Below the pieces are notes generated by a model, which saw nothing but the letters and a program-made list of their open reading frames with translations, was not told where the DNA came from and ran no database searches. The translations under genes were made by a program, and so were the position numbers. This document shows positions 1 through 64,000 of a stretch of DNA of 64,000 nt, one piece after another (within the stretch, counting starts at the first letter, position 1; every line of letters begins with the position of its first letter). The stretch comes from Betaproteobacteria bacterium (GTDB taxonomy: Bacteria; Pseudomonadota; Gammaproteobacteria; Burkholderiales; Rhodocyclaceae): assembly GCA_019136545.1 (NCBI GenBank), contig JAGVUA010000049.1, forward strand, positions 1,096 to 65,095. Reading direction: 5' to 3'.

Positions 1-2621
1 CCGAGGACATCCATCCCGCTCGGGGTCGGGTTTGCGTCAAGGCATATGGCCTGGTGCAAAAGACCTATAACCCGAACCGCATCCTCACGCCGATGAAGCG
101 CACCAATCCCAGGAAGGGGCGCAACGAGGATCCCGGGTTCGTTCCGATCTCCTGGGATGAAGCGCTCGACATGGTTGCCGAAAAGCTCAATGCCGTGCGG
201 GCCAAGAGCCTGGTCGATGAAGCGGGCTTGCCGCGCCTGGCCGTCAGTCTCGGGCACGGCGGCACACCCTCGAATTACATGGGAACCTTCCCGGCCTTCC
301 TGGCGGCCTGGGGCGATGTGGATTTCAGCTTTGGTTCGGGTCAGGGCGTCAAGTGCGTGCATTCGGAACACCTGTATGGCGAGTTCTGGCACCGCGGCTT
401 CACGGTGGCGGCCGATACCCCCAATTGCCGATACAACATCGCGGTCGGCGCCAATGTCGATGTCACCGGTGGGCCTTGCGCAGTCATTCGCCATGCCGAT
501 GCCCGCGTTCGCGGTTACAAGCGGGTTCAGGTCGAACCGAGCCTGACGGCAACGGGCGCCTGTTCCTCCGAATGGGTGCCGATTCGACCGAAGACCGATC
601 CGGCTTTCCTGTTTGCGTTGATCCATGTCCTGGTCCGCGAGATCGGCCTGGAAAAACTGGACATCCCTTTCCTGCGCGACCGTACCGCATCGCCCTATCT
701 CGTCGCGCCGGATGGGCTCTATCTGCGCGATCCGCAGAGCGGCAAGCCGCTGATCTGGGACGAAATCAGCGGTAAGGCACTGCCCCATGACGCCGCGGGC
801 GCGCATCCTGCGGTGGCCGGCAGCTACCGCGTCGCGCATGCCGTGGTGGTGGATGCCGACGGCGAGCGCCGCGAGTACCAAGACGTGGAGGGCAAGACAG
901 CTTACGAAAAGCTGTCGGAGCACATCGCCAAGTACACGCCGGAGTGGGCCGCAGCCATTTGCGACGTGCCCGCCGCGACGATACGCCGCATCGCCAACGA
1001 ATATCTGGAAGCGGCCGGCATCGGCGAAACCATCGAGATCGACGGTCAGACGCTGCCGCTGCGCCCCGTGGCCGTGACGCTGGGCAAGTCGGTCAATAAT
1101 GGCTGGGGCGCCTATGAATGCTGCTGGGCGCGCACCGTGCTGGCGGTCCTGGTGGGCGCGCTTGAAAATCCTGGCGGGCTCCTCGGCACCACGGTAAGGC
1201 TCAACAAATCCCGCGACAATCGCCACCTCTCCGTGGCGCCGGGTGAAGACGGCTTCATGGTCCAGTACTTCAATCCGACCAGCAAGGAGGAGTGGCAGTC
1301 GGCGTCATCGACCCGCAATCTGCATCAGACCCTGGTGCCCATCGTGGGTCACAACGGCGCCTGGAGCCAGTCGTTGGGCCCCACCCAACTGGCCTGGATG
1401 TTCCAGAACGAGCGGCCGAGCGACTGGAACATGCCCATGCCGACAATGCCGGAGGTGTGGCTGGTTTATCGCTCGAATCCCTCGATCTCATTCTGGGACA
1501 CCCGGCACTTGGCCGAGACCGTCGCGAAGTTCCCCTTCATGGCATGTTTTGCCTACACGCTGGACGAAACCAACTACATGGCGGATGTCCTGCTTCCCGA
1601 GGCGACCGATCTCGAATCGACGCAACTGATCCGGATGGGGGGCACCAAGTACATCGAGCAATTCTGGGACTACAAAGGTGCGGTGCTGCGCACCAAAGCC
1701 GTCGAGCCGCAGGGGGAGGCCCGCGATTTCACCTGGATCGCTACCGAGCTCGCCAAGCGCACCGGGTTGCTGCGCGTCTATGTCGATGCGATCAACAAGG
1801 GCATTGCCGGCGTGTCTCCGCTCAAGGGCAGAGACTATGACTACCGTCTCGATCCGGACAGCGAACCGGGCACCGAGGAAATCTGGGATGCCGCATGCCG
1901 GGCGGCGTCGGCGACGCTTTCAGAAGGTCGCGACGACCATGGCCTGGCGTGGTTCCGCGAGCACGGCTTCTATGCCGTGCCAATGTCGCGCCTCGAGTGG
2001 TACCTGACGCCCACCATGGAAAAACTGGGCCTGCGTTACGAGCTGCCCTATCAGGAGCGCTTGCTGAAAGCCGGTCGCGAGTTGGGCCGCCGTCTGCATG
2101 AAAAACAGATGAATTGGTGGGACGAGCAGCTGTCGGAATACACGGCGTTGCCGGAGTGGCACGATGTTCCCCTGCGATGGATTCGCAATCTGGAACGCGC
2201 CGGTGCAAAGGCCGAAGATTTTCCGTTCTGGCTGCTGACGTCGAAGAGCATGCAGTATCACGCAGGCGGCAACGCTGCCATCGCCGTCATGCACGAAGTG
2301 GCGCAGAACATGCGCGGTCATGCCGGCGTCATCATCAACGCCAAGACCGCTGCTTCGCTGGGCATCGCCGAGGGCGATCGCATCGAGGTGCGATCGCACA
2401 TCGGCGTTACCTACGGCAAAGCGGCGTTGGCTCAGGGTGTGCGCCCCGACACCCTGGTGATCATCGGCCAGTTCGACCATTGGGCAACGCCGTTCGCCAA
2501 GACTCTGGAGGCGCCCAGCCTGAACAGCATTGCCCCGATGTCGCTGGACCTGACCGATGCGACCGGATCGGGCGCCGATATCGTGCGCGTGGCGGTGCGG
2601 CGCGCGGGAGGTGCGGCGTGA
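1..2621 (+). CDS. padB: Molybdopterin (bis-MGD) oxidoreductase catalytic subunit, 5' end cut by the window edge; PadB-like alpha subunit of phenylacetyl-CoA:acceptor oxidoreductase
   Basis: Frame 3 is open from nt 3. It reads ...GRVCVKAYGLVQKTYNPNR, the tail of the N-terminal Fe-S Cys motif of Mo-bisMGD enzymes. More than 855 aa. Translationally coupled to a 4Fe-4S subunit and a DmsC-like anchor. Synteny with the pad cluster. Confidence 0.75.
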   Translation, partial: EDIHPARGRVCVKAYGLVQKTYNPNRILTPMKRTNPRKGRNEDPGFVPISWDEALDMVAEKLNAVRAKSLVDEAGLPRLAVSLGHGGTPSNYMGTFPAFLAAWGDVDFSFGSGQGVKCVHSEHLYGEFWHRGFTVAADTPNCRYNIAVGANVDVTGGPCAVIRHADARVRGYKRVQVEPSLTATGACSSEWVPIRPKTDPAFLFALIHVLVREIGLEKLDIPFLRDRTASPYLVAPDGLYLRDPQSGKPLIWDEISGKALPHDAAGAHPAVAGSYRVAHAVVVDADGERREYQDVEGKTAYEKLSEHIAKYTPEWAAAICDVPAATIRRIANEYLEAAGIGETIEIDGQTLPLRPVAVTLGKSVNNGWGAYECCWARTVLAVLVGALENPGGLLGTTVRLNKSRDNRHLSVAPGEDGFMVQYFNPTSKEEWQSASSTRNLHQTLVPIVGHNGAWSQSLGPTQLAWMFQNERPSDWNMPMPTMPEVWLVYRSNPSISFWDTRHLAETVAKFPFMACFAYTLDETNYMADVLLPEATDLESTQLIRMGGTKYIEQFWDYKGAVLRTKAVEPQGEARDFTWIATELAKRTGLLRVYVDAINKGIAGVSPLKGRDYDYRLDPDSEPGTEEIWDAACRAASATLSEGRDDHGLAWFREHGFYAVPMSRLEWYLTPTMEKLGLRYELPYQERLLKAGRELGRRLHEKQMNWWDEQLSEYTALPEWHDVPLRWIRNLERAGAKAEDFPFWLLTSKSMQYHAGGNAAIAVMHEVAQNMRGHAGVIINAKTAASLGIAEGDRIEVRSHIGVTYGKAALAQGVRPDTLVIIGQFDHWATPFAKTLEAPSLNSIAPMSLDLTDATGSGADIVRVAVRRAGGAA

Positions 2622-3265
2622 AGCGGTATGCGATGGTGATCGACTTGCGGCGCTGCGTCGGTTGCCAGACCTGCACGGCTGCCTGCAAGAGCGCCAATGC
2701 CACGCCTACCGGCGTTCAGTGGCGCCGGGTTCTCGACCTGGAGAGCGGTGAATTTCCGGATGTGCGGAGAAGCTTCGTTCCCGTGGCCTGCATGCATTGC
2801 GCCAATCCGCCCTGCGAAGAGGTTTGCCCGACGACGGCCACCAAGAAGCGGGCAGACGGCTTGGTGACTATCGACTACGATATCTGCATCGGCTGCGCCA
2901 ACTGCATCATGGCCTGCCCCTATGATGCCCGGTCCATCATCCATCAGCCGCAGTATGCCTACGGCGACCAACCCATCGCCTCGGAAGCGGCGCGCATGGA
3001 CAGCCAGCACATCGGCGTCGCTACCAAATGCACTTTCTGCAAGGATCGCATCGACCTGGCGGAACGTACCGGCCAGATTCCGGGGCGCGACCCCGAAGTC
3101 ACGCCGGCGTGCGTCAATTCCTGTATCTCAGGGGCGATGCACTTCGGCGATATTCTCGACAGCGACAGCAATGTCTCCCGCCTGCTGGCGGAGAACGAGT
3201 CGTTCCGCATGCATGAGGAATTGGGTACGGCGCCTGCCGTTCATTACATACTGGATCGCCGATGA
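2618..3265 (+). CDS. padC: 4Fe-4S ferredoxin-type electron-transfer subunit (DmsB/PadC-like)
   Basis: GTG 2618 overlaps the padB stop (GTGA); alternative ATG at 2633. Cys clusters CVGCQTCTAAC, CMHCANPPCEEVCP, CIGCANCIMACP and CTFC. Confidence 0.8.
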   Translation: MKRYAMVIDLRRCVGCQTCTAACKSANATPTGVQWRRVLDLESGEFPDVRRSFVPVACMHCANPPCEEVCPTTATKKRADGLVTIDYDICIGCANCIMACPYDARSIIHQPQYAYGDQPIASEAARMDSQHIGVATKCTFCKDRIDLAERTGQIPGRDPEVTPACVNSCISGAMHFGDILDSDSNVSRLLAENESFRMHEELGTAPAVHYILDRR

Positions 3266-4167
3266 ACCACTCAGTGCGCGCAGTCGACAGAATCGCACCT
3301 CGTCGCCAGGGCAACTGGGATTGGCGGGCGGCCGGCAACTTCGTGGCGGGCGGCGCGGGCGGCGGTGTGCTGGCCTGCGTCGCCGCGCTGTCCATCGGGC
3401 TCGGATTCGATCCGCGCCTGCTGCTGGCAGTGGGGTTGGCGATGATGGGGTTTGGCCTGACCTGCGTGTGGTTCGAAATTGGCCGGCCATGGCGGGCGAT
3501 GAACGTCTTTCGTCACGTGGGTTCCTCGTGGATGACCCGCGAAGCCTATGTCGCGCTGTTCGCCATGGGAACCGGCCTGCTGGCAATTGGCCTCGGCACA
3601 AGGCCGCTCGTGGCCGCGACCGGCTTGCTCGGCTTGCTGTTCATCTACGCGCAGGCCCGGATACTCGCCGCCAACAAGGGCATCCCTGCCTGGCGCCATG
3701 GCCGCTGCCTGCCAGTAGTCTTGTCGACCGGCTTGGCGGAAGGCGCCGGCCTGGTCGCCTGCGCCGGCGCGTGGGCGGCGTGGTGGCGGTATCCGGCCAT
3801 GCTATTGGTGCCGCTTTGCGCATGGCGGGTGATCGCCTGGCGCCGTTATCTGGCTGCGCTGGCTGCGGATGGGGCGCCGGTGGGCACGCTGACCGCTTTC
3901 CGCCGGATCAATTCCTTGTTCGTCTGGGGCGGCAACCTGGTCCCGGTCGTGCTGGCCGGCGTGGCGGTGCTGGCGGACGCGCCGATCTTGGCGGTCTTGG
4001 CAGGTATGCTGACGGTGGCGGCGGGCTGGCAGATGAAGTACTCGCTGGTTTGTCGCGCGGCGTTCACGCAGGGTTTCGCGCTGCCCAAACAGCCCGTGCG
4101 CGGCAATAGCCGGACGGGACCGGGCGTCAAGCCGGGATGGCAGTGGAACCGTTGGTTAACTGATTGA
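3262..4167 (+). CDS. padD: Polytopic membrane anchor subunit of the Mo-oxidoreductase (DmsC/PadD-like)
   Basis: ATG overlaps the upstream stop (ATGA). 301 aa, dominated by long hydrophobic A/L/G/W-rich segments. Position after the Mo and FeS subunits. Confidence 0.65.
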   Translation: MNHSVRAVDRIAPRRQGNWDWRAAGNFVAGGAGGGVLACVAALSIGLGFDPRLLLAVGLAMMGFGLTCVWFEIGRPWRAMNVFRHVGSSWMTREAYVALFAMGTGLLAIGLGTRPLVAATGLLGLLFIYAQARILAANKGIPAWRHGRCLPVVLSTGLAEGAGLVACAGAWAAWWRYPAMLLVPLCAWRVIAWRRYLAALAADGAPVGTLTAFRRINSLFVWGGNLVPVVLAGVAVLADAPILAVLAGMLTVAAGWQMKYSLVCRAAFTQGFALPKQPVRGNSRTGPGVKPGWQWNRWLTD

Positions 4168-4217
4168 CTCGAAGATAAGACCACGCCAAGCGGCGTGAGT
4201 TGGAGGAGACACGCACG

Positions 4218-4790
4218 ATGTACGAAATCCGTCTGCATGGGCGGGGAGGGCAGGGCGCGGTGATGGCCTCGGGCATTCTGGCCACTGGACTGGTCGCGGC
4301 CGGCAAGTTCGCCGTGGCGATTCCCTCCTTCGGCTTCGAGCGCCGCGGCGCGCCGGTAGTCGCCTACCTGCGCACCGATGACAAAGAAATCCGGCGCATG
4401 ACCAACATCACCGAGCCCGACTGCCTGATCTGCATCGATCCAACCGTGGTGAACTCGGTGAACATCTTCGCCGGCCTGAAGCCCGGCGGCACGCTGGTGC
4501 AGACCAGCGCCAAGTCGCTGCCGGAATTGAACTTGCCGGAAACCGTCGGCACCGTCGGCATTTGCAACGCGGTGAAGATCGCCATGGAGATTTTTCGCCG
4601 CCCGATCACCAATACCCTGATGCTCGGGGCTTTTGCGCGGACCACGGGCGTGGTCGATCTTGAGTTTTTGAAGCAGGCGCTGCGGGATTCGGAGTTCCGC
4701 GATGCCGGTCTCGAACAGAATCTGACCGCCTTGCAACGCGGTTACGATGAAACGGTAGTGCATCGCATCGAAAGGCGGGCTGCGGCATGA
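4218..4790 (+). CDS. padE: 2-oxoacid:acceptor oxidoreductase gamma subunit (PadE-like, phenylglyoxylate oxidoreductase)
   Basis: MYEIRLHGRGGQGAVMASGIL is the typical OFOR gamma N-terminus. GGAGGAG RBS lies 10 nt upstream of ATG 4218. Confidence 0.75.
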   Translation: MYEIRLHGRGGQGAVMASGILATGLVAAGKFAVAIPSFGFERRGAPVVAYLRTDDKEIRRMTNITEPDCLICIDPTVVNSVNIFAGLKPGGTLVQTSAKSLPELNLPETVGTVGICNAVKIAMEIFRRPITNTLMLGAFARTTGVVDLEFLKQALRDSEFRDAGLEQNLTALQRGYDETVVHRIERRAAA

Positions 4791-5089
4791 GTTGCCACAA
4801 GGCTTATCCGATGTTCAATCCGGCCGCGGCCGGCGTGCCGGACGATCTGTGTCCGATCGCCACCGAAATTACGCCCATGCTTCCGGGCGACTGGCGCAGC
4901 CTGCGTCCGGTGGTGGACCGCGACAAATGCGTCAAGTGCGCCATCTGCTGGCTTTACTGTCCCGTGCAGTGCATTGTCGAAAAGCCGGCCTGGTTCGACA
5001 TGAATCTCGCGACTTGCAAAGGCTGCGGCATTTGCGCCAACGAGTGCCCGCAGCGGGCGATCACCATGATCGAGGAGACCGGAACATGA
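4787..5089 (+). CDS. padF: 2-oxoacid:acceptor oxidoreductase delta subunit, 2x[4Fe-4S] ferredoxin (PadF-like)
   Basis: ATGA overlap with padE. Motifs CVKCAICWLYCP and CKGCGICANECP. About 100 aa. Confidence 0.75.
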   Translation: MSCHKAYPMFNPAAAGVPDDLCPIATEITPMLPGDWRSLRPVVDRDKCVKCAICWLYCPVQCIVEKPAWFDMNLATCKGCGICANECPQRAITMIEETGT

Positions 5090-6321
5090 CCGCGGCAACT
5101 CTGGAAAGAGCCGACACCGAGTCCAAGTTCATCGTTTGCGAGGGCAACGAGGCGGCGGCGCTCGCCGTGGCGCTGGCGCGTCCCGACATGGTGTCGGTGT
5201 ATCCGATTACCCCGCAATCGAGCCTCGTCGAGCATGTCGCCAAGCTGGTCGCCGACGGCCGGCTCGATGCCGACATCGTCGATGCCGAGGGCGAGCATTC
5301 GGTGCTCTCGGTGCTGCAGGGCGCGGCGTTGGCGGGCGGCCGCACATACACGGCGACATGCGGGCCTGGCCTGGCCTTCATGTTCGAGCCGTACTTCCGG
5401 TCGCCCGGCATGCGGTTGCCAATCGTCATGACCATCGTCACGCGCGACGGCATTACGCCGCAGTCTGTCTGGGGCGGTCATCAGGATGCCATGACCGTGC
5501 GCGAGGTCGGCTGGGTGCAGATCTACTGCGAGTCGGTGCAGGAGGTGCTCGACACCACCATCATGGCCTTCAAGATCGCCGAGCATCATGATGTCATGTT
5601 GCCGGTGAATATCTGTGTCGACGGCAACTATCTTTCCTACGGTTCCGCGCGCGTGGCGGTGCCGGAACAGGCGGACGTGGATGCCTTCATGGGCGTGAAG
5701 AACGTCAACTGGCATGCCGCGCTCGATCCCGAGCGGCCGATGGGCGTCGATCCGCTCACCGGCGGCTCGGGCGGCAAAGGCCCCTCGATGTTCGTGCGCT
5801 ATCGCAAGAGCCAATGTCAGGGCATGCAGAATGCCCTGCGCGTGATCACCGAGGTGCATGAGGAATATGCCCGCCGCTTCGGTCGCAGCTATGCGCCGTT
5901 GGTCGAGCAATATCGGATGGAAGACGCCGAAATCGCGCTGATGACCATCGGCAGCATGACGGGTGCCGCCAAGGATGCGGTGGACGAGGCGCGTCAGGCT
6001 GGTAGCAAGGTGGGTATCGTCAAGGTCAAGACGTTCAGCCCTTTCCCGCTGGAGGTGCTGGTGGCGGCGCTGGACAAGGTTCAGGCGATCGGCGTCGTCG
6101 ATCGGTCGGTGGCCTTTCGCTGGAACTGCGGGCCGCTGTACCAGGAGACGTTGGGCGCGCTCTATCGGCTCGGCCGCCACGTGCCGTCGACCAGTTTCAT
6201 CGGCGGCCTTGCCGGCGCCGATTTGACGGTGGATCACTTCCTCCGGGTGATCCGAGAGACCGAGGCGCTCCGCCATGGCCGACTTTCGTCGGGGCCGGTC
6301 TGGCTTAACGAAAATGACTGA
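5086..6321 (+). CDS. padG: 2-oxoacid:acceptor oxidoreductase alpha subunit (PadG-like)
   Basis: ATGA overlap with padF. N-terminus ...FIVCEGNEAAALAVALARPDMVSVYPITPQS is typical of POR/OFOR alpha subunits. 411 aa. Confidence 0.8.
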   Translation: MTAATLERADTESKFIVCEGNEAAALAVALARPDMVSVYPITPQSSLVEHVAKLVADGRLDADIVDAEGEHSVLSVLQGAALAGGRTYTATCGPGLAFMFEPYFRSPGMRLPIVMTIVTRDGITPQSVWGGHQDAMTVREVGWVQIYCESVQEVLDTTIMAFKIAEHHDVMLPVNICVDGNYLSYGSARVAVPEQADVDAFMGVKNVNWHAALDPERPMGVDPLTGGSGGKGPSMFVRYRKSQCQGMQNALRVITEVHEEYARRFGRSYAPLVEQYRMEDAEIALMTIGSMTGAAKDAVDEARQAGSKVGIVKVKTFSPFPLEVLVAALDKVQAIGVVDRSVAFRWNCGPLYQETLGALYRLGRHVPSTSFIGGLAGADLTVDHFLRVIRETEALRHGRLSSGPVWLNEND

Positions 6322-6327
6322 GCACGC

Positions 6328-7602
6328 ATGAGCGAGATGACAATGGGAGAAACACGTTACCTGATAGTCGGCAGCAGCCATGCGGCGCTCGAGGCGGCGG
6401 CGGCGATCCGCATGCATGACGAGGAAGGCAGTCTCGCCATCGTGACGCGCGACCGCCATTTGCCCTATTCGCCGACGGTGCTGCCCTATGTCGTTTCCGG
6501 GCGATCGACGCCGGAACAGGTGCTGCTGCGCGATGCCGAGTATTTCTCCGCGCGCAAAATCGACTACCGGCCGGGGCAATCGCTGGTAGCGGTGCGGCCA
6601 GCCGAACATCTCGTGCAGCTGGAAGGGGCCGGGGGCGGCGAGTTGCGCTACGAAAAGCTGCTGCTGGCGACTGGCGCATCGCCGGTCGTGCCGCCCATTC
6701 CGGGTATCGAGAAGGCGAGCTATCACGTCTTGCGCACGCTCGACGATGCGATCGGCCTGAACAAGGCGATCGGCGCGACAAGGCGTGCCGTGGTGCTGGG
6801 CGCCGGGCTGGTGGGCATGCATGCCGCCGAGAATCTCGCCAAGGCCGGCATTGGCGTCACCATCGTCGAAATGGCCGATCAGTTGTGCGCCGGGTATTTC
6901 GATCGCACCGCGGCGAACTTGATCGAAAAGGCATTCACGGACCACGGCGCCACCATACGCACCGGCCGGCGCGTGATCGGGATGATGCCGCATGACGGCG
7001 GTACGACGCTGGCGCTGGACAACGGTGAAACGCTCGATGCCGATCTGCTGCTGGTCGCCACTGGCGTGCGGCCCGAGCTCGGCTACCTGGCGGACAGCGG
7101 CATCGCCACGGATAAAGGCATCCTGGTTGACGACAGCATGCAGACCAGTGCCGCCGACGTCTGGGCCGCGGGCGACTGTGCGCAAGCGCGAAGCTTCTAT
7201 TCGAATGCCAAAGTCATGAATGCTATTTTGCCCGACGCCGCCGAACAGGGGCGCATCGCCGGCATGGCCATGGCGGGCGACCCCGGCCTGAGGAACTATC
7301 CAGGCGGCGTGCCGCTCAACACCTACCATTTCTTCGGCCGCCACGCCATTTCGGTCGGCAGCAGCCGGCAGCCGGAAAATGCGCAGGTGGAAACCCGCTT
7401 CGACGAAAAAAGTGGCCGTTACCTCAGGGCCTGTTTCGTCGACGGCCGTCTGCAGTGCATTCACGGCGTCAACGAATTCTTCGATGGCGGCGTGATGGCG
7501 CAGCTGATTCTGCGCCGCGTCGATCTCGATCCCGTGCGCGAGCGTTTCGTGGCGCAGCCGATGGCGGTCGGCCGGGAACTGATGTCGCAACTCTGGCGCT
7601 AG
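6328..7602 (+). CDS. padH: FAD/NAD(P)-dependent pyridine-nucleotide-disulfide-type oxidoreductase subunit (PadH-like)
   Basis: Dinucleotide folds YLIVGSSHAALEAA and AVVLGAGLVGMHAAE. Inserted between the OFOR alpha and beta genes, as in the five-subunit phenylglyoxylate:NAD+ oxidoreductase. Confidence 0.7.
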   Translation: MSEMTMGETRYLIVGSSHAALEAAAAIRMHDEEGSLAIVTRDRHLPYSPTVLPYVVSGRSTPEQVLLRDAEYFSARKIDYRPGQSLVAVRPAEHLVQLEGAGGGELRYEKLLLATGASPVVPPIPGIEKASYHVLRTLDDAIGLNKAIGATRRAVVLGAGLVGMHAAENLAKAGIGVTIVEMADQLCAGYFDRTAANLIEKAFTDHGATIRTGRRVIGMMPHDGGTTLALDNGETLDADLLLVATGVRPELGYLADSGIATDKGILVDDSMQTSAADVWAAGDCAQARSFYSNAKVMNAILPDAAEQGRIAGMAMAGDPGLRNYPGGVPLNTYHFFGRHAISVGSSRQPENAQVETRFDEKSGRYLRACFVDGRLQCIHGVNEFFDGGVMAQLILRRVDLDPVRERFVAQPMAVGRELMSQLWR

Positions 7603-7612
7603 GACAAAGCTC

Positions 7613-9004
7613 ATGGGACGTGCCTACAACACCATTGCCTTCGATGCCGCCAAATGCGACGGCTGCGGCGACTGCATGCGCGCCTGCGCGCGCGCCAAGA
7701 CCGACAGCGAGGATATCGCGCGGTCGCGTATTCAGATTCTTGGCGGATCGTCGGGTTTCGAACTGGCCTTATGCCGCCAATGCGGCGATCCCCGCTGCGT
7801 GGCGGTGTGTCCGGCCGGCGCGCTCGGCAAGGATGAACAGTCCGGCGTCATCGGCTGGGATGCCAGCAAGTGCGTGGACTGTCTGCTGTGCACCCTCGGT
7901 TGCGCCTACGCCGGCATTGCGCTCGACGAAGCCACGGGCCGCGTCGCCAAATGTGATACTTGCGAAGGTGCGCCCGCTTGCGTGCCGGCTTGCCCGCACG
8001 GCGCGCTCAAGCATCACACCACGGCGCGCATTTACAACGAAGTCGGCGACTGGGAGGATCTGTTCGCCCCCGGGCTGGCCGGCTGCCAGGGATGCAATAC
8101 CGAATTGCTGATGCGTCATACCCTGCGCCGGGTGGGTCCGGAAACCGTGTTGGCGACGCCGCCCGGTTGTGTGCCCGGCATGGGCTCGGTGGGTTACAAC
8201 GGCATGGCCGGCACCAAGGTGCCGGTCTTCCATCCGCTGCTCACCAACACGGCCGCCATGCTGGCCGGAGTGAAGCGCCAGTTCAACCGCGCCGGCCGCA
8301 AGGTGACGGCGCTGGCCATCGCCGGCGACGGCGGTGCGTCCGATGCGGGCTTCCAGTCATTGTCGGGCGCGGCCGAGCGCGGCGAACAGATTCTGTTCAT
8401 GGTCGTCGATAACGAGGGATACATGAACACCGGCATGCAGCGGTCGAGCGCCACCCCCTTCGGGGCGTGGACGTCGACGACGCCGGTCGGTCGCGAGTCC
8501 AAGGGCAAGACGCAGGATGCCAAGAATCTGCCCCTGCTCATGGTGAATCATCGTTGCGCCTACGTCGCGACCGCGTCGACGGCCTACATGGAAGACCTGT
8601 ACGAGAAGCTCGACCGCGCCATCGTCGCCGCCGAGACGGGCTTCGCCTATTTGCATGTTTACTCGCCCTGTACCACGGGTTGGCGATTCCCCACCGAAAA
8701 GAACATGGAGGTCGCGCGCAAGGCGGTCGAGACCAATTTCGTCATGTTGTGGGAATACACGCCAGCGCAAGGGCTGCATTTTTCCCAGTCGGTGGATCAT
8801 CCGTTGCCGGTCACCGAATACCTCAAGGTCATGGGACGTTTCCGTCACCTGACCGAGGAGCAAGTCCAGCATATCCAGGCTAAGGTCGAAGAGAACCGTG
8901 CCTTTGTTCAACAAATCTCCCAACAGAGCTATGCACCACGCGAGTACGTGAGACTCGCGGGGCTAGGAGGAGATCATGACAAAGGTAACGCACCCCGCAG
9001 GTAA
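7613..9004 (+). CDS. padI: 2-oxoacid:acceptor oxidoreductase beta (TPP-binding) subunit with N-terminal polyferredoxin domain (PadI-like)
   Basis: N-terminal Cys clusters (CDGCGDCMRAC, CRQCGDPRCVAVCP, CVDCLLCTLGC, CDTCEGAPACVPACP). TPP motif IAGDGGASD...VVDNEGYMNTG. Confidence 0.75.
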   Translation: MGRAYNTIAFDAAKCDGCGDCMRACARAKTDSEDIARSRIQILGGSSGFELALCRQCGDPRCVAVCPAGALGKDEQSGVIGWDASKCVDCLLCTLGCAYAGIALDEATGRVAKCDTCEGAPACVPACPHGALKHHTTARIYNEVGDWEDLFAPGLAGCQGCNTELLMRHTLRRVGPETVLATPPGCVPGMGSVGYNGMAGTKVPVFHPLLTNTAAMLAGVKRQFNRAGRKVTALAIAGDGGASDAGFQSLSGAAERGEQILFMVVDNEGYMNTGMQRSSATPFGAWTSTTPVGRESKGKTQDAKNLPLLMVNHRCAYVATASTAYMEDLYEKLDRAIVAAETGFAYLHVYSPCTTGWRFPTEKNMEVARKAVETNFVMLWEYTPAQGLHFSQSVDHPLPVTEYLKVMGRFRHLTEEQVQHIQAKVEENRAFVQQISQQSYAPREYVRLAGLGGDHDKGNAPRR

Positions 9005-10295
9005 ACGAGAGCAGATAGAAACCGCCAGTCGCGACGAGTTGCATGCGCTGCAGTTGCAGCGTATGCAATGGTCCCTGCGGCACGCTTACGAGAACGTGCC
9101 GCACTATCGCGCGAAATTTGATCAGGCAGGCGTCCGCCCGGAAGACTTGCGGACGCTGTCCGACTTGGGCAAGTTTCCGTTTACCACCAAGGCCGACCTT
9201 CGGGAAACCTATCCGTACGGACTGTTCGCGGTTCCCATGCGCGATGTGATCCGGGTTCATGCCTCGTCGGGTACCACGGGCCGTCCCACGGTAGTGGGCT
9301 ATACGCGCAACGACATCGACACGTGGGGCAAGGTGATGGCGCGATCCATGCGCGCCGCCGGCGTGACGGCCGACGATATCGTGCTTAACTCCTATGGCTA
9401 CGGACTGTTCACGGGGGGATTGGGCGCCCACTATGGCGCCGAGACGCTGGGCGCGGCCGTTATTCCGATGTCCGGCGGCCAGACGGAAAAACAGGTTCAG
9501 CTGATTCGCGAATTCAGCCCCACCGTCGTAATGTGCACACCCTCGTATTCCCTGACCATCGCCGACGAACTGACGCGCCAGGGCGTTGGCAAGGGCGAGA
9601 CGTCATTGCGTGTCGGCATCTTCGGCGCCGAACCATGGACCAATGAAATGCGGCGCGAGATCGAGGAGCGGCTCGGCATCGACGCGGTCGACGTTTATGG
9701 GCTGTCCGAAGTCATGGGTCCGGGCGTCGCCTGCGAATACGTCGAGTGCAAGGACGGGCCCCACGTTTGGGAAGATCACTTCTACCCGGAGGTCATCGAT
9801 CCCGATACCGGCGAGGTGCTGCCCGACGGCGCGGACGGCGAGCTCGTTTTCACTTCGTTGACCAAGGAAGCCTTGCCCATCATTCGCTATCGCACGCGCG
9901 ACCTGACGCGGCTCCTGCCGGGCACCGGCGGCGTCATGCGCCGTATGGTCAAGATCACCGGCCGCTCTGACGACATGCTCATCATCCGCGGCGTCAACGT
10001 CTTTCCGACGCAGATCGAGGAAGTGCTTCTCAAGAACCCCAACCTCTGCGCCCAGTATCAGATTCAGGTGTCTCGCGAGGAGCACCTGGACAAAATAGAC
10101 GTGTACGTGGAGGTCAAGCCGGAACTGTCGGACAAGCTCACCACGTCCGGGCGCGAGGCCATCGGTCGCGATGCCGCCCACCATATCAAGTCGCTGGTCG
10201 GCGTCTCGGCGCAGGTGCATGTGGTGGAGACCGACAAGATCGAGCGCACGCTGGTGGGCAAGGCGAAAAGGGTCATCGACCGTCGGCCGAAATAA
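8976..10295 (+). CDS. paaK: Phenylacetate-CoA ligase (PaaK family; PadJ position)
   Basis: AGGAGGA RBS before ATG 8976, which overlaps padI by 29 nt. PaaK-type N-terminus ...LQLQRMQWSLRHAYENVPHYRAKFD. AMP motif HASSGTTGRPTVVGYT. 439 aa. Confidence 0.85.
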   Translation: MTKVTHPAGKREQIETASRDELHALQLQRMQWSLRHAYENVPHYRAKFDQAGVRPEDLRTLSDLGKFPFTTKADLRETYPYGLFAVPMRDVIRVHASSGTTGRPTVVGYTRNDIDTWGKVMARSMRAAGVTADDIVLNSYGYGLFTGGLGAHYGAETLGAAVIPMSGGQTEKQVQLIREFSPTVVMCTPSYSLTIADELTRQGVGKGETSLRVGIFGAEPWTNEMRREIEERLGIDAVDVYGLSEVMGPGVACEYVECKDGPHVWEDHFYPEVIDPDTGEVLPDGADGELVFTSLTKEALPIIRYRTRDLTRLLPGTGGVMRRMVKITGRSDDMLIIRGVNVFPTQIEEVLLKNPNLCAQYQIQVSREEHLDKIDVYVEVKPELSDKLTTSGREAIGRDAAHHIKSLVGVSAQVHVVETDKIERTLVGKAKRVIDRRPK

Positions 10296-10299
10296 AGCC

Positions 10300-11175
10300 A
10301 TGTCCGCCCAATTCTTGCAGCTCCTGTTTTCCGGCATCACGGTCGGGGCGACTTATGCGCTCGCCGCGCTCGGCTTCACGCTGATCTACAACGCCAGCAA
10401 CGTGATCAACTTCGCGCAAGGCGAATTCATCATGCTCGGCGGCATGCTGACGGTATTTTTTATCCATACCGGCCTGCCCATGCCGCTGGCGGTGGCGCTG
10501 GCGATCGTGTTGCCGGCCGGCGTCGGCATCCTGATCGAGAAACTGGCCATCCAGCCGGCCAAGGGCGCCGAGGTGGTGGCGCTCATCATCATTACCATCG
10601 GCGCATCCTTGCTGATTCGCGGGCTGGCGCAGGTCTTCTTCGGCAAGGGCAGCTTCGGCCTCGAGCCGTTTTCCAGCCATGCCCCCATCGACATCGGCGG
10701 CGCCGTACTCTTGCCGCAAAGCCTGTGGGTGTTGGCGGTCACGGCCCTCGTGGTGGTGATGCTCTGGCTGTTTTTCAGCCGTACCGTGATGGGCAAGGCC
10801 ATCCGCGCGACGTCCTGCAATCCGCTCGCCGCGCAATTGGTGGGCATCGACGTCCATTGGGTGTTGCTGCTCAGCTACGCCTTGTCGGCGGCGCTGGGCG
10901 CGATCGGCGGCATCCTGCTGACTCCCTTGACGATGACTTCCTACGATGTCGGGATCATGCTGGGACTCAAGGGCTTCGTCGCGGCGGTGGTGGGAGGGCT
11001 GGGCAGCGGTCTGGGCGCCGTGCTGGGCGGCCTGCTGGTCGGCATCATCGAAGCGATGTCGGCCGGCTATCTTTCCTCTGCCTACAAGGATGCGGTGCCT
11101 TTCGTGCTGATATTCATCATTCTGTTTTTTCTGCCGCGCGGCCTCATGGGCGCAAAGGCGACGGAGCGCGTATGA
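10300..11175 (+). CDS. Branched-chain-amino-acid-type (LivH family) ABC permease, pad-linked
   Basis: MSAQFLQLLFSGITVGATYALAALGFTLIYNASNVINFAQGEF is the canonical LivH N-terminus. The ORF was trimmed from 10171 to ATG 10300. Confidence 0.85.
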   Translation: MSAQFLQLLFSGITVGATYALAALGFTLIYNASNVINFAQGEFIMLGGMLTVFFIHTGLPMPLAVALAIVLPAGVGILIEKLAIQPAKGAEVVALIIITIGASLLIRGLAQVFFGKGSFGLEPFSSHAPIDIGGAVLLPQSLWVLAVTALVVVMLWLFFSRTVMGKAIRATSCNPLAAQLVGIDVHWVLLLSYALSAALGAIGGILLTPLTMTSYDVGIMLGLKGFVAAVVGGLGSGLGAVLGGLLVGIIEAMSAGYLSSAYKDAVPFVLIFIILFFLPRGLMGAKATERV

Positions 11176-12095
11176 AGCGGTTGGCCATGCCCTTGTTGGC
11201 ACTGATCCTGTTGCTGCTGCCGCTGGTGCTGCCCAACATGTACTACTACGACCTGGTCATCCGCATGACCATCAACGCCGTCATCGTCCTCGGCTTGAAC
11301 TTGTTGATCGGGTTTGCCGGGCAGATCAGCCTGGGCCATGCCGGCTTTTTCGGCATCGGCGCCTATGCTTCGGCGGTGCTGCCGACGCATTTTGGCTGGC
11401 ATCCCGTGGCGGCGCTGCTGGCGGGGGCCGTGGCCACGGCGCTGCTGGCCGCGCTGGTGGCGAAACCGATATTTCGCCTGCACGGCCACTACCTGGCGAT
11501 GGCGACGCTCGGTCTCGGCATCATCATCGCCATCGTCATTCGCAACGAAACCGGCTACACCGGCGGTCCGGACGGCATGGCGGTGCCGCCGCTCGCGATA
11601 TTCGGCCACGAGATCAGCGGCGAACGCGAATGGTACTGGGTGTTCGCGGCCAACCTGCTGCTGAGCGTATGGTTCTGCCGCAACCTGATGGACTCGCCGT
11701 TCGGCCGCGCCCTGCGCGCCTTGCATGGTTCGGAAGTGGCCGCCCAGGTGGTCGGCGTCGATCTGGCGCGTTACAAGATGGCCATCTTCGTCTTTTCGGC
11801 GTTCTTTGCCAGCATCATGGGCAGCCTGACCGCACACTATGTCGGTTTCATCACGCCCAACGTCGCCGATTTCTTCCACTCCATCGAACTGGTGACGATG
11901 GTGGTGGTGGGCGGCATGGCGTCGGTGTTCGGCTCCGTGGTCGGCGCCGTCTTGCTGACGGCGCTGCCGCAGGCGCTGGCCGCCTTCGACGGCTGGGAGA
12001 CTGTGGCGTTCGGTGCCATCCTGATGCTGTTCATGATATTCCTGCCGCGCGGCCTGGTCCCCACGCTGGCGGCCCGATTCGGACGGGGCGAGTGA
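11172..12095 (+). CDS. LivM-family ABC permease
   Basis: ATGA overlap with the upstream permease. Motif GFAGQISLGHAGFFGIGAY. Confidence 0.85.
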   Translation: MKRLAMPLLALILLLLPLVLPNMYYYDLVIRMTINAVIVLGLNLLIGFAGQISLGHAGFFGIGAYASAVLPTHFGWHPVAALLAGAVATALLAALVAKPIFRLHGHYLAMATLGLGIIIAIVIRNETGYTGGPDGMAVPPLAIFGHEISGEREWYWVFAANLLLSVWFCRNLMDSPFGRALRALHGSEVAAQVVGVDLARYKMAIFVFSAFFASIMGSLTAHYVGFITPNVADFFHSIELVTMVVVGGMASVFGSVVGAVLLTALPQALAAFDGWETVAFGAILMLFMIFLPRGLVPTLAARFGRGE

Positions 12096-12859
12096 TGGCG
12101 CTACTCGAGGTCAAGGGATTGAGCAAGGCGTTCGGCGGCGTACTGGCCGTCCAGGACGTCGGGTTCGCGGTGGAAGCCGGCCTGGTCTACTCGGTGATCG
12201 GCCCCAACGGCGCGGGCAAGACCACCTTGTTCAACCTGATTACGGGCATTTATCAACCCACCGGCGGCGAGATCAGCCTGGATGGCTGCAGCATCGTCGG
12301 CCAGCCGCCCCACAGGCTTGCCGGCATGGGCGTGGCGCGGACGTTCCAGAACCTGCAAATCTGCATGAACATGTCGGCACGCGAGAACGTCATGGTCGGC
12401 GCGCATCTGTCCCTGGATCGCAACCTCGTCAAGGCGATGATCCGCTGGCCGACCTTGCGCCGGTCGGACAATGCGTTGAGCGACCGGGCCGGGGAATTGA
12501 TGTGTTATGTGGGGCTCGACAGTTACCTGGCCAGTCCGGCGAGCGCCATGCCCTACGGCGCCCTGAAACGCCTGGAGATCGCCCGCGCACTGGCGGCGCG
12601 GCCGAAGCTGCTGTTCCTCGACGAACCGGCGGCCGGCCTCAACCCCAAGGAAACCGCCGAGATCGATGCGCTGATCCGGCGTATTGCCGATCAGGGCGTC
12701 ACCGTCGTGCTGGTGGAACACGACATGAAGATGGTGATGAACATTTCCGATCGCATCCTGGTGCTCGATTACGGCAAGAAGCTGGCGGAAGGCTCGGCGG
12801 CAGAAGTGCGCGCCAATCCGGCGGTCGTCGCCGCCTATTTGGGGGCCCACCATGCTTGA
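12095..12859 (+). CDS. LivG-family ABC ATP-binding protein
   Basis: TGATG overlap. MALLEVKGLSKAFGG..., Walker A GPNGAGKTT, LFLDEPAAGL. Confidence 0.85.
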   Translation: MALLEVKGLSKAFGGVLAVQDVGFAVEAGLVYSVIGPNGAGKTTLFNLITGIYQPTGGEISLDGCSIVGQPPHRLAGMGVARTFQNLQICMNMSARENVMVGAHLSLDRNLVKAMIRWPTLRRSDNALSDRAGELMCYVGLDSYLASPASAMPYGALKRLEIARALAARPKLLFLDEPAAGLNPKETAEIDALIRRIADQGVTVVLVEHDMKMVMNISDRILVLDYGKKLAEGSAAEVRANPAVVAAYLGAHHA

Positions 12860-12880
12860 GGCGCCATCGATGGCAACAAC

Positions 12881-12905
12881 GAAAGTCAGTGGTGGCGACA
12901 CGCCG
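12881..12905 (+). repeat. GAAAGTCAGCC-hairpin element, copy 1 (GAAAGTCAGTGGTGGCGACACGCCG)
   Basis: Lies between the livG stop and livF ATG 12906. Confidence 0.7.
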
Positions 12906-13613
12906 ATGCTGCTCGAGATTGATGGGCTTTCCGCCGGTTACGGGCGTATCGAGGCGGTGCGCAACGTCAGCCTCGCCGTCGGCCGCGGCCAACTGGTGGC
13001 GCTGGTGGGCGCCAATGGCGCCGGCAAGACGACTTTGCTGCGGACGATCTCGGGTGTGCATCGGAGCAGCGGCGGACGCGTGCTGTTCGACGGCCGGGAC
13101 ATCACGCGCCATCGGCCGGCCGAGCGCGTCAGACTGGGCATCTGCCAGGTTCCGGAAGGCAGGCAGGTGTTCGGGCCGCTGTCCGTGGCGGACAACCTGC
13201 GGCTGGGGGCCTATATCGGCTGCGATCGTCGCGTGATCGCCGACGACATGGACCGCATGTACGCCTTGTTCCCGATTCTCAAACAGAAGGCGGCCTTGCC
13301 GGCCGGCACCCTGTCCGGCGGTCAGCAACAGATGTTGGCCATGGCGCGCGCGCTGATGGGACGCCCCCGCATGCTGCTGCTGGACGAGCCGTCGATGGGG
13401 CTGGCGCCGCTGCTGGTCGAGGAAATCCTCGCGGCGGTCAACGATCTGCGCAAGCAGGGAATCACGATCTTCCTGATCGAGCAAAACGCCCACGCGGCGT
13501 TGTCGATCGCCGACCATGGATATGTCATCGAAAGCGGGAAAGTGGTGCTTTCGGGTACGGGTGCTGAGTTATTGGGCAATGAACAGGTGCGTGCCGCGTA
13601 CCTGGGCATCTGA
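12906..13613 (+). CDS. LivF-family ABC ATP-binding protein
   Basis: MLLEIDGLSAGYG..., Walker A GANGAGKTT, LSGGQQQMLA, LLLDEPSMGL. An alternative ATG at 12852 would overlap livG and read the repeat at 12881 as TKVSGGDTP. Confidence 0.75.
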   Translation: MLLEIDGLSAGYGRIEAVRNVSLAVGRGQLVALVGANGAGKTTLLRTISGVHRSSGGRVLFDGRDITRHRPAERVRLGICQVPEGRQVFGPLSVADNLRLGAYIGCDRRVIADDMDRMYALFPILKQKAALPAGTLSGGQQQMLAMARALMGRPRMLLLDEPSMGLAPLLVEEILAAVNDLRKQGITIFLIEQNAHAALSIADHGYVIESGKVVLSGTGAELLGNEQVRAAYLGI

Positions 13614-13662
13614 AGGAGCCTCGGCTCGGGGCGGTTATTACAACTATCATCAAGGAGACAAC

Positions 13663-14820
13663 ATGAAAAAGTTTGCGCGACGTATTCTTGCGACCACGGC
13701 AGGTATCGCCATGGCTGCCGGCTTGGGAACGGCAGCCATGGCTGCCGAGCCGATCAAGATCGGTTCGGTGCTGTCGGCCACCGGCCCGGCAGCTTTCCTG
13801 GGCGATCCCGAGGCGAAGACGCTGCAGCTCTATGTCGAGAAGATCAACAAGGAGGGCGGCGTGCTCGGTCGTCCGCTGCAACTCGTTCATTACGACGACG
13901 GATCGGATGCCACCAAGGCCAATGCGTTCGGCAAGCGCTTGATCGAAGACGACAAGGTCGACATCATCGTCGGGGGGACCACCACCGGCTCCACCATGTC
14001 GATGGTGCCCCTGGTCGAGAAGGCCGAGGTTCCCTTCATTTCGCTTGCGGGCGCCGTCGTGATCGTCGAGCCGGTGAAAAAGTGGGTGTTCAAGACGCCG
14101 CATACCGATCGCATGGCGGCCGAAAAAGTTTTCGAGGACATGAAGAAGCGCGGCTTGACCAAGGTGGCGCTGCTTTCGGAAACCAGCGGCTTTGGCGCTT
14201 CGGGCAAAAAGGAGTCGGAAGCCATGGCGGCGAAGATGGGCATTACCTTGCTGGCCAACGAAACCTATGGCGCCAAGGATACCGACATGACGCCGCAGCT
14301 GACCAAGATCAAGAACACCCCCGGTGTCCAGGCCGTGTTCGTCTTCGGTCTCGGGCAGGGCCCGTCGGTGGTGAACAAGAATTTCCGGCAGCTCGGCATG
14401 ACGCTGCCGCTTTACCACGCGCACGGCGTCGCTTCGGAAGAGTTCATCAAGTTGTCCGGTCCTGCCGCCGAAGGGGTCCGCCTGCCGGCGGCGGCGCTGC
14501 TGGTGGCGAACAAGCTGGCCGCCAACGATCCGCAGAAGCCGGTCGTTATGGACTACCGCAAGACCTACGGGGACCGCTACAAGGAAGACGTATCGACCTT
14601 CGGCGGCCATGCCTACGATGGCCTGATGATCGCCGTGGATGCCATCAAGCGTGCCGGCAGCACCGACAAGGCCAAGGTGCGTGACGCCATCGAGGCCACC
14701 AAGGGCTACGTGGGTACCGGTGGCAAGGTGAACATGTCGCCCACCGACCACATGGGACTCGATCTTTCGGCCTTCCGCATGCTGGAAGTCAAGAACGGAG
14801 ACTGGACGCTGGTTGAGTGA
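13663..14820 (+). CDS. Periplasmic substrate-binding protein (Leu/Ile/Val-binding family), pad-linked
   Basis: AAGGAGA RBS. Signal peptide MKKFARRILATTAGIAMAAGLGTAAMA/AEP, then IKIGSVLSATGPAAFLG. Confidence 0.85.
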   Translation: MKKFARRILATTAGIAMAAGLGTAAMAAEPIKIGSVLSATGPAAFLGDPEAKTLQLYVEKINKEGGVLGRPLQLVHYDDGSDATKANAFGKRLIEDDKVDIIVGGTTTGSTMSMVPLVEKAEVPFISLAGAVVIVEPVKKWVFKTPHTDRMAAEKVFEDMKKRGLTKVALLSETSGFGASGKKESEAMAAKMGITLLANETYGAKDTDMTPQLTKIKNTPGVQAVFVFGLGQGPSVVNKNFRQLGMTLPLYHAHGVASEEFIKLSGPAAEGVRLPAAALLVANKLAANDPQKPVVMDYRKTYGDRYKEDVSTFGGHAYDGLMIAVDAIKRAGSTDKAKVRDAIEATKGYVGTGGKVNMSPTDHMGLDLSAFRMLEVKNGDWTLVE

Positions 14821-14916
14821 CAAGGCGGTGACGGGCGGCGGCGTTTGGCTGATGCGCCACCGCCCGGCATGAGCGATGTAATACACTGCGAACCTTCATT
14901 CTCATGCTTGACCCCG

Positions 14917-15849
14917 ATGGAAAACCGGTCGCTCAGCCGCTGGATCGTCGATATGCTGGCCGAACGACCGGTTCGGGCCAACTCCCTGATCATCACCATC
15001 TTTGGCGACATGATCGCCCCCCATGGGGGGACGGTTTGGCTTGGCAGCCTGATCGGCCTGGTCGCGCCTTTCGGCATCAACGCCCGCTTGGTGCGAACCA
15101 GCGTATTCCGCCTGTCCCGCGAGAAGTGGTTGGTCTCGCATCAAATCGGCCGACGTAGCTATTACAGCCTGACGGCGATGGGCCATCGCCGTTTCGACCA
15201 CGCTTATCGGCGCATCTATAACGACCCGCGCACGCACTGGGAAGGCGATTGGCAACTTGTCATGGTGCCGAACGAAGCCTTGACGGCCGCGCAGCGGGAC
15301 GCCTTGCGCACGGAATTGCTTTGGGAAGGCTTCGGTTCGATCGCGCCGGGCGTCATGGCGCATCCTTCCGCGAGCGAGGACTCGCTGCTCGACATCCTGG
15401 AAAGCACCGGCGCCCACGACAAGGTCGTCGTCCTGCAGGCACATACGCTTGGCGCTCTGGTAGGGCGGCCTTTGAAGGCGCTCGTCGAGGGTTGTTGGAA
15501 CCTCAAGCGCGTCGCCGACGAATATCGCCGCTTCCTGGAGTACTTCCGGCCGGTGGTCCGCATGCTGGGCAATGCCGCGCGCCAGGATCCCGAACAATGC
15601 TTCATGGTTCGCGTGCTGTTGATGCACGAATTCCGGCGCGTCCAACTGCGCGATCCCCAACTGCCCCGTCAATTGCTGCCGACCGACTGGCCGGGCGACA
15701 AGGCGCGCGCGCTCTGTGCCGATATCTACCGGCTATGCCGCGAGACGACGGAGAGGCATCTGATGACCACCCTGGAAACGCCGGACGGTCCGCTGCCCAA
15801 GGCCAATGCCCTGTTTCAGGAGCGCTTCAGCGGCGTCGGCAGCGATTAG
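14917..15849 (+). CDS. paaX: PaaX-family phenylacetate catabolon repressor
   Basis: SLIITIFGD...GGTVWLGSLI...RTSVFRLSREKWL...GRRSYYSLT matches the PaaX winged-helix N-terminal domain as I recall it from E. coli. The start is uncertain (ATG 14917 or 14869, TTG 14845). Confidence 0.75.
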   Translation: MENRSLSRWIVDMLAERPVRANSLIITIFGDMIAPHGGTVWLGSLIGLVAPFGINARLVRTSVFRLSREKWLVSHQIGRRSYYSLTAMGHRRFDHAYRRIYNDPRTHWEGDWQLVMVPNEALTAAQRDALRTELLWEGFGSIAPGVMAHPSASEDSLLDILESTGAHDKVVVLQAHTLGALVGRPLKALVEGCWNLKRVADEYRRFLEYFRPVVRMLGNAARQDPEQCFMVRVLLMHEFRRVQLRDPQLPRQLLPTDWPGDKARALCADIYRLCRETTERHLMTTLETPDGPLPKANALFQERFSGVGSD

Positions 15850-15870
15850 CTGGACGATGGGACACGGCTT

Positions 15871-16809
15871 TCAGTGCCGGTCGACGACGCCCAGTATGCT
15901 GAAGTCAATCTCGCCGGTCGGCGTCATAACGGCGCTGGTGAAGCTGGTGCGGTCGGGGCGCAGCGAAGCCTCGAAGGTCCGACCTTGATCGCGGCTGGTC
16001 AGGGTGACTCCGGACAGCCCGAGCAGGCGCACGGTGCCATCCTGCGCTTGCCAAGCAGTGGTTAGCGACTGCTGGGTGCCACTGGGCACCTCTTGCCACG
16101 AACGGCCCCGGTCCTGACTGCGAAAGATGTGGCCGCGCAGCCCGGCGATCAACAGGCTGCCGTCGGACAAGGCCAGGCCCGTCCAGAAAGAACCTTTATT
16201 GCTGGTCGGTATCGCTTGCCATGTTTTGCCGGCATCTTCGGACCGCAAGACAAAGCCTCCTTCGGCCGCGATCAGCAGCAAGCCGTTGCGTCCGTCCACA
16301 ATGCTTTGCAGGTGTATTTCCCCGGCATCGCCTTCGACCAGCCGTCGCTCCTGCCAGGTATTGCCCCCGTCCGTGGTTTCCAGGGCCAGGCCGAATTGAC
16401 CGACCGCCAAGCCATGCTCGGCATTCTCGAACCATATCGAGAGCAGCACGCGTTCCTTGCCGGGCTCTTCGCGCTGTAGACGCCAAGTTTCGCCGCCATC
16501 GCTGGTGGCCAGGATCGTGCCGTCGTGGCCGGCCGCCCATCCGCGGCGAGCATCCAGGAAGAAAACGCTGGTAAGCGGAGCGCGGGTTGGCACCTGACTT
16601 TGTCGAAAGCTTTGGCCGTCGTCGGAAAGGATGATGGCGCCGTAATCGCCTACCGCGACGATGCGCGCGCCTGCCATGGTTGCCCCGAGAATCGGCGCCC
16701 GTGCCGGGTTGGCCAGATGTGGCGCCTGGCGCGGCGCCGCCTCGGCGGCAGGTGGCGATGCGGCGGCCATCGCGAGCGAGGACAGCATCAGGACCAGGAA
16801 TCGCTTCAC
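15871..16809 (-). CDS. BNR/Ycf48-like beta-propeller protein with signal peptide
   Basis: Repeated SxDxGxTW-type motifs (DGGETW, DGGNTW, DAGKTW, DRGRSW, DQGRTF). GTG 16809 lies 8 nt after AGGGAG. Signal peptide VKRFLVLMLSSLAMAAA. Confidence 0.7.
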   Translation of the reverse strand: MKRFLVLMLSSLAMAAASPPAAEAAPRQAPHLANPARAPILGATMAGARIVAVGDYGAIILSDDGQSFRQSQVPTRAPLTSVFFLDARRGWAAGHDGTILATSDGGETWRLQREEPGKERVLLSIWFENAEHGLAVGQFGLALETTDGGNTWQERRLVEGDAGEIHLQSIVDGRNGLLLIAAEGGFVLRSEDAGKTWQAIPTSNKGSFWTGLALSDGSLLIAGLRGHIFRSQDRGRSWQEVPSGTQQSLTTAWQAQDGTVRLLGLSGVTLTSRDQGRTFEASLRPDRTSFTSAVMTPTGEIDFSILGVVDRH

Positions 16810-16824
16810 ACCCAATACTCCCTA

Positions 16825-19200
16825 CTAATGGCCAATGACCGAAGCGCGTACCGGCCCGCGGCGCGGAAACACGGCTTCCAGAACCGCGGCGAAGGCGGGC
16901 AGCACCGTGATGGCGGTCAGCATGTTCACGATGAACATGAACGTCAGCAAGATCCCCATGTCGGCCTGGAACTTCAGATCCGAAAGCGCCCAGGTGGCAA
17001 CGCCGACCGAAAGGGTAATGGCTGTAAAGACGGTGGCGATGCCGACTTCGCGCAAGGTTGCGCGCAGTGCGAGCAGCATCGGCTCCTGCCGGGAGAGGTG
17101 CACCAGCAGGCGGTTGTAAATGTAAAACGCATAATCTACGCCAATGCCGGTGGCCAGCACCATGACCGGTAGCGTGGCGACCGTCAGGCCGATGTCGAGC
17201 GTCTTCATGAACCAGTAGCCCAGGAACGTGGCCAGCGTCAGAGGCAGGCAGCACGCCAGCATCGCCCGCCAATCGCGATAGGCGATGAGCACCAGCGCCA
17301 TGATCGCGAGGTATACGTAGATGATCATGGGCAATTCCCGCGATTCCACTTCCTCGTTGGTCGCGGCCAGCACGCCGATATTGCCCGAGGCGAGCCGCAC
17401 CTTCACGCCGAGCGGCGTGGGGTCATACGCCTGCCGGAAGCTCTTGACGGCCTGGATGGCCGCTCCGATGGTGGTGGCCCGGTGATCGGCCAGATAGATG
17501 TTGGCGGCCATCATGGTGCAGGCGCGGTTGAACAAGCCGCCGGCCTCGGGGAGATAGCCCACCGCCACTTGCAGCGCCTTGCTGTCGCGCGGGAGCGCCG
17601 TCAACTTCGGATTGCCTTCGTTTAGACCGGCATTGGCAAACTTGGCCAGGGCAGACAGCGACGATACCGACAGGACGCCCGGCACCTGGGCCATGTGCAA
17701 GGTGAACTGATCGATGTAGTCGAGAATCGGGAAGCTGTTGCAGGAGTCGTTGGGCGTTTCGAAGACGACCGTCAGGACATCCATGCCCAGGTCGAAGCGC
17801 TTGACGATGTTCTCCGTGTCGATGTTGTAGCGGGCGTCGGGCCTGAGTTCGGGCGCGCCCGGCTGCAAGGCGCCGATATGGCGGCCGTGGCTTTGCCAGA
17901 TGGCCACCGCCAGCAGCACCGCCGCCACGGCCAGTACCGTGCCGGCATGGCGGAGATCGGCGATCACACCCAATCGCTCGATGATTCTGCCGCGCTGAGC
18001 CTGCAGGGCCTCGAGCCGCAGCGCGTAGTCCTGGGAGAACTTGAAATAGGAGGCTACCAGCGGCAACATGATGAGATTGGTGATGATCTTGTAGCCCACG
18101 CCGATGGAGGCGGTGATGCCCAGTTCGCGAATCATCGGTATCGGGATCATTACCAGCGTGATGAAGCCGACGAAAGCGGTCACCAGGGCCAGCGAACCCG
18201 GCACGAACAGGCTGGAGAAACTTTCGCGACTCGCTTCGACGGAGCTGGCGCCGCGCGCCACAGCCTTGGTGATGGCATTGATTTGCTGCACGCCATGGGA
18301 GACGCCGATGGCGAATACCAGAAAAGGTACCAGGATGGCGAGGGGATCGAGACCATAACCGAGCAAAGTCAGCGTGCCGAATTGCCAGACCACCGAGGTC
18401 ATCGAGCATAGCAGGGGTAGCAGCGTGAGCAGGATCGAGCGGCAGTACCAATAGACGGCTAGCGCCGTCAGCAGGGTGGCCAACGCGAAGAACTGCGCTA
18501 CGCCGCGGGCGCCGTCGGCGATATCGCCGATCTGCTTGGCGAAGCCGATGATTTCGATGGCATGATCGGGCGATTCGAGCTTGCCGCGCAGGTCCTTCTC
18601 GAGCCGGGTGGCAAGATCGAGATAATCGAGCTTGCGGTGGGTGTTGGGGTCCTCCTCCAGCAGGTCGGCGACGATCATCGCCGCCGTACCGTCGTTGGCG
18701 ACCAGGCTTCCGATGTAACCGCCGCGGATGGCGCGATCCTGAATCCGGGCAATATTGGCTTCGTCGAGCGCATCGGGCGTGATGTTGCCACCGATGACGT
18801 CTTCGGCTTCGAAGCCCTCCTCGGTCAACTCATAGACGCGCGTGTTGGGCGTCCACAGAGACTGTACGGAGCGCCGATCGATGCCGGGCAGGAACAGCAC
18901 GGCTTCGGTGACTTCGTGCAGCTTTTTAAGCGATGGCGCGGTCCAGATGCTGCCTTGGCGGGCGCGCACCACGACCATGACGCGGTTCGAACCGAACAGC
19001 TGCGTACGGTATTGGAAAAACGTATCGGTGTATTCGTGCCCGATGGGCAACTGCTTGTCGAAGCCCGCCGACATGTGCAGACGGGTCGCCAGCACGCCCA
19101 TGCCTATCGTGAAGACGGCGAGGATGAGCAGGGTGGGCAGACGAAACCGAAAGAAAAAAGATTCCAGGCGCTTGACCGCGCCAACTATGCCGCCGCTCAT
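16825..19200 (-). CDS. RND-superfamily (MMPL/HpnN-like) inner-membrane transporter
   Basis: About 790 aa. Two repeats of a large soluble loop plus a hydrophobic bundle. Partner genes DUF1302/DUF1329/BNR. ATG 19200 (TTG 19209 also possible). Confidence 0.75.
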   Translation of the reverse strand: MSGGIVGAVKRLESFFFRFRLPTLLILAVFTIGMGVLATRLHMSAGFDKQLPIGHEYTDTFFQYRTQLFGSNRVMVVVRARQGSIWTAPSLKKLHEVTEAVLFLPGIDRRSVQSLWTPNTRVYELTEEGFEAEDVIGGNITPDALDEANIARIQDRAIRGGYIGSLVANDGTAAMIVADLLEEDPNTHRKLDYLDLATRLEKDLRGKLESPDHAIEIIGFAKQIGDIADGARGVAQFFALATLLTALAVYWYCRSILLTLLPLLCSMTSVVWQFGTLTLLGYGLDPLAILVPFLVFAIGVSHGVQQINAITKAVARGASSVEASRESFSSLFVPGSLALVTAFVGFITLVMIPIPMIRELGITASIGVGYKIITNLIMLPLVASYFKFSQDYALRLEALQAQRGRIIERLGVIADLRHAGTVLAVAAVLLAVAIWQSHGRHIGALQPGAPELRPDARYNIDTENIVKRFDLGMDVLTVVFETPNDSCNSFPILDYIDQFTLHMAQVPGVLSVSSLSALAKFANAGLNEGNPKLTALPRDSKALQVAVGYLPEAGGLFNRACTMMAANIYLADHRATTIGAAIQAVKSFRQAYDPTPLGVKVRLASGNIGVLAATNEEVESRELPMIIYVYLAIMALVLIAYRDWRAMLACCLPLTLATFLGYWFMKTLDIGLTVATLPVMVLATGIGVDYAFYIYNRLLVHLSRQEPMLLALRATLREVGIATVFTAITLSVGVATWALSDLKFQADMGILLTFMFIVNMLTAITVLPAFAAVLEAVFPRRGPVRASVIGH

Positions 19201-19287
19201 GTCAGACAATCGTTATCGTGAGCGGCGGGGCGCGCTTGGCACGCCCCGCCGCAATGTGAAAAGTCGGATGACAACCGCGATCCAGGA

Positions 19288-21132
19288 TTAGAAGGTATAG
19301 GAAACCATCGCGCTCAGGATGTCGCGGTCGCGCATCATGTTCATGTTGCCGCCACCGAAGAACGTGGTGTAGCCGATGCCGACCTTCCATTGATTGTGAT
19401 AGTCGAAGTTGAGGTTGAGGGCAACCGCCTTGCGACCATCGACGAAAGGCAGCGCGTTGGGGCTCGTGCCATGGACATCGTGATAGTAGTCGATCATCGG
19501 CGTCATGGTCCATCCGGACCCGAAGATGTTGGCGTAGGTCAGGCCCACTTCCGCGACATAGCCCCACGAGGTCTTGGTGGGGAGTTCGTAGTTGTTGAGC
19601 AGATAGGGCACACCGCCGGAACGATCAAGGTTCGGGTAGTGCGTCACGGCCAGTTCACCCAGGAAGTAGCCTTCGGCTGCGCCAAGCGGTGCGGTCCACT
19701 CCGGCGAGAACAGCCGGAAGCCCGTCAAGTGCGCTTGCCACTTCTTCTCGGTGACATAGCCGTCGACCATGGTTTCGGCGCCATTGGCCGCCACCGCTGC
19801 TGCGGCAAGGCTGTAGCGTCCCCCGAACGGCACGGTCGGATCGATGGCAACGCTGTCTCGCGGACGGTATGACAACTCGGCGCCAACCGCCCAGTCGCCC
19901 GCCTTGGTATTGAGCGAAACGCCGAAAAGGCTGCGGTTCTCGCCATATTGCTCGACGGCCGCTGAAATCACCTGGTTGGCCGGATCGGCAATACAGCCGG
20001 CGCTCCCGCCAATGCAGTAGGACTTGAAGCCGATGAATGGGATCTTGTCGTGATAACGGATGAAGTAAGCGGCGTACTCCGTATCGCCACCCGTGGGCTT
20101 GTAACGCAGGTTCAAGCCGAACTGACCGCTGTTCTTGGGCATGTCGCGCTGGACGGGAACGACCGTTCCGGCACCGATCAGATACTCCATGGTACGACCG
20201 CGCGTTGGATCGAAGTCGCCCAGCGTTCCTGCCGGAGCCGGAAAGCCGGCGCTGGTGAAGATGGGCGAGAAAGCGGCCAGGTTGTTGGGCACCGAGGTCG
20301 TGACGAAAGCGCCACGCCTGCCGCCCCTGCCCAGAAAGTCGGCGGAAGACCAATAGGTTCCCGCCGGATCGAAGATGAACCTGTTCCAGTGAAACTGATA
20401 ATAGGCCTCGGTCGAGAAACCTCCGCCGAGCCCGGTGGACAGCGAGATCATGGGCGCCGGGACGAAAACTTCCTTCAACTGGGCGCCGGGAATATGGATT
20501 TTGCGCAGATCAAGGGCGTTGATCGAATTGACGCCGCCGATGATGAAAATGTCCTCACCCCAACTGATGACCTGATTGCCGAACTTCAGTTTGGCGTTCT
20601 GCCCGCCCAGCGAAAACTCCTTCGACAGCCACAAGTCGAGAAGCGAGACGTTCTTCTCCATCGCGTCTTTGGCGTCGGGGTGCAAGGGCGTGCGCCTCGT
20701 GTCGTCGGCCAGGAAATCCGACGACCAGGTAAAACGGCCGAGCGCCGACCAATTGCCCTGTTCCTTCAGGAATAGCTCGTGCGTGCCCTTGAGCACGGCG
20801 GAAAAAACCCTGCCCTTCTTGTAGTTGAGGTCGCCGTCGTCGGTTTGGGCGTAGTTGAAGTCGGGGACCGAGGCGATGCCGCCGCCGGGGCCGTTGACGC
20901 GCTCGCCCAACGTGCCGGTGGTGGCGACGTTGCCTCCCGAGTCGTTGCTGATGATCGATCGGTCGGGCGACTGCAGGCGCATTTGCACGCCGAAGGAAAT
21001 GGTCGAGTCGAAGGTGCCGGTAATGCCGTTCTCCATCTCGAACTTGAAGGCTTGCGCCGGCAGGCTGGCACCAAGGCCGATCGCGGCGATCATCGTTGCC
21101 AGCGGCGACCAGCGGGTCGTAATGTTCTTCAT
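19288..21132 (-). CDS. DUF1302-like outer-membrane beta-barrel protein
   Basis: GGGGAGA RBS before ATG 21132. Signal peptide ending ...SLPAQA/FKFE. Alternating aromatic/Gly-rich strands. C-terminal ...MVSYTF, an OMP signature. Confidence 0.7.
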   Translation of the reverse strand: MKNITTRWSPLATMIAAIGLGASLPAQAFKFEMENGITGTFDSTISFGVQMRLQSPDRSIISNDSGGNVATTGTLGERVNGPGGGIASVPDFNYAQTDDGDLNYKKGRVFSAVLKGTHELFLKEQGNWSALGRFTWSSDFLADDTRRTPLHPDAKDAMEKNVSLLDLWLSKEFSLGGQNAKLKFGNQVISWGEDIFIIGGVNSINALDLRKIHIPGAQLKEVFVPAPMISLSTGLGGGFSTEAYYQFHWNRFIFDPAGTYWSSADFLGRGGRRGAFVTTSVPNNLAAFSPIFTSAGFPAPAGTLGDFDPTRGRTMEYLIGAGTVVPVQRDMPKNSGQFGLNLRYKPTGGDTEYAAYFIRYHDKIPFIGFKSYCIGGSAGCIADPANQVISAAVEQYGENRSLFGVSLNTKAGDWAVGAELSYRPRDSVAIDPTVPFGGRYSLAAAAVAANGAETMVDGYVTEKKWQAHLTGFRLFSPEWTAPLGAAEGYFLGELAVTHYPNLDRSGGVPYLLNNYELPTKTSWGYVAEVGLTYANIFGSGWTMTPMIDYYHDVHGTSPNALPFVDGRKAVALNLNFDYHNQWKVGIGYTTFFGGGNMNMMRDRDILSAMVSYTF

Positions 21133-21167
21133 CGTCTGTCTCCCCAATCAGTCAGATGCAATACGGA

Positions 21168-22523
21168 TCAACGTTCGCCGGCGCGCCGAAGTTCGTCGGG
21201 CTCGAAGCGCTTCGGGTCGATACGGCCCTCTGCACCCGCCAGCCAGTCCGTCGACTTCGACTCCTGTGTGGCGTTTTCCGCCATATAGCGGTTGACGTTG
21301 AGATCCCAGGACATGAACTCCTGGCTGACGCAGGCGCCCAGTTCTACGGCGGGATAGATAGAGGCTTCCATCACCCGCCAGAGCTTGCCCTGGGCATCGT
21401 AAAGATCCGCCGCCATGATCATCCAGGTGTCTTCATCGATGTAGAAGGCGCGCTTGGCGAACATGTTGCGCATGCCTTGCTTGATCGTGGCTTCGACCTT
21501 CCAGACGCGGTGCAGCTCGTAGCGCATCAAGTCCCGATTTGGATAGAGGCCGCCATAAATCTCCGACAACTTGCGCTTGGCGACGAACTTGAAGCTGTTG
21601 TAGGGAATGTACATCTCCTGCTTGCCCACCAGCTTCCAGTTGTAGCGGTCGAGCATGCCCGCAAACATCGGGTATTGATCGGCGGTCTCCAGGTTTTCGT
21701 ATCCCGGGATCGGATTGTCATACTCGAAGGCAGGCAGCCGCCTGACGCGACGTTGCCCGGGAAAGTACATCCAGGCGTCGTTGCCCTTGTCCATGAAGTA
21801 GTGCGCCATGATGACCTCGCCCGTGCGCGACGCAGGTGCCGTCGCCACGTTTAGGATCTTCATCTGCACGTCCCCGACATCGTCGATCGACTTGGCCTTG
21901 GCCGATGCAAATGGCGTGACCACCCACTGATCCTGGGCAAGCCCATAGAAACTGCCATCGGGATTGATGAAGTTGGTCTGGTAAAACTCTATGCGCCCTT
22001 CGCCCTGCCAGCGGAGGCGGTGATTCCAGATGGCCTCGGCGCCGTTTTTCGGAATCGGGAAGGGGAAGCCGCCGCCGACCGCCTGCGCCAGGTTGTCCTT
22101 GCCGTCGGTGGTGAGCTTGGCCACCGTGGCATTGAGGCGGGACTGGGTATACACCGAGTCCGGATAGCCGCAACTGCGCTGGGTCGGATAGACATCCATC
22201 CGATAGCCCTTGCGAGTCTTGATCAACTCAATGGCGCCTTCGGAAAGTTTGTCCTTGTATTTATCGACGTTGCTGGCATCGATGGAGAACATCGGCTTGT
22301 CGGCTGCGAAGGGATCGACGCGGGCATCGCCGAGCTTATGCTTGCCTTTCGGCAACCCACCTTTCCATTCCGGAATGCTGCCATCCTTGTTGCCGGCACG
22401 TTCGGCGCCGACGGGCGTCAGGTCCTTGCCCAAGCGCGCGACCTCCGGTTCGCCGACTGCCGCCAGCCCGTGCCCAGCGGCGGCCACGAGGCCGATGGTC
22501 AGCAGATATCGTGTCATGCTCAT
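21168..22523 (-). CDS. DUF1329-like (LolA-fold) periplasmic/lipid-carrier-type protein
   Basis: Signal peptide MSMTRYLLTIGLVAAAGHGLAA. Hallmark RLGKDLTPVGAERAGNKDGSIPEWKGG near the N-terminus. Confidence 0.7.
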   Translation of the reverse strand: MSMTRYLLTIGLVAAAGHGLAAVGEPEVARLGKDLTPVGAERAGNKDGSIPEWKGGLPKGKHKLGDARVDPFAADKPMFSIDASNVDKYKDKLSEGAIELIKTRKGYRMDVYPTQRSCGYPDSVYTQSRLNATVAKLTTDGKDNLAQAVGGGFPFPIPKNGAEAIWNHRLRWQGEGRIEFYQTNFINPDGSFYGLAQDQWVVTPFASAKAKSIDDVGDVQMKILNVATAPASRTGEVIMAHYFMDKGNDAWMYFPGQRRVRRLPAFEYDNPIPGYENLETADQYPMFAGMLDRYNWKLVGKQEMYIPYNSFKFVAKRKLSEIYGGLYPNRDLMRYELHRVWKVEATIKQGMRNMFAKRAFYIDEDTWMIMAADLYDAQGKLWRVMEASIYPAVELGACVSQEFMSWDLNVNRYMAENATQESKSTDWLAGAEGRIDPKRFEPDELRRAGER

Positions 22524-22574
22524 GTCTTGTCCCCTCGATCTGGTTGTGTTCTCTGCCTGATGCGTGTTGTGCTG

Positions 22575-23006
22575 CTATTCGATGGTCACACCGATGTTCT
22601 TGAGTTGCCCGACAACCTCTGCGCGAAATGCCGGGACGTCGTCCAGCGGCCGGCTGCGCAATTTGGCTACTTCCAACTCCGAATAGCGCGGAGCCCCGCG
22701 CGGAATCTCGTCGGGGCTGAATTCCTTGAGAATCCAGTTCAACAACTCGGCAACCGCGCCGTTCGGCAAGGCGGACTGCGAGGTCCCTGGCACCTGGACC
22801 AGGAAATCGCGTCCGTCGGGAACGCGCAGAAAATGACCGAGACTGTTGCGCATGGTTGGAATGCCGGCACCCGGACTGCCCGAACCGTCGATGCCGTGGC
22901 AGCCCGAACAATGCAGCATGTAGTTGGCCTGGGGCGAGCCGGCATCGGCGCCATGAACCGTACCGGCCAATGCCAGCATGCAAATACCGATGGAGATGCT
23001 TTTCAT
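22575..23006 (-). CDS. Monoheme cytochrome c (143 aa)
   Basis: Signal peptide MKSISIGICMLALAGTVHG. A single CSGCH. ATGA overlap with the upstream cytochrome gene. The 352-aa track ORF was trimmed. Confidence 0.75.
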   Translation of the reverse strand: MKSISIGICMLALAGTVHGADAGSPQANYMLHCSGCHGIDGSGSPGAGIPTMRNSLGHFLRVPDGRDFLVQVPGTSQSALPNGAVAELLNWILKEFSPDEIPRGAPRYSELEVAKLRSRPLDDVPAFRAEVVGQLKNIGVTIE

Positions 23007-23476
23007 CGCAATCCTTTTGCCAATTTGGCGCGCAGCGCGTAAGTCAGCCCTGGCGACCCGCCTCGGGAGCGCATCTGGGCAACCCACTGCGACGTGAGCC
23101 AGTCTGCATCGCTGATACCATTGAACTGCGCAAGCACGTAGCGCAGCACTGCCGCAATATCTTCGTCGGCCAGACCGGCGAACGAAGGCATCCGCCCAAG
23201 AAAGCGCATGCCTTCCATTTCTACCATGCCGGTCATGCCCGTCAATGGCACGCTGACCAGGTATTCGCGTCCGCTGGGCTGGTCGACATAGCGGCCGACG
23301 GTATTCTGCAAAGGCGGTGCGACGCCCTGTGCTCCGCGGCCGTCGGGCTGATGGCAGACCTGGCAATGCTCGGTATAGAGCGCTTTGCCCCGGACCGCCT
23401 GATCGGCGAAGGTTGGTACCGGCACGGTCATGGTCATGGCGATGATGCAGGTCGATACAGATACCGCAACCCGCAT
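23003..23476 (-). CDS. Monoheme cytochrome c (157 aa)
   Basis: A single CQVCH and a distal Met (GRMPSF). Starts 3 nt after the stop of the TTQ small-subunit gene. Confidence 0.75.
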   Translation of the reverse strand: MRVAVSVSTCIIAMTMTVPVPTFADQAVRGKALYTEHCQVCHQPDGRGAQGVAPPLQNTVGRYVDQPSGREYLVSVPLTGMTGMVEMEGMRFLGRMPSFAGLADEDIAAVLRYVLAQFNGISDADWLTSQWVAQMRSRGGSPGLTYALRAKLAKGLR

Positions 23477-23479
23477 GAC

Positions 23480-24004
23480 TCAGCCCCGCTTCTCCGCTAC
23501 GCCGACGATTGCGGCGACCGTGCAATGGTAGGTGTTGCTGCTGTTGGCCATGCACCAGTTGACGTCGTTGTGCACCCCCATGCGATAACCCGGGCGTTCG
23601 CCTTCGTTGCGGTTGCAGAAGCACTGGCCGCACATCGTCACGCCACAGCAGTCGTTGTAGCTGATCAGATAGTCCTTGCCATCATTGGGATTGTGGCAGG
23701 TGCCGACCCAGGTCACCTTCGAGACTTCCGTTCCGGGCGGGCACGAGGACACGCTGCCACCGCAGCAGCTGCAGATGAAGCCGTCGAGCGCGCAGTGACG
23801 CCAGTATTCGCAACTGGTTTCGTCGTTGATCTTGCTTTTGGGTTTTCCGCTGGCGGCCTTGGCGACGCGGTCGAACGGCAGTACCGGCAGCAGCACCGCG
23901 GAGCCCAGCATCAGCTTGCCCAGGCGTGCCACGGCGCTACGCCGCGATGCGGACTGGGCAACGCGCCTCGACTGCTTTTCAAAGAAATCGTCGAACCATT
24001 TCAT
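23480..24004 (-). CDS. mauA: TTQ amine dehydrogenase small (light) subunit, MauA/AauA family
   Basis: CEYWRHCALDGFICSCCGGSVSSCPPGT...VTWVGTCHNPNDGKDYLISYNDCCG...DVNWCMANSSNTYHCT aligns by eye with the methylamine dehydrogenase light chain, including both TTQ Trp positions. Arg-rich Tat-like leader. Confidence 0.85.
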   Translation of the reverse strand: MKWFDDFFEKQSRRVAQSASRRSAVARLGKLMLGSAVLLPVLPFDRVAKAASGKPKSKINDETSCEYWRHCALDGFICSCCGGSVSSCPPGTEVSKVTWVGTCHNPNDGKDYLISYNDCCGVTMCGQCFCNRNEGERPGYRMGVHNDVNWCMANSSNTYHCTVAAIVGVAEKRG

Positions 24005-24624
24005 GAAACGCTCCTTGAAGCATGCGCCGTTGCATCGGCATGATCGATGAATTCCTGGATGGAGGCAACACCCGCCTCCTTGGCGGTAAAGAGACTTTCC
24101 AGATGCTCGCGCGAATTGATCAGCCCCTTGGCCCGCAGGCGTCCCGCCTCGTCGATCAATACCGCGTAGGGCAGCTTGCCGACATGGAAGGTGATGGCCA
24201 GTTGGCTCGACAAGACGTACGGAAAGCTGCTCAGCTCGGCGCTGCGATAAAAGGCGAGATGCTCGGGCAGTTCGCCATCACTGGCGAGCACGATGTCGAG
24301 CCAGTCCTTCTCGGCGGTGCGAATCGACTTGAGGATCGGCAGCAGTTTCTTGCACACCGGACAGGTCGGCGAGAGGAAGAACAGCAACTGACTTCTGCCC
24401 AGCGCGGATCCGACATGGATTTCGTCGCCGCCGGCGATCGCCGATAGCGTCATGATCGGGCTGGGATCGCCGACCTTCGGTCCCTGATCGATCATCAGCG
24501 CGCCCATCGGCGCGATGCGTTCGTAGAGCACGCCGATTTGACGGGAAAGTGCCACCACGATCACCACCAGCGCCAGGACAACCAGCCACAGAACGATATT
24601 GGAAATGATGAGTGCTTCCTGCAT
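24001..24624 (-). CDS. mauD: MauD-like thioredoxin-fold accessory protein
   Basis: N-terminal TM helix. CPVC redox motif in LLFFLSPTCPVCKKLLP. ATGA overlap with mauA. Confidence 0.8.
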   Translation of the reverse strand: MQEALIISNIVLWLVVLALVVIVVALSRQIGVLYERIAPMGALMIDQGPKVGDPSPIMTLSAIAGGDEIHVGSALGRSQLLFFLSPTCPVCKKLLPILKSIRTAEKDWLDIVLASDGELPEHLAFYRSAELSSFPYVLSSQLAITFHVGKLPYAVLIDEAGRLRAKGLINSREHLESLFTAKEAGVASIQEFIDHADATAHASRSVS

Positions 24625-24637
24625 GCCCTGTCCTCGA

Positions 24638-25183
24638 TTAGCGAAAAACCGGCGTGGCCGGCCGATTGGCCAGCAACTGATTGAAAACGACGTACAAGCC
24701 GAACAGTGCCAGCACGGTGGCTGTAACGGTCAGGTAATCCAGCCAGACCAAACCGCGTTCGATGTCGCCATGCATCACGACCAGAACGGCGGCCATCAAG
24801 GCCAGATTGCGCGATACCAAGCCCCACGACAGCGGTTGATGCGATAGCCCGCCGCATCCGCAATCGATTTCGCGCCGCCCCCTGAGCAGGTTGACGACCA
24901 CGGCGCCCGTTGCCAGCGACAGCACCAACAAGGCTGTCCCGCCGCCCATCGTGGCGGTTTTCGGAAGCAGCAGCATGACGCCGGCAGCGGCCTCCATGAC
25001 GGGCAAACAGACCGCCAGCACCGGCACCCACGAAACGGGCAACAGCCGATAGTTTTCGACCGCGGCGCCGAAAACCAGCGGATCGCGCAGTTTCTGCCAG
25101 GCACCGAAGACCAGCAGGATGGCCAATGTCGCCGCCAGCCCGTGTACGGCAACTGGGTCGAAAACGAGCGAAAAAACGGCCAT
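24638..25183 (-). CDS. mauE: MauE/DoxX-like membrane accessory protein
   Basis: Four hydrophobic helices. CGCGG motif. TAATG overlap with the large-subunit gene. Confidence 0.75.
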   Translation of the reverse strand: MAVFSLVFDPVAVHGLAATLAILLVFGAWQKLRDPLVFGAAVENYRLLPVSWVPVLAVCLPVMEAAAGVMLLLPKTATMGGGTALLVLSLATGAVVVNLLRGRREIDCGCGGLSHQPLSWGLVSRNLALMAAVLVVMHGDIERGLVWLDYLTVTATVLALFGLYVVFNQLLANRPATPVFR

Positions 25184-26334
25184 TACTGGACTTCCAGCAA
25201 AGTCGGCGTGTCTCCAGGCACAGGGCCCGACAGAACTTTCTTCAGGCGGGCACCGCCTTCAAACACCGTGATGCTGGGCCGTTCGATGGTAAAGGCGAAG
25301 AGGCGAGGATTTTTGTCCTGGCTCACTGCGACGCCGCTGATTTCGTGCACCTTGACTCTGGACAGCCGCGCCTTGCCGGCAACGTCGAACGCCCAGATTT
25401 CGTGCGCTGGATCCTTGTGGCTGCCTTCGCGGCCCTTGGGATGCATGGTGACGTAGGCGATACCGCTTTCGACATGCAGGGCCACGGGTTGGGTGCCGCC
25501 CGGCCGCCAACCCTGCTTGACGTCCTGCGCAGTTACCATCGGCCAGGGGGGCTCGGCGACGGCGGCTTCCTGGGCGATGTTGACCGACTGCCAGTTCCCC
25601 TTGAAGGAAATGAAGTGGTACACGTCGCCCGCTTGTGCGCCCGTGATGAACAGCGCGTCATCGTCGGGATCGAAGAAGCGCGCGCTCTTCTTCTTGGTGG
25701 TCGGGTTGCCGTCCCGATCGTAGCTCACCGTCAACATTGTGCCGTCGCCGCACAAGGTGGCGAAGCGGTTGACCGATTTCGCCGGATAGACGCCAAAGCA
25801 ACCCGGCGTCTGGATTTCGGCAACCATTTTTTCCTGGCGGCGATCGACGATGCTGATCGAGGTGGCCGGAGTGGCGTTTTGTACCAGGATGAAGCGCCCG
25901 TCCGCCGAAGTGCGCATCGTTGCGAGCGTCGGCAATGCCAGGGCATGGCGTGCCGGATAGGGAATCTCGGCTTTCAGTTTGAGCGTGGCGGCATCGAAGA
26001 CGTTGATTTCTTCATGACGCTCGCCGCGATTGACCTTGGTGAAATAGGTAATGACGGCATAGATCTCGGATCGATCCGGCGCAAGCGTGGTCTGCGCGAA
26101 ACTGCCGGTGGATATCATGCCCTCGAGCTTCAGATTGCGGCCGTCGATGATGTACATGCGACCGTCCGGAAGGTGAGGCAGGGTGACGTCGGTGAAATAA
26201 AGACGGTAAGGCGAGGCTGGCGGCAGCGCGGCCATCGTCGTGATTTGCTCGACGGGCAACTCCGCCCCTACGGGCATCGCAATACCGGCTGCCCAGAAAA
26301 ATACCGGACACGCTCGCAGAAAGCGCCGAAGCAT
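25183..26334 (-). CDS. mauB: TTQ amine dehydrogenase large (heavy) subunit, MauB/AauB family
   Basis: AAGGAGG RBS and a signal peptide. 383 aa of propeller-type sequence (RLYFTDVTLPHLPDGRMYIIDG...FILVQNATPATSISIVD). First gene of the B-E-D-A order. Confidence 0.8.
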   Translation of the reverse strand: MLRRFLRACPVFFWAAGIAMPVGAELPVEQITTMAALPPASPYRLYFTDVTLPHLPDGRMYIIDGRNLKLEGMISTGSFAQTTLAPDRSEIYAVITYFTKVNRGERHEEINVFDAATLKLKAEIPYPARHALALPTLATMRTSADGRFILVQNATPATSISIVDRRQEKMVAEIQTPGCFGVYPAKSVNRFATLCGDGTMLTVSYDRDGNPTTKKKSARFFDPDDDALFITGAQAGDVYHFISFKGNWQSVNIAQEAAVAEPPWPMVTAQDVKQGWRPGGTQPVALHVESGIAYVTMHPKGREGSHKDPAHEIWAFDVAGKARLSRVKVHEISGVAVSQDKNPRLFAFTIERPSITVFEGGARLKKVLSGPVPGDTPTLLEVQ

Positions 26335-26374
26335 CTGTCCCCTCCTTTAGCCGGTTACCGGCATGAGTTTATTG

Positions 26375-26388
26375 TTGATATGCATCAA
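26375..26388. promoter_or_regulatory. Perfect FNR/CRP-family consensus box TTGAT-ATGC-ATCAA
   Basis: Seen directly. Centred 47 nt upstream of the mauB-like ATG (26334) and 229 nt upstream of the AraC-like ATG. Confidence 0.5.
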
Positions 26389-26581
26389 ACTGCAGTTCGG
26401 ATTTTCTTCCAACCTCCTCGCTCCGCGGTAGCCGAAATCGGAAAAAGCTTGCAAAAAGGTCACGGGGTTTCCGTTGTCTCGAGTGTTGGACATTTCCAAT
26501 TTATAACCCTATTGATCAGCGATTCCGTTATGCTTTGGCATCCAGGAAGGCCTGATTTCATGTTGCTTTGCGACAATTTCG

Positions 26582-26595
26582 ATTGATCGATCAAT
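26582..26595. promoter_or_regulatory. Perfect 14-bp palindrome ATTGATCGATCAAT
   Basis: Seen directly. Ends 15 nt upstream of the AraC-like ATG 26611. Confidence 0.35.
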
Positions 26596-26610
26596 GCAAG
26601 CCTCGGCCAA

Positions 26611-27612
26611 ATGAGCATGGCGTTCGACTCTGACCAAGTTGCCAGCAGCTGTCGCTTCAAGACAGTGACTACGCTCGACTCGGACGAGCATGCCGCTGCG
26701 CTGCAGGCATGGGATCAGACCTACAACCAGTTATCACCCGGCGCTTTCAAGGGTGCGCTGCAGCAAATCTGGATGGGTAATATTCACGTCTTCCGGGAAA
26801 CAACCAATCGGGCGGTTTCGCAAAGCGGCTTGCCGACCCGCGACTGCTTTGTCTTCGGCGTGCCGCTCGAGATGAGCGACACGGCCTTGTTCGGCAACCA
26901 GGTCGTGGTTCCGGATTCGTTTTTCATGTTTCGGGCCACCGACGGCTTCAGTTTGCGTACCCCCGAGTTCTTCGATGTCATGGGTATCGCCATTCCCGAG
27001 TCGGATATGGCCGCCGCGCTCGGTCGCCGACTGGAGGGAGAGATGCGAATTCTCCTGTCGGGTGCGCCGATGGTGTTCATGCCGCCCCGAGCAGCCTTGG
27101 CTGAGTTCCAGCGCTGCTTGATCTCGCTGTTCGATCCTGGTTGCCTGTAGCCGAACCAGCTTGCCGATGCCGCGTATTGGCGTAGCTTGAGTGATGGCGT
27201 GGTGGGACATCTCGTCAACCTGCTTCAGACCGCCCTGCGGGCGCCGCCGCCGACGCCTTCGTTTCCCGGGCGTTGCCGGGTCGTCGAGGAAGCCGTGGCG
27301 TTCGCCCTCTCGCAGGGCGCCGAGCCCGTGACCGTGAGCGAGTTGTGCGCCAGAACCCGGGTCAGCCGGAGAATGCTCAATTATTGTTTTCAGGATGTAT
27401 TGAATACCAACCCGGTGCACTATCTCAAGGCAATCCGGCTGAACGGCGTGCGTCGGGAACTCAGGCAGGTTGATCCGGCTCCGGGAGTGATACGGGATAT
27501 CGCGGGACGATGGGGCTTCTGGCACTTCTCCCGTTTTGCCAGCGAGTATCGCCTGCTTTTTGGCGAATTGCCGTCCGATACCTTGTGCAAGGGATACGTC
27601 AGCCCGACTTGA
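26611..27612 (+). pseudogene. FeaR/EutR-like AraC-family regulator interrupted by a single in-frame TAG (27148-27150)
   Basis: Track ORFs 26611-27150 (sensor domain, ...AWDQTYNQLSPGAFKGALQQIWMGNIHVFRE) and 27187-27612 (HTH_AraC, ...VSELCARTRVSRRMLNYCF...FWHFSRFASEYRLLFGE) are in the same frame (both = 1 mod 3). Only one stop separates them. Confidence 0.65.
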
Positions 27613-27667
27613 GCGCGCACGGGGGTAAAATCGCCGCAACTTTCAACAATAGACAGGGAGTTGCATC

Positions 27668-29719
27668 ATGGCGAGTTATGCCACCGAATCGATCCGCGCC
27701 GTTGCCCTCGTGGGTCATGGCGGTTCCGGCAAGACATCCCTGGCGGAAGCCTTGTTGTTTCGTGCCGGCGCTATTCCCGCCAAGGGCACTGTTGAAAAGG
27801 GCAGCACGGTCTGTGATTTCGACCCGCAGGAAAAAACCGCGGGCCACTCGCTGAACTCGGCACTGGTCAACTTCGCTGCCGAAGGCGTGCACATCCATCT
27901 CGTCGACGCGCCGGGATATCCGGATTTCGCCGGCCAGGCCTTCGCCGCGTTGGCGGGCGTCGATACCGCCATGATCGTGATCAACGCCCAGACCGGCATC
28001 GAACTGATGACCGAGCGCATGATGCGCGCCGCCAGGCAGCGGGGTCTGGCGCGCATGATCGTCATCAACAAGATCGATGCCGAGAACCTTGATCTTCCGG
28101 GCCTGGTCGCGGCCATTCGCGAACGCTTCGGCAACGAATGCAAACTGCTCGACTTGCCGGCGCACGACCGCGCCGACGTCGTCGAAGTGCTCGAGCACGA
28201 TTCCGGCGATGCCGATTTCGACACCGTCGCGCATGCCCACCGGGAACTCATCGACCAACTCGTCGAGGAGGACGAGGACCTGCTCGCCCGCTACCTCGAG
28301 GACGGCAAGGACCCGACCGCAGGCGAATTGCATGCTCCGTTCGAGAAGGCGCTGCGCGAAGGCCATCTGGTGCCCATCCTGTTCGTGTCGGCCAGAACCG
28401 GTGCCGGCCTCGACCACCTCATGCACACGCTGGCGACGCTTGCCCCGAATCCTGCGGAAGGCAACGCGCCGCCCTTCTTCAAGGGCGAACCAGGGGCGAA
28501 AGATGTCGAATCCTTCCACGCCGAACCGGACGCCCAAAAACATGTGCTGGCGCACGTATTCAAGGTGATCGCCGATCCCTACATGGGCAAGGTCGGCGTC
28601 TTCCGTGTGCACCAGGGAACGATCCGGAAGGATTCACAGCTGTTCGTCGGCGACGGCAAGAAGCCCTTCAAGGCCGGTCATCTTTATCAATTGCAGGGCA
28701 AGGATTACATCGAGGTCGACGAACTGGTGCCGGGCGACATCGGCGCCGTGGCCAAGGTCGACGAGATAGAGTTCGACGTGGTGTTGCACGACTCCCACGA
28801 CGAGGATCACATCCATCTCAAGCCGCTCGATTTTCCCCAGCCGATGCAAGGCTTGGCCGTCGAGACCCGGAAGAAGGGCGACGAGCAGCGCCTGTTCGAG
28901 ATCCTGCACAAGCTTGAGATCGAGGATCCGTGTTTCCGGGTCGAGCGGCATCCGACCACGCACGAGACCGTCATCCAGGGCCTGGGCGAGATGCACCTGC
29001 GCTACAAGCTCGAGAAGATGGCGACGCAATACAAGATGGAACTCGACACCAAGCCGCCGCGCATTCCCTATCGCGAGACGATCACGAAGAATGCCGAAGG
29101 CCATTGTCGCCACAAGAAGCAGAGCGGCGGCGCCGGCCAGTTCGGCGAGGTCTATCTGAAAATCGAGCCGCAGGAGCGCGGCGCCGGCTTCGAGTTTGTC
29201 GACCACGTCAAGGGCGGCGTCATTCCCGGCGTGTTCATGCCGGCGGTCGAAAAAGGCGTGCGCCAGGCGCTGGCCGACGGCGTCATCGCCGGCTACCCGG
29301 TCGAAGACCTGCGCGTGATCGTCTACGACGGCAAGACCCATCCGGTGGACGGCAAGGAAGTCGCCTTCGTCACCGCCGGCCGCAAGGCCACCATCGCAGC
29401 GATCCAGGCGGCCGGCGCCATCATCCTCGAACCGATCGTGAACATCGAAGTTCTCGTCCCCGAAGCCAACATGGGCGACATTGCCGGCGACTTGTCGTCG
29501 CGGCGCGGCCACGTCACCGGCACCACGCCACGCAGCCATCTGGTGGTGGTCGCCGGCGAAGTACCGCTGGCCGAGATTACCGACTACGCCTCCAAGCTCA
29601 AGTCGGTCACCGGCGGCCAGGGCTCGTATTCGATCGAATTCTCGCGCTATGCCGCGGTGCCGCCAGCGACGCAGCAGAAACTGGCCTCCTCCTTCAAGTT
29701 GAAGGAAGAGGAGGAATAG
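27668..29719 (+). CDS. Elongation factor G paralogue (EF-G-like translational GTPase), not in an str operon context
   Basis: G1 GHGGSGKTS, G3 DAPGYPDF, G4 NKID. Domains II-V are recognisable. 683 aa. Confidence 0.8.
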   Translation: MASYATESIRAVALVGHGGSGKTSLAEALLFRAGAIPAKGTVEKGSTVCDFDPQEKTAGHSLNSALVNFAAEGVHIHLVDAPGYPDFAGQAFAALAGVDTAMIVINAQTGIELMTERMMRAARQRGLARMIVINKIDAENLDLPGLVAAIRERFGNECKLLDLPAHDRADVVEVLEHDSGDADFDTVAHAHRELIDQLVEEDEDLLARYLEDGKDPTAGELHAPFEKALREGHLVPILFVSARTGAGLDHLMHTLATLAPNPAEGNAPPFFKGEPGAKDVESFHAEPDAQKHVLAHVFKVIADPYMGKVGVFRVHQGTIRKDSQLFVGDGKKPFKAGHLYQLQGKDYIEVDELVPGDIGAVAKVDEIEFDVVLHDSHDEDHIHLKPLDFPQPMQGLAVETRKKGDEQRLFEILHKLEIEDPCFRVERHPTTHETVIQGLGEMHLRYKLEKMATQYKMELDTKPPRIPYRETITKNAEGHCRHKKQSGGAGQFGEVYLKIEPQERGAGFEFVDHVKGGVIPGVFMPAVEKGVRQALADGVIAGYPVEDLRVIVYDGKTHPVDGKEVAFVTAGRKATIAAIQAAGAIILEPIVNIEVLVPEANMGDIAGDLSSRRGHVTGTTPRSHLVVVAGEVPLAEITDYASKLKSVTGGQGSYSIEFSRYAAVPPATQQKLASSFKLKEEEE

Positions 29720-29744
29720 AAAGTCAGCCGTGGCGGCGCGCCGC
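29719..29744 (+). repeat. GAAAGTCAGCC-hairpin element, copy 2
   Basis: GAAAGTCAGCCGTGGCGGCGCGCCGC. Its first base is the G of the EF-G paralogue's TAG stop. Confidence 0.8.
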
Positions 29745-29771
29745 TTGCGAGCCGCCGCGAGTCTTTCTACA

Positions 29772-30140
29772 ATGGTTCGCATGCGCGATCGCTGGTTCCG
29801 CCTCCTGCCGCTTTTCCTCGCCGCCTTCTGGCTGCCCTTCCAGGCCGTCGCCGCCATGGCCATGCCGTTTTGCCGGCACGGCGAGGCGCACATGCTGGTT
29901 GTCGCGGAAGTCGCCGCGGCCGAGCATTGCGCGATGCCGGGGGCGCCGGCGGCCGAGCCGCATGGCGTCGGCTGTGACGACTGCGGCTTCTGCCATCTGG
30001 CGGCGGCCGGTTTTATCCCGGCGCCGGAACGCGGCGTGGCGGTGATCGTTGCCGATCGCGACTTCGGGGTCGAGGTGCCGTTCGCTCCCGCGAGCAATAT
30101 TCCCGAACCGCCGCAGCAACCTCCCAAACGCTTGGCCTGA
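29772..30140 (+). CDS. Small Cys/His-rich membrane-anchored protein (DUF2946-like), probable metal-handling accessory protein
   Basis: Signal/TM segment WFRLLPLFLAAFWLPFQAVAA, then PFCRHGEAH, AEHCAMPG and GCDDCGFCHLAAAG. Directly upstream of cusFCBA. Start is ATG 29772 or 29781. Confidence 0.5.
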   Translation: MVRMRDRWFRLLPLFLAAFWLPFQAVAAMAMPFCRHGEAHMLVVAEVAAAEHCAMPGAPAAEPHGVGCDDCGFCHLAAAGFIPAPERGVAVIVADRDFGVEVPFAPASNIPEPPQQPPKRLA

Positions 30141-30233
30141 CAGCAGCCGCGGCATCCCGTCGCGGCGGTGGCGGTCATTGGCGACCGCAGTTGTTGGTCG
30201 TTCGTTTGTCATTCATTGATGCTGGAGGTTGCC

Positions 30234-30521
30234 ATGAAGTTTTTTCCGTTCGTTATCGTCCTTTCCTTGTTGTCAACGCTCGCGCTTGCCGCCGACGTGC
30301 CCTGGGCTGAAGGTATCTTGAAGAAAATCGACCAGGCTGCCGGCAAGGCGACGATCGCTCACGGCCCGATCGACAGCGTCGGCATGGGGCCGATGACCAT
30401 GCAGTTCGCGGTCAAGGACGCCGCCGGCCTCGCCAAGCTCAAGGGCGGCGACAAGGTGCGCTTCCAGGCGGTCATGGTGGGCGGCGACATTGTCGTCACC
30501 CGCATCGAAGCCGCGAAGTAG
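30234..30521 (+). CDS. cusF: Periplasmic Cu(I)/Ag(I)-binding protein CusF
   Basis: GGAGG RBS and a signal peptide. TIAHGPIDSVGMGPMTMQF carries the His plus Met-x-Met ligand pattern of CusF. Confidence 0.75.
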   Translation: MKFFPFVIVLSLLSTLALAADVPWAEGILKKIDQAAGKATIAHGPIDSVGMGPMTMQFAVKDAAGLAKLKGGDKVRFQAVMVGGDIVVTRIEAAK

Positions 30522-30530
30522 GGGGCGAGC

Positions 30531-31799
30531 ATGAAGCCCGTGAAATGCGGGCTGGCGGCAATGGCTGCGCTTTGCGCGCTGACCGTGCGGGCGGACGTTT
30601 CGTCGTCGCCCCTGCCCGGCGGCAGCGTCGAGTCGCTGCTTGCCCTTGCTCGCCAGCAGAGCCCCGAACTGATCGCCTTGCGCCTGGAGGCCGACGCGGC
30701 GCGCGAACGCGCCGCCGCCAGCGGCGCCTTGCCGGACCCGACCGCGCGCATCGAGTGGCGCGATTTCACCAATGAGATGTCGGGCGGCAGCGCGACGCTG
30801 GTGCCGTCGCGCGTCGGCAGCACCAAGTACACGCTGATTCAGCCGCTGCCTTGGTGGGGCAAGCGCGACTTGAAGCGCGCATCCGCCGAGGCCGAGGCCG
30901 AAGCGGCGGCGGCCGGCAGCGACGCCGGCTGGCTCGAACTGGCGGCGCGCATCAAGGCCGCCTACGCGCTCGATTACGCGCTGGCCCGCCAGCTGGCCCT
31001 GAGCCGCGAAGTGGCCGACCTGCTCGACCGGCTGGAAGCGATCGGCCGCAACCGCTATGCGCACGGCCTGGCGCCGCAGCAGGACGCGATCCGCGCGCGC
31101 GTCGAGCATACCGCCCTGCAGAGCGAGATCGTCCAGACCGAGAACGAGCGCCACCATGCGCAGGTCCGCATCAACGGTCTGCTGGCGCGGCCCGCGCATG
31201 CCGCGCTGGCCGAGCCGCAGGCGCCGCGCGCGCTGCCGGCGACTCTGGACCACGCGGTGCTGGCGGAACGGCTGCGCGCGAACAACCCCGGCCTGTTCGC
31301 CGACGAGGCGCGCATCCGCGCCGCCGAAAAGAATCGCGACGCCGTCTACCGCAACCGCTATCCCGACCTGGCGCTGGGCATTTCGCCGATCCAGACGCGC
31401 AACCGCGTCAGCGAGTGGGAGCTGATGCTGGAGCTCAACATTCCGCTGCAGCAAGGCAGCCGGCGCAGCCAGGAGCGCGAGGCCGAGCGCATGCTCGAAG
31501 CGGCGCGCGCCAAGCGCGACGCGGGCGCCAATCGCCTCTTGACGGAACTGGCCGAGAACGTTTCGGCCTTCGAAGCGGCGCAGCGCATCGAGCGGCTGAC
31601 GCGCAGCGAGCTGCTGCCGCAGGCCGAGCTGACCTTCCAGGCGGCGCTGGCCGGCTACGAGAACGGCAAGGTGGATTTCGCGACGCTGCTCGACGCGCAG
31701 CGACAGATCCGCAAGGCGAAACAGGACGTCATCAAGGCGCAGGCGGAACAGCAATTGCGGCTGGCCGAGATCGAGAAGCTGACGGGAGGCGAGATATGA
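30531..31799 (+). CDS. cusC: Outer-membrane efflux protein (TolC family), CusC
   Basis: 422 aa. Signal with Cys (AALCAL). Coiled-coil repeats typical of OEP proteins. Precedes cusBA. Confidence 0.8.
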   Translation: MKPVKCGLAAMAALCALTVRADVSSSPLPGGSVESLLALARQQSPELIALRLEADAARERAAASGALPDPTARIEWRDFTNEMSGGSATLVPSRVGSTKYTLIQPLPWWGKRDLKRASAEAEAEAAAAGSDAGWLELAARIKAAYALDYALARQLALSREVADLLDRLEAIGRNRYAHGLAPQQDAIRARVEHTALQSEIVQTENERHHAQVRINGLLARPAHAALAEPQAPRALPATLDHAVLAERLRANNPGLFADEARIRAAEKNRDAVYRNRYPDLALGISPIQTRNRVSEWELMLELNIPLQQGSRRSQEREAERMLEAARAKRDAGANRLLTELAENVSAFEAAQRIERLTRSELLPQAELTFQAALAGYENGKVDFATLLDAQRQIRKAKQDVIKAQAEQQLRLAEIEKLTGGEI

Positions 31800-33346
31800 A
31801 CAGTAATTACCCACACCCCCCGGCCCCCGCTCACGCGGGGGAGCCTTCTTCCTCGCTGCGCTCGAAATCATGGTTTGCGATCCTCGCCGTGGCCGTGATG
31901 CTGGCGACCGCGGCGGGCTACTGGCTCGGCCGCGCGAAAGTCAGCCATGGCGGCACGCCGACGCAAGCGACTGCGCCCGCCGGCAAGAAGCTGCTTTATT
32001 ACCGCAATCCCATGGGCCAGCCCGACACCTCGCCGGTGCCGAAGAAAGACCCGATGGGCATGGACTACATCCCCGTCTACGAAGGCGAGGAGAGCGCTGC
32101 ATCGGACAGTGGCGTCAAGGTCAGCGCCGATAAGGTGCAGAAGTCCGGCGTCAAGACGGTCGTGGTGGAACGCCGCGTCATCGACCGCGCGGTGCGCGCT
32201 TCGGGGCGCGTGGACATCGACGAGCGACGCGTGTTCACCGTGGCGCCGAAGTTCGAGGGCTGGATCGAGCGGCTGTACGTCAATGTCACCGGCCAGCCGG
32301 TCGGTCGCGACCAGCCGCTGTTCGAGGTGTACAGCCCCGAGCTGATTTCCGCGCAGCGCGAATATGCGCTGGCGGCCAAGGCCGCGGCGGAATCGACGCC
32401 GGAATCGCCGGATTCGCGCAAAGCCATGCAGCAGCTCGCCGAGGCGAGCCTGGCGCGCCTCGCCAACTGGAACGTCGATGCCGAGTCGGCAAAAAACGGC
32501 GTGTCACGAACGCTGACTTTCCGCTCGCCGATCGCCGGCGTGGTCATCGAGAAGAAGGCGGTGCAGGGCATGCGCTTCCTGCCCGGCGATGCGCTCTACC
32601 AGATCGCCGACATTTCCGCCGTGTGGGTGATCGCCGATGTGCCCGAGCAGGACATTGCGCTGGTCGGCAAGGGCGGCAAGGCCGGCATTCGCGTCGATGC
32701 CTGGCCCGGCAGGCGCTTCGACGCCACGGTCGCCTACGTCTACCCGACGTTGAACGCGCAGACGCGCACCGTGCCGGTGCGGCTGGAACTGGCCAATCCC
32801 GGCGGCCTGCTCAAGCCGGGAATGTACGCGCAGGTCGAGTTCGCCGTCGGCGGCGGCCCGCTTGGGCGCGCCGTGCCCACGGTGCCGGCCGCGGCGGTGA
32901 TCGACAGCGGTGTGCGCAAGGTCGTCGTCGTCGAGCTCGGCGACGGCCGCTTCGAATCGCGCGAGGTGAAGACCGGCGCGCGCGGCGACGATGTCGTCGA
33001 AATCCTCGACGGCGTGCGGGAAGGCGAGCGCGTCGTCGCGTCCGGCAATTTCCTGATCGATTCGGAGAGCAATCTGAAAGCCGCCCTTGGTGGACTGGGC
33101 GGCATGGCGACGCCGAAAGAGGCAGGCCACCGCGCGGTCGGCACGCTCGACGCCATCGACGGCGATTCGGTGACGATCAGCCACGAGCCCATCGCCAGCC
33201 TGAAGTGGCCGAAGATGACCATGGACTTCGTGCCGGCCAATGCCGCGCTGTTCGCCGGCATCAAGCCGGGCACGGCCATCGCCTTCGAGTTCGTCGAGCG
33301 CAAGCCGGGCGAGTGGGTGATCACCAAGATCGACAAGAGGAACTGA
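31796..33346 (+). CDS. cusB: Periplasmic adaptor CusB with a C-terminal fused CusF-like domain
   Basis: ATGA overlap with cusC. YYRNPMGQPDTSPVPKKDPMGMDYIPVY is the N-terminal Met-rich region. The C-terminal 75 aa (TISHEPIASLKWPKMTMDF...) parallels the free-standing CusF. Confidence 0.8.
   Translation: MNSNYPHPPAPAHAGEPSSSLRSKSWFAILAVAVMLATAAGYWLGRAKVSHGGTPTQATAPAGKKLLYYRNPMGQPDTSPVPKKDPMGMDYIPVYEGEESAASDSGVKVSADKVQKSGVKTVVVERRVIDRAVRASGRVDIDERRVFTVAPKFEGWIERLYVNVTGQPVGRDQPLFEVYSPELISAQREYALAAKAAAESTPESPDSRKAMQQLAEASLARLANWNVDAESAKNGVSRTLTFRSPIAGVVIEKKAVQGMRFLPGDALYQIADISAVWVIADVPEQDIALVGKGGKAGIRVDAWPGRRFDATVAYVYPTLNAQTRTVPVRLELANPGGLLKPGMYAQVEFAVGGGPLGRAVPTVPAAAVIDSGVRKVVVVELGDGRFESREVKTGARGDDVVEILDGVREGERVVASGNFLIDSESNLKAALGGLGGMATPKEAGHRAVGTLDAIDGDSVTISHEPIASLKWPKMTMDFVPANAALFAGIKPGTAIAFEFVERKPGEWVITKIDKRN
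31936..31960 (+). repeat. GAAAGTCAGCC-hairpin element, copy 3, inside cusB
   Basis: GAAAGTCAGCCATGGCGGCACGCCG, read in frame as KVSHGGTP. Confidence 0.7.
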
Positions 33347-33347
33347 G

Positions 33348-36300
33348 ATGCTCTCTTCCCTGATCGACTGGTCGGCGAAGAATCGCTTCCTGGTGCTGCT
33401 CGGCACGCTGGCCGCCATCCTCGGCGGCGTCTATGCGTTGCTGAAAACGCCGCTCGACGCGCTGCCCGATCTTTCCGACGTGCAGGTGATCGTCTATACC
33501 GAAGTGCCCGGCCAGGCGCCGCAGGTGGTCGAGGACCAGGTCACCTACCCGCTCACCACGGCCATGCTCTCGGTGCCGAAGTCGAAGGTCGTGCGCGGCT
33601 TCTCGTTCTTCGGCGCTTCCTTCGTCTATGTCATTTTCGACGACGGCACCGACATCTACTGGGCCCGTTCACGCGTGCTGGAATACCTCAACGCGGCGGC
33701 GGGCCGGCTGCCGGCCGGCATCACGCCGACGCTGGGGCCGGACGCCACCGGCGTCGGCTGGGTGTTCCAATACGTCGTGCTGGCGAAGGACAGGACGCTG
33801 GCCGAGCTGCGCACGCTGCAGGACTGGTACCTGCGCTACCAGCTGACCAAGGTGCGGGGCGTCGCCGAGGTGGCCAGCATCGGCGGCTTCGTCCAGCAGT
33901 ACCAGGTGACGGTCGATCCGGTGAAGCTGCGCGCCTACGGCATTCCGCTGATGACGGTCGCCAATGTCATCCGGTCGTCGAACCGCGACGTCGGCGGTCG
34001 CAGCCTGGAAATGGCCGAGACCGAATACATGGTGCGCGGCCGCGGCTACCTGCGCGGCGCCGACGACATCGCGTCGCTGGTCGTGAAAAATGACAAGGGC
34101 ACGCCGGTGCTGATCCGCGACATCGCCCGCGTCGAACTGGTGCCGGACGAGCGGCGCGGCATCGCCGAACTCAACGGCGAGGGCGAAGTGGTGTCCGGCA
34201 TCGTCATGGCCCGCTACGGCCAGAACGCGCTGGAGGTGATCGCCAACGTCAAGGCGAAGCTGGCCGAAGTGGCCAGCGGTTTGCCGGCAGGCGTGAGCAT
34301 CGTGCCGGTCTACGATCGCTCCGAGCTGATCGAGCGCGCCATCGCCACGCTGAAAAGCACGCTGGTCGAGGAATCGCTGATCGTCGCGCTGGTCTGCGTG
34401 TTGTTCCTGCTGCACGTGCGTTCGGCGCTGGTGGCGATCCTGATGCTGCCGGTCGGCGTGCTGATGGCGTTCATCGCCATGAAGTGGCTGGGCATCAACT
34501 CCAACATCATGAGCCTGGGCGGCATCGCCATCGCCATCGGCGCCATGGTCGACGCGGCCATCGTCATGATCGAGAACGCGCACAAGCACATCGAGCGATT
34601 ACAGTCCGACGAGTCACGCACCGCCGCTATCATCAATGCGGCCAAGGAGGTCGGCCCGGCGCTGTTCTTCAGTCTGCTCATCATCACCGTCTCCTTCCTG
34701 CCGGTGTTCACGCTGGAAGCGCAGGAAGGCCGGCTGTTCGCGCCGCTCGCCTACACCAAGACCTTCGCCATGGCCGGCGCGGCGATCCTTTCGGTGACGC
34801 TGGTGCCGGTGCTGATGCTGCTGTTCATCCGCGGCCGCGTGATGCCCGAGGCGAAGAATCCGATCAACCGCGCGCTGATCGCGCTCTACCGGCCGGTGAT
34901 CGCCTGGGTGCTGCGCTGGAAGAAGCTCACCATCGCGCTGGCGGCGGCGGCGCTCGCCGTTACGGCGCTGCCCGCCTTGAAGCTCGGCAGCGAGTTCATG
35001 CCGACGCTCAACGAGGGCACGCTGTTCTACATGCCGACCGGGCTGCCGAGCATGTCGGTGACCAAGGCGGCGGAACTTCTGCAAACGCAGGACAAGATCA
35101 TCCGCAGCTTCCCCGAAGTCGCCTCGGTGATCGGCAAGGCCGGCCGCGCCAGCACGGCGACCGACCCGGCGCCGATCGAGATGTTCGAGACGGTGATCAA
35201 TCTCAAGCCCGAGTCTGAGTGGCGGCCGGGCATGAACATCGACAAGTTGATCGCCGAACTCGACAAGGCGCTGCAATTCCCCGGCATCGCCAACTCGTGG
35301 ACGATGCCGATCAAGGCGCGCATCGACATGCTGTCCACCGGCATCCGCACGCCGGTCGGCATCAAGGTGTTCGGCAAGGATCTCGCCGGCATGGAGCAGG
35401 TGGCCAAGCAGATCGAAACGGTGGTGAAGCAGGTGCCGGGCACCAGTTCCGCCTATGCCGAACGCATCACCGGCGGCTACTACCTCGACATCGAACCGGA
35501 TCGCGCGCAGCTGGCGCGCTACGGCATCACGCCCGGCGACCTGCTCGATGTCGTTGCGGCCGCCATCGGCGGCGAGAGGGTGACGACCACCGTCGAGGGC
35601 CGCGAGCGCTTCGGCGTCACGGTGCGCTATCCGAGGGAACTGCGCGACGATCCGGACAGGATCGCGCGCCAGGTGCTGGTGCCCATCAACGCCACGGCGG
35701 GAGGAGAGATGGGTGGCCAGGGTGGCAATGCGTCGATGGTGCCGCTCGGGCAACTGGCGAAAGTGCGCATCAGCCAGGGCGCGCCCGTCATTCGCACCGA
35801 GAACGCGCTGCTCTCGACCTACATCTACGTCGACATCCGCGACCGCGACATCGGTTCCTACGTCGCCGAGGCGCGCCAGGCGGTAGCGGCGCAGGTGAAG
35901 TTTCCGCCCGGCACCTACGCCACCTGGAGCGGCCAGTTCGAGTACATGGAACGCGCGGCGGAGCGCCTGAAGATCGTCGTGCCCGGCACGCTGCTGATCA
36001 TCTTCGTGCTGCTCTACCTCAACTTCCGGCGGCTGACCGAGACGCTGATCGTCATGCTCTCGGTGCCCTTCGCGCTGGTCGGCGGCGTCTGGCTGATGTG
36101 GGCGCTCGGCTACAACCTCTCGGTGGCGGCGGCGGTCGGCTTCATCGCCCTGGCCGGCGTGGCGGCCGAGACCGGCGTGGTCATGCTGATCTATCTGGAT
36201 CAAGCCTGGACGGCGCACCGAAAGTCAGGCGTGGCAATGCGCCGCCAGGACCTTTATGCCGCGGTGATGGAAGGCGCCGTCGAGCGCGTGCGGCCGAAAA

Positions 36301-36521
36301 TGATGACCGTCACCGCCATCATGGCCGGCCTGCTGCCGATCATGTGGAGCACCGGTGCCGGTTCCGAGGTGATGCGCCGCATCGCTGCGCCCATGGTCGG
36401 CGGCATGATATCCTCAACCCTGTTGACGCTGATCGTGATTCCGGCGATCTATGCGCTGGCGAACGAGCTGCGGCTCGGAGCGCCACCCGTGTCCATGGTC
36501 GAGCCTCGCCGGGGGGAATAG
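33348..36521 (+). CDS. cusA: Heavy-metal efflux RND pump CusA
   Basis: 1057 aa. N-terminus [18 protein letters not shown]...[30 protein letters not shown] is typical of the CusA/CzcA family. Confidence 0.9.
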   Translation: [1057 protein letters not shown]

Positions 36522-36523
36522 AG

Positions 36524-37000
36524 ATGGCAGTTGAGGAAGGCAGGAAAGCGCCGTTCGTCATCGAATGGCGCGATGGTTTCAAGATCAGCATCGCCCAGGT
36601 CGACGACGAGCATCGCCGGTTGTTCCAGCTCGTCAAGGCGCTGGATCTGGACACGGTGGATCAGACGCTCGAGGAGTTGCTCGAATACGTCGTCACCCAC
36701 TTCACCAACGAGCAGGCGCTGATGGAACGAAGCGGTTACCCGGCTTTTGAACATCACCTGAAGCTGCACGAGGAATTCGGCAACCACGTCGCGGATTTCC
36801 TGGGCAGCGGCGATGCGTGGACGGACGAGCGGGTGCAGGAGTTGCGCCGGTTTCTCAACAAGTGGCTGATCGGCCACATCATGACCCACGACTTGCGCTT
36901 CGGCAAATGGTATGCCGAAAACGGCCACCGGAGCGCCGGCCTGGTCCAGGCCGCGCCGGAACGGCGCGGGTTTTTTGCGCGGCTGCTCGGCCTGCGCTGA
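36524..37000 (+). CDS. Bacteriohemerythrin-like protein
   Basis: Starts 2 nt after the cusA stop. Motifs IDDEH-type (VDDEHRRLF), HFTNEQALM, FEHHLKLHEEF and GHIMTHD, the diiron ligand pattern. Confidence 0.75.
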   Translation: MAVEEGRKAPFVIEWRDGFKISIAQVDDEHRRLFQLVKALDLDTVDQTLEELLEYVVTHFTNEQALMERSGYPAFEHHLKLHEEFGNHVADFLGSGDAWTDERVQELRRFLNKWLIGHIMTHDLRFGKWYAENGHRSAGLVQAAPERRGFFARLLGLR

Positions 37001-37045
37001 GGCCGTGCGACGCCAGCCTGACCGCGCTGGCGCGCCGGCGGTCGG

Positions 37046-39223
37046 TCAAGCGGGCCGCTGGAAGCTCGCCAGCTTGCCCCGCAAGTCGTCGAGGCTGAAG
37101 GGCTTGGCGATGAAGTCGTCCATGCCCACCTCGAGGCAATGCTCGCGGTCCGAGTCGAAAGCGTTGGCGGTCACGGCGATGATCGAGGGTTGCACCGGCA
37201 GGTCGAGATTGCGTATGTGCCGCGTTGCCTCGATACCGTCCATCACGGGCATCTGCATGTCCATCAACACCACGTCGTAACCGCCTTCGCGCACCTTGTC
37301 CACCGCTTCCTGGCCATTCGTGGCGGCATCGGCGGCAAGGCCGAGCTTGGCCAGCATGCCGGTGGCCAGCCGGAGATTGATGTTGTTGTCGTCGACCACC
37401 AGGATCTTGACGCTGGACGGTACGGCCCGCGGTCCTGGCGGCGCCGCCGGCGGAGCTTCGGGCAATACGCCCGGCTGCAATTGAATGTGGAAGCGGAAGG
37501 TGCTGCCTTCGCCCTCGCGGCTATCGACTTCGATGCCGCCGGCCATGGCTTCGCACAAGCGGGTGCAGATCGCCAGCCCCAGGCCGGTGCCGCCGTACTG
37601 GCGGGTCGTCGAACTGTCGGCCTGCGAGAACGCCTTGAACATCCGGTCCAGCCTGTCCTGCGGGATGCCGATCCCCGTATCCCGCACTTCGAAGTCGAAG
37701 CGCGACGCCGTTGCCGGCGTGTCGCCGCGGCTGACTTTGACGCGGATCGTCCCGGCCGGGGTGAACTTGATGGCGTTCGAGAGCAGGTTGGACAGAATCT
37801 GGCGCAGGCGGGTGCTGTCGCCGATGACGGCCTGCGGCAAATCGGCGGCGAACGAAGCCTCGAGCCGCAGGCCCTTGCGCTCGATCAGGGGTTGATACAG
37901 GGCCAGGGTGCTTTCCAGTTCCGGGCGCAGGGCGAAATTGCGGCTTTCGAGTTCCAGCTTGCCCGCCTCGATCTTGGAGAAATCGAGGATGTCGTTGATC
38001 AGCACCAGCAATGCGTCGCCGCTGGTGCGAATGGTGGCGAGGTGTTCGCGCTGCTCGGGGTTCAGGCCGGACAGTTCGAGCAGTTCGGCCATGCCGATGA
38101 TGCCGTTCAGCGGCGTGCGGATTTCATGGCTCATGTTGGCGAGAAAAATGCTCTTGGCGCGCGTCGCCGCCTCGGCTTCGTCGCGCGCCTTGCGGAGTTG
38201 CTCCTCGGTGAGACGTCGATCGGTGACGTCGACCGCCGCCACCACCTTGGCCGGGCGGCCATCCACCATCATCGCCGCAGCGGAGAATTCCAGCCAGCGA
38301 ATGTCACCCGACTTGGTGATCATCGAGACTTCGAAGCGCTCGGGCATCGCCGCGCCGGCCATGCACGACTCGTCGTACCGTCGCGCGCTTTCGCGGTCAT
38401 CGGGATGCAACAGTTCCCAGAACGGCATCTCGCGCAATTCGTCCTGGCAGTAACCTGTCAGGCGGGTGGCCGCCGGGTTGGCATAGACGTAGCGCTCGTC
38501 CTGGATGATGGCGATGGCGGCGGTCGATGCCTCGGTCAGGGCCTCGAATCGACCCTCGCTTTCCCGCAGATTTCTGATCATCGCCGCATTGTCGAAACGC
38601 AGTTGTAAGGATTCGGTCAGGGCTTCGTGGTGGTTCCCGGCGGCGCGCAACAGGATGCCCATGAAAACGACCGCGACTGCGCCGATGATCCAGTAGCCTG
38701 GCTCTGGCATGGTGAATGCGCGCAGGATGGGTGGCGACAGAACGAGCACGATGAATGCCGATACCAACCGTCCCTGCGAAGCCAGGGTGCTCGAGCCGGT
38801 GGCGGCAACGCCGACCAATGCAAGCATCAAGGTCAGTTGCTTGTGGATTGGAAATTCCGGGAGCCAGAACAGGTAGCCGCCCAGTCCCCAAAGTCCGCCT
38901 GTCACCAAAGTGGCTACGGCCAGCCGGGTGCGCCAGACGGGTGCTTCCTTGTTGTCCGGTAGGGTTCGTCGATACCCGAGGGCGAGCCCGGTGCGAACCA
39001 GCAGGGACAAGCCCATGGCAAGCAGCCAGAACGCCATCATGGACTTCGGCACGGAATTCCAGATGACGGCGGCCAGCACTGTTGTGCCGACCAGATTGCC
39101 GAATACCGCCAGCAATGCCTGGCGGTAGAACAGGGCAATGCCTGCGGCTGCGACTTCTTCAGAAGTCGTCGAGTAGATCCCGACGTCGGCCGACCTTGCC
39201 CGCTGCTCGGTATTGGCTGTCAT
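37046..39223 (-). CDS. Hybrid sensor histidine kinase / response regulator with multi-TM N-terminal domain and PAS domain
   Basis: H-box [15 protein letters not shown]. ATPase boxes [24 protein letters not shown]. Receiver KILVVDDNN...[12 protein letters not shown]. Confidence 0.85.
37713..37739 (-). repeat. GAAAGTCAGCC-hairpin element, copy on the - strand, inside the hybrid kinase gene
   Basis: The reverse complement is CAAAGTCAGCCGCGGCGACACGCCGGC, read in frame as KVSRGDTP. Confidence 0.7.
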
Positions 39224-39251
39224 GGCATGGCATTAGACATATAGGAAGCGT

Positions 39252-40328
39252 TTACGGCTGCCGTTCGGCGCGCTTGATCGAATTCGACATTCTCGCCCGA
39301 TAATCGCTCGGTGTTGCGCCCGTCCAGTCAACAAACGCGCGATAAAAGCTCGAGGTATCGGCGTAGCCGAGTTCGCTGGCCACCTGGGCGACGCTCGCGC
39401 CGCGCCGGGCGAGCCGCGCCAGCGCCAGGTCGCGCCGCAAGGCGTCCTTGATCCGGCGAAAGTTGGCGCCTTCCTCGGCCAGCCGCCGGTGCAGGCTGCG
39501 CGGCGACAGGTGCAGGCCGGCCGCCACGGCTTCCAGCCTGGGCGATGCGGGCAAGGCCGCCCGCAAGATATCGCGCACGCGCTGCACGGTGTCGCGGTCG
39601 CGCCGGTAGAGCGTGGTGATCCGGCCCGGTGCGCCGACCAAAAATGCTTCCAGCGTGGCCTCGTCCCGTCGCACCGGCAGATCCAGCAGGTGCGCCTGCA
39701 AGCGGGCGGTCAGGGTGTCCGAAGGCGCGGTGGCGAAACTCGAGTCGGCGGTGTAGATCAGCGCGTAGTCGCCGGCGTGGCGCGGGCGCGGATACGGGAA
39801 GCTCACGAAATCCAGCGCCAGTCCCCGGCCGGCCAGCCAGCAGGCGAGGCCGTGGATCAGGCGCAGCAGCCATTCGAAGGCGAAAACCCGGCCGGCATCG
39901 GCGGGATGCGCCGCCAACGGCCGTGTCGCCGTCAGGGTGAACTCGGCCTGGGCGCCGTGCCGTTCGACGGCGATGGTCATGTCCGGCAGCAGGATGGGCA
40001 GGAAGCGAGCCAAGCGCCGCAGCGCTTCGTCGAGCGTGCGGGCGCCGGCCAGGGCGCGGACCAGCAATTCGAAACTGCCGGGGCGCATCGGCGTGGCGAA
40101 CAGGCCGAAAGCTTCGTCGTCGAGGGCGAGCGCCACGCGGTTGTACAAATCGGCATAGGCGGTGAGCGGAATGCGGGATTCGTCGCGTGCGAGGAGTGCG
40201 GCATCGATCCCGGCGGCGGCGAGCAGATCGGCCGGATCGCGTCCCTGGCGTCGCACGCCGGCCAGCAAACCGGTGACGAAGCCGATCGCGACCGTGGCGG
40301 ATTTTGCGTGTCCAGATCCTTTTCCCAT
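39252..40328 (-). CDS. AraC-family transcriptional regulator (N-terminal effector-binding domain plus HTH)
   Basis: C-terminal [35 protein letters not shown]...[14 protein letters not shown]. Lies 28 nt upstream of the hybrid kinase on the same strand. Confidence 0.8.
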
Positions 40329-40453
40329 GGAGAACCATCGCTAAAAGGACTCATCAATGTTGGCGGATTTTGCACGATCAACGGCGGGGCTGGCAATGGT
40401 TGCTGAGTGCCGGCGGGCATAAGATGCGTCCTCCCATTCCGGAGGATGCCGCC

Positions 40454-43400
40454 ATGACCGATCTTTCCGTCGCTCACCAGCTCGCGCCCTACAAGCCGAA
40501 GCACAAGGTGCGTTTCGTCACCGCGGCTTCCCTGTTCGACGGCCACGACGCCTCCATCAACATCATGCGGCGCATCCTGCAGGCCACCGGCGCCGAGGTG
40601 ATCCACCTCGGCCACAACCGTTCGGTGCGGGAAATCGTGAACGCGGCACTGCAGGAAGACGCGCAGGGCATCGCCCTTACTTCCTATCAGGGCGGCCACA
40701 TCGAGTACTTCAAGTACATGATCGACCTGCTCAAGGAAGGTGGCGGCGAGGAAATCAAGGTCTTCGGCGGCGGCGGCGGCGTCATCGTCCCGGCCGAGAT
40801 CGAAGAGCTGCACGCCTACGGCGTGACGCGCGTCTATTCGCCTGAAGATGGCGCCGTGATGGGTCTGCAGGGCATGATCAACGACGTCGTTGCGCAAAGC
40901 GACTTCGATCCCGCTGCCGCCGGCACGGTCGGCATCGGCGAATTGAAACAGGGCGGCCACCGTGCCTTGGCGCGCGCCATCACCCAACTGGAAAACGACC
41001 CCGCCGGCAAGTTCGCCCAAGCCGTGCGTGCGGCCGGCGTACCGCCAAGCCTGACTTTGGGCATTACCGGCACCGGCGGCGCCGGCAAGTCCAGCCTGAC
41101 CGACGAACTGATCCGCCGCTTCCGCCTCGACCAGGAAGACGCCCTCAAGATCGCCATCGTCTCCATCGACCCGTCGCGCAAGCGTACCGGCGGCGCGCTG
41201 CTCGGCGACCGCATCCGCATGAACGCCATCGAGCACCCGCACATCTTCATGCGCTCGCTGGCCACGCGCGACACCGGATCGGAAATCTCCGCCGCGCTGC
41301 CGGAAGTCATCGCCGCCTGCAAGCTGGCCGGTTTCGACCTCGTCATCGTCGAAACCTCGGGCATCGGCCAGGGCGATGCCGCCATCGTGCCGCACGTCGA
41401 TGCCTCGCTCTACGTCATGACGCCCGAGTTCGGCGCCGCCAGCCAGCTCGAGAAGATCGACATGCTCGATTTCGCCGACTTCGTCGCCATCAACAAGTTC
41501 GACAGGAAAGGCGCGATGGACGCATTGCGCGACGTGCGCAAGCAATACCAGCGCAACCGGGAACGCTTCAAGGAAACGCCGGACCAGATGCCGGTGTTCG
41601 GCACCCAGGCCTCGCGCTTCAACGACGACGGCGTCACCGCGCTCTACCAGGCGATCGCGGCACACCTGCAGTCCAAAGGACTCAAGCTTGAGCCAGGGAA
41701 ACTGCCGACGGTCGAGACGAAGCAGTCCTCGCAGTCTCGCGCCATCGTGCCGGCCGCGCGCAGCCGCTACCTTGCCGAGATCGCCGACACCGTGCGCGGC
41801 TACCACAAGCACATCGACGCGCAGGTGAGCGTTGCCCGCGAGCGCCAGAGCCTGCGCACGGCCAAGACCATCTTCGAGGGCTGCCAGAAGGACGCCGGCA
41901 ATTTCGACGCACTCATCGCCTGGAAGGACGGCCAGCTCGATCCGAAGGCGAAGAAGCTGCTCGACATGTGGCCGGACACGGTGAAGGCCTATGCCGGTGA
42001 CGAATACGTGGTGAAGATCCGCGACAAGGAGATCCGCACGGTGCTGACGCATGAGACGCTCTCCGGCACCCGGATCAGGAAAGTCGTGCTGCCGAAGTTC
42101 GGCGACGAAGGCGAGACGCTGCGCTACCTGATGAAAGAGAATGTGCCGGGCAGCTTCCCCTACACCGCCGGTGTGTTCGCCTTCAAGCGCGAGAACGAAG
42201 ATCCGACGCGCATGTTCGCCGGCGAGGGCGACGCCTTCCGCACCAACCGGCGCTTCAAGAAGGTCTCCGCGGGCATGCCGGCCAAGCGCCTGTCCACCGC
42301 CTTCGACTCGGTGACGCTCTACGGCTGCGACCCCGACGAACGGCCCGACATCTACGGCAAGATCGGCAACTCCGGCGTCAGCATCGCCACCCTCGACGAC
42401 CTCAAAGTGCTCTACGACGGCTTCGATCTGTGCGACCCGGCCACCAGCGTGTCGATGACCATCAACGGTCCGGCGCCGATCATCCTGGCGATGTTCTTCA
42501 ACACCGCCCTCGACCAGCAGCTCGCGAAATTCCAGCAGGACAACGGTCGCGCGCCGACCGAGGACGAGGCCGAGAAAATCCGCGAGTGGGTGCTGGCCAC
42601 CGTGCGCGGCACCGTGCAGGCCGACATCCTCAAGGAGGACCAAGGCCAGAACACCTGCATCTTCAGCACCGAGTTCGCGCTCAAGATGATGGGCGACATC
42701 CAGGAATTCTTCGTGCACCACCAGGTGAGGAACTTCTACTCGGTGTCGATCTCCGGCTACCACATCGCCGAAGCCGGCGCCAACCCGATCTCGCAGCTCG
42801 CCTTCACGCTGGCCAACGGCTTCACCTATGTCGAGAGCTACCTGGCGCGCGGCATGCACATCGACGACTTCGCGCCCAATCTCAGCTTCTTCTTCAGCAA
42901 CGGCATGGATGCCGAGTACTCGGTGATCGGCCGCGTTGCGCGCCGCATCTGGGCGGTGGCGATGAAGCACAAGTACGGCGCCAACGAGCGCTCGCAAAAG
43001 CTCAAGTACCACGTGCAGACCTCGGGTCGCAGCCTGCATGCCCAGGAGATGGCCTTCAACGACATCCGCACGACGCTGCAAGCCTTGATCGCCGTCTACG
43101 ACAACTGCAACTCGCTGCACACCAACGCCTACGACGAGGCGATCACCACGCCGACCGACGAATCGGTGCGCCGCGCCATGGCGATCCAGCTGGTCATCAA
43201 CCGCGAGTGGGGCCTGGCGAAGAACGAGAACCCCAACCAGGGCGCCTTCGTCATCGACGAATTGACGGATTTAGTAGAGGAAGCCGTGCTCAAGGAGTTC
43301 GAGGCCATCGCCGAGCGCGGCGGCGTGCTCGGCGCCATGGAAACCGGCTACCAGCGCGGCAAGATCCAGGAAGAGTCGCTCTACTACGAGCACAGGAAGC

Positions 43401-43705
43401 ACGACGGCAGCCACCCGATCATCGGCGTGAATACTTTCCGCAATCCCCACGGCGACGCCATGCCGGCGCACGTCGAGCTGGCGCGCTCGACCGAGGAGGA
43501 GAAGCAGTCGCAGATCAGGCGCCTGCGCGATTTCCAGCAGCGCAATGCCGCCGCGGCCGGGCCGATGCTGGCTCGCCTCAAGCAGACCGTCATCGACAAC
43601 GGCAACGTCTTCGCCGTGCTGATGGATGCCGTCCGCGTCTGCTCGCTCGGCCAGATTTCGTCCGCCCTCTACGAAGTCGGTGGACAGTATCGGCGCAGCA
43701 TGTAA
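40454..43705 (+). CDS. icmF: Fused isobutyryl-CoA mutase IcmF (B12-binding domain, MeaB-like GTPase, mutase domain)
   Basis: [22 protein letters not shown] (B12 DxH), [13 protein letters not shown] (P-loop chaperone), then a ~600-aa acyl-CoA mutase TIM domain. 1083 aa. Alternative ATG at 40424. Confidence 0.85.
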
Positions 43706-43713
43706 GGACACAG

Positions 43714-44184
43714 ATGGGAGCGGCCATGAAAGCCTTCCAGGACTACTATCCCGAGAACGTCGCCCACTGCTACGGCTGCGGCTCGCTCAACCAGCACGGT
43801 CACCAGATCAAGACATTCTGGGAGGGCGAGGAGACCGTCACCCGGTTCACGCCGGCGCCGTACCACACGGCGATTCCCGGCTTCGTCTATGGCGGGCTGA
43901 TCGCCTCGCTCATCGATTGCCACAGCACGGGCACCGCGGCGGCGGCGATGTATCGCGCCGAGGGACGCGAGATGGGCAGCCAGCCGCCCTTGCGCTTCGT
44001 CACCGGCTCGCTGCTGGTCAAGTACCTGAAGCCGACGCCGCTCGTGCCGCTGGAGATTCGCGGCCGCGTGAAGGAGGTCACGGGCCGCAAGGTCGTCGTC
44101 GAATCGACGCTGTACGCCAACGGCGTGGCCACCGCGACCGGCGAGGTGGTGGCCGTGAAGATGCCCGAGGACTTCGGCGGCTGA
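43714..44184 (+). CDS. Hotdog-fold (PaaI/4HBT-type) thioesterase
   Basis: CYGCGSLNQHGHQI..., YGGLIASLIDCHSTG, and a C-terminal strand pattern. ATG 43714 or 43726. Confidence 0.65.
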   Translation: MGAAMKAFQDYYPENVAHCYGCGSLNQHGHQIKTFWEGEETVTRFTPAPYHTAIPGFVYGGLIASLIDCHSTGTAAAAMYRAEGREMGSQPPLRFVTGSLLVKYLKPTPLVPLEIRGRVKEVTGRKVVVESTLYANGVATATGEVVAVKMPEDFGG

Positions 44185-44199
44185 TCGGGCCGGCGGCCC

Positions 44200-44224
44200 G
44201 AAAGTCAGCCGTCGCGGCACGCGC
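44200..44224 (+). repeat. GAAAGTCAGCC-hairpin element, copy 5 (left flank of vapBC)
   Basis: GAAAGTCAGCCGTCGCGGCACGCGC, 15 nt after the thioesterase stop. Confidence 0.8.
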
Positions 44225-44397
44225 TTCAGGCACTGGCCGGGCGCGCGTGAGTGCCGCGCAACTGGCAGCCTCTCTACAAGGAGGAAGGCAATCGAAACCT
44301 GAACACGCCTGTGAGCAGGCAACGGGGTGAATCACGCCGCGTTCAGCAGCTTTGTCGAGAAGAGCGCGAGTGATATTCATGAACACCCCGAAGGCAA

Positions 44398-44432
44398 TTT
44401 CTGTGTGTATCGTATAGGTGTATGATGTGTAA
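44398..44432 (+). promoter_or_regulatory. Candidate vapBC promoter/operator
   Basis: TTTCTG, 17 nt, TATGAT (44421-44426). Direct repeats GTGTAT (44405, 44418) and GTGTAA (44427) overlap it. AGGAGGA RBS at 44443. Confidence 0.3.
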
Positions 44433-44455
44433 TAGATCGACTAGGAGGACACGTT

Positions 44456-44650
44456 ATGCGAACCAATATTGTGATTGACGACAAGCTCATGAAGGATGCC
44501 ATTCGAGCCACAGGTGCGAAGACCAAGCGCGAAGTTGTCGAGCGCGGGCTCAAGACGTTGGTGGACTTGCGGAAGCAGGAACACGCACGGCAATTGCGAG
44601 GCAAGATTAAGTGGGAAGGCGATCTCGATGAGATGAGGACAGACAAGTGA
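44456..44650 (+). CDS. vapB: Type II antitoxin, VapB family
   Basis: 64 aa. MRTNIVIDDKLMKDAIRATGAKTKREVVERGL. Overlaps the PIN gene by 4 nt. Confidence 0.75.
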   Translation: MRTNIVIDDKLMKDAIRATGAKTKREVVERGLKTLVDLRKQEHARQLRGKIKWEGDLDEMRTDK

Positions 44651-45048
44651 TCTTGGTAGATTCGAGCGTCTGGATCGACTACTTCCGTGGTGTAGATACG
44701 CCCCAAGTTGAATTGCTGGATGGGTTGTTTGGCAGAACCCCGCTTGCGGTTGGGGACTTGATCGTGACCGAAGTGTTGCAGGGAGTGCAAGACGATGGGG
44801 AGTTCAACCTTGTGCGCAAGACACTCGGCGCCTTCACTCAAATTGACCTCGCCGGCCATGATATTGCGGTGAAGGCGGCCAGAAACTTCCGGACACTTCG
44901 CGCGAAGGGGATTACGGTGCGCAAGACGATCGACTCGATGATCGCAACGCGATGCATTGAGGATGACCTTACGCTCTTGCATAGCGACAGAGACTTCATT
45001 CCCTTCCATATGCACCTTGGGCTTCGGGTGGCGTACTCGGAAACCTAG
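44647..45048 (+). CDS. vapC: Type II toxin, PIN-domain ribonuclease VapC
   Basis: 133 aa. ILVDSSVWIDYF (first acidic residue), TEVLQG, SMIATRC, LLHSDRDF. Confidence 0.8.
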   Translation: MILVDSSVWIDYFRGVDTPQVELLDGLFGRTPLAVGDLIVTEVLQGVQDDGEFNLVRKTLGAFTQIDLAGHDIAVKAARNFRTLRAKGITVRKTIDSMIATRCIEDDLTLLHSDRDFIPFHMHLGLRVAYSET

Positions 45049-45160
45049 ACGTCATGGTTTGACGAGAGGCGGCCCGCTTGCGGGACGTCCAGTTGGCGCG
45101 GCTACTCGCAACCTGTCCAGCTGTCCGCTTTGAGCAAATACGGCCAATGGACCGCTTCTG

Positions 45161-45174
45161 GCCCGATATCGGGC
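45161..45174 (+). terminator. GC palindrome GCCCGATATCGGGC followed by GTTTG; possible vapBC terminator
   Basis: A perfect 14-bp palindrome 113 nt after the vapC stop. The T-run is weak. Confidence 0.2.
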
Positions 45175-45184
45175 GTTTGAGTTT

Positions 45185-45210
45185 GAAAGTCAGCCGTCGC
45201 GGGACGCCGC
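45185..45210 (+). repeat. GAAAGTCAGCC-hairpin element, copy 6 (right flank of vapBC)
   Basis: GAAAGTCAGCCGTCGCGGGACGCCGC, 3 nt beyond the dinB stop codon on the opposite strand. Confidence 0.8.
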
Positions 45211-45213
45211 GTT

Positions 45214-46419
45214 TCAATTCCACTCGAACAGCGGCAGCGTCACATCCGCCGCAGCGGACTGTTCAGGCCTTGCCTCCGCCTCGTTCGGCAGCGCATCGGC
45301 GTGGCACAGGCTGCCGGCGCGCACGCCGAGCAGGCGCAGCTTGCGGTCGAGCGGCACGCGCTTCAGGCACTGGCCGGCCGCGCGGCGGATTTCCCGCGCG
45401 TCGTCGGTGTGGGCGGGCAGCGTGATGGCGCGGGTGACGATCTTGAAGTCGTCGTAGCGCAGCTTCACCGCGATGTTGCGGCCGAAGTAGCGCTTGCGCT
45501 TGAGGTCGTCCGACAAGCGCTCGCATAGATCGGTGAAGATGCGGCCGAGCGCCTCGCGGTCGCGGCGCGGATGCAGGTCGCGCTCGAAAGTTGTTTCGCG
45601 GCTGATCGACACCGGCTCGCTGTGGGTGACGACGGGCCGCTCGTCGCGGCCCAGCGCGGCTTCGCGCAGCCAGCGGCCGTAGTGCGCGCCGAAGTGGTCG
45701 ACGAGCATCGCGGCGTCGCACTGCGCGAGCTCGCCGATGGTGCGGATGCCGAGCGCTTCGAGGCGCATCGACGCTTTCGGCCCGATGCCGTTGATGCGCC
45801 GCGCCGGCAACGGCCAGATGCGCGCCGGAATGTCGTCGATGGTGAGGATCGTCAGGCCGTCCGGTTTTTCGAGATCGGAGCAGAGCTTGGACAGCAGCTT
45901 GTTGGGCGTGATGCCGAGCGAGCAGCTGAGCCCCGTCGCCTCGCGCACCGCGGCCTTGATGCGCCGTCCCAGCGCGCGCACGTCGGCGAACGGATCGGCA
46001 TCGGTCGCTGCCTGCATGTCGGACACGTCGGTGAGATCGATGTAGATCTCGTCGATGCCGCGGTCCTCGATCAACGGCGCGATCCCGGCCACGGCGGCCT
46101 TGAAAAGCCGCGAGACCTTGCGGTATTCATCGAAGTCGGCGGGCAGCAGAATGGCGTCGGGCGCCCGCGCCGCCGCCTTCATGAGGCCCATGCCCGAATG
46201 CGCGCCGAGCGCGCGCGCCTCGTAGGTCGCGGTGGTGACGACGCCGCGGCCCGCATACTCGGCGAGACGCGCGAAGCGCCGCGTGCCGTCGGGCGCGACG
46301 GCCGGCCCGTGTATGCGGCGGTCGCCGACGACCATCGGCAGCCCGCGCAGTTCCGGGTAGCGCAGCAGTTCGACTGACGCGTAGAACGCGTCCATGTCCA
46401 GATGCGCGATCCATTTCAT
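45214..46419 (-). CDS. dinB: DNA polymerase IV (Y-family)
   Basis: MKWIAHLDMDAFYASVELL..., 401 aa, with the little-finger region present. Confidence 0.9.
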   Translation of the reverse strand: MKWIAHLDMDAFYASVELLRYPELRGLPMVVGDRRIHGPAVAPDGTRRFARLAEYAGRGVVTTATYEARALGAHSGMGLMKAAARAPDAILLPADFDEYRKVSRLFKAAVAGIAPLIEDRGIDEIYIDLTDVSDMQAATDADPFADVRALGRRIKAAVREATGLSCSLGITPNKLLSKLCSDLEKPDGLTILTIDDIPARIWPLPARRINGIGPKASMRLEALGIRTIGELAQCDAAMLVDHFGAHYGRWLREAALGRDERPVVTHSEPVSISRETTFERDLHPRRDREALGRIFTDLCERLSDDLKRKRYFGRNIAVKLRYDDFKIVTRAITLPAHTDDAREIRRAAGQCLKRVPLDRKLRLLGVRAGSLCHADALPNEAEARPEQSAAADVTLPLFEWN

Positions 46420-46477
46420 TTCCGCATTGTATGGAAGTCGGCCGGCGCGGATTTGCCAATCGGGCGCAAGCCGCGTA

Positions 46478-46499
46478 TAAATGACTCAATAGTCATTTA
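46478..46499. promoter_or_regulatory. Perfect 9-4-9 palindrome TAAATGACT-caat-AGTCATTTA; candidate TetR operator
   Basis: Lies 16 nt upstream of the TetR ATG (46515). Overlaps the TATAAA at 46476. Sits in the dinB/TetR divergent spacer. Confidence 0.5.
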
Positions 46500-46514
46500 C
46501 TTCAAGTCGAGCCC

Positions 46515-47168
46515 ATGCCGGTATCCCAAGCCCAGCCGCGCTGGCAGCGCCGCGCCGACGCCCGCCCGCAGGAACTGCTGGACGCGGCGCTGGCCGAGTT
46601 CGTCGAACGCGGCTACGCGGCGACGCGCCTGGAGGAAGTGGCGCGCCGCGCCGGCGTCGCCAAGGCGACGCTCTACCTGTACTACGAGAACAAGCTGGAG
46701 CTCTTCAAGGCCGTGGTGCGCCATTCGCTGGTGGCCGCCTTCGACGAACTGGCCAAGGAGCAGCGCGATGCGGCGACGAGCGCGCGCGCGCAGTTGACCA
46801 AGCTGCTCGCGGCCTTTGTGCACCGGGTTGCGGAGTCGCCGCTGTCGGGCCTGCCCAAGCTGGTGATCGCCGAGGCCAGCAATTTTCCCGACGTCGCGCG
46901 CTTCTACCATGACGAGATGATCCGCCGCGGGCGGGAGGTTTTTACCGGCGTGCTCGAGCGCGGCATCGCCAGCGGCGAGTTCAGGGCGGTCGATGTCGAC
47001 CACGCCTGGCGCATCGTCATCGCGCCGCTGCTGCTGTCGATCATCTGGAAACACAGTTTCGCGGCCTTCGAAGCCGCACCGCTCGATTTCGAGCGCCATC
47101 TCGACGCGCACCTCGACCTGCTTTTCAACGGCTTGGCGACGGACAGGCGAAAAAGGATACGACGATGA
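46515..47168 (+). CDS. TetR-family regulator (YbiH/CecR position)
   Basis: HTH ATRLEEVARRAGVAKATLYLYYENK. First gene of the TetR-HlyD-ABC-ABC2-ABC2 order. Confidence 0.85.
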   Translation: MPVSQAQPRWQRRADARPQELLDAALAEFVERGYAATRLEEVARRAGVAKATLYLYYENKLELFKAVVRHSLVAAFDELAKEQRDAATSARAQLTKLLAAFVHRVAESPLSGLPKLVIAEASNFPDVARFYHDEMIRRGREVFTGVLERGIASGEFRAVDVDHAWRIVIAPLLLSIIWKHSFAAFEAAPLDFERHLDAHLDLLFNGLATDRRKRIRR

Positions 47169-48187
47169 ACAAGAAACTGCTGCTGCTCCCCGTGGCGCTC
47201 GTCGCAACGGCGGCCGGTGCCTGGTGGGCGCTGCGCGACCACGGCCCGGCGCCAAGCGAACTCGTCCTTCACGGCAATATCGACATCCGCCAGGTCGAAC
47301 TGGCATTCAACGCCTCGGGCCGCATCGACGAGGTGCTGGTGCACGAAGGCGATCGCGTCGTCAAGGGCCAACTGCTGGCGAAGCTGGACACGACGCGGCT
47401 GCGGCTCAGTCTGGCGCAGGCCGAAGCACTCGCGGTGGCACAGAAAAATCAGGCGGCGAAACTCGAGGCCGGATTGCGGCCGGAGGAGATCAAGCAGGCC
47501 GCCGCGCAGCGCGAAGCGGCTCGGGCGGCGGCCGACGAAGCCCGCGGCGTCTACGACCGCCAGCGCGATCTGGTGGCGCGGCACTTCGTTTCCCAACAGC
47601 AGGCCGACAGCGCCAAGCACGCGCTCGACGGCGCGCTGGAGCGGCTGAAGTCGGCCGAGGAAGCCTATCGCCTCGCCGTGCTCGGTCCGCGCCGCGAGGA
47701 CGTGGCGAGCGCGCAGGCGAGTTTTGCCGCGCAGGATGCGGCGGTTGCCGGCCTCAAGCGCGACATCGCCGAAGGCGAACTGCGCGCGCCCGACGCCGGC
47801 GTCATCGAAAACCGGGTCCTCGAGCCAGGCGACATGGCCTCGCCGCAGAAAACGGCGCTGACGCTGGCGCTCACCGATCCGGTCTGGGCGCGCGTTTTTC
47901 TGCCCGAAGCGGCGCTCGGCCGCGTGCCGGCCGGCGCCCGGGCGACGATCGCCACCGACAGCCATCCGGATCGCCGCTACGCCGCCTGGGTCGGCTATGT
48001 CGCGCCGAGCGCGGAGTTCACACCCAAGGCGGTGGAGACTGCCGAGTTGCGCACCAGCCTCGTCTACCAGGCGCGCGTGTTTGCCTGTGCAGGCCAGGGC
48101 GAGTTGCGCCAGGGCATGCCGGTGACCGTCACCATTGCCTACGACCAGCCGGCAGCCAGCAATTCGCCCTGCGACAAAAGCAGATGA
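47165..48187 (+). CDS. ybhG: HlyD-family membrane fusion protein, YbhG-like
   Basis: ATGA overlap. LVLHGNIDIRQVELAFNASGRIDEVLVHEGDRVVKGQLLAKLD parallels the E. coli YbhG N-terminus as I recall it. Confidence 0.75.
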   Translation: MNKKLLLLPVALVATAAGAWWALRDHGPAPSELVLHGNIDIRQVELAFNASGRIDEVLVHEGDRVVKGQLLAKLDTTRLRLSLAQAEALAVAQKNQAAKLEAGLRPEEIKQAAAQREAARAAADEARGVYDRQRDLVARHFVSQQQADSAKHALDGALERLKSAEEAYRLAVLGPRREDVASAQASFAAQDAAVAGLKRDIAEGELRAPDAGVIENRVLEPGDMASPQKTALTLALTDPVWARVFLPEAALGRVPAGARATIATDSHPDRRYAAWVGYVAPSAEFTPKAVETAELRTSLVYQARVFACAGQGELRQGMPVTVTIAYDQPAASNSPCDKSR

Positions 48188-48228
48188 GCGCCCCGCAGGG
48201 CCACCCCAAGGGGCGCCAGCCACAATCC

Positions 48229-48296
48229 GGAGCCGCGCAGCGGCGAACTACCGTCACCCCCTCCCTTGGCGAGGGGGCTGGGGGGAGGGTCGTCCA
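48229..48296 (+). repeat. C-run/G-run ~70-nt element, copy A, directly upstream of the ybhF-like GTG
   Basis: ...CCGTCACCCCCTCCCTTGGCGAGGGGGCTGGGGGGAGGGTCGTCCA-GTG. Hairpin CCCCCTC/GAGGGGG (48257-63 / 48271-77). Confidence 0.7.
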
Positions 48297-50042
48297 GTGA
48301 GCGAAGCGATCCTCGCGGCCGAGGGACTGTCGAAATCCTTCGGCGCCGAAGCGAAGCGTGTGACGGCGCTCGACCAGGTGAGCCTGCGCGCGCGCGCCGG
48401 CGTCGTCACCGGGCTGATCGGCCCCGACGCCGCCGGCAAGACGACTTTCATGCGGCTCGCCGCCGGCCTGCTCACTCCGGACGCGGGCCGCATTGCGGTG
48501 CTCGGCCTCGACGCCACGCGCGATGCGCTCAAGGTGCAGGCGCTGCTTGGCTACATGCCGCAGCGCTTCGGCCTTTACGAAGACTTGAGCGTGCAGGAAA
48601 ACCTCGACCTTTACGCCGACCTGCAGGGCGTGCCGCGCGCTGATCGCGCGCCGCGCTATGCCGAACTCATGCACATGACCGGCCTCGCGCCTTTCATGCA
48701 GCGGCTGGCCGGCCGCTTGTCGGGCGGCATGAAGCAGAAGCTCGGCCTGGCCTGCACGCTGGTACGTGCGCCGCGCCTCCTGCTGCTCGACGAGCCGACC
48801 GTGGGCGTGGACCCGGTATCGCGACGCGAGTTGTGGGCCATCGTCGATCGGCTGGTGCGCGCCGAGGGCATGAGCGTGCTGCTGTCCACCGCCTACCTCG
48901 ACGAAGCCGAGCGCTGCGCCGAGGTGATTCTGCTGCACGAAGGCCGCGTGCTCGATCAGGGCCCGCCGGCGAAAGTCAGCGCGCGCACCACGGGTCGCGT
49001 CTGGGCGGTCACGCGGCCGGGTACGCGCAGCCGCGACCTGCAGGCGCAGCTCGAGGGCCGGCCAGGCATCGTCGACGCGCTGGTGCAAGGCGAGCACGTG
49101 CGGGTGGTGACTGCCGCGGCCGAGTTGCCGGCTGCGATCGTTGATGACAAAAGCATTGTCGTTCGCGCCGTGCCGCCGCGCTTCGAAGACGGCTTCATCG
49201 ACATGCTGCGCAGCCGCCAGCCGGCCGCGCAGCACGGCACGGCCGCCGCCGCCGCCGCCGATGCCGCGCCGCCGCGCACGGACAATCACGACATCGTGAT
49301 CCGCGTCGAAGGCGTGCGGCGGCGCTTCGGCGATTTCTGGGCGGTGGACGGCGTCGATTTCCAGATCCGGCGCGGCGAAATCTTCGGCCTGCTCGGCGCC
49401 AACGGCGCCGGCAAGACGACGACTTTCCGCATGCTTTGCGGGCTGCTGCCCGCGACGGCCGGCCGTCTCGAAGTCGCCGGGCTCGATTTGCGCCACGCGG
49501 CGGCGGCGGCACGCCAGCGCGTCGGCTACATGTCGCAGAAGTTCTCGCTCTACGGGATTCTGTCCGTGGCCCAGAACCTGGACTTCTTCGCCAGCGCCTA
49601 CGGCCTGAATGGCGCCGCCCGGCGCACGCGCATCGACTGGGCGCTGACGGAATTCGAACTGGCGGAGTTCGCCGAGCAGGCGAGCGCCGATTTGCCGCTC
49701 GGCTTCAAGCAGCGCTTGGCGATGGCCTGCGCGCTGATGCACGAGCCGGAGATCATCTTCCTCGACGAACCGACTTCGGGCGTCGATCCGCTGGCGCGGC
49801 GCGAATTCTGGCAGCGCATCAATGCGCTGGCCCGGCGCGGCGTCACCGTGCTGGTGACGACGCATTTCATGGAAGAGGCGGAATATTGCGATCGGCTGGC
49901 GATCATGGCCGCCGGCAAGATTCTGGCGACCGACGAGCCGGCGGCAATCAAGGCGCGGGCGAGGAGCGCCGAACATCCCGAGCCGAGCATGGAGGACGCG
50001 TTCATCGGGCTGATCGAGCGCGCAGCGGGGAGCTCCGCATGA
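48297..50042 (+). CDS. ybhF: Double-cassette ABC ATPase, YbhF-like
   Basis: GTG 48297 lies 7 nt after GGAGGG. Two Walker A sites (GPDAAGKTT, GANGAGKTT) and two LSGGMKQ/LPLGFKQ signatures. Confidence 0.8.
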   Translation: MSEAILAAEGLSKSFGAEAKRVTALDQVSLRARAGVVTGLIGPDAAGKTTFMRLAAGLLTPDAGRIAVLGLDATRDALKVQALLGYMPQRFGLYEDLSVQENLDLYADLQGVPRADRAPRYAELMHMTGLAPFMQRLAGRLSGGMKQKLGLACTLVRAPRLLLLDEPTVGVDPVSRRELWAIVDRLVRAEGMSVLLSTAYLDEAERCAEVILLHEGRVLDQGPPAKVSARTTGRVWAVTRPGTRSRDLQAQLEGRPGIVDALVQGEHVRVVTAAAELPAAIVDDKSIVVRAVPPRFEDGFIDMLRSRQPAAQHGTAAAAAADAAPPRTDNHDIVIRVEGVRRRFGDFWAVDGVDFQIRRGEIFGLLGANGAGKTTTFRMLCGLLPATAGRLEVAGLDLRHAAAAARQRVGYMSQKFSLYGILSVAQNLDFFASAYGLNGAARRTRIDWALTEFELAEFAEQASADLPLGFKQRLAMACALMHEPEIIFLDEPTSGVDPLARREFWQRINALARRGVTVLVTTHFMEEAEYCDRLAIMAAGKILATDEPAAIKARARSAEHPEPSMEDAFIGLIERAAGSSA

Positions 50043-51172
50043 GCCCGGCGCGCGGCGGCGCGGCGATGCGGCTTTCCGGGCTCCTGCGCAAGGAGTTCCT
50101 GCAGATCGTGCGCGACCCCAGCGGCATCGCCATCGCCTTCCTGATGCCGATCTTCCTGCTGGTGCTGTTCGGCTACGGCGTGTCGCTCGACGCCGATCAC
50201 GTGCCGGTGGCGCTGGTGGCCGACGCGCCGTCGCAGGACAGCGCCGATTTCCTGGCGGCGCTGCAGGGCTCGCACTACTTCGTCCCGCGCGTCGCCGGCT
50301 CCCTGCCCGAAGCGGAGCAGGCGCTGCGCGAGGGCGCGGTGAAGGGCATCATCCATCTCTCTGCCGATTTCTCGCGCCGGCTGCGGCAAGCCGACGGCGC
50401 GCCGATCCAGGTGCTGGTGAACGGCGTCGACGCCAACACGGCGCGCCTCGTCGAGGGTTACGTCACCGGCGCCTGGGGTGCCTGGCTGGCGGCGCAGTCG
50501 GCGCGGCGCGGGCAGAAGCTCGACATGCCGGTCGACCTGCAGCCGCGCATCTGGTTCAACAGCGAATTGAAGAGCCGCAACTACCTGGTGCCGGGCCTGG
50601 TCGCGATCATCATGACGCTGATCGGCGCGCTGCTGACGGCGCTGGTGATGGCGCGCGAGTGGGAGCGCGGCACCATGGAGGCGTTGATGGTGACGCCGGC
50701 TTCGATGAGCGAAGTGCTGCTGGGCAAGCTCGGCGCCTATTTCATCCTCGGCACCGGCGGCATGCTGCTCACGGTCGGCCTCGCCGTCTGGCTGTTCGGA
50801 GTGCCGCTGCGCGGCTCGTTCTGGCTGCTCTGGGGCTGCGCCAGCCTGTTCCTGCTGGCGGCGCTGGGCATGGGCCTGACGATCTCGACGCTGGCGCGCA
50901 GCCAGTTCGTCGCCGGCCAGATCGCCATCATCGCCACCTTCCTGCCGGCTTTCCTGCTCTCGGGGTTCATTTTCGACATCGGCAGCATGCCGGCGGTCGT
51001 ACAGGCGATTACGCACCTCATCGTCGCCCGCTACTTCGTCGCCATCGTCCAGACCCTGTTCCTGGCCGGCAACGTCTGGTCGGTGATCCTGCCCAACGCG
51101 GCGGCGCTGGCCTTGATGGCGGCGATCTTCCTGGGCATCACCTGGCGCAAGTCGAGAAAGCGGCTCGACTGA
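50039..51172 (+). CDS. ybhS: ABC-2 type permease, YbhS-like
   Basis: ATGA overlap. LLRKEFLQIVRDPSGIAIAFLMP. 377 aa. Confidence 0.8.
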   Translation: MSPARGGAAMRLSGLLRKEFLQIVRDPSGIAIAFLMPIFLLVLFGYGVSLDADHVPVALVADAPSQDSADFLAALQGSHYFVPRVAGSLPEAEQALREGAVKGIIHLSADFSRRLRQADGAPIQVLVNGVDANTARLVEGYVTGAWGAWLAAQSARRGQKLDMPVDLQPRIWFNSELKSRNYLVPGLVAIIMTLIGALLTALVMAREWERGTMEALMVTPASMSEVLLGKLGAYFILGTGGMLLTVGLAVWLFGVPLRGSFWLLWGCASLFLLAALGMGLTISTLARSQFVAGQIAIIATFLPAFLLSGFIFDIGSMPAVVQAITHLIVARYFVAIVQTLFLAGNVWSVILPNAAALALMAAIFLGITWRKSRKRLD

Positions 51173-52281
51173 TGTGGCGGCGCATCCTCGCTCTCGTCCG
51201 CAAGGAATTCCTGGCGTTGCTGCGCGACCCGAAGAGCCGCATCGTGCTGATCGGGCCGCCACTGATCCAGTTGCTGGTGTTCGGCTACGCGGCCACTTTC
51301 GACTTGCAGGAAGTGCCCTACGCGGTCTACAACGAGGATCGCGGCGCGGCGGCGCGCGATCTGCTGGCCGCCTTCGCCGGCGCGCCGAGTTTCCAGAAGG
51401 TGGCCGATCTGCATGCCGAGGCGGAAATCGCGCCGCTGGTCGATGCGCGCCGCGCGCTGGTCGTGGTGCATATCGGCCCGCGCTTCACGGCGGACCTGCT
51501 GGCCGGCCGGCCGGCGCCGCTGCAAGTGATCATCGACGGCCGCAATTCCAACACCGCCATGGTCGCGCAGAACTACGTGCGCAGCATCGTCGATCGCTAC
51601 AACGACGGCTGGATCGCCGCCCGCGACCGGCAGGGGCCGCCGGCGCGGCTGGTGATGCGCGCCTGGTTCAACCCGAATCTCGAAAGCCGCTGGTTCTTCA
51701 TCCCCGGCATCATCGGCATGCTGACGCTGGTCGTGACCATGCTGGTGACGGCGCTGACGGTGGCGCGCGAGCGCGAGCAGGGCACTTTCGACCAACTGCT
51801 GGTGACGCCGCTCAGGCCCGACGAGATGCTGCTCGGCAAGATGGTGCCGGGCTTCGTGATCGGCTTCGTCCAGGCGACCGCGATCCTGCTGGTGGCGACG
51901 CTCTGGTTCCGCGTGCCTTTCCTCGGCAGTCTGCCGGCCTTCTACGTCGGACTGGCGCTGTTCCTGCTTTCCAGCGTCGGCGCCGGCCTCTTGATTTCCG
52001 CGCTGTCGGCGACGCAGCAGCAGGGTCTGCTCGGCGCCTTCGTGTTCATGGTGCCGGCCGTGATCCTGTCCGGCTTCGCCACGCCGATCGAGAACATGCC
52101 GGCCTTCGTGCAGACGCTGACGTTGATCGATCCGCTGCGCTACTTCCTGGTCGTCCTGCGCAAGGTATTTCTCGAAGGCGCGGGTTTCGCGCTGCTCGTC
52201 GACCAGTTCTGGCCCATGGCGCTGATCGGCGTGGTCACGCTGGTGCTGGCCGGCTGGCTGTTCCGCCACCGCATGTACTGA
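51172..52281 (+). CDS. ybhR: ABC-2 type permease, YbhR-like
   Basis: TGATG overlap. LVRKEFLALLRDPKSRIVLIGPP. 369 aa. Confidence 0.8.
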   Translation: MWRRILALVRKEFLALLRDPKSRIVLIGPPLIQLLVFGYAATFDLQEVPYAVYNEDRGAAARDLLAAFAGAPSFQKVADLHAEAEIAPLVDARRALVVVHIGPRFTADLLAGRPAPLQVIIDGRNSNTAMVAQNYVRSIVDRYNDGWIAARDRQGPPARLVMRAWFNPNLESRWFFIPGIIGMLTLVVTMLVTALTVAREREQGTFDQLLVTPLRPDEMLLGKMVPGFVIGFVQATAILLVATLWFRVPFLGSLPAFYVGLALFLLSSVGAGLLISALSATQQQGLLGAFVFMVPAVILSGFATPIENMPAFVQTLTLIDPLRYFLVVLRKVFLEGAGFALLVDQFWPMALIGVVTLVLAGWLFRHRMY

Positions 52282-52293
52282 AGCGGCCGTTGC

Positions 52294-52319
52294 GAAAGTC
52301 AGCCGCGGCGGTACGCCGC
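52294..52319 (+). repeat. GAAAGTCAGCC-hairpin element, copy 7
   Basis: GAAAGTCAGCCGCGGCGGTACGCCGC, 12 nt after the ybhR-like stop. Identical to copy 8. Confidence 0.85.
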
Positions 52320-52321
52320 TT

Positions 52322-52798
52322 CTATTGCGGACTGGCGGGCGCCGGCGCCGCGGGCGTTGCCGGGGCGGCCGCCGCCGGGCTAGCGGGAGCGGGCGTCACT
52401 GGGGTGAGCGGCGGCGCGACCTTGACCGGGGCGGGCGAGGTGGGCTGTTCATCCAGCGCGCGCGCGCCGTTGACGAAGTACTCGGTCTCGCCGAAGCAAG
52501 AAGTCGGAATGAACTTGTGCTGGGCATAAGACAGCACGATGCGCTTGCCGGCCAGTGCGTTGATCTGCTGCGCGACGGCGTCGTCGCGGACCGTGAACTC
52601 GAACCTGTCCGGGATTGCGCCGGGCATGGTCACCATGGCGATTTCCCCTTCCCAGGTCTTGCACAGCCAGCCCTTGCGCGAGAACTTCTGCACGTAGCCG
52701 GCGCGCTCGCCTTCCGAATAGCTCCAGGTCAGAGTCAACCAGACCCAGCCGACGGCGGCCAGCAGCACCAGGCCGAGGAATATGAAGAAAGCGCGCAT
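52322..52798 (-). CDS. Hypothetical N-terminally anchored protein with Pro/Ala-rich C-terminal tail
   Basis: TM helix MRAFFIFLGLVLLAAVGWVWL. A globular ~100-aa core. Tail PAPVKVAPPLTPVTPAPASPAAAAPATPAAPAPASPQ. No family recognised. Confidence 0.5.
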   Translation of the reverse strand: MRAFFIFLGLVLLAAVGWVWLTLTWSYSEGERAGYVQKFSRKGWLCKTWEGEIAMVTMPGAIPDRFEFTVRDDAVAQQINALAGKRIVLSYAQHKFIPTSCFGETEYFVNGARALDEQPTSPAPVKVAPPLTPVTPAPASPAAAAPATPAAPAPASPQ

Positions 52799-52843
52799 GT
52801 AGGTTGCTCCGGTTACGTTGCCGCGACTTTACCGCAAGCCGCT

Positions 52844-53542
52844 TCAGCCGCCAAAGCGCCGCAGACCGGGAAGATCGAGAATGGTGATGCTGCCGTAATC
52901 GACCCGCAGATAGCCGGCGAACTGCAGAACCTTGAGCGAGCGATTGACGCGCTGCCGCGAAACGCCGGTCAGATAGCCGATCTCCTCCTGCGATACCTGC
53001 AATTGCCGTCCGAGGCCCGGGTAAAGCACCGGGTTGAACAGCGTGGCGAGGCAGCGGGCGACGCGGGCATCGGTGTCGAGCAGGCGTTCCGATTCGAGCA
53101 GGCCGATGAACTGGCCGAGCCGCTCGTTGAGCTGAACCACCACGTAGCGATTGAAGCTGATGCTGTGGTCGAGCAGCCACTGAAATGTCTCGCGGCGCAT
53201 GTAGGCGACGCGCGAGTCGCGCAGCGCGACCACGTCGTATCGCCGCGGTTCGGTCTTGAGCAGCGAGCCTTCGCCAAACCAGCCGCCCGGCGCCAAGCCC
53301 GTGAGGGTGGCAGTCTTGCCGCTGTCGAGGTCGGTGCTCATCTTGGCCAGGCCGTCGATCAGGCCCACCCAGTACTCCACCGCCTCGCCCTTGCGACAGA
53401 TGAAGCCCCCCTGCGAAATCCTGCGCTCGAATACCCCGGCCTCGACACGGGCGAACTCCGTGTCGCTGAGATCGCAGGCCCAGCGGTAGTCGCGCAACGC
53501 TTCGCCCAGGGTCGGCGGGTTTTTGGGGCAATTGTCGGCCAC
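52844..53542 (-). CDS. Crp/Fnr-family transcriptional regulator (no FNR-type Cys cluster)
   Basis: cNMP-type beta-roll ...GGWFGEGSLL...; HTH SQEEIGYLTGVSRQRVNRSLKVLQ. GTG 53542 gives 232 aa. The upstream ATG 53629 would run into the divergent gene. Confidence 0.7.
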   Translation of the reverse strand: MADNCPKNPPTLGEALRDYRWACDLSDTEFARVEAGVFERRISQGGFICRKGEAVEYWVGLIDGLAKMSTDLDSGKTATLTGLAPGGWFGEGSLLKTEPRRYDVVALRDSRVAYMRRETFQWLLDHSISFNRYVVVQLNERLGQFIGLLESERLLDTDARVARCLATLFNPVLYPGLGRQLQVSQEEIGYLTGVSRQRVNRSLKVLQFAGYLRVDYGSITILDLPGLRRFGG

Positions 53543-53552
53543 GCGACAATTG
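53529..53552. promoter_or_regulatory. Perfect 9-6-9 palindrome CAATTGTCG-gccacg-CGACAATTG; candidate Crp-family operator
   Basis: The core TGTCG-N6-CGACA has CRP-like spacing. The spacer contains the putative GTG start of the regulator. A third half-site-like word, CTACAATG, is at 53567. Confidence 0.45.
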
Positions 53553-53631
53553 TAGGACGATCGGGAGCTACAATGAATCCCAGATAGACCGCGCGGATTC
53601 GACCAAAAGCGGCTGGCTGGAGGAGACATCG

Positions 53632-55599
53632 ATGGCGGCTGGATCGGAGGCGTCCGCGTTGGACGCCTCCTCAATCGACACCTTTCCGCGCCTGTTGGTG
53701 CATCACGCGCGCACGCGCGCCGATGCGCCGGCCATGCGCGAGAAGGACATGGGCATCTGGCAGAGCTGGAGCTGGTCGGCGGTGGCCGACGAGGTGGCGG
53801 CGCTGGCCTGCGGCCTCGCCGAACTCGGCTTCAAGCGCGGCGACCGGTTGGCCATCATCGGCGACAACCGGCCGCGGCTCTACTGGTCGATGTGCGCGGC
53901 GCAGATCCTCGGTGGCGTGCCGGTGCCGCTGTATCAGGACGCCGTGGCCCAGGAAATGGTGTTCGTGCTGCTCGACGCCGATATCCGCATCGCCATCGTC
54001 GAAGACCAGGAGCAGGTCGACAAGTTGCTCGAGGTGCGCGAGCAGTGCCCGCAACTGCAGCACATTCTCTACGACGACCCGCGCGGCCTGCGCCATTACA
54101 CCCAGCCATTCATCCATGGCATGGACGAAGTGTTGGCGATGGGCCGCATCCATAATGCCAATCAGCCCGACTTCGTCGTCGAGGAGATTGCCCGCGGCCG
54201 GGCCGACGACGTTTCGATCATGCTCTATACCTCGGGCACGACCGGCAAGCCCAAGGGGGTCTGCCAGACGCACGCGGCATTCATCGCGGCGGCGCGCGGC
54301 GGCATGGCGGTCGATCACCTTGCCGCCGACGGCGACATCCTGTCCTACCTGCCGATGGCCTGGGTCGGCGACCACCTGTTTTCGTACGCGCAGGCGCTGG
54401 TGGCCGGCTTCACCGTCAACTGTCCCGAGTCCGCCGAGACGGTGATGATCGACATGCGCGAGATCGGTCCCAGCTACTACTTCGCGCCGCCGCGCGTGTT
54501 CGAGAATCTGCTCACCCAGGTGATGATCCGCATGGAGGACGCGGGCCGCATCAAGCGCTCGATGTTCCACGCCTTCATGGCCGTGGCCAAGCGCTGCGGC
54601 GCCGAACTGCTCGATGGCAGGCCGGTGTCGGGGGCGGATCGGCTGCTCTACGCGCTGGGCAATTTTTTCGTCTATGGGCCGCTGCGCAACGTGCTCGGCA
54701 TGAGCCGCATCCGCGTCGCCTATACGGCCGGCGCGGCCATCGGCCCCGACCTGTTCAAGTTCTACCGTTCGATCGGCATCAACCTCAAGCAGTTCTACGG
54801 CCAGACCGAAACCTGCGCCTACGTCTGCCTGCAGCCGGATCGCCAGATCAAGTACGACTCGGTGGGCAAGCCGGCGCCCGGCGTCGAGATCAATATCGCC
54901 GACAACGGCGAGATCCTGGTCAAGGGGCCGATGCTGCTCAAGGAGTACTACAAGCGGCCCGACGCCACGGCCGAGTCGATCAACGCCGACGGCTATTTCA
55001 TGACCGGCGACGCCGGCTTCCTCGACGACGACGGCCACCTGAAGATCATCGATCGCGCCAAGGACGTCGGCAAGCTGGCGGGCGGGGCGATGTTTGCGCC
55101 CAACTACATCGAGAACAAACTCAAGTTCTTCCCGCACATCAAGGAAGCCGTGTGCTTCGGCCACGATCGCGACATGGTCTGCGCCTTCATCAACATCGAC
55201 ATGGGCGCGGTGGGGAATTGGGCGGAAAGGCGGGGTCTCGCCTACAGCGGCTACACCGATCTGGCCGGCAAGCCCGAAGTCTATGAGTTGATCGAGAAAT
55301 GCGTCGAGGAGGTCAACGCGGAACTGGGCCGCGACGCCATGGTGGCCGATACTCAGGTGCACCGCTTCCTGGTGCTGCACAAGGAGCTGGATCCGGACGA
55401 CGACGAGCTGACCCGCACGCGGAAAGTCCGGCGCGGCTTCGTTGCCGAGAAATATGCGGTGCTGATCGAGGCGCTTTATGGCGGCAAGCCCAGCCAGTTC
55501 ATCGAGACGGAAGTCAAGTTCGAGGATGGCCGCAAGGGCAAGGTCGCTGCCGACCTGGTGATTCGCGACGTCAAGACCTTCGCCCAGGGGGCGGCGTGA
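53632..55599 (+). CDS. AMP-dependent acyl-CoA synthetase/ligase (long-chain-type, 655 aa)
   Basis: GGAGGAGA RBS. AMP motif MLYTSGTTGKPKGV, with GYFMTGDAG and IIDRAKD. Confidence 0.85.
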   Translation: MAAGSEASALDASSIDTFPRLLVHHARTRADAPAMREKDMGIWQSWSWSAVADEVAALACGLAELGFKRGDRLAIIGDNRPRLYWSMCAAQILGGVPVPLYQDAVAQEMVFVLLDADIRIAIVEDQEQVDKLLEVREQCPQLQHILYDDPRGLRHYTQPFIHGMDEVLAMGRIHNANQPDFVVEEIARGRADDVSIMLYTSGTTGKPKGVCQTHAAFIAAARGGMAVDHLAADGDILSYLPMAWVGDHLFSYAQALVAGFTVNCPESAETVMIDMREIGPSYYFAPPRVFENLLTQVMIRMEDAGRIKRSMFHAFMAVAKRCGAELLDGRPVSGADRLLYALGNFFVYGPLRNVLGMSRIRVAYTAGAAIGPDLFKFYRSIGINLKQFYGQTETCAYVCLQPDRQIKYDSVGKPAPGVEINIADNGEILVKGPMLLKEYYKRPDATAESINADGYFMTGDAGFLDDDGHLKIIDRAKDVGKLAGGAMFAPNYIENKLKFFPHIKEAVCFGHDRDMVCAFINIDMGAVGNWAERRGLAYSGYTDLAGKPEVYELIEKCVEEVNAELGRDAMVADTQVHRFLVLHKELDPDDDELTRTRKVRRGFVAEKYAVLIEALYGGKPSQFIETEVKFEDGRKGKVAADLVIRDVKTFAQGAA

Positions 55600-56381
55600 T
55601 GGCCAGACAAATAGGCGGGGTCATTCTCGATCTGAAAAATATTTCGCTGCGCTTCGGCGGCGTCAAGGCGCTGACCGACATTTCCTTCGACGTGCGCGAG
55701 CACGAGATCCGGGCCATCATCGGCCCCAACGGCGCCGGCAAGAGCTCGATGCTCAACGTCATCAACGGCGTCTACCGGCCGCAGGAAGGCGAGATCATCT
55801 TCCGCGGCGAGCATCGCCGCGACATGGACACCCATGCCGCCGCCGAGGCCGGCATCGCGCGCACCTTCCAGAACATCGCGCTGTTCAAGGGCATGACCGT
55901 GCTCGACAACTTGATGGCTGGCCGCAACTTGAAGATGAAGGCGAACTTCCTCCAGCATGCATTCTGGTGGGGGCCGGCGAAGCGCGAGGAGCTGGCGCAC
56001 CGGCGCAAGGTCGAGGAAGTGATCGACTTCCTCGACATCGAGCACATCCGCAAGACGCCGGTCGGGCGCCTACCCTACGGCCTGCAGAAGCGGGTCGAGC
56101 TCGGCCGCGCGTTGGCGGCGGAACCGCAGATCCTGTTGCTCGACGAGCCGATGGCCGGCATGAACGTCGAGGAAAAGCAGGACATGTGCCGTTTCATCCT
56201 CGACGTGAACGACCAGCTCGGCACCACCATCGTGCTGATCGAGCACGACATGGGCGTGGTGATGGACATCTCCGACCGCGTCGTCGTGCTCGACTACGGC
56301 AAGAAGATCGGCGACGGCGTGCCCGACGAGGTGAAGAGCAACCCCGAAGTCATCGCCGCCTACCTCGGCACGCAGCATTAG
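55599..56381 (+). CDS. LivG-family ABC ATP-binding protein
   Basis: TGATG overlap. Walker A GPNGAGKSS. LLLDEPMAGM. Confidence 0.85.
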   Translation: MARQIGGVILDLKNISLRFGGVKALTDISFDVREHEIRAIIGPNGAGKSSMLNVINGVYRPQEGEIIFRGEHRRDMDTHAAAEAGIARTFQNIALFKGMTVLDNLMAGRNLKMKANFLQHAFWWGPAKREELAHRRKVEEVIDFLDIEHIRKTPVGRLPYGLQKRVELGRALAAEPQILLLDEPMAGMNVEEKQDMCRFILDVNDQLGTTIVLIEHDMGVVMDISDRVVVLDYGKKIGDGVPDEVKSNPEVIAAYLGTQH

Positions 56382-56393
56382 GAAAGGCAGCGC

Positions 56394-57308
56394 ATGCAAT
56401 TCTTCTTCGAAGTGCTGATCGGCGGGCTGCTCTCCGGCATCATGTATTCGCTGGTGGCGCTCGGCTTCGTGCTGATCTACAAGGCCTCGGGCGTGTTCAA
56501 CTTCGCGCAGGGCGCGATGGTCTATTTTGCCGCGCTGTCGCTGGTCGGCTGCCTGGAGAAGGGCGCGCCGCTCTGGCTGGCCTTCATCCTGGCCTTTGTC
56601 ATCATGACGCTGCTGGGCATCGCCACCGAGAAGTTCGTGCTGCGCAAGATGGTGAACCAGTCGCCGATCGCCCTGTTCATGGCGACCATCGGTCTGGCCT
56701 TCTTCATCGAGGGACTGGCGCCGATGCTCTGGGGCAACCAGGTGTGGCCGCTCGACATCGGCCTGGTCGACGAGCCGATCGGCTGGATACTCGACCGCTA
56801 CAACATCGTCGTCAGCAGCTTCGACCTGACCGCGGCAGGCTTGGCCATGGCGCTGGTGGCCGGGCTGGCCCTGTTCTTCCAGTACACGCGCGTCGGTCGG
56901 GCGCTGCGCGCGGTGGCCGACGATCACCAGGCCGCGCTGTCGATCGGCATTCCGCTGCAGCACATCTGGGCGCTGGTCTGGGCGGTGGCCGGCTTCGTCG
57001 CGCTGGTGGCCGGCATGCTCTGGGGCTCGCGCAACGGCGTCCAGTACGCGCTGACTTTCACGGCCTTGAAGGCCCTGCCGGTGCTGATCCTCGGCGGCTT
57101 CACCTCGGTGCCGGGCGCCATCGTCGGCGGTCTGATCATCGGCGCCTCGGAGAAGCTGGCGGAAATCTACATCCCGCCGGTGCTGACCGACATTTTCGGC
57201 GGCAACTTCGGCGGCATCGAGAACTGGTTCCCCTACGTGCTGGCGCTGCTGTTCCTGCTGGTGCGACCCGAAGGCCTCTTCGGCGAAAGGCATATTGATC
57301 GTGTGTAA
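56394..57308 (+). CDS. LivH-family ABC permease
   Basis: ...LGFVLIYKASGVFNFAQGAMV..., 304 aa. Confidence 0.85.
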   Translation: MQFFFEVLIGGLLSGIMYSLVALGFVLIYKASGVFNFAQGAMVYFAALSLVGCLEKGAPLWLAFILAFVIMTLLGIATEKFVLRKMVNQSPIALFMATIGLAFFIEGLAPMLWGNQVWPLDIGLVDEPIGWILDRYNIVVSSFDLTAAGLAMALVAGLALFFQYTRVGRALRAVADDHQAALSIGIPLQHIWALVWAVAGFVALVAGMLWGSRNGVQYALTFTALKALPVLILGGFTSVPGAIVGGLIIGASEKLAEIYIPPVLTDIFGGNFGGIENWFPYVLALLFLLVRPEGLFGERHIDRV

Positions 57309-57395
57309 CTCGATCGCCATGCCTTCAGTGGAGGCTAACGTGAGCGCAGCGAACGTTAAGCGTCGCGGCCGTAACTAAGGGCACATCGACAAATC

Positions 57396-58472
57396 ATGTT
57401 CTATCGCGAAACCGGACAATTCAAGACCAGCTACGCCGCCGACCAGCAGATCTTTCCGATCCGCCAGGACCGCATCGGCATCATGCTTCTGCTGGTCGTT
57501 GCGTTCGTGGTGGTGCCGCTGGTCGCCAGCAACTACTGGTTCAACGCCATCCTGATTCCGTTCCTGATCTTCTCGCTGGCGGCGCTGGGCCTCAACATCC
57601 TGACCGGCTACGCCGGCCAGCTGTCGCTCGGTTCGGCGGCTTTCATGGCCGTGGGCGCCTATGCCGCCTACAACTTCCAGGTGCGCGTCGAGGGCATGCC
57701 CATCCTGGCGTCCTTCGTCCTCGCCGGCCTGACGGCGGCGGGCGTCGGCATCCTGTTCGGCTTGCCCTCGCTGCGCATCAAGGGCTTCTACCTGGCGGTG
57801 GCGACCTTGGCGGCCCAGTTCTTCATCGTCTGGTGCCTGACCAAGTTTCCCTATCTTTCGAACAATTCCTCGTCCGGCGTGATTTCGGTGCCCGGCATCG
57901 AGGTGTTCGGCATGAAATTCGACGCGCCGCAGGAGCGCTACCTGCTGGTCCTGGCCATCGTCGCGCTGCTGGCGCTCGCCGCCAAGAACATGGTGCGCTC
58001 CACGACCGGGCGCGCCTGGATGGCGGTGCGCGACATGGACGTGGCGGCGGAGGTGATCGGCATCCGCTTGATGTGCACCAAGCTGCTGGCCTTCGCCGTC
58101 AGCTCGTTCTACTGCGGCGTGGCCGGCGCGCTCTACGCGTTCTGTTACCTCGGCTCCGTCGAGCCGGACGGCTTTTCGCTCGACTTGTCGTTCAAGATCC
58201 TGTTCATGATCATCGTCGGCGGCGTCGGCAGCGTGCTGGGCAGCTTTCTCGGCGCCGCCTTCATCCTGCTGCTGCCGATTTTTCTCGACATCTTCCTGCC
58301 CTGGCTGTCGGGCGTGCTGCAACTGCCTTTTGACGGCGCCACCGTGTCGCACATCCAGTTGATGGTGTTCGGGGCGCTGATCATGTTCTTCCTGATCGTC
58401 GAACCGCACGGCCTTGCCCGTCTGTGGCAGATCGGCAAGGAGAAGCTGCGCCTGTGGCCGTTCCCGCATTGA
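57396..58472 (+). CDS. LivM-family ABC permease
   Basis: ...GYAGQLSLGSAAFMAVGAY..., 358 aa. Confidence 0.85.
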   Translation: MFYRETGQFKTSYAADQQIFPIRQDRIGIMLLLVVAFVVVPLVASNYWFNAILIPFLIFSLAALGLNILTGYAGQLSLGSAAFMAVGAYAAYNFQVRVEGMPILASFVLAGLTAAGVGILFGLPSLRIKGFYLAVATLAAQFFIVWCLTKFPYLSNNSSSGVISVPGIEVFGMKFDAPQERYLLVLAIVALLALAAKNMVRSTTGRAWMAVRDMDVAAEVIGIRLMCTKLLAFAVSSFYCGVAGALYAFCYLGSVEPDGFSLDLSFKILFMIIVGGVGSVLGSFLGAAFILLLPIFLDIFLPWLSGVLQLPFDGATVSHIQLMVFGALIMFFLIVEPHGLARLWQIGKEKLRLWPFPH

Positions 58473-58519
58473 GCGTCGTCCATTTCAAATCAGCCGTACC
58501 CAACCAAGAGGAGACACCC

Positions 58520-59848
58520 ATGTTCAAGAGGATCAAACAAGTCGCCATCGCTGCATCCATCGCCGCGGCCTGTCTCGCCGCGACTTTGCCGGCCGCCCGG
58601 GCCGCTGAGGAACAGTTTTTCATGCTGCCCGACTACCGGGTCGGTCCCTATGGCGCCAACGGCCAGTCCTTTTACGGCGGGTTCATCGATTACCTGAACT
58701 ACGTCAACATGAAAGGCGGCATCGACGGCGTCCAGATCGCCTGGGAAGAGTGCGAAACCGAGTACAACAACGCCAAGGGCGTGGAATGCTACGAGCGCCT
58801 GAAGTCGAAGGCGCAAAAGGCGCCCGGCCCGATCCATACGATGTCGACCGGCATTTCCTACGCCCTCGTCGACAAGTCGGCGGCCGACAAGCTGCCGCTG
58901 GCCATGATGGGCTATGGCCTGACTTCGGCCGTGGACGGCTCGGTGTTCCCGTGGTCCTTCCCGCTGGTCACCACGTACCAGATGCAGGCCTCCGCCATCA
59001 TCAAGTTCCTCAAGGACAAGAACGGCGGCAGCCTGGCCGGCAAGAAAATCGTTTTCCTCTATCACGATTCCGCCTATGGCAAGGAACCGATACTCGCCCT
59101 GGAAGCCGAGGCGCGCCTGAACAAGTACACGCTGGTGCAGATTCCGGTGGCGCACCCGGGCAACGAGCAGGGCGCGCAGTGGCAGCGCATCCGGCAGGAG
59201 CAGCCCGATTACGTGATCATGTGGGGCTGGGGGGTGATGAACATGACGGCTATCAAGACCGCGCAAAAGATGGGTTTCCCGCGCGAGAAAATGATCGGCT
59301 CGTGGTGGGCCGGCTCCGAGGAGGACACGGTGCCGGCGGGCGATGCCGCCAAGGGTTACATGTCCGCCACCTGGAACGTCGCCGGCAAGGGCGTGCCGTT
59401 GATCGCCGACATCGAGAAGACGGTCTATGGCGCCGGCAAGGGCAACCTGAAAGATACGTCGAAGCTCGGCACCATCCTGTACAACCGCGGCGTGTCGGCG
59501 GCGGTGCTGTCGGTGGAGGCCATCCGCACCGCCCAGGCCAAATATGGCAAGGGCAAGGCGATGGGCCCCGAGCAGGTGCGCTGGGGGCTGGAGAACCTGA
59601 ACCTGACCGACGCGCGACTGAAGGCGCTGGGCGCCACCGGCCTGCTGCCCGAGGTGAAGACCTCGTGCGACAACCACGAAGGCTCGGGCAAGGTCAAGAT
59701 GCAGCAATGGGACGGTACCAAGTGGGTGCCGCTGACCGACTGGATCGAGGGCAACAAGCAGCTGATTCACCCGCTGTTCAAGGCCGATGCCGCGAAGTAC
59801 GCGAAGGAGAAAGGCATCACGCCGCGCGATTGCAGCAAGGAGAAATGA
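58520..59848 (+). CDS. Periplasmic substrate-binding protein of the ABC system
   Basis: AGAGGAGA RBS. Signal peptide MFKRIKQVAIAASIAAACLAATLPAARA/AEE. 442 aa. Confidence 0.8.
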   Translation: MFKRIKQVAIAASIAAACLAATLPAARAAEEQFFMLPDYRVGPYGANGQSFYGGFIDYLNYVNMKGGIDGVQIAWEECETEYNNAKGVECYERLKSKAQKAPGPIHTMSTGISYALVDKSAADKLPLAMMGYGLTSAVDGSVFPWSFPLVTTYQMQASAIIKFLKDKNGGSLAGKKIVFLYHDSAYGKEPILALEAEARLNKYTLVQIPVAHPGNEQGAQWQRIRQEQPDYVIMWGWGVMNMTAIKTAQKMGFPREKMIGSWWAGSEEDTVPAGDAAKGYMSATWNVAGKGVPLIADIEKTVYGAGKGNLKDTSKLGTILYNRGVSAAVLSVEAIRTAQAKYGKGKAMGPEQVRWGLENLNLTDARLKALGATGLLPEVKTSCDNHEGSGKVKMQQWDGTKWVPLTDWIEGNKQLIHPLFKADAAKYAKEKGITPRDCSKEK

Positions 59849-59856
59849 GCGAATGA

Positions 59857-59889
59857 GCGCCGTCCGCCGGGCCGCCTCAAGGACGGCGC
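59857..59889 (+). terminator. 9-bp GC stem (GCGCCGTCC...GGACGGCGC) after the binding-protein gene; possible attenuator or partial terminator
   Basis: The stem was seen directly. 15-nt loop, no U-tract. Confidence 0.25.
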
Positions 59890-59901
59890 AGCAAATCGCA
59901 T

Positions 59902-59971
59902 GGAGCGGGCGCAGCCCGCGAACCACCGTCACCCCCTTCCTCGGGAAGGGGGGCGGGGGGAGGGGGGTCTG
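59902..59971 (+). repeat. C-run/G-run ~70-nt element, copy B, directly upstream of the livF-like GTG
   Basis: ...CCGTCACCCCCTTCCTCGGGAAGGGGGGCGGGGGGAGGGGGGTCTG-GTG. Hairpin CCCCTTCC/GGAAGGGG. Confidence 0.7.
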
Positions 59972-60775
59972 GTGAGCGCCTATCTCAGCATCAACAACAT
60001 CGAGGTCATCTACGACCACGTCATCCTGGTCCTCAAGGGCGTCTCGCTCGAGGTACCCAAGGGCGGGATCGTCGCCCTGCTGGGCGCCAACGGCGCCGGC
60101 AAGACGACGACGCTCAAGGCGATCTCCAACCTGTTGCGCGCCGAGCGCGGCGAGGTGACCAAGGGCAGCATCGAGTTCGAGGGCAAGCGCGTCGACCAAT
60201 TGACGCCGAACGACCTCGTGCGCGGCGGCATCATCCAGGTGATGGAAGGCCGCCATTGCTTCGCGCATCTGACCGTGGAAGAGAATCTGTTGACGGGCGC
60301 CTACACGCGGAAGCAGTCCCGGGCCGAACTGAAGCGGAACCTGGAGAAGGTGTACGCCTACTTCCCGCGTCTCAAGCAGCGGCGCGGCTCGCAGTCCGGC
60401 TATACGTCGGGGGGCGAGCAGCAGATGACGGCGATCGGTCGCGCGCTGATGGCCAATCCGCAGACCATCTTGCTCGACGAGCCGTCGATGGGTCTGGCGC
60501 CGCAGATCGTCGAGGAAATCTTCGAGATCGTGCGCGACCTGAATCAGCGCGAGAAGGTGAGCTTTCTGCTCGCCGAGCAAAACACCATGGTCGCGCTCCG
60601 CTATGCGGATTTCGGCTACATCCTCGAGAACGGCCGCGTGGTCATGGAGGGGGAAGCCGCCGGGCTGCGCGACAACGAGGACGTCAAGGAGTTCTATCTC
60701 GGCCTGTCGTCGCACGGCCGCAAGAGCTTCCGCGACGTCAAGCATTACCGCCGCCGCAAGCGCTGGCTGGCGTGA
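59972..60775 (+). CDS. LivF-family ABC ATP-binding protein
   Basis: GTG 59972 follows GGAGGGG. Walker A GANGAGKTT. TSGGEQQMTA. LLDEPSMGL. Confidence 0.8.
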   Translation: MSAYLSINNIEVIYDHVILVLKGVSLEVPKGGIVALLGANGAGKTTTLKAISNLLRAERGEVTKGSIEFEGKRVDQLTPNDLVRGGIIQVMEGRHCFAHLTVEENLLTGAYTRKQSRAELKRNLEKVYAYFPRLKQRRGSQSGYTSGGEQQMTAIGRALMANPQTILLDEPSMGLAPQIVEEIFEIVRDLNQREKVSFLLAEQNTMVALRYADFGYILENGRVVMEGEAAGLRDNEDVKEFYLGLSSHGRKSFRDVKHYRRRKRWLA

Positions 60776-60872
60776 TGAGCGCGGATCGTGCCCATTGCCC
60801 ATCCGCTTGCGCGCCGATGGCCCGCGGCGCAGTTCCGCCATTACGCCACGCGGGGCGGTCTTGGGAGTGTTG

Positions 60873-62105
60873 ATGGCTAGCCATTTCGACCATTTGGAAA
60901 CCCGGTCTGCCGAGGCGCGCGAGGCCGACCTCATGGCCCGCCTGCCGGCGCATGTCGCCCGGGCGCAAAGTCAGTCGCCGCACTACGCCGAGACGCTGGC
61001 CGGCATCGATGCCGCCATGGTGAATTCGCGCGCCGCGCTGGCCAGGTTGCCGGTGGTGCGCAAGCATCAACTGCTCGCGTTGCAGAAGCGGCGTCCGCCG
61101 CTGGGCGGACTGGCGGCCACGCCGGTATCGGAACTCGCCCATGTCTTTGCCTCGCCGGGTCCGATCGCCGATCCTGAAGGCCGGGGCGAGGACTGGTGGC
61201 GCTTTGCGCGCGCCATGCACGCGGCCGGCATCCGCGCCGGCGACCTGGTGCACAACACCTTTTCCTACCATTTCACGCCGGCCGGCTTCATGGTCGACGG
61301 CGGTGCGCGGCGCCTGGGCTGCCCGGTGTTTCCGGCGGGCGTCGGCCAGACGGAAATGCAGGTGCAGGCGATCGAAACTTTCCGGCCGGCGGCGTACGTC
61401 GGCACGCCCAGCTTTCTCAAGATCATCTTGGAGAAGGCCGACGAGCTCGGCGCCGACGTGTCCTCGCTGCGCACGGCCATGGTCTCCGGCGAGGCCTTGT
61501 TCCCGGCGCAGCGGCAGTTCTTCGCCGGCCGCGGGCTGGCGGTGTTTCAGGTCTATGCCTCCGCCGATTTGGGCCTCATCGCCTATGAGACCGATGCGCG
61601 CGAAGGCATGGTGCTCGACGAGGCGCTGATCCTCGAGATCGTCCGTCCCGGCACCGGCGATCCGGTGGCCGACGGCGAAGTGGGGGAGGTAGTGATCACC
61701 AGTTTCAATGCCGACTATCCGCTGATCCGTTTCGGCACCGGTGATTTGTCGGCCATTCTGCCGGGGCCGTCGGGCTGTGGCCGAACCAATGTCCGCATCA
61801 AGGGCTGGATGGGGCGCGCCGATCAGACCACCAAGGTGAAGGGCATGTTCGTCCATCCGGAGCAGGTGGCGGCGGTCATCGAGCGCCACCCGCGGATTGT
61901 CCGCGCGCGGCTGGTGGTTACCAACCCGGACGGCAACGACCTCATGACGATGCATTGCGAGGGCGAGGGCGATGCGATGCTCGAGGGGGCGATCGCCGAA
62001 AGTATTCGCGACATCACCAAGCTGCGCGGCGAAGTATCGTTCGTCGCACCGGGCAGCCTGGCGAACGACGGCAAGGTCATCGAGGACGCGCGCAAATACG
62101 ACTGA
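60873..62105 (+). CDS. PaaK-like (phenylacetate-CoA ligase family / F390-synthetase-like) protein with a degenerate P-loop
   Basis: PaaK-like length and layout (...LARLPVVRKHQLL...YVGTPSFLKIILEKADELG...). FASPGPIADPE stands where PaaK has ASSGTTGxPT. Confidence 0.7.
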   Translation: MASHFDHLETRSAEAREADLMARLPAHVARAQSQSPHYAETLAGIDAAMVNSRAALARLPVVRKHQLLALQKRRPPLGGLAATPVSELAHVFASPGPIADPEGRGEDWWRFARAMHAAGIRAGDLVHNTFSYHFTPAGFMVDGGARRLGCPVFPAGVGQTEMQVQAIETFRPAAYVGTPSFLKIILEKADELGADVSSLRTAMVSGEALFPAQRQFFAGRGLAVFQVYASADLGLIAYETDAREGMVLDEALILEIVRPGTGDPVADGEVGEVVITSFNADYPLIRFGTGDLSAILPGPSGCGRTNVRIKGWMGRADQTTKVKGMFVHPEQVAAVIERHPRIVRARLVVTNPDGNDLMTMHCEGEGDAMLEGAIAESIRDITKLRGEVSFVAPGSLANDGKVIEDARKYD

Positions 62106-62110
62106 GCCGG

Positions 62111-62136
62111 GAAAGTCAGCCGCGGCGGTACGCCGC
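62111..62136 (+). repeat. GAAAGTCAGCC-hairpin element, copy 8
   Basis: The same 26-mer as at 52294, 5 nt after the PaaK-like stop. Confidence 0.85.
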
Positions 62137-62170
62137 GCTCCCCGAGCGCCGCCCATGATATAAGTCACGC

Positions 62171-63067
62171 GTGGCCACTACGCTCGCGCTCCTGCCCGAC
62201 TTCCTGCTGATCCTGCTCGGCCATGCCTTGCGGCGCTGGCTGCATCTCGGCGACCATTTCTGGGGCGGACTGGAGAAGCTGGTCTATTTCATTTTCTTCC
62301 CCGCACTACTGTTCAACGCCCTGGCGCGCGCCAATCTCGACTGGGCCACCGCGGCGCCGCTGCTGGCTACCGGGCTGCTGATCATGTGCACCGGCATGGC
62401 GCTCGGCGCGGTGGCGCGCTGGCTGTTCGCCATGTCGCCCGTGTCGTTCGCCTCGCAGTTCCAATGCGCGTTCCGCTTCAATACCTACATCGGCCTTGCC
62501 GTGGCGGCCAAGCTGCATGGTGCGCCCGGACTGGCCGCCATGGGCTTGCTCACCGGCGCCATGGTGCCGCCGGCCAACATCGCGGCGGTCGGCATGCTGG
62601 CAAGGCACGGTGGCGCCAACCTGTGGAGCGAACTCGCGAAAAATCCGCTGGTCATCGGCACGCTGGCCGGCTTGCTGTGGAACGTTTCGGGCCTGGTGCT
62701 GCCGGCGCCGGCCGCCCAGTTCCTCGGCAGGCTTGCCGATGCCGCCATCACGCTCGGTTTGCTGGCGGTCGGCGCGGCACTCAAGCTCGACGGCCGGCCG
62801 GGCGGCGGCTACGCGGCCGCGAGCTGGTTCCTGGCGGTGAAACTGCTGGCCCTGCCGGCCGCGGCGCTCTGGCTGGCGCGCCTGTTCGGGCTTACCGGGG
62901 TCTACTTCGACGTTGCGCTGGCTTTCGCGGCGCTGCCGACGGCGAGTTCGGCCTACATCCTGGCGCAGCGCATGGGCGGCGACGGCCGGAGCGTGGCTTG
63001 GCTGATTTCGGCCGGCACGCTGGCGGCCATGTTGACGCTACCCCTTTGGCTTGCGTTTGGCCGATGA
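62171..63067 (+). CDS. AEC (auxin efflux carrier) family membrane transporter
   Basis: GTG start. 298 aa with about 10 hydrophobic helices. N-terminus LLPDFLLILLGHALRR. Confidence 0.7.
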   Translation: MATTLALLPDFLLILLGHALRRWLHLGDHFWGGLEKLVYFIFFPALLFNALARANLDWATAAPLLATGLLIMCTGMALGAVARWLFAMSPVSFASQFQCAFRFNTYIGLAVAAKLHGAPGLAAMGLLTGAMVPPANIAAVGMLARHGGANLWSELAKNPLVIGTLAGLLWNVSGLVLPAPAAQFLGRLADAAITLGLLAVGAALKLDGRPGGGYAAASWFLAVKLLALPAAALWLARLFGLTGVYFDVALAFAALPTASSAYILAQRMGGDGRSVAWLISAGTLAAMLTLPLWLAFGR

Positions 63068-63457
63068 ACGAGCCGGCTGATCCGCGGCCTCGCTTTCCGG
63101 CGCCTTGGCCGCCGGCGGGGGCGACACGGCGGTCTGCATGAAGTTCCAGGGCCACATCGACGGATTGGCGAAAGGGTTGTTGGGGCTGTCTCCGCTTTCG
63201 GGGCTGGCGGCGGCCTGCGCCATGCTGGCGAGCGTGGCGAGCGTGGCGCGTTGCATTTCCAGCCCTTGAATCGTCATCTGCAGCATCGACAGGTTGGTCT
63301 TCAGCCAGCCCTCGACCGCCTTGAGATCGGCGATGCGCTTGCCCAATTCATCGGTATCGACTGTCGGGGTGACCATGCCGGGAACCGGAAAGCCCATGCT
63401 GCCCCAGAAACCCTTCAACATTTCGAGTGGATCCTGGCCAAGCGGTGCGGTAGACAT
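63038..63457 (-). CDS. PhaM-like PHA-granule-associated protein (short form)
   Basis: GGAAGGAG RBS. PTVDTDELGKRIADLKAVEGWLKTNLSMLQMTIQGLEMQRATLATL resembles the PhaM core as I recall it. Basic tail AKRKPKG. Confidence 0.55.
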   Translation of the reverse strand: MSTAPLGQDPLEMLKGFWGSMGFPVPGMVTPTVDTDELGKRIADLKAVEGWLKTNLSMLQMTIQGLEMQRATLATLASMAQAAASPESGDSPNNPFANPSMWPWNFMQTAVSPPPAAKAPESEAADQPARSSAKRKPKG

Positions 63458-63582
63458 GATGGCTCCTTCCGGAAATTTTGCTTCATTATGGCACCGAGCC
63501 ATGATGAAGTGCACCCCTAGGAGGTTGTGGCCGGTCGCGCTAGACTGCCATATGTCATGGAAGCGGGCGAAAGGGATTTGTA

Positions 63583-64000
63583 ATGCTGAAGCTTCTGGTC
63601 GTCGAAGATCATGCCATGGTGCGCGAGGGCCTGCTCAAGGCAGTGAAGCGGGTCGAGCCCGGCGTGACGCCCCTGGGGGCCGCCGACGCTGCTGCCGCCC
63701 TGGAGCTGTTGGCGGACGACGACGATGTGGACTTGGTGCTGCTCGACCTGATGCTGCCAGGCACCAGCGGCATGGCGCTGCTGGGCGTGATGCGCCGGCG
63801 CTTCCCCACCATACCGGTGGTCATACTGTCGGCGCTTGACGACGTCGATACCATCAATCGGGCGCTTCGGCAGGGTGCCGCCGGCTTCATTCCGAAGTCC
63901 AGTTCGACGGAGAACATGCTGGCCGCGCTCCGCGAAGTGCTGGCGGGCGGTGTTTACGTTCCGCCCAGGCTGCGCGACCTGGTCGAACGCCAGCAGGCTC
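63583..64000 (+). CDS. Response regulator receiver domain (NarL/FixJ-type likely), 3' end beyond the window
   Basis: Not in the ORF track because there is no stop in the window. My translation from ATG 63583 reads MLKLLVVEDHAMVREGL...VDLVLLDLMLPGTSGM...VVILSALDD...GAAGFIPKS. Confidence 0.8.
   Translation, partial: MLKLLVVEDHAMVREGLLKAVKRVEPGVTPLGAADAAAALELLADDDDVDLVLLDLMLPGTSGMALLGVMRRRFPTIPVVILSALDDVDTINRALRQGAAGFIPKSSSTENMLAALREVLAGGVYVPPRLRDLVERQQA

Follow-up and report, generated by a model that had tools for sequence, protein, structure and literature searches.

A lineage-specific 25-bp bipartite DNA word in the Rhodocyclaceae, a candidate DNA-uptake-type tag

The 64-kb stretch of betaproteobacterial DNA analysed here (the window) carries a real, over-represented and unnamed repeat, which is a lineage-specific, sequence-defined, bipartite DNA motif of 25 bp. 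Since its genomic signature matches that of the DUS of Neisseriaceae and the USS of Pasteurellaceae, we favour, if tentatively, the view that the word is a candidate DNA-uptake-type tag, likely acting as these sequences do. An uptake-signal-like word was one of four candidates named in the original prediction, and it is the one towards which the evidence now points.

The word, its copies and its distribution

The consensus spans 25 nt, of which 23 specified positions were scored, and reads (G)AAAGTCAGCC-RY-GGCG-NNA-CGCC-R. At a cut-off of four mismatches or fewer, the window holds 14 copies, as compared with 0.07 expected from third-order Markov simulations, so that the over-representation originally predicted is borne out and is stronger than had been claimed. 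Exact occurrences of GAAAGTCAGCC number six in the window, on the + strand every time (29719, 31936, 44200, 45185, 52294 and 62111); allowing one mismatch raises the matches to 13 against 1.07 expected, a number reached in none of 100 shuffles. Conservation is strongest in the core A4-GTCAG-9 and in a second box, A20-CGCC-24, the two being separated by a weaker GGCG and a fixed spacing. The edges of the word are sharp, information content being at background level beyond positions 1–26, and no conserved flank or target duplication was detected around the copies. Match quality forms a continuum from 0 to 4 mismatches. The preferred bases at positions 18–19 vary among genomes, and these differences are possible dialects.

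Six of the window copies are intergenic. The copy at 12881..12905 (+; GAAAGTCAGTGGTGGCGACACGCCG, two mismatches) occupies the spacer between a livG-like and a livF-like gene, with the upstream stop at 12857–12859 and the next start at 12906; within the 11-mer it reads GAAAGTCAGTG, with two mismatches, yet GGCGACACGCCG is retained. At 29719..29743 (+; one mismatch), base 1 of the word is the G of the TAG stop of an EF-G paralogue, and the copy at 44200..44224 (+; three mismatches) lies 15 nt downstream of the stop of a 4HBT thioesterase. The copy at 45185..45209 (+; one mismatch) lies 136 nt past the PIN/vapC stop, its base 25 being 4 nt from the stop of the convergent dinB. Two perfect copies complete the set: that at 52294..52318 (+) is 12 nt past the stop of an ABC-2 permease and 3 nt from the stop of the convergent gene 52322–52798, and that at 62111..62135 (+) is 5 nt past the stop of an AMP-binding (PaaK-like) gene.

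The remaining eight lie within coding sequence. Four are in the sense orientation: a perfect copy at 31936..31960 (+), which codes for KVSHGGTP in the variable N-terminal linker of a CusB-like protein; 36220..36244 (+; three mismatches), in a hypervariable loop of a CusA-like pump; 37715..37739 (−; CAAAGTCAGCC, one mismatch), in the HATPase_c region (KVSRGDTP) of a hybrid histidine kinase; and a weak copy at 60966..60990 (+; four mismatches), within the AMP-binding (PaaK-like) gene. The antisense copies are found at 6263..6287 (−; GAAAGTCGGCCATGGCGGAGCGCCT, three mismatches), within the 3′ end of the PFOR-like gene 5086–6321; at 23039..23063 (+; GTAAGTCAGCCCTGGCGACCCGCCT, weak, four mismatches), in the 3′ part of the cytochrome c gene 23003–23437 (−) and within a lower-GC block; at 32497..32521 (−; four mismatches), in the CusB-like gene; and at 41035..41059 (−; three mismatches), in an IcmF-like fused methylmalonyl-CoA mutase/MeaB gene. 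All eight copies originally listed were recovered, including the minus-strand one (37739–37715), the one at 12881 departing from the 11-mer as described; the six at 6287 (−), 23039 (+), 32521 (−), 36220 (+), 41059 (−) and 60966 (+) are additions. The predicted identity of the 26-mers 52294–52319 and 62111–62136, the distances to the stops of the EF-G, thioesterase, permease, PaaK-like and dinB genes and the livG/livF junction were likewise confirmed, and the gene names are backed by Pfam.

A scan of species-representative genomes returned at least 106 stretches with the word, nearly all from Rhodocyclaceae/Rhodocyclales assemblies, of which at least 15 carry it among the matches listed. The window copies are therefore not products of local duplication, and neither this nor a frequency within the compositional expectation, the two outcomes that would have counted against the original prediction, was observed. 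The copy census beyond the window relies on tiles chosen because they carry the motif; a second comparison used 80 loci (1.06 Mb) picked by CusA homology alone. Among these, L117, an 89%-identical relative, has 8 copies in 19.5 kb and L120 has one weak match, and the other 78 loci have none. The word is lacking from 1.02 Mb of DNA of relatives further removed, and viral contigs yielded 0 matches to the strict pattern. The word is thus limited to one lineage, common to its species and rare in foreign DNA, as represented by the viral contigs, a distribution that is typical of uptake sequences. Its density in this clade of uncultured bacteria is about one per 3–6 kb over both chromosome strands (14 per 64 kb in the window), with one every 4–5 kb or so as a round figure, and the five best-sampled genomes have one copy per 3.7–6 kb when copies not used for selection are counted. 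By extrapolation from this density, a genome would contain about 1000 copies. This extrapolated total, together with the absence of replication polarity described below, agrees with the hundreds to thousands of copies per genome of DUS and USS.

Placement and origin of the copies

Coding sequence contains 88 (63%) of the 140 copies counted across the clade, and intergenic DNA the other 52 (37%). Coding copies face both ways and use all five stop-free frames (43, 7 and 7 in the sense frames, 15 and 13 in the antisense ones), which identifies the word as a DNA-level signal. The sixth frame, which contains TGA, is used at gene ends only (3 cases); such a frame bias, with avoidance of the stop-containing frame, is a property of DUS and USS. 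No positional preference was seen along the length of genes. Intergenic space is nevertheless enriched about fourfold, and 60% of the intergenic copies lie within 6 nt of a stop codon, as compared with 27% expected. This association of intergenic copies with stops is real, but the proposal that copies are mostly attached to operon 3′ ends was not supported, either in the window (8/14 coding) or in the census. The predicted sense orientation was not upheld: the abutment to stop codons occurs in either orientation, intergenic copies between tandem genes are antisense to their flanking genes in 16 cases and sense in 9, and intragenic copies face both ways.

The comparison of orthologous loci that had been suggested shows that copies arise in place by substitution and not by insertion. 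Copies and motif-free orthologues differ by no indels, the sites being equal in length and related in sequence. Neither the ABC ATPase and EF-Tu-like proteins, as compared with homologues, nor the CusB- and IcmF-like proteins, as compared with outgroups, contain an inserted peptide segment; instead, copies overlie ordinary family motifs, such as the pre-Walker-A 'SLKVSRG' of ABC ATPases and EF-Tu domain 2. In the window, the site at 31936 reads RGGASHGDAAQ, of equal length, in outgroups; that at 36220 shows no insertion relative to E. coli CusA; and that at 41035..41059 is a partial match of the same length in outgroup L118. The copy at 32497..32521 has as its seed the conserved peptide RTLTFR, encoded by CTGACTTTC in every outgroup, and codon changes in this lineage made its 3′ box.

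Polarisation by outgroups reveals stepwise substitutions toward the consensus, in keeping with the point-substitution mode of DUS and USS. At position 17523 of L117, polarised by L118, all six substitutions, synonymous and non-synonymous alike, are toward the consensus. Site 32151 owes its 3′ half to the common ancestor, while its 5′ half was gained in L117 alone. Partial conversions are also seen, in which protein-constrained mismatches stay. New copies are thus assembled by point substitution where the local sequence already resembles the word and the protein tolerates the change. Between the window and L117, orthologous copies are kept at some sites (the 29719 copy has a perfect orthologue at L117 6475) and turn over at others.

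Weighing the alternatives

The original prediction described the word as a GC-hairpin element and considered, as one candidate, a terminator without U-tract or a 3′-end stabilising hairpin acting as RNA at operon ends. This would account for the six intergenic window copies, and the 37% of all copies, that lie in intergenic DNA, a few nucleotides from stops, and for the GC stem of 5–6 bp; pair 13-25 is also suggestive (T-A 30, T-G 77, C-G 22, C-A 0). Moreover, the 29719 copy and its degenerate inverted partner at 29749..29767 (−; GAGCCGCCGCGAGTCTTTC) form a long hairpin (29717–29769; −31 kcal/mol, z −2.9). However, in 145 copies not chosen for their stem, changes in the core stem pairs are hardly ever compensated: pair 14-24 is G-C in 113, a compensated C-G in 1 and broken in 23, and pair 17-21 is A-C in 16. 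The most conserved part of the word is the non-pairing AAAGTCAG, and the hairpin of a single copy is no more stable than that of a shuffled sequence (z about −0.9). No enrichment in T was found past position 26, terminator-like sites (16) do not exceed the shuffle expectation (12.3), both orientations are found after stops (13 antisense and 8 sense among copies nearer the stop), and 63% of copies are coding. The word is not primarily an RNA structure. An intrinsic terminator is not supported, in view of the missing U-tract, the hairpin stability and the occurrence of both orientations after stops, and an RNA-level role in the wider sense appears quite improbable. A REP/REPIN-type element moved by a RAYT (IS200/IS605-like) transposase, or another miniature mobile element tolerating in-frame insertion, is very improbable. 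What the word shares with REPs is a short palindrome, rich in GC and extended by a conserved stretch on its 5′ side, a copy number in the REP range, with hundreds of copies of which some lie at gene 3′ ends, and a few inverted pairs. Yet REPs are extragenic, mostly paired and transposed, whereas the copies here are mostly intragenic and single (about 3% are paired, with four tight pairs, in L014, L016, L022 and L047, among 264 copies), their palindrome is not maintained, and they lack a conserved flank or target duplication. Same-length motif-free orthologues and derivation by substitution speak against any mobile element, and the absence of extra peptide relative to homologues against an in-frame palindromic insertion element of the Rickettsia RPE type. 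Finally, the presence of 10 of the 14 window copies on the + strand, in a window of positive GC skew throughout, might evoke a Chi- or KOPS-type chromosome word, with a polarity set by replication or recombination. The excess, however, tracks gene orientation and the favoured sense frame. The comparison with replication that the original prediction had called for gave no link to skew: over 140 copies, the motif strand has a mean GC skew of −0.005 (t-test p=0.11) and 45% of copies are on the positive-skew strand (binomial p=0.27); on a 2-Mb contig where the skew changes sign, copy strands are mixed, with no switch in orientation. With 140 plus and 124 minus copies among the 264, the word has no replication or transcription polarity, and a Chi- or KOPS-like function is hardly credible.

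Two further explanations share more of the observations. The word could be a high-copy site bound by a chromosomal protein that is specific to the lineage and has no part in uptake (for example, one that organises the nucleoid, forms an insulator or roadblock at gene boundaries or acts on topology), each site being under selection. The genomic signature of such a binding site would be much the same. The bipartite 25-bp motif with its dyad GGCG-N3-CGCC resembles a protein operator, the abutment to stops in both orientations suggests a gene-boundary role, and orthologous copies are kept between the window and L117. On the other hand, the intragenic majority without positional preference fits poorly with a function as boundary or roadblock, the turnover of copies is fast, with many variants at 2–4 mismatches, and site-by-site selection on so many copies would be costly. 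We know of no nucleoid protein with about 1000 highly specific 25-bp sites, and on balance consider this explanation rather unlikely. Another form of molecular drive, by sequence-biased mismatch repair, short-patch gene conversion or a methylase- or nuclease-linked process, is improbable, if consistent with the substitutional build-up of copies in place, on either strand and whether the DNA is coding or not, within a restricted lineage. The precedent would be the cyanobacterial HIP1 octamer (GCGATCGC), which is thought to spread by substitution. A recent report presents HIP1 as an abundant conserved word of coding and non-coding DNA, with a function only starting to be elucidated (10.64898/2026.06.24.733823). 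HIP1 is, however, an 8-bp perfect palindrome recognised by methylases, whereas the word described here is asymmetric, far more information-rich and, at 25 bp, well beyond the length of any known target of repair or methylation; in addition, the protein-constrained mismatches left by partial conversions argue against one-step patch replacement. We know of no enzyme associated with such a drive.

A putative uptake-type tag

To our knowledge, genome-wide words built in place by mutation have so far been known only among relatives of Neisseria and Haemophilus, where they are DNA-uptake tags. By analogy with these, the uptake machinery would include a receptor that recognises the sequence, so that duplex DNA bearing the word would be taken up preferentially, and homologous recombination of the fragments taken up would spread better-matching alleles through the population, thereby acting as a molecular drive. 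The genome would gradually fill with copies at permissive positions, such as variable protein loops, frames encoding harmless peptides and the first bases past stops. The tight abutment to stops in both orientations is not obviously predicted by a pure uptake drive; intergenic copies at gene ends may secondarily act as 3′ hairpins, singly or as inverted pairs.

The resemblance to DUS extends to lineage specificity, location on both strands in intragenic and intergenic DNA, a reading-frame bias with one frame barred by a stop codon, enrichment at gene 3′ ends, occasional inverted pairs, sharing among related species with variant 'dialects' and accumulation in permissive positions. USS likewise combine a strongly conserved core with less conserved flanks at fixed spacing, in an extended motif of about 30 bp; they evolve by point substitution, at permissive as well as orthologous sites and on both strands, and some of their copies act in terminators. 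About half of the known DUS and USS sit in predicted terminators (bioRxiv 10.1101/2025.10.24.684340). Here, 60% of intergenic copies lie close to a stop, with few inverted pairs and no U-tract. There are also clear differences. DUS are 10–12-mers, and DUS and USS cores measure 9–12 bp at a density near 1 per kb, whereas the present word is 25 bp long, several-fold sparser and, as compared with DUS, far less often in inverted pairs. Its sequence bears no convincing similarity to DUS, the common CTG/CAG triplet with some 2–3 further bases being judged at chance level, and is unrelated to USS, from which it also differs in its GC-rich context and uncultured betaproteobacterial host clade. Finally, competent cells in the known systems favour DNA with the word by way of a dedicated receptor, ComP or the predicted ComN, any counterpart here being putative.

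No report of natural transformation or of uptake sequences in Rhodocyclaceae was found in the literature searched. An uncultured, environmental and wastewater clade of this family may nonetheless, and we put this forward with some reserve, have independently evolved a self-DNA tag for natural transformation, consisting of a long bipartite word of 25 bp and a putative receptor. If so, it would represent a third family of DNA uptake sequences, after those of the Neisseriaceae and the Pasteurellaceae.

The word and its distribution

The 11-mer GAAAGTCAGCC occurs exactly six times in the window, on the plus strand only (29719, 31936, 44200, 45185, 52294 and 62111), and with at most one mismatch allowed there are 13 matches as compared with 1.07 expected. 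The further copy that the original prediction gave at 12881 reads GAAAGTCAGTG and retains the downstream GGCGACACGCCG. Renewed inspection agreed with the prediction on the identity of the 26-mers at 52294 and 62111, on the distances to stop codons and on the genes concerned (EF-G paralogue, 4HBT thioesterase, ABC-2 permease, AMP-binding enzyme, livG/livF-like ATPases, vapBC and dinB). Alignment of 140 non-identical copies delimits a sharp-edged unit of 25 nt with the consensus GAAAGTCAGCC-R-Y-GGCG-N-N-A-CGCC-R, in which A20 is present in 124 of the 140 copies, though the search pattern had left position 20 free. When the window was scored over the 23 specified positions, with a cut-off of at most four mismatches and third-order Markov simulations as the null, 14 copies were found against 0.07 expected; those with zero, one, two, three and four mismatches numbered 3, 3, 1, 4 and 3, respectively. 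Six are additional to the eight originally predicted, namely 6287(-), 23039(+), 32521(-), 36220(+), 41059(-) and 60966(+). Other 11-mers repeated seven to eight times in the window, GGCGCCGGCAAGA and overlapping words, found for instance in liv-like and further ABC ATPase genes, appear from their translation to be the Walker-A (GAGK) codons of many ABC ATPases rather than a DNA repeat.

The word proved to be genome-wide rather than local, and is also clade-wide in a scan of species-representative genomes. At least 106 stretches in that scan match GAAAGTCAGCCNNGGCGNNNCGCC; among the matches listed, nearly all belong to some 15 assemblies that carry the labels Rhodocyclaceae, Rhodocyclales or Betaproteobacteria, and strict copies reach 25 in the sampled tiles of one assembly. 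Copies not fitting the search pattern occur once per 3.7–6 kb in selected tiles, which is about the window density, and extrapolation from tile density would give roughly a thousand copies per genome. The strict pattern had no match in a viral contig collection. The window organism is uncultured; its 1.49-Mb contig comes from a JGI metagenome and recurs in several ENA samples, and 22 contigs represent this species across many samples. Two short contigs with the motif are binned under other taxa, L008 as Rhodoferax sp. UBA4127 and L009 as Steroidobacter sp.; mis-binning of L008 is likely, since it is 96% identical to a Rhodocyclaceae tile of JADJAS01 (L049). The preference at positions 18–19 depends on the genome, A20 being fixed throughout: CAZRRI01 and JADJAS01 have GCA, JAEHDA01 and DASRXN01 have ACA, and JAHJPX01, JACRIZ01 and PMIH01 have ATA/GTA. 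These differences may represent dialects. One tile (L074, 7044–7113) contains a 45-nt tandem duplication with two perfect copies.

A control set of 80 loci (1.06 Mb) was retrieved solely by homology to the CusA-like pump of the window and is unbiased with respect to the motif. Its closest member, the syntenic relative L117 (89% protein and 82.7% nucleotide identity), carries 8 copies in 19.5 kb, L120 shows a single hit with four mismatches, and the remaining 78 loci (1.02 Mb) have zero copies. As these loci are nearly motif-free, the background amounts to about 1 per Mb, compared with about 220 per Mb in the window. Counting of k-mers in motif-free relatives revealed no variant word. Among loci selected with DinB, a relative at 85% identity has a copy at another position, the more distant L112 (75% identical) has a single copy, and the other four recovered have none; synteny was poor, and the comparison showed only turnover of copy position and several relatives without the word. 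A strain-level comparison around the EF-G paralogue yielded near-identical sequences and was uninformative.

Two regions of the window differ in their copies. The segment 15871–26277 is a lower-GC block (0.60–0.62 versus about 0.65 elsewhere) of minus-strand genes encoding BNR/YCF48-like, MMPL/RND-like transporter, DUF1302, DUF1329 and cytochrome c proteins, together with methylamine-dehydrogenase light and heavy chains, MauE and a redoxin. It contains only one weak copy (23039), and may have been acquired horizontally. The cusCBA-like heavy-metal efflux operon (30531–36521), encoding OEP, CusB with a C-terminal CusF domain and CusA, has three internal copies; it has therefore probably resided in the lineage for long, despite being a commonly transferred gene set.

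Origin of copies by substitution

New copies are formed in place, by substitution. Orthologues without the motif do not differ in length from copy-bearing sites, the copy in CusA occupies a hypervariable loop in which nothing is inserted when E. coli CusA is taken for comparison, and other copies lie on ordinary family motifs such as the pre-Walker-A 'SLKVSRG' of ABC ATPases and the 'GxVxxGD' of EF-Tu domain 2. In CusB, the peptide RTLTFR is encoded by ...CTGACTTTC... in all relatives, a natural 10-nt seed; only in the window and L117 have the upstream codons changed from SGETKR to NGVSR, forming an ACACGCC box at the right spacing. Site 32151 reads GTCAAGACCGAG... in outgroups, GTCAAGACGGTCGTGGTGGAACGCCG in the window (six mismatches) and GTAAAGTCAGTCGTGGTGGCACGCCG in L117 (three mismatches). 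The 3′ half thus dates from the common ancestor, and the 5′ half was acquired later in L117, by both synonymous and non-synonymous changes. At L117 site 17523, where the outgroup L118 has GACGGCCAGCTCACGCCCCATGCCA and L117 itself GAAAGTCAGCTGTCGCCGCACGCCA, all six substitutions (6/6) are toward the consensus and the flanks are almost unchanged; the mismatches that remain are those whose removal would impose drastic amino-acid changes. The IcmF-like site at 41059 follows the same pattern of change.

In the region syntenic with L117, all six window copies have orthologous copies, which differ by 0–6 nt, often at different positions, and L117 has two copies more than the window. Match quality forms a continuum. 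Copies are therefore gained directionally, retained and turned over. That the repeat is real, and is a DNA-level signal propagating by substitution, is strongly supported.

Structure and placement

The original prediction described a GC-hairpin element. Among 145 copies not selected for a stem, the near-invariant positions are G5-T6-C7-A8-G9 (0–2 deviations), Y13, C21 and G22; conservation is weak at position 1, and decay is greatest in the 5′ arm (14–17). Compensation is absent in the core stem: pair 14–24 is G-C in 113 copies, C-G in one and mismatched in 23, pair 17–21 is A-C in 16, and pair 16–22 is T-G in 19. Likewise, four window copies have C14 and only one of them the compensating G24. 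The outermost pair, 13–25, avoids C-A (T-A 30, T-G 77, C-G 22, C-A 0), an association that is real and the only hint of pairing; since the core stem shows no compensation, structure was nevertheless rejected as the conserved feature. The folds of single copies are no more stable than those of shuffled sequence (z about -0.9). The copy at 29719 is an exception (z -2.9), owing to a degenerate inverted partner at 29749–29767; the hairpin of about 50 nt at 29717–29769 (-31 kcal/mol, z -2.9) lies directly 3′ of the stop codon of the EF-G paralogue and is only partly kept in L117. Tight inverted pairs are rare, only four being present in the set of 264 copies. In two, the partners overlap by 10 nt, sharing the GGCG-N3-CGCC palindrome in a near-perfect 40-nt palindrome; the other two are arranged one tail-to-tail (6-nt gap) and one head-to-head (12-nt gap). 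The four lie at L016 4472–4511, L047 5411–5450, L014 3383–3438 and L022 6578–6639. The word is absent from Rfam, and Rfam and tRNA/tmRNA scans of the window gave no hits. The description that fits the motif best is that of a sequence-specific, bipartite word in duplex DNA.

With genes called by a model of codon usage that had been trained on these sequences, 88 of 140 copies (63%) lie inside coding sequence, contrary to the expectation that most would be at operon 3′ ends, and 52 (37%) are intergenic, an approximately fourfold enrichment. Intragenic copies run in either orientation and make use of each of the five stop-free frames, in sense as KVSRGDTP (43 copies), ESQPWRHA (7) and KSAVAARR (7), and in antisense as GVSPRLTF (15) and RRVATADF (13); the sixth frame, with its TGA, is found only where the gene terminates within the motif (3 cases). 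Because five frames and both orientations are used and copies are uniformly positioned along genes, the conserved entity is a DNA word and not a peptide or mRNA element; the use of five frames likewise disposes of KVSRGDTP as a conserved peptide target. A Shine–Dalgarno sequence plus start codon (GAAAG-N6-RTG) was rejected in view of C13 in many copies, the occurrence in all frames and the location of the 6287 copy in a gene's 3′ end. A sigma-54 promoter (GGCACG-N4-TTGC) fits the 29719 copy only, positions 27–30 being without information.

The link of intergenic copies to stop codons, as originally predicted, held up: between tandem genes, 21 of 25 copies lie closer to the stop than to the next start. 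The predominance of the sense orientation did not, as these 21 comprise 13 antisense and 8 sense copies. Placement within 6 nt of a stop accounts for 60% of intergenic copies versus 27% expected from random placement in the same spacers, and the observed share was reached in none of 5000 simulations. Six copies begin within a stop codon, the overlap being 1–2 nt (T-GA or TA-G) in five of them. Overall, 140 copies are on the plus and 124 on the minus strand; the preponderance of plus-strand copies in the window reflects gene orientation and the preferred sense frame.

Comparison with DNA uptake sequences

The word resembles the uptake sequences of Neisseriaceae (DUS) and Pasteurellaceae (USS) in being a lineage-restricted, high-copy word on both strands, in occupying both genes and spacers, with biased frame use and enrichment at gene ends, in originating by substitution in permissive places, and in being shared by related species with small per-genome preferences at positions 18–19. 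These features together make up the genomic signature that has been described for DNA uptake sequences. Tags for uptake of self-DNA have been reported for two bacterial families only, Neisseriaceae and Pasteurellaceae, both host-associated and culturable; about half of DUS/USS lie in predicted terminators, and their frame use is biased (10.1101/2025.10.24.684340). Homology to Neisseria DUS was rejected, since alignment on the CTG core leaves only CTG and about 2–3 further shared bases, judged to be chance. No relevant published work on uptake sequences or competence in Rhodocyclaceae was found in the library searched, a literature search with the word or its reverse complement turned up unrelated primer matches and nothing else, and we could find no prior description of the word.

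We tentatively regard receptor-biased DNA uptake, as for DUS and USS, as the most likely mechanism. A putative receptor belonging to the uptake machinery would favour DNA that bears the word, alleles matching it better would become fixed through recombination, and copies would accumulate where protein and regulation tolerate them. Several points weigh against such an uptake drive: the word is a 25-bp bipartite one compared with cores of 9–12 bp, it is several-fold sparser than DUS/USS, its copies are rarely paired, and pure drive leaves the tight abutment to stop codons unexplained. In every respect tested the word behaves like a DUS/USS member; we do not file it as one, because receptor-mediated uptake bias, the defining property, is only a candidate property here, and because its length and density depart from those of the class.

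A high-copy binding site for another chromosomal protein would leave nearly the same genomic footprint as an uptake tag, and is a rather doubtful alternative. A different molecular drive, comparable to that of HIP1, the abundant cyanobacterial octamer, is unlikely. A role as RNA terminator or stabiliser could hold for intergenic copies alone and seems quite unlikely; the alignment of copies shows no T-run 3′ of the motif, and terminator-like sites are not above expectation. Mobility of the REP/RAYT type is contradicted by the features tested and is highly improbable. A replication-polar word, likewise contradicted, is hardly credible: motif strand bears no relation to local GC skew (mean -0.005; 45% on the G-rich strand, binomial p=0.27), and along a 2-Mb contig with sign-changing skew the copy strands are mixed throughout.

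The word is real and directly testable, uptake being a candidate function. It is a cheap lineage marker for binning contigs, and could flag foreign DNA within these genomes. Even if the uptake reading is wrong, it would be a clear case of selection or drive on DNA sequence across coding genes, rewriting synonymous and non-synonymous sites alike toward a DNA consensus. If it is an uptake tag, so long and bipartite a word would provide a contrast case for how receptors read DNA. A third, independent uptake-tag lineage in free-living, uncultured Betaproteobacteria would imply that sequence-biased DNA exchange is more widespread, and would suggest that species-restricted gene exchange shapes the abundant Rhodocyclaceae of wastewater and groundwater.

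Follow-up and report, generated by a model that had tools for sequence, protein, structure and literature searches.

The four genes at 15871-22523 of the 64,000-nucleotide stretch of DNA that we analysed (the window) are almost certainly an AmeABCD-type tetrapartite RND system, a kind already published, and their linkage to amine dehydrogenases suggests what the cargo may be. The best explanation overall, which we put at a probability of about 0.5, is that the system serves periplasmic amine oxidation as part of a relay. The sequence-only reading had proposed the quartet as an undescribed system, and this proposal has to be withdrawn: it is the AmeABCD-type cassette (PMC6394551), for which phenotypes of deletion and transposon mutants, cofitness and AlphaFold-Multimer models have been published. 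That reading was right that the quartet recurs in proteobacteria and that its substrate and mechanism are not settled experimentally.

The set formed by a DUF1302 protein, a DUF1329 protein, a Ycf48-like propeller and a small RND protein is very widespread in Proteobacteria and has real mutant phenotypes. The clade described here provides a tractable handle on it, namely a conserved partner enzyme with a defined and easily assayed reaction, primary amine to aldehyde, so that whole-cell oxidation rates, tolerance and carrier binding are directly measurable. There is also a consequence for annotation: many betaproteobacterial 'methylamine dehydrogenase' operons, from wastewater and freshwater, would be modules for arylalkyl- or alkyl-amines that bring their own envelope system.

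The quartet and its neighbours in the window

Gene calling on the window gave four ORFs, contiguous and co-oriented on the minus strand with internal gaps of 35, 87 and 9 nt, in exact agreement with the tightly spaced genes first described.

21168-22523, minus strand: DUF1329 protein, 451 aa (Pfam DUF1329 416 bits, LolA_like 50 bits)
19288-21147, minus strand: DUF1302 outer-membrane beta-barrel, 619-aa ORF (probable start 21132, 614 aa)
16825-19209, minus strand: small RND transporter of MMPL/HAE3 type, 794-aa ORF (probable start 19200, 791 aa)
15871-16815, minus strand: secreted Ycf48-like BNR beta-propeller, 314 aa (PSII_BNR 91 bits)

Profile HMMs bore out all four family assignments made from the letters, and the layout spanning the whole envelope is supported. 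The DUF1329 protein (PF07044) carries a signal peptide of the Sec type and lacks a lipobox Cys. Its hallmark motif, RLGKDLTPVGAERAGNKDGSIPEWKGG, occupies residues 30-56, ahead of the Pfam model (from residue 80), and is kept even in 40%-identical homologues. An AF2 model (pLDDT 80, pTM 0.82) has its N-terminal 55 residues disordered; the best Foldseek matches in the PDB are LolA3 9tp6, 3bk5 and 4z48 ('DUF1329 family protein'), with target-normalised TM-scores of 0.66-0.80. At the level of this predicted model, the LolA-like fold is confirmed. The DUF1302 protein matches its Pfam family (PF06980) over its full length and, at 495 bits, far exceeds the 23-bit cutoff. A signal peptide is present, and the protein ends in YTF, as had been noted, with a C-terminal F in 71 of 72 relatives; a sequence search of the PDB returned no relative. 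Published predictions give DUF1302 as an 18-strand barrel that docks DUF1329 (PMC13499233; PMC10866462).

The RND protein has about 12 TM segments by hydropathy and two periplasmic loops, and matches Pfam MMPL (48 bits, above cutoff), ACR_tran and the Patched sterol-sensing-domain profile, in keeping with the 12-TM protein with MMPL-like halves that had been predicted. Its best profile matches are HAE3, MMPL and HpnN. It scores 125 bits against NCBIfam TIGR00921 (HAE3; cutoff 352), and we rejected identity with the HpnN hopanoid transporter at 41 and 18 bits against the two HpnN equivalogs (cutoffs 752 and 1100). All of 65 orthologues share GVDY (D692/Y693) in TM10 and S304-H305 in TM4 without variation; MmpL3 has Asp-Tyr in TM4 where this protein has Ser-His. 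The propeller, of the COG4447/Ycf48-like type, carries a signal peptide, matches Ycf48 in the PDB (2xbg, E = 5e-22) and is 43% identical to an annotation-less 353-aa gene product at the equivalent position in relatives.

The quartet lies between the following features.

26611-27612, plus strand: divergent AraC-family regulator with an in-frame TAG at 27148-27150 (Q180*)
23480-26334, minus strand: TTQ aromatic-amine-dehydrogenase genes (Pfam and NCBIfam)
25183-26334, minus strand: TTQ heavy subunit
24638-25183, minus strand: MauE (Pfam 95 bits)
24001-24624, minus strand: MauD (TIGR02661 208 bits, above cutoff)
23480-24004, minus strand: TTQ light subunit
22575-23476, minus strand: two small secreted c-type cytochromes (Pfam Cytochrome_CBB3/Cytochrom_C; weak NCBIfam cytochrome c matches)
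23003-23476, minus strand: cytochrome c, 157 aa
22575-23006, minus strand: cytochrome c, 143 aa, CSGCH
22524-22574, minus strand: 51-nt junction from the stop of the 143-aa cytochrome c to the DUF1329 ATG
14917-15849, plus strand: paaX repressor gene, 310 aa (TIGR02277 PaaX 327 bits, above cutoff)
54-10295, plus strand: anaerobic phenylacetate route (padBCD-like molybdoenzyme, padEFGHI phenylglyoxylate dehydrogenase, padJ)
8976-10295, plus strand: padJ phenylacetate-CoA ligase

Both dehydrogenase subunits are closer to the Alcaligenes faecalis aromatic amine dehydrogenase (AADH) than to methylamine dehydrogenases in the PDB (heavy subunit 213 versus 112 bits; light subunit 187 versus 141-176), and MauE and MauD are encoded between them, a feature of aau operons. 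The two cytochromes are the probable electron acceptors of the dehydrogenase. On the other side, the quartet is convergent with paaX, 21 nt separating their stop codons, and the flank continues with an ABC transporter, padJ, padEFGHI and padBCD; the NCBIfam equivalogs PadE, PadG, PadH, PadI and PaaK are each matched above cutoff, and Pfam agrees. Neither an aldehyde dehydrogenase nor mauG was found in the window. A genuine HAE1/Cus pump is encoded elsewhere in it, at 30168-36521.

The junction agrees with its first description: a search of the 51 nt (22524-22574) found no terminator-like site and no hairpin or stable fold (z = +1.24). A Shine-Dalgarno sequence, GAGGGGA, precedes the DUF1329 ATG, and in the 92% relatives, conservation of the junction is limited to this ribosome-binding part. 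The gaps across the ten-gene string are -1, 13, -4, 3, -4, 51, 35, 87 and 9 nt. A sigma-70 scan predicted no promoter anywhere in this GC-rich region and is hence uninformative, and internal promoters may lie inside the upstream coding sequence. We consider it likely that the quartet is co-transcribed with the amine dehydrogenase genes in the window. The AraC gene is intact (333 aa) in 99.8%-identical metagenome contigs; this strain has only the truncated regulator and may therefore not express the operon.

Linkage to periplasmic amine dehydrogenases

We compared 80 related loci, one per species, with DUF1329 identities of 61-92%. In these phylogenetically related loci, mostly from Betaproteobacteria, a periplasmic amine dehydrogenase is encoded on the same strand as the quartet in 62 of 80 (about 60 species), which supports the role in hydrophobic amine or aldehyde catabolism that had been suggested. 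A TTQ operon lies directly upstream in 43 (same strand, gaps of 17-175 nt), and 19 have an operon for the quinohemoprotein amine dehydrogenase, a type unrelated to TTQ. Among loci with full flanks, 38 of 44 encode one or the other. The linkage is seen in several families, with either of the two unrelated dehydrogenase types and in either gene order, and the dehydrogenase type switches at least eight times on the DUF1329 tree. What the quartet is partnered with would thus be the reaction rather than any single enzyme family or the biogenesis of its cofactor. We found no report of this linkage in the literature, and the quartet is very probably functionally coupled to periplasmic amine oxidation.

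The second constant neighbour is a leaderless aldehyde dehydrogenase, adjacent in 39 of 51 loci and missing from the window, and in these operons the quartet sits between the two enzymes. In most loci a single divergent AraC gene stands ahead of the leading gene block, whichever that is. Of 55 related loci with enough sequence, 54 have all four genes of the quartet, and the order DUF1329-DUF1302-RND-BNR holds in the window, in all 80 relatives and in four plasmid homologues; many clade members carry an additional TerB-domain gene, which the window does not. Exceptions to the amine dehydrogenase linkage include Limnohabitans, with a periplasm-facing dehydrogenase of GMC type, and some close relatives with no dehydrogenase nearby (Sterolibacterium L008/L042, L044); one locus (L010) has an additional periplasm-facing dehydrogenase of PQQ type. 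As controls we used five plasmid-borne homologues (40-53% identity), none of which has an amine dehydrogenase; four have the quartet in identical gene order and the fifth only the DUF1302-DUF1329 pair.

The placement between phenylacetate and amine dehydrogenase genes was described correctly for the window, but its two sides fared differently in the neighbourhood comparison. The amine dehydrogenase is constant across loci, and the phenylacetate genes occur only in a shallow lineage (the window, L011, L012 and L036). The adjacent paaX and pad genes suggest an arylalkylamine substrate, of the phenylethylamine or tyramine type, for the dehydrogenase of the window. Relatives have FadD-like ligases in place of paaX and pad, which suggests other amines there.

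Sampling from the dehydrogenase side yielded seven loci. Three have the quartet; three (Alcaligenes faecalis, Achromobacter and one Castellaniella-like) encode a COG4313/Phenol_MetA_deg channel and an aldehyde dehydrogenase; one has neither quartet nor channel. No COG4313 gene was found in any quartet locus examined. COG4313 channels have been implicated in taking up hydrophobic compounds, sphingosine, a long-chain amine, among them (PMC4493636). In the aau operon of the Alcaligenes faecalis type, the channel fills the accessory-envelope slot that the quartet fills elsewhere, and a comparable aldehyde dehydrogenase adjoins. The two are unrelated: the COG4313 protein is a lone passive channel of 12 strands and has neither a periplasmic carrier nor an energised partner in the inner membrane. 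The either/or pattern, which is based on only three COG4313 operons, would make outer-membrane passage of hydrophobic amines a required step of the pathway.

Comparison with known systems

AmeABCD is the tetrapartite RND system of Castellaniella defragrans, in which ameABCD deletion increases sensitivity to the monoterpene limonene even with acetate, and leads to greater Nile Red accumulation (PMC6394551). The quartet agrees with it in its four protein families, in their predicted arrangement (a barrel in the outer membrane, two proteins in the periplasm and an HAE3-like RND protein with 12 TM segments) and in having contiguous, co-oriented genes within a catabolic island for a hydrophobic substrate; the likeness to AmeA-D is one of families and layout. 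The published order is ameA (DUF1302), ameB (DUF1329), ameC (BNR), ameD (RND), which differs from that of the quartet and is a descriptive, not a functional, feature of the set. Cofit DUF1302/DUF1329/BNR/RND sets have been found by RB-TnSeq in Shewanella, Kangiella and Pseudomonas (bioRxiv 10.1101/072470; 10.1101/2020.07.04.188060); the counterparts in Pseudomonas putida are PP_0765/0766 with PP_2018/2019, and homologues in this species are required on Tween 20. Where homologues have been mutated, both tolerance of hydrophobic substrates and growth on them are impaired (PMC6394551; bioRxiv 10.1101/2020.07.04.188060; PMC13101534, citing Delftia). In AlphaFold-Multimer predictions, DUF1302 forms a complex with DUF1329, and DUF1329 forms another with the propeller and the RND protein (PMC10866462; PMC13499233). 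The partner pathway differs: periplasmic amine oxidation for the quartet, and cytoplasmic terpene or fatty-ester catabolism for AmeABCD and the cofit sets.

The HpnN/MmpL lipid exporters (HAE3 and HAE2) share with the RND protein a length of about 790 residues, two periplasmic loops and a GxDY-type proton-relay motif in TM10. The RND protein nevertheless scores far under the HpnN and HAE3 cutoffs, and HpnN, unlike the quartet, functions without co-transcribed periplasmic or outer-membrane partners (PMC6394551). In the Lol (LolA/LolB), Mla and NPC2/NPC1 relays, as in the quartet, a soluble, beta-barrel-like carrier with a hydrophobic cavity links an energised membrane protein with a second membrane. 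Unlike the Lol and Mla relays, the quartet has no ABC transporter, and it presumably carries no lipoprotein or phospholipid but a small hydrophobic metabolite. LolA is about half as large as DUF1329, which has an additional domain at its N-terminus as well as the conserved, disordered N-terminal motif. Pumps of the AcrAB-TolC/TtgGHI type (HAE1) are likewise envelope-spanning, RND-based and linked to toxic hydrophobic substrates. We rejected this identity, as no HlyD adaptor and no OEP/TolC component is found among the ten operon genes; the RND protein has 794 aa against about 1050 aa in HAE1, and ACR_tran aligns only to residues 598-777, one TM bundle.

A proposed relay and its alternatives

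In the mechanism that we propose, the system in this branch would be a dedicated accessory of periplasmic amine oxidation. Its parts would be an outer-membrane DUF1302 barrel, a soluble LolA-like DUF1329 carrier and a proton-driven, MMPL/HAE3-like inner-membrane RND protein with the Ycf48-like propeller docked to it, most likely transcribed with the dehydrogenase genes from a promoter under the divergent AraC regulator. A hydrophobic or arylalkyl primary amine, here probably of the 2-phenylethylamine type, would enter through the DUF1302-DUF1329 complex and be held in the periplasm by DUF1329. This carrier-bound pool would feed the dehydrogenase and keep both amphiphile and aldehyde from the membranes. 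The aldehyde would then enter the cell and be oxidised, in most relatives by the adjacent aldehyde dehydrogenase; in this genome, that gene would have to lie elsewhere, and the acid product would supply the adjoining PaaX-controlled pad pathway. The periplasm-centred relay, including its direction of transport, is a tentative model. As a small, water-soluble molecule, phenylethylamine might do without a carrier. It is unlikely that the RND-propeller pair, acting via DUF1329, itself drives or gates uptake of the hydrophobic amine through DUF1302 and its delivery to the periplasmic enzyme, perhaps moving aldehyde inward in the manner of NPC2/NPC1. If true, this would be the first bacterial RND protein used for nutrient acquisition rather than export, and would provide a function for the widespread DUF1302 and DUF1329 families, including those of Pseudomonas aeruginosa.

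Transport could also run the other way. Characterised bacterial RND transporters move their cargo outward, and the quartet might be a protective valve in which the RND-propeller pair captures toxic amphiphilic amine or the reactive periplasmic aldehyde and passes it via DUF1329 out through DUF1302, in parallel with the solvent-efflux pumps of other catabolic islands. The invariant Asp-Tyr pair of TM10 fits a proton antiporter, and both the HAE3 example HpnN and the ameABCD deletion phenotypes fit outward transport (PMC6394551). The quartet lies, however, inside a catabolic operon under a shared AraC regulator with no repressor of its own, it is mutually exclusive with the COG4313 uptake channel in the AADH operons sampled, and expelling the aldehyde would waste a carbon source. 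Homologues are required, moreover, for growth on phenanthrene, which we take to be poorly soluble, and on fatty esters, which the source does not report to be toxic. Such a valve is possible but on balance doubtful. An inward hand-off of aldehyde (or amine) from DUF1329 to the RND-propeller pair and the inner membrane would shield the periplasm from a reactive electrophile and feed a cytoplasmic aldehyde dehydrogenase. The eukaryotic RND relative NPC1 runs inward with its soluble carrier NPC2, the RND protein matches the Patched profile, and the most constant neighbours are makers of periplasmic aldehyde (TTQ, quinohemoprotein, PQQ, GMC) and the leaderless aldehyde dehydrogenase. We nevertheless find this analogy improbable: small aldehydes pass membranes unaided, we know of no bacterial RND importer, the outer-membrane barrel would be left without a role, and the aldehyde dehydrogenase neighbour has been lost in the lineage of the window.

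Two further explanations would leave the pathway substrate untouched or the linkage without meaning. Price et al. (bioRxiv 10.1101/072470) proposed, on the basis of pleiotropic phenotypes, that a cell-wall component is exported, Delftia nanopods contain DUF1302 and DUF1329, and HpnN and the MMPLs, the nearest characterised relatives of the RND protein, are lipid transporters. Export of envelope lipid or vesicles that alters outer-membrane permeability to hydrophobics is still very improbable, as a generic role would explain neither the distinct paralogues in many different catabolic operons nor a clade that tracks amine dehydrogenases through at least eight exchanges of enzyme type. That the quartet is a passenger in a mobile catabolic island, with an unrelated role, would suit the close relatives that have no dehydrogenase nearby and the confinement of the pad junction to one shallow lineage; it is scarcely credible against same-strand, short-gap linkage in 62 of 80 species-level loci, across families, dehydrogenase types and gene orders. 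Cultured carriers of the module are Dechloromonas sp. ZS-1, Dechloromonas sp. CZR5 and Denitromonas ohlonensis.

Gene string and the four proteins

Four co-oriented ORFs occupy a short stretch of the minus strand, directly 3' of six same-strand genes for a TTQ heavy subunit, MauE, MauD, a light subunit and two small c-type cytochromes. The features of this part of the window are as follows.

15871-22523, minus strand: quartet of DUF1329, DUF1302, RND and propeller genes
16825-19209, minus strand: RND gene, within the quartet
26611-27612, plus strand: AraC-family regulator gene, divergent from the amine dehydrogenase operon
27148-27150, plus strand: in-frame TAG within the AraC gene

The sequence-only reading placed the quartet 51 nt behind the amine dehydrogenase operon with no terminator in between, and the ORFs, gaps and scans agree. 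Spacing along the ten-gene string is -1, 13, -4, 3, -4, 51, 35, 87 and 9 nt. The 51-nt gap contains a Shine-Dalgarno sequence; a terminator scan and folding gave neither a terminator-like site nor a stable fold within it, and in 92%-identical relatives it is conserved only at its ribosome-binding part. Terminator-like hits elsewhere were dismissed, as they lie within coding regions and number 7 against 11.6 expected by chance. A sigma-70 scan found no site in 13.5 kb where about three were expected by chance; the scan is uninformative for this GC-rich organism, and an internal promoter is neither supported nor excluded. Judged from gene layout, the amine dehydrogenase genes and the quartet are likely to be co-transcribed. 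At the far end, a GC-rich stem at 15830-15900 (about -26 to -31 kcal/mol whichever strand is folded) lies over the 21-nt space between the convergent propeller and paaX stop codons and could be a bidirectional terminator without a U-run.

The dehydrogenase is closest to the aromatic amine type: the heavy subunit scores 213 bits against the Alcaligenes faecalis aromatic amine dehydrogenase versus 112 against methylamine dehydrogenases, and the light subunit 187 versus 141-176. The divergent AraC gene carries a C-to-T change at 27148 that creates the stop (Q180*) 5' of the HTH domain, and is intact at 333 aa in the 99.8%-identical metagenome contigs L001-L006. The stop is either a true loss of the presumed activator or a sequencing error; through it, the operon may be silent in the window strain. 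In related loci, the leading block, of whichever kind, has one divergent AraC gene in front of it.

The proposed families hold up in Pfam searches: DUF1329 (416 bits, with an additional LolA_like match), DUF1302 (495 bits over the full length), a Ycf48-type BNR propeller (91 bits) and, for the RND protein, matches to MMPL, ACR_tran and Patched-SSD. Among NCBIfam models the RND protein lies nearest HAE3, MMPL and HpnN, all with scores far under their cutoffs. Sec-type signal peptides are present on the DUF1329, DUF1302 and propeller proteins, and no lipobox cysteine was found in the window's quartet proteins. The DUF1302 protein ends in YTF, and 71 of 72 relatives are Phe-terminal. In the RND protein, which shows about 12 hydrophobic segments, GVDY (D692/Y693) in TM10 is invariant in 65 orthologues, as is Ser304-His305 at the matching position of TM4. 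Its two halves are unlike at the presumed proton-relay position. An Asp-Tyr pair in TM10 is typical for MMPL-type transporters.

The AlphaFold2 model of the DUF1329 protein is LolA-like (pLDDT 80, pTM 0.82), with LolA3 9tp6, 3bk5 and 4z48 ('DUF1329 family protein') as its best PDB matches. Residues 30-56 form the motif that the sequence-only reading quoted; it is predicted to be disordered and is kept down to 40%-identical homologues, one of them on a Pseudomonas aeruginosa plasmid, a combination that would suit a docking peptide. PDB sequence searches with the DUF1302 and RND proteins returned no match and hence no template-based inference. The idea that DUF1302 and DUF1329 proteins are esterases or hydrolases (bioRxiv 10.1101/2020.07.04.188060) was rejected in view of their beta-barrel and LolA-like folds and the lack of a catalytic family match; the group behind it later favoured a transport model (PMC10866462).

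Linkage to amine dehydrogenases across genomes

We scanned one genome per GTDB species with a DUF1329 orthologue alignment and scored the neighbours of the quartet with a tblastn panel. This yielded 80 loci at 61-92% identity, from Rhodocyclaceae, Dechloromonas, Azonexus, Sulfuritalea, Sterolibacterium, Limnohabitans, Burkholderiaceae, Casimicrobiaceae, Limnobacter, Zeimonas and Rudaea.

Amine dehydrogenase operons beside the quartet
TTQ operon: directly upstream on the same strand, gaps of 17-175 nt; 43/80 loci
Quinohemoprotein amine dehydrogenase operon (qhpA, D, C, B): upstream or downstream; 19/80 loci
Neither operon: 18/80 loci, mostly truncated contigs

An amine dehydrogenase thus accompanies the quartet in 62/80 loci, and in 38 of the 44 with full flanks; being related, the loci do not count as independent events, a limit that is eased by switches of enzyme type and of gene order. 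The neighbourhood link proposed from the sequence alone stands for the amine dehydrogenase, but its phenylacetate half is lineage-specific: paaX adjoins the quartet only in the window, its L001-L006 copies and the 92% relatives L011, L012 and L036. The underlying observation was confirmed and its interpretation supported in part. No article in the papers searched links DUF1329, DUF1302 or RND proteins to amine dehydrogenases, a search for phenylethylamine studies in Aromatoleum was likewise fruitless, and the conserved coupling of the quartet to these periplasmic enzymes is apparently unreported.

Of 55 loci of sufficient length, 54 have all four genes; in some loci the propeller is an unannotated 353-aa gene (43% identity). 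Five plasmid homologues (40-53% identity), used as controls, are all without an amine dehydrogenase; four have the quartet in the same gene order and the fifth has the DUF1302-DUF1329 pair alone. An aldehyde dehydrogenase adjoins in 39/51 loci, often followed by a FadD-like CoA ligase.

Several side observations concern these relatives. The aldehyde dehydrogenase lies directly 3' of the quartet in most of them (compare L007, L010, L014-L018, L091 and L092), whereas in L011, L012 and L036, which belong to the window's lineage, paaX and the pad cluster stand in its place. MauG-like di-haem peroxidases occur in several. A small TerB-domain gene of about 160 aa that lacks a signal peptide, absent from the window, is present in 33/55 related loci, between the RND and propeller genes (e.g. 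L010 15754-16239, L009 15688-16185) or after the propeller gene (L091, 17581-18063). In Limnohabitans planktonicus II-D5 (L030, 8810-20310), a close quartet with about 80% DUF1329 identity stands without an amine dehydrogenase; a TetR regulator lies upstream, and an aldehyde dehydrogenase, a 203-aa protein and a GMC oxidoreductase lie downstream. The same arrangement recurs in L028, L029, L031 and L039, and the module may here be fed by the GMC enzyme as another dehydrogenase that faces the periplasm.

Reverse sampling from the dehydrogenase side covered seven loci. Three have the quartet (Denitromonas ohlonensis, a Rubrivivax-like MAG and Zoogloea), three have a COG4313/Phenol_MetA_deg outer-membrane channel with an aldehyde dehydrogenase, and Cupriavidus basilensis has neither quartet nor channel.

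COG4313 channel genes in amine dehydrogenase loci
L093, A. faecalis: 6746-7618
L094, Achromobacter: 6716-7597
L102, Castellaniella-like contig: 6751-7623

In these three, the channel and aldehyde dehydrogenase genes lie immediately 5' of the heavy-subunit gene and the quartet is absent; conversely, no COG4313 gene was found in any quartet locus examined, a contrast drawn from three COG4313 operons only. COG4313 channels have been implicated in taking up hydrophobic compounds, among them the long-chain amine sphingosine (PMC4493636).

A known family and its possible cargo

The quartet had been put forward as undescribed, which does not hold. AmeABCD of Castellaniella defragrans comprises the same four families from co-expressed genes; an ameB transposon insertion weakened growth on several monoterpenes, and a quadruple deletion grew poorly on non-functionalised monoterpenes, was more sensitive to limonene even with acetate and accumulated more Nile Red (PMC6394551). 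The four families are also cofit in Shewanella, Kangiella and Pseudomonas (bioRxiv 10.1101/072470), and the P. putida homologues are needed on Tween 20 and butyl stearate (bioRxiv 10.1101/2020.07.04.188060). AlphaFold-Multimer predicted DUF1302-DUF1329 and DUF1329-propeller-RND complexes (PMC10866462, PMC13499233). Family members occur in phenanthrene, p-cresol, steroid, toluene/phenol and putative benzene clusters. The window quartet shares the four protein families but differs in gene order and, in its clade, in the conserved coupling to periplasmic amine dehydrogenases. It belongs to a known family whose mechanism is unsettled, as the sequence-only reading rightly said of substrate and mechanism. 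The kind of system is no surprise; the clade is a useful handle on what DUF1302/DUF1329 systems do.

A role in quinoprotein maturation or cofactor biogenesis was rejected, since the quartet tracks unrelated TTQ and CTQ/quinohemoprotein enzymes and also GMC and PQQ dehydrogenases (the latter in L010, besides its TTQ operon). The cargo would be the pathway's hydrophobic amine and/or its aldehyde, and the constant partner a periplasmic reaction rather than an enzyme family or cofactor machinery. We tentatively favour, at roughly one chance in three, a relay centred on the periplasm. The amine would enter through DUF1302-DUF1329, and the RND-propeller pair would, in the usual outward-facing sense of canonical RND transport, draw amphiphile from the inner membrane onto the same DUF1329 carrier, whose bound pool would supply the dehydrogenase and shield the membranes.

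Such a relay is compatible with the tolerance phenotype seen in the ame mutant, with the poor growth that other homologues' mutants show on substrates of low solubility or without toxicity, and with the either/or relation to a passive uptake channel. Pure efflux by the quartet is only slightly less likely than the relay. An NPC2/NPC1-like inward hand-off of the aldehyde is improbable, and export of envelope lipids by the quartet slightly more so. Least credible is a mere passenger beside the dehydrogenase genes. At least eight changes of neighbour state (TTQ, quinohemoprotein or none) fall on a tree of DUF1329.

Surroundings in the window

Convergent with the quartet at its 3' side lies paaX, followed by a LIV-type ABC transporter and an anaerobic phenylacetate route with PadJ/PaaK, PadE, PadG, PadH and PadI above equivalog cutoffs and a PadBCD-like molybdoenzyme. 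In the window lineage, paaX and the pad genes occupy the place where an aldehyde dehydrogenase and a ligase usually stand, which points to a substrate of the 2-phenylethylamine type, with phenylacetate as the acid product. Neither an aldehyde dehydrogenase nor mauG was found in the 64-kb window, and the aldehyde-oxidising enzyme must be encoded elsewhere in the genome. Several metagenome contigs carry the window DNA at about 99.8% identity. By DUF1329 identity (92%), a Rhodocyclaceae MAG labelled AalW is the nearest genome.

The rest of the window (EF-G paralogue, Cus copper efflux, sensor kinase, IcmF-like mutase, DinB, ABC-2 exporter, and a second ligase with ABC transporter) was judged unrelated.

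27668-36521: EF-G paralogue (683 aa), then a copper/silver efflux set of CusF, OEP channel and 1057-aa HAE1-type RND
40304-43705, plus strand: IcmF-like 1133-aa B12-dependent acyl-CoA mutase fused to a MeaB GTPase domain
53632-61961: second acyl-CoA ligase (655 aa), second LIV-type ABC transporter and PaaK-like ligase
60888-61961: the PaaK-like ligase, 30% identical to PadJ

The EF-G and copper/silver efflux arrangement is also present in the near-identical metagenome contigs, and the IcmF-like gene adjoins an AraC regulator and a hybrid sensor kinase. The content of 53632-61961 suggests another module for aromatic-acid uptake and activation.
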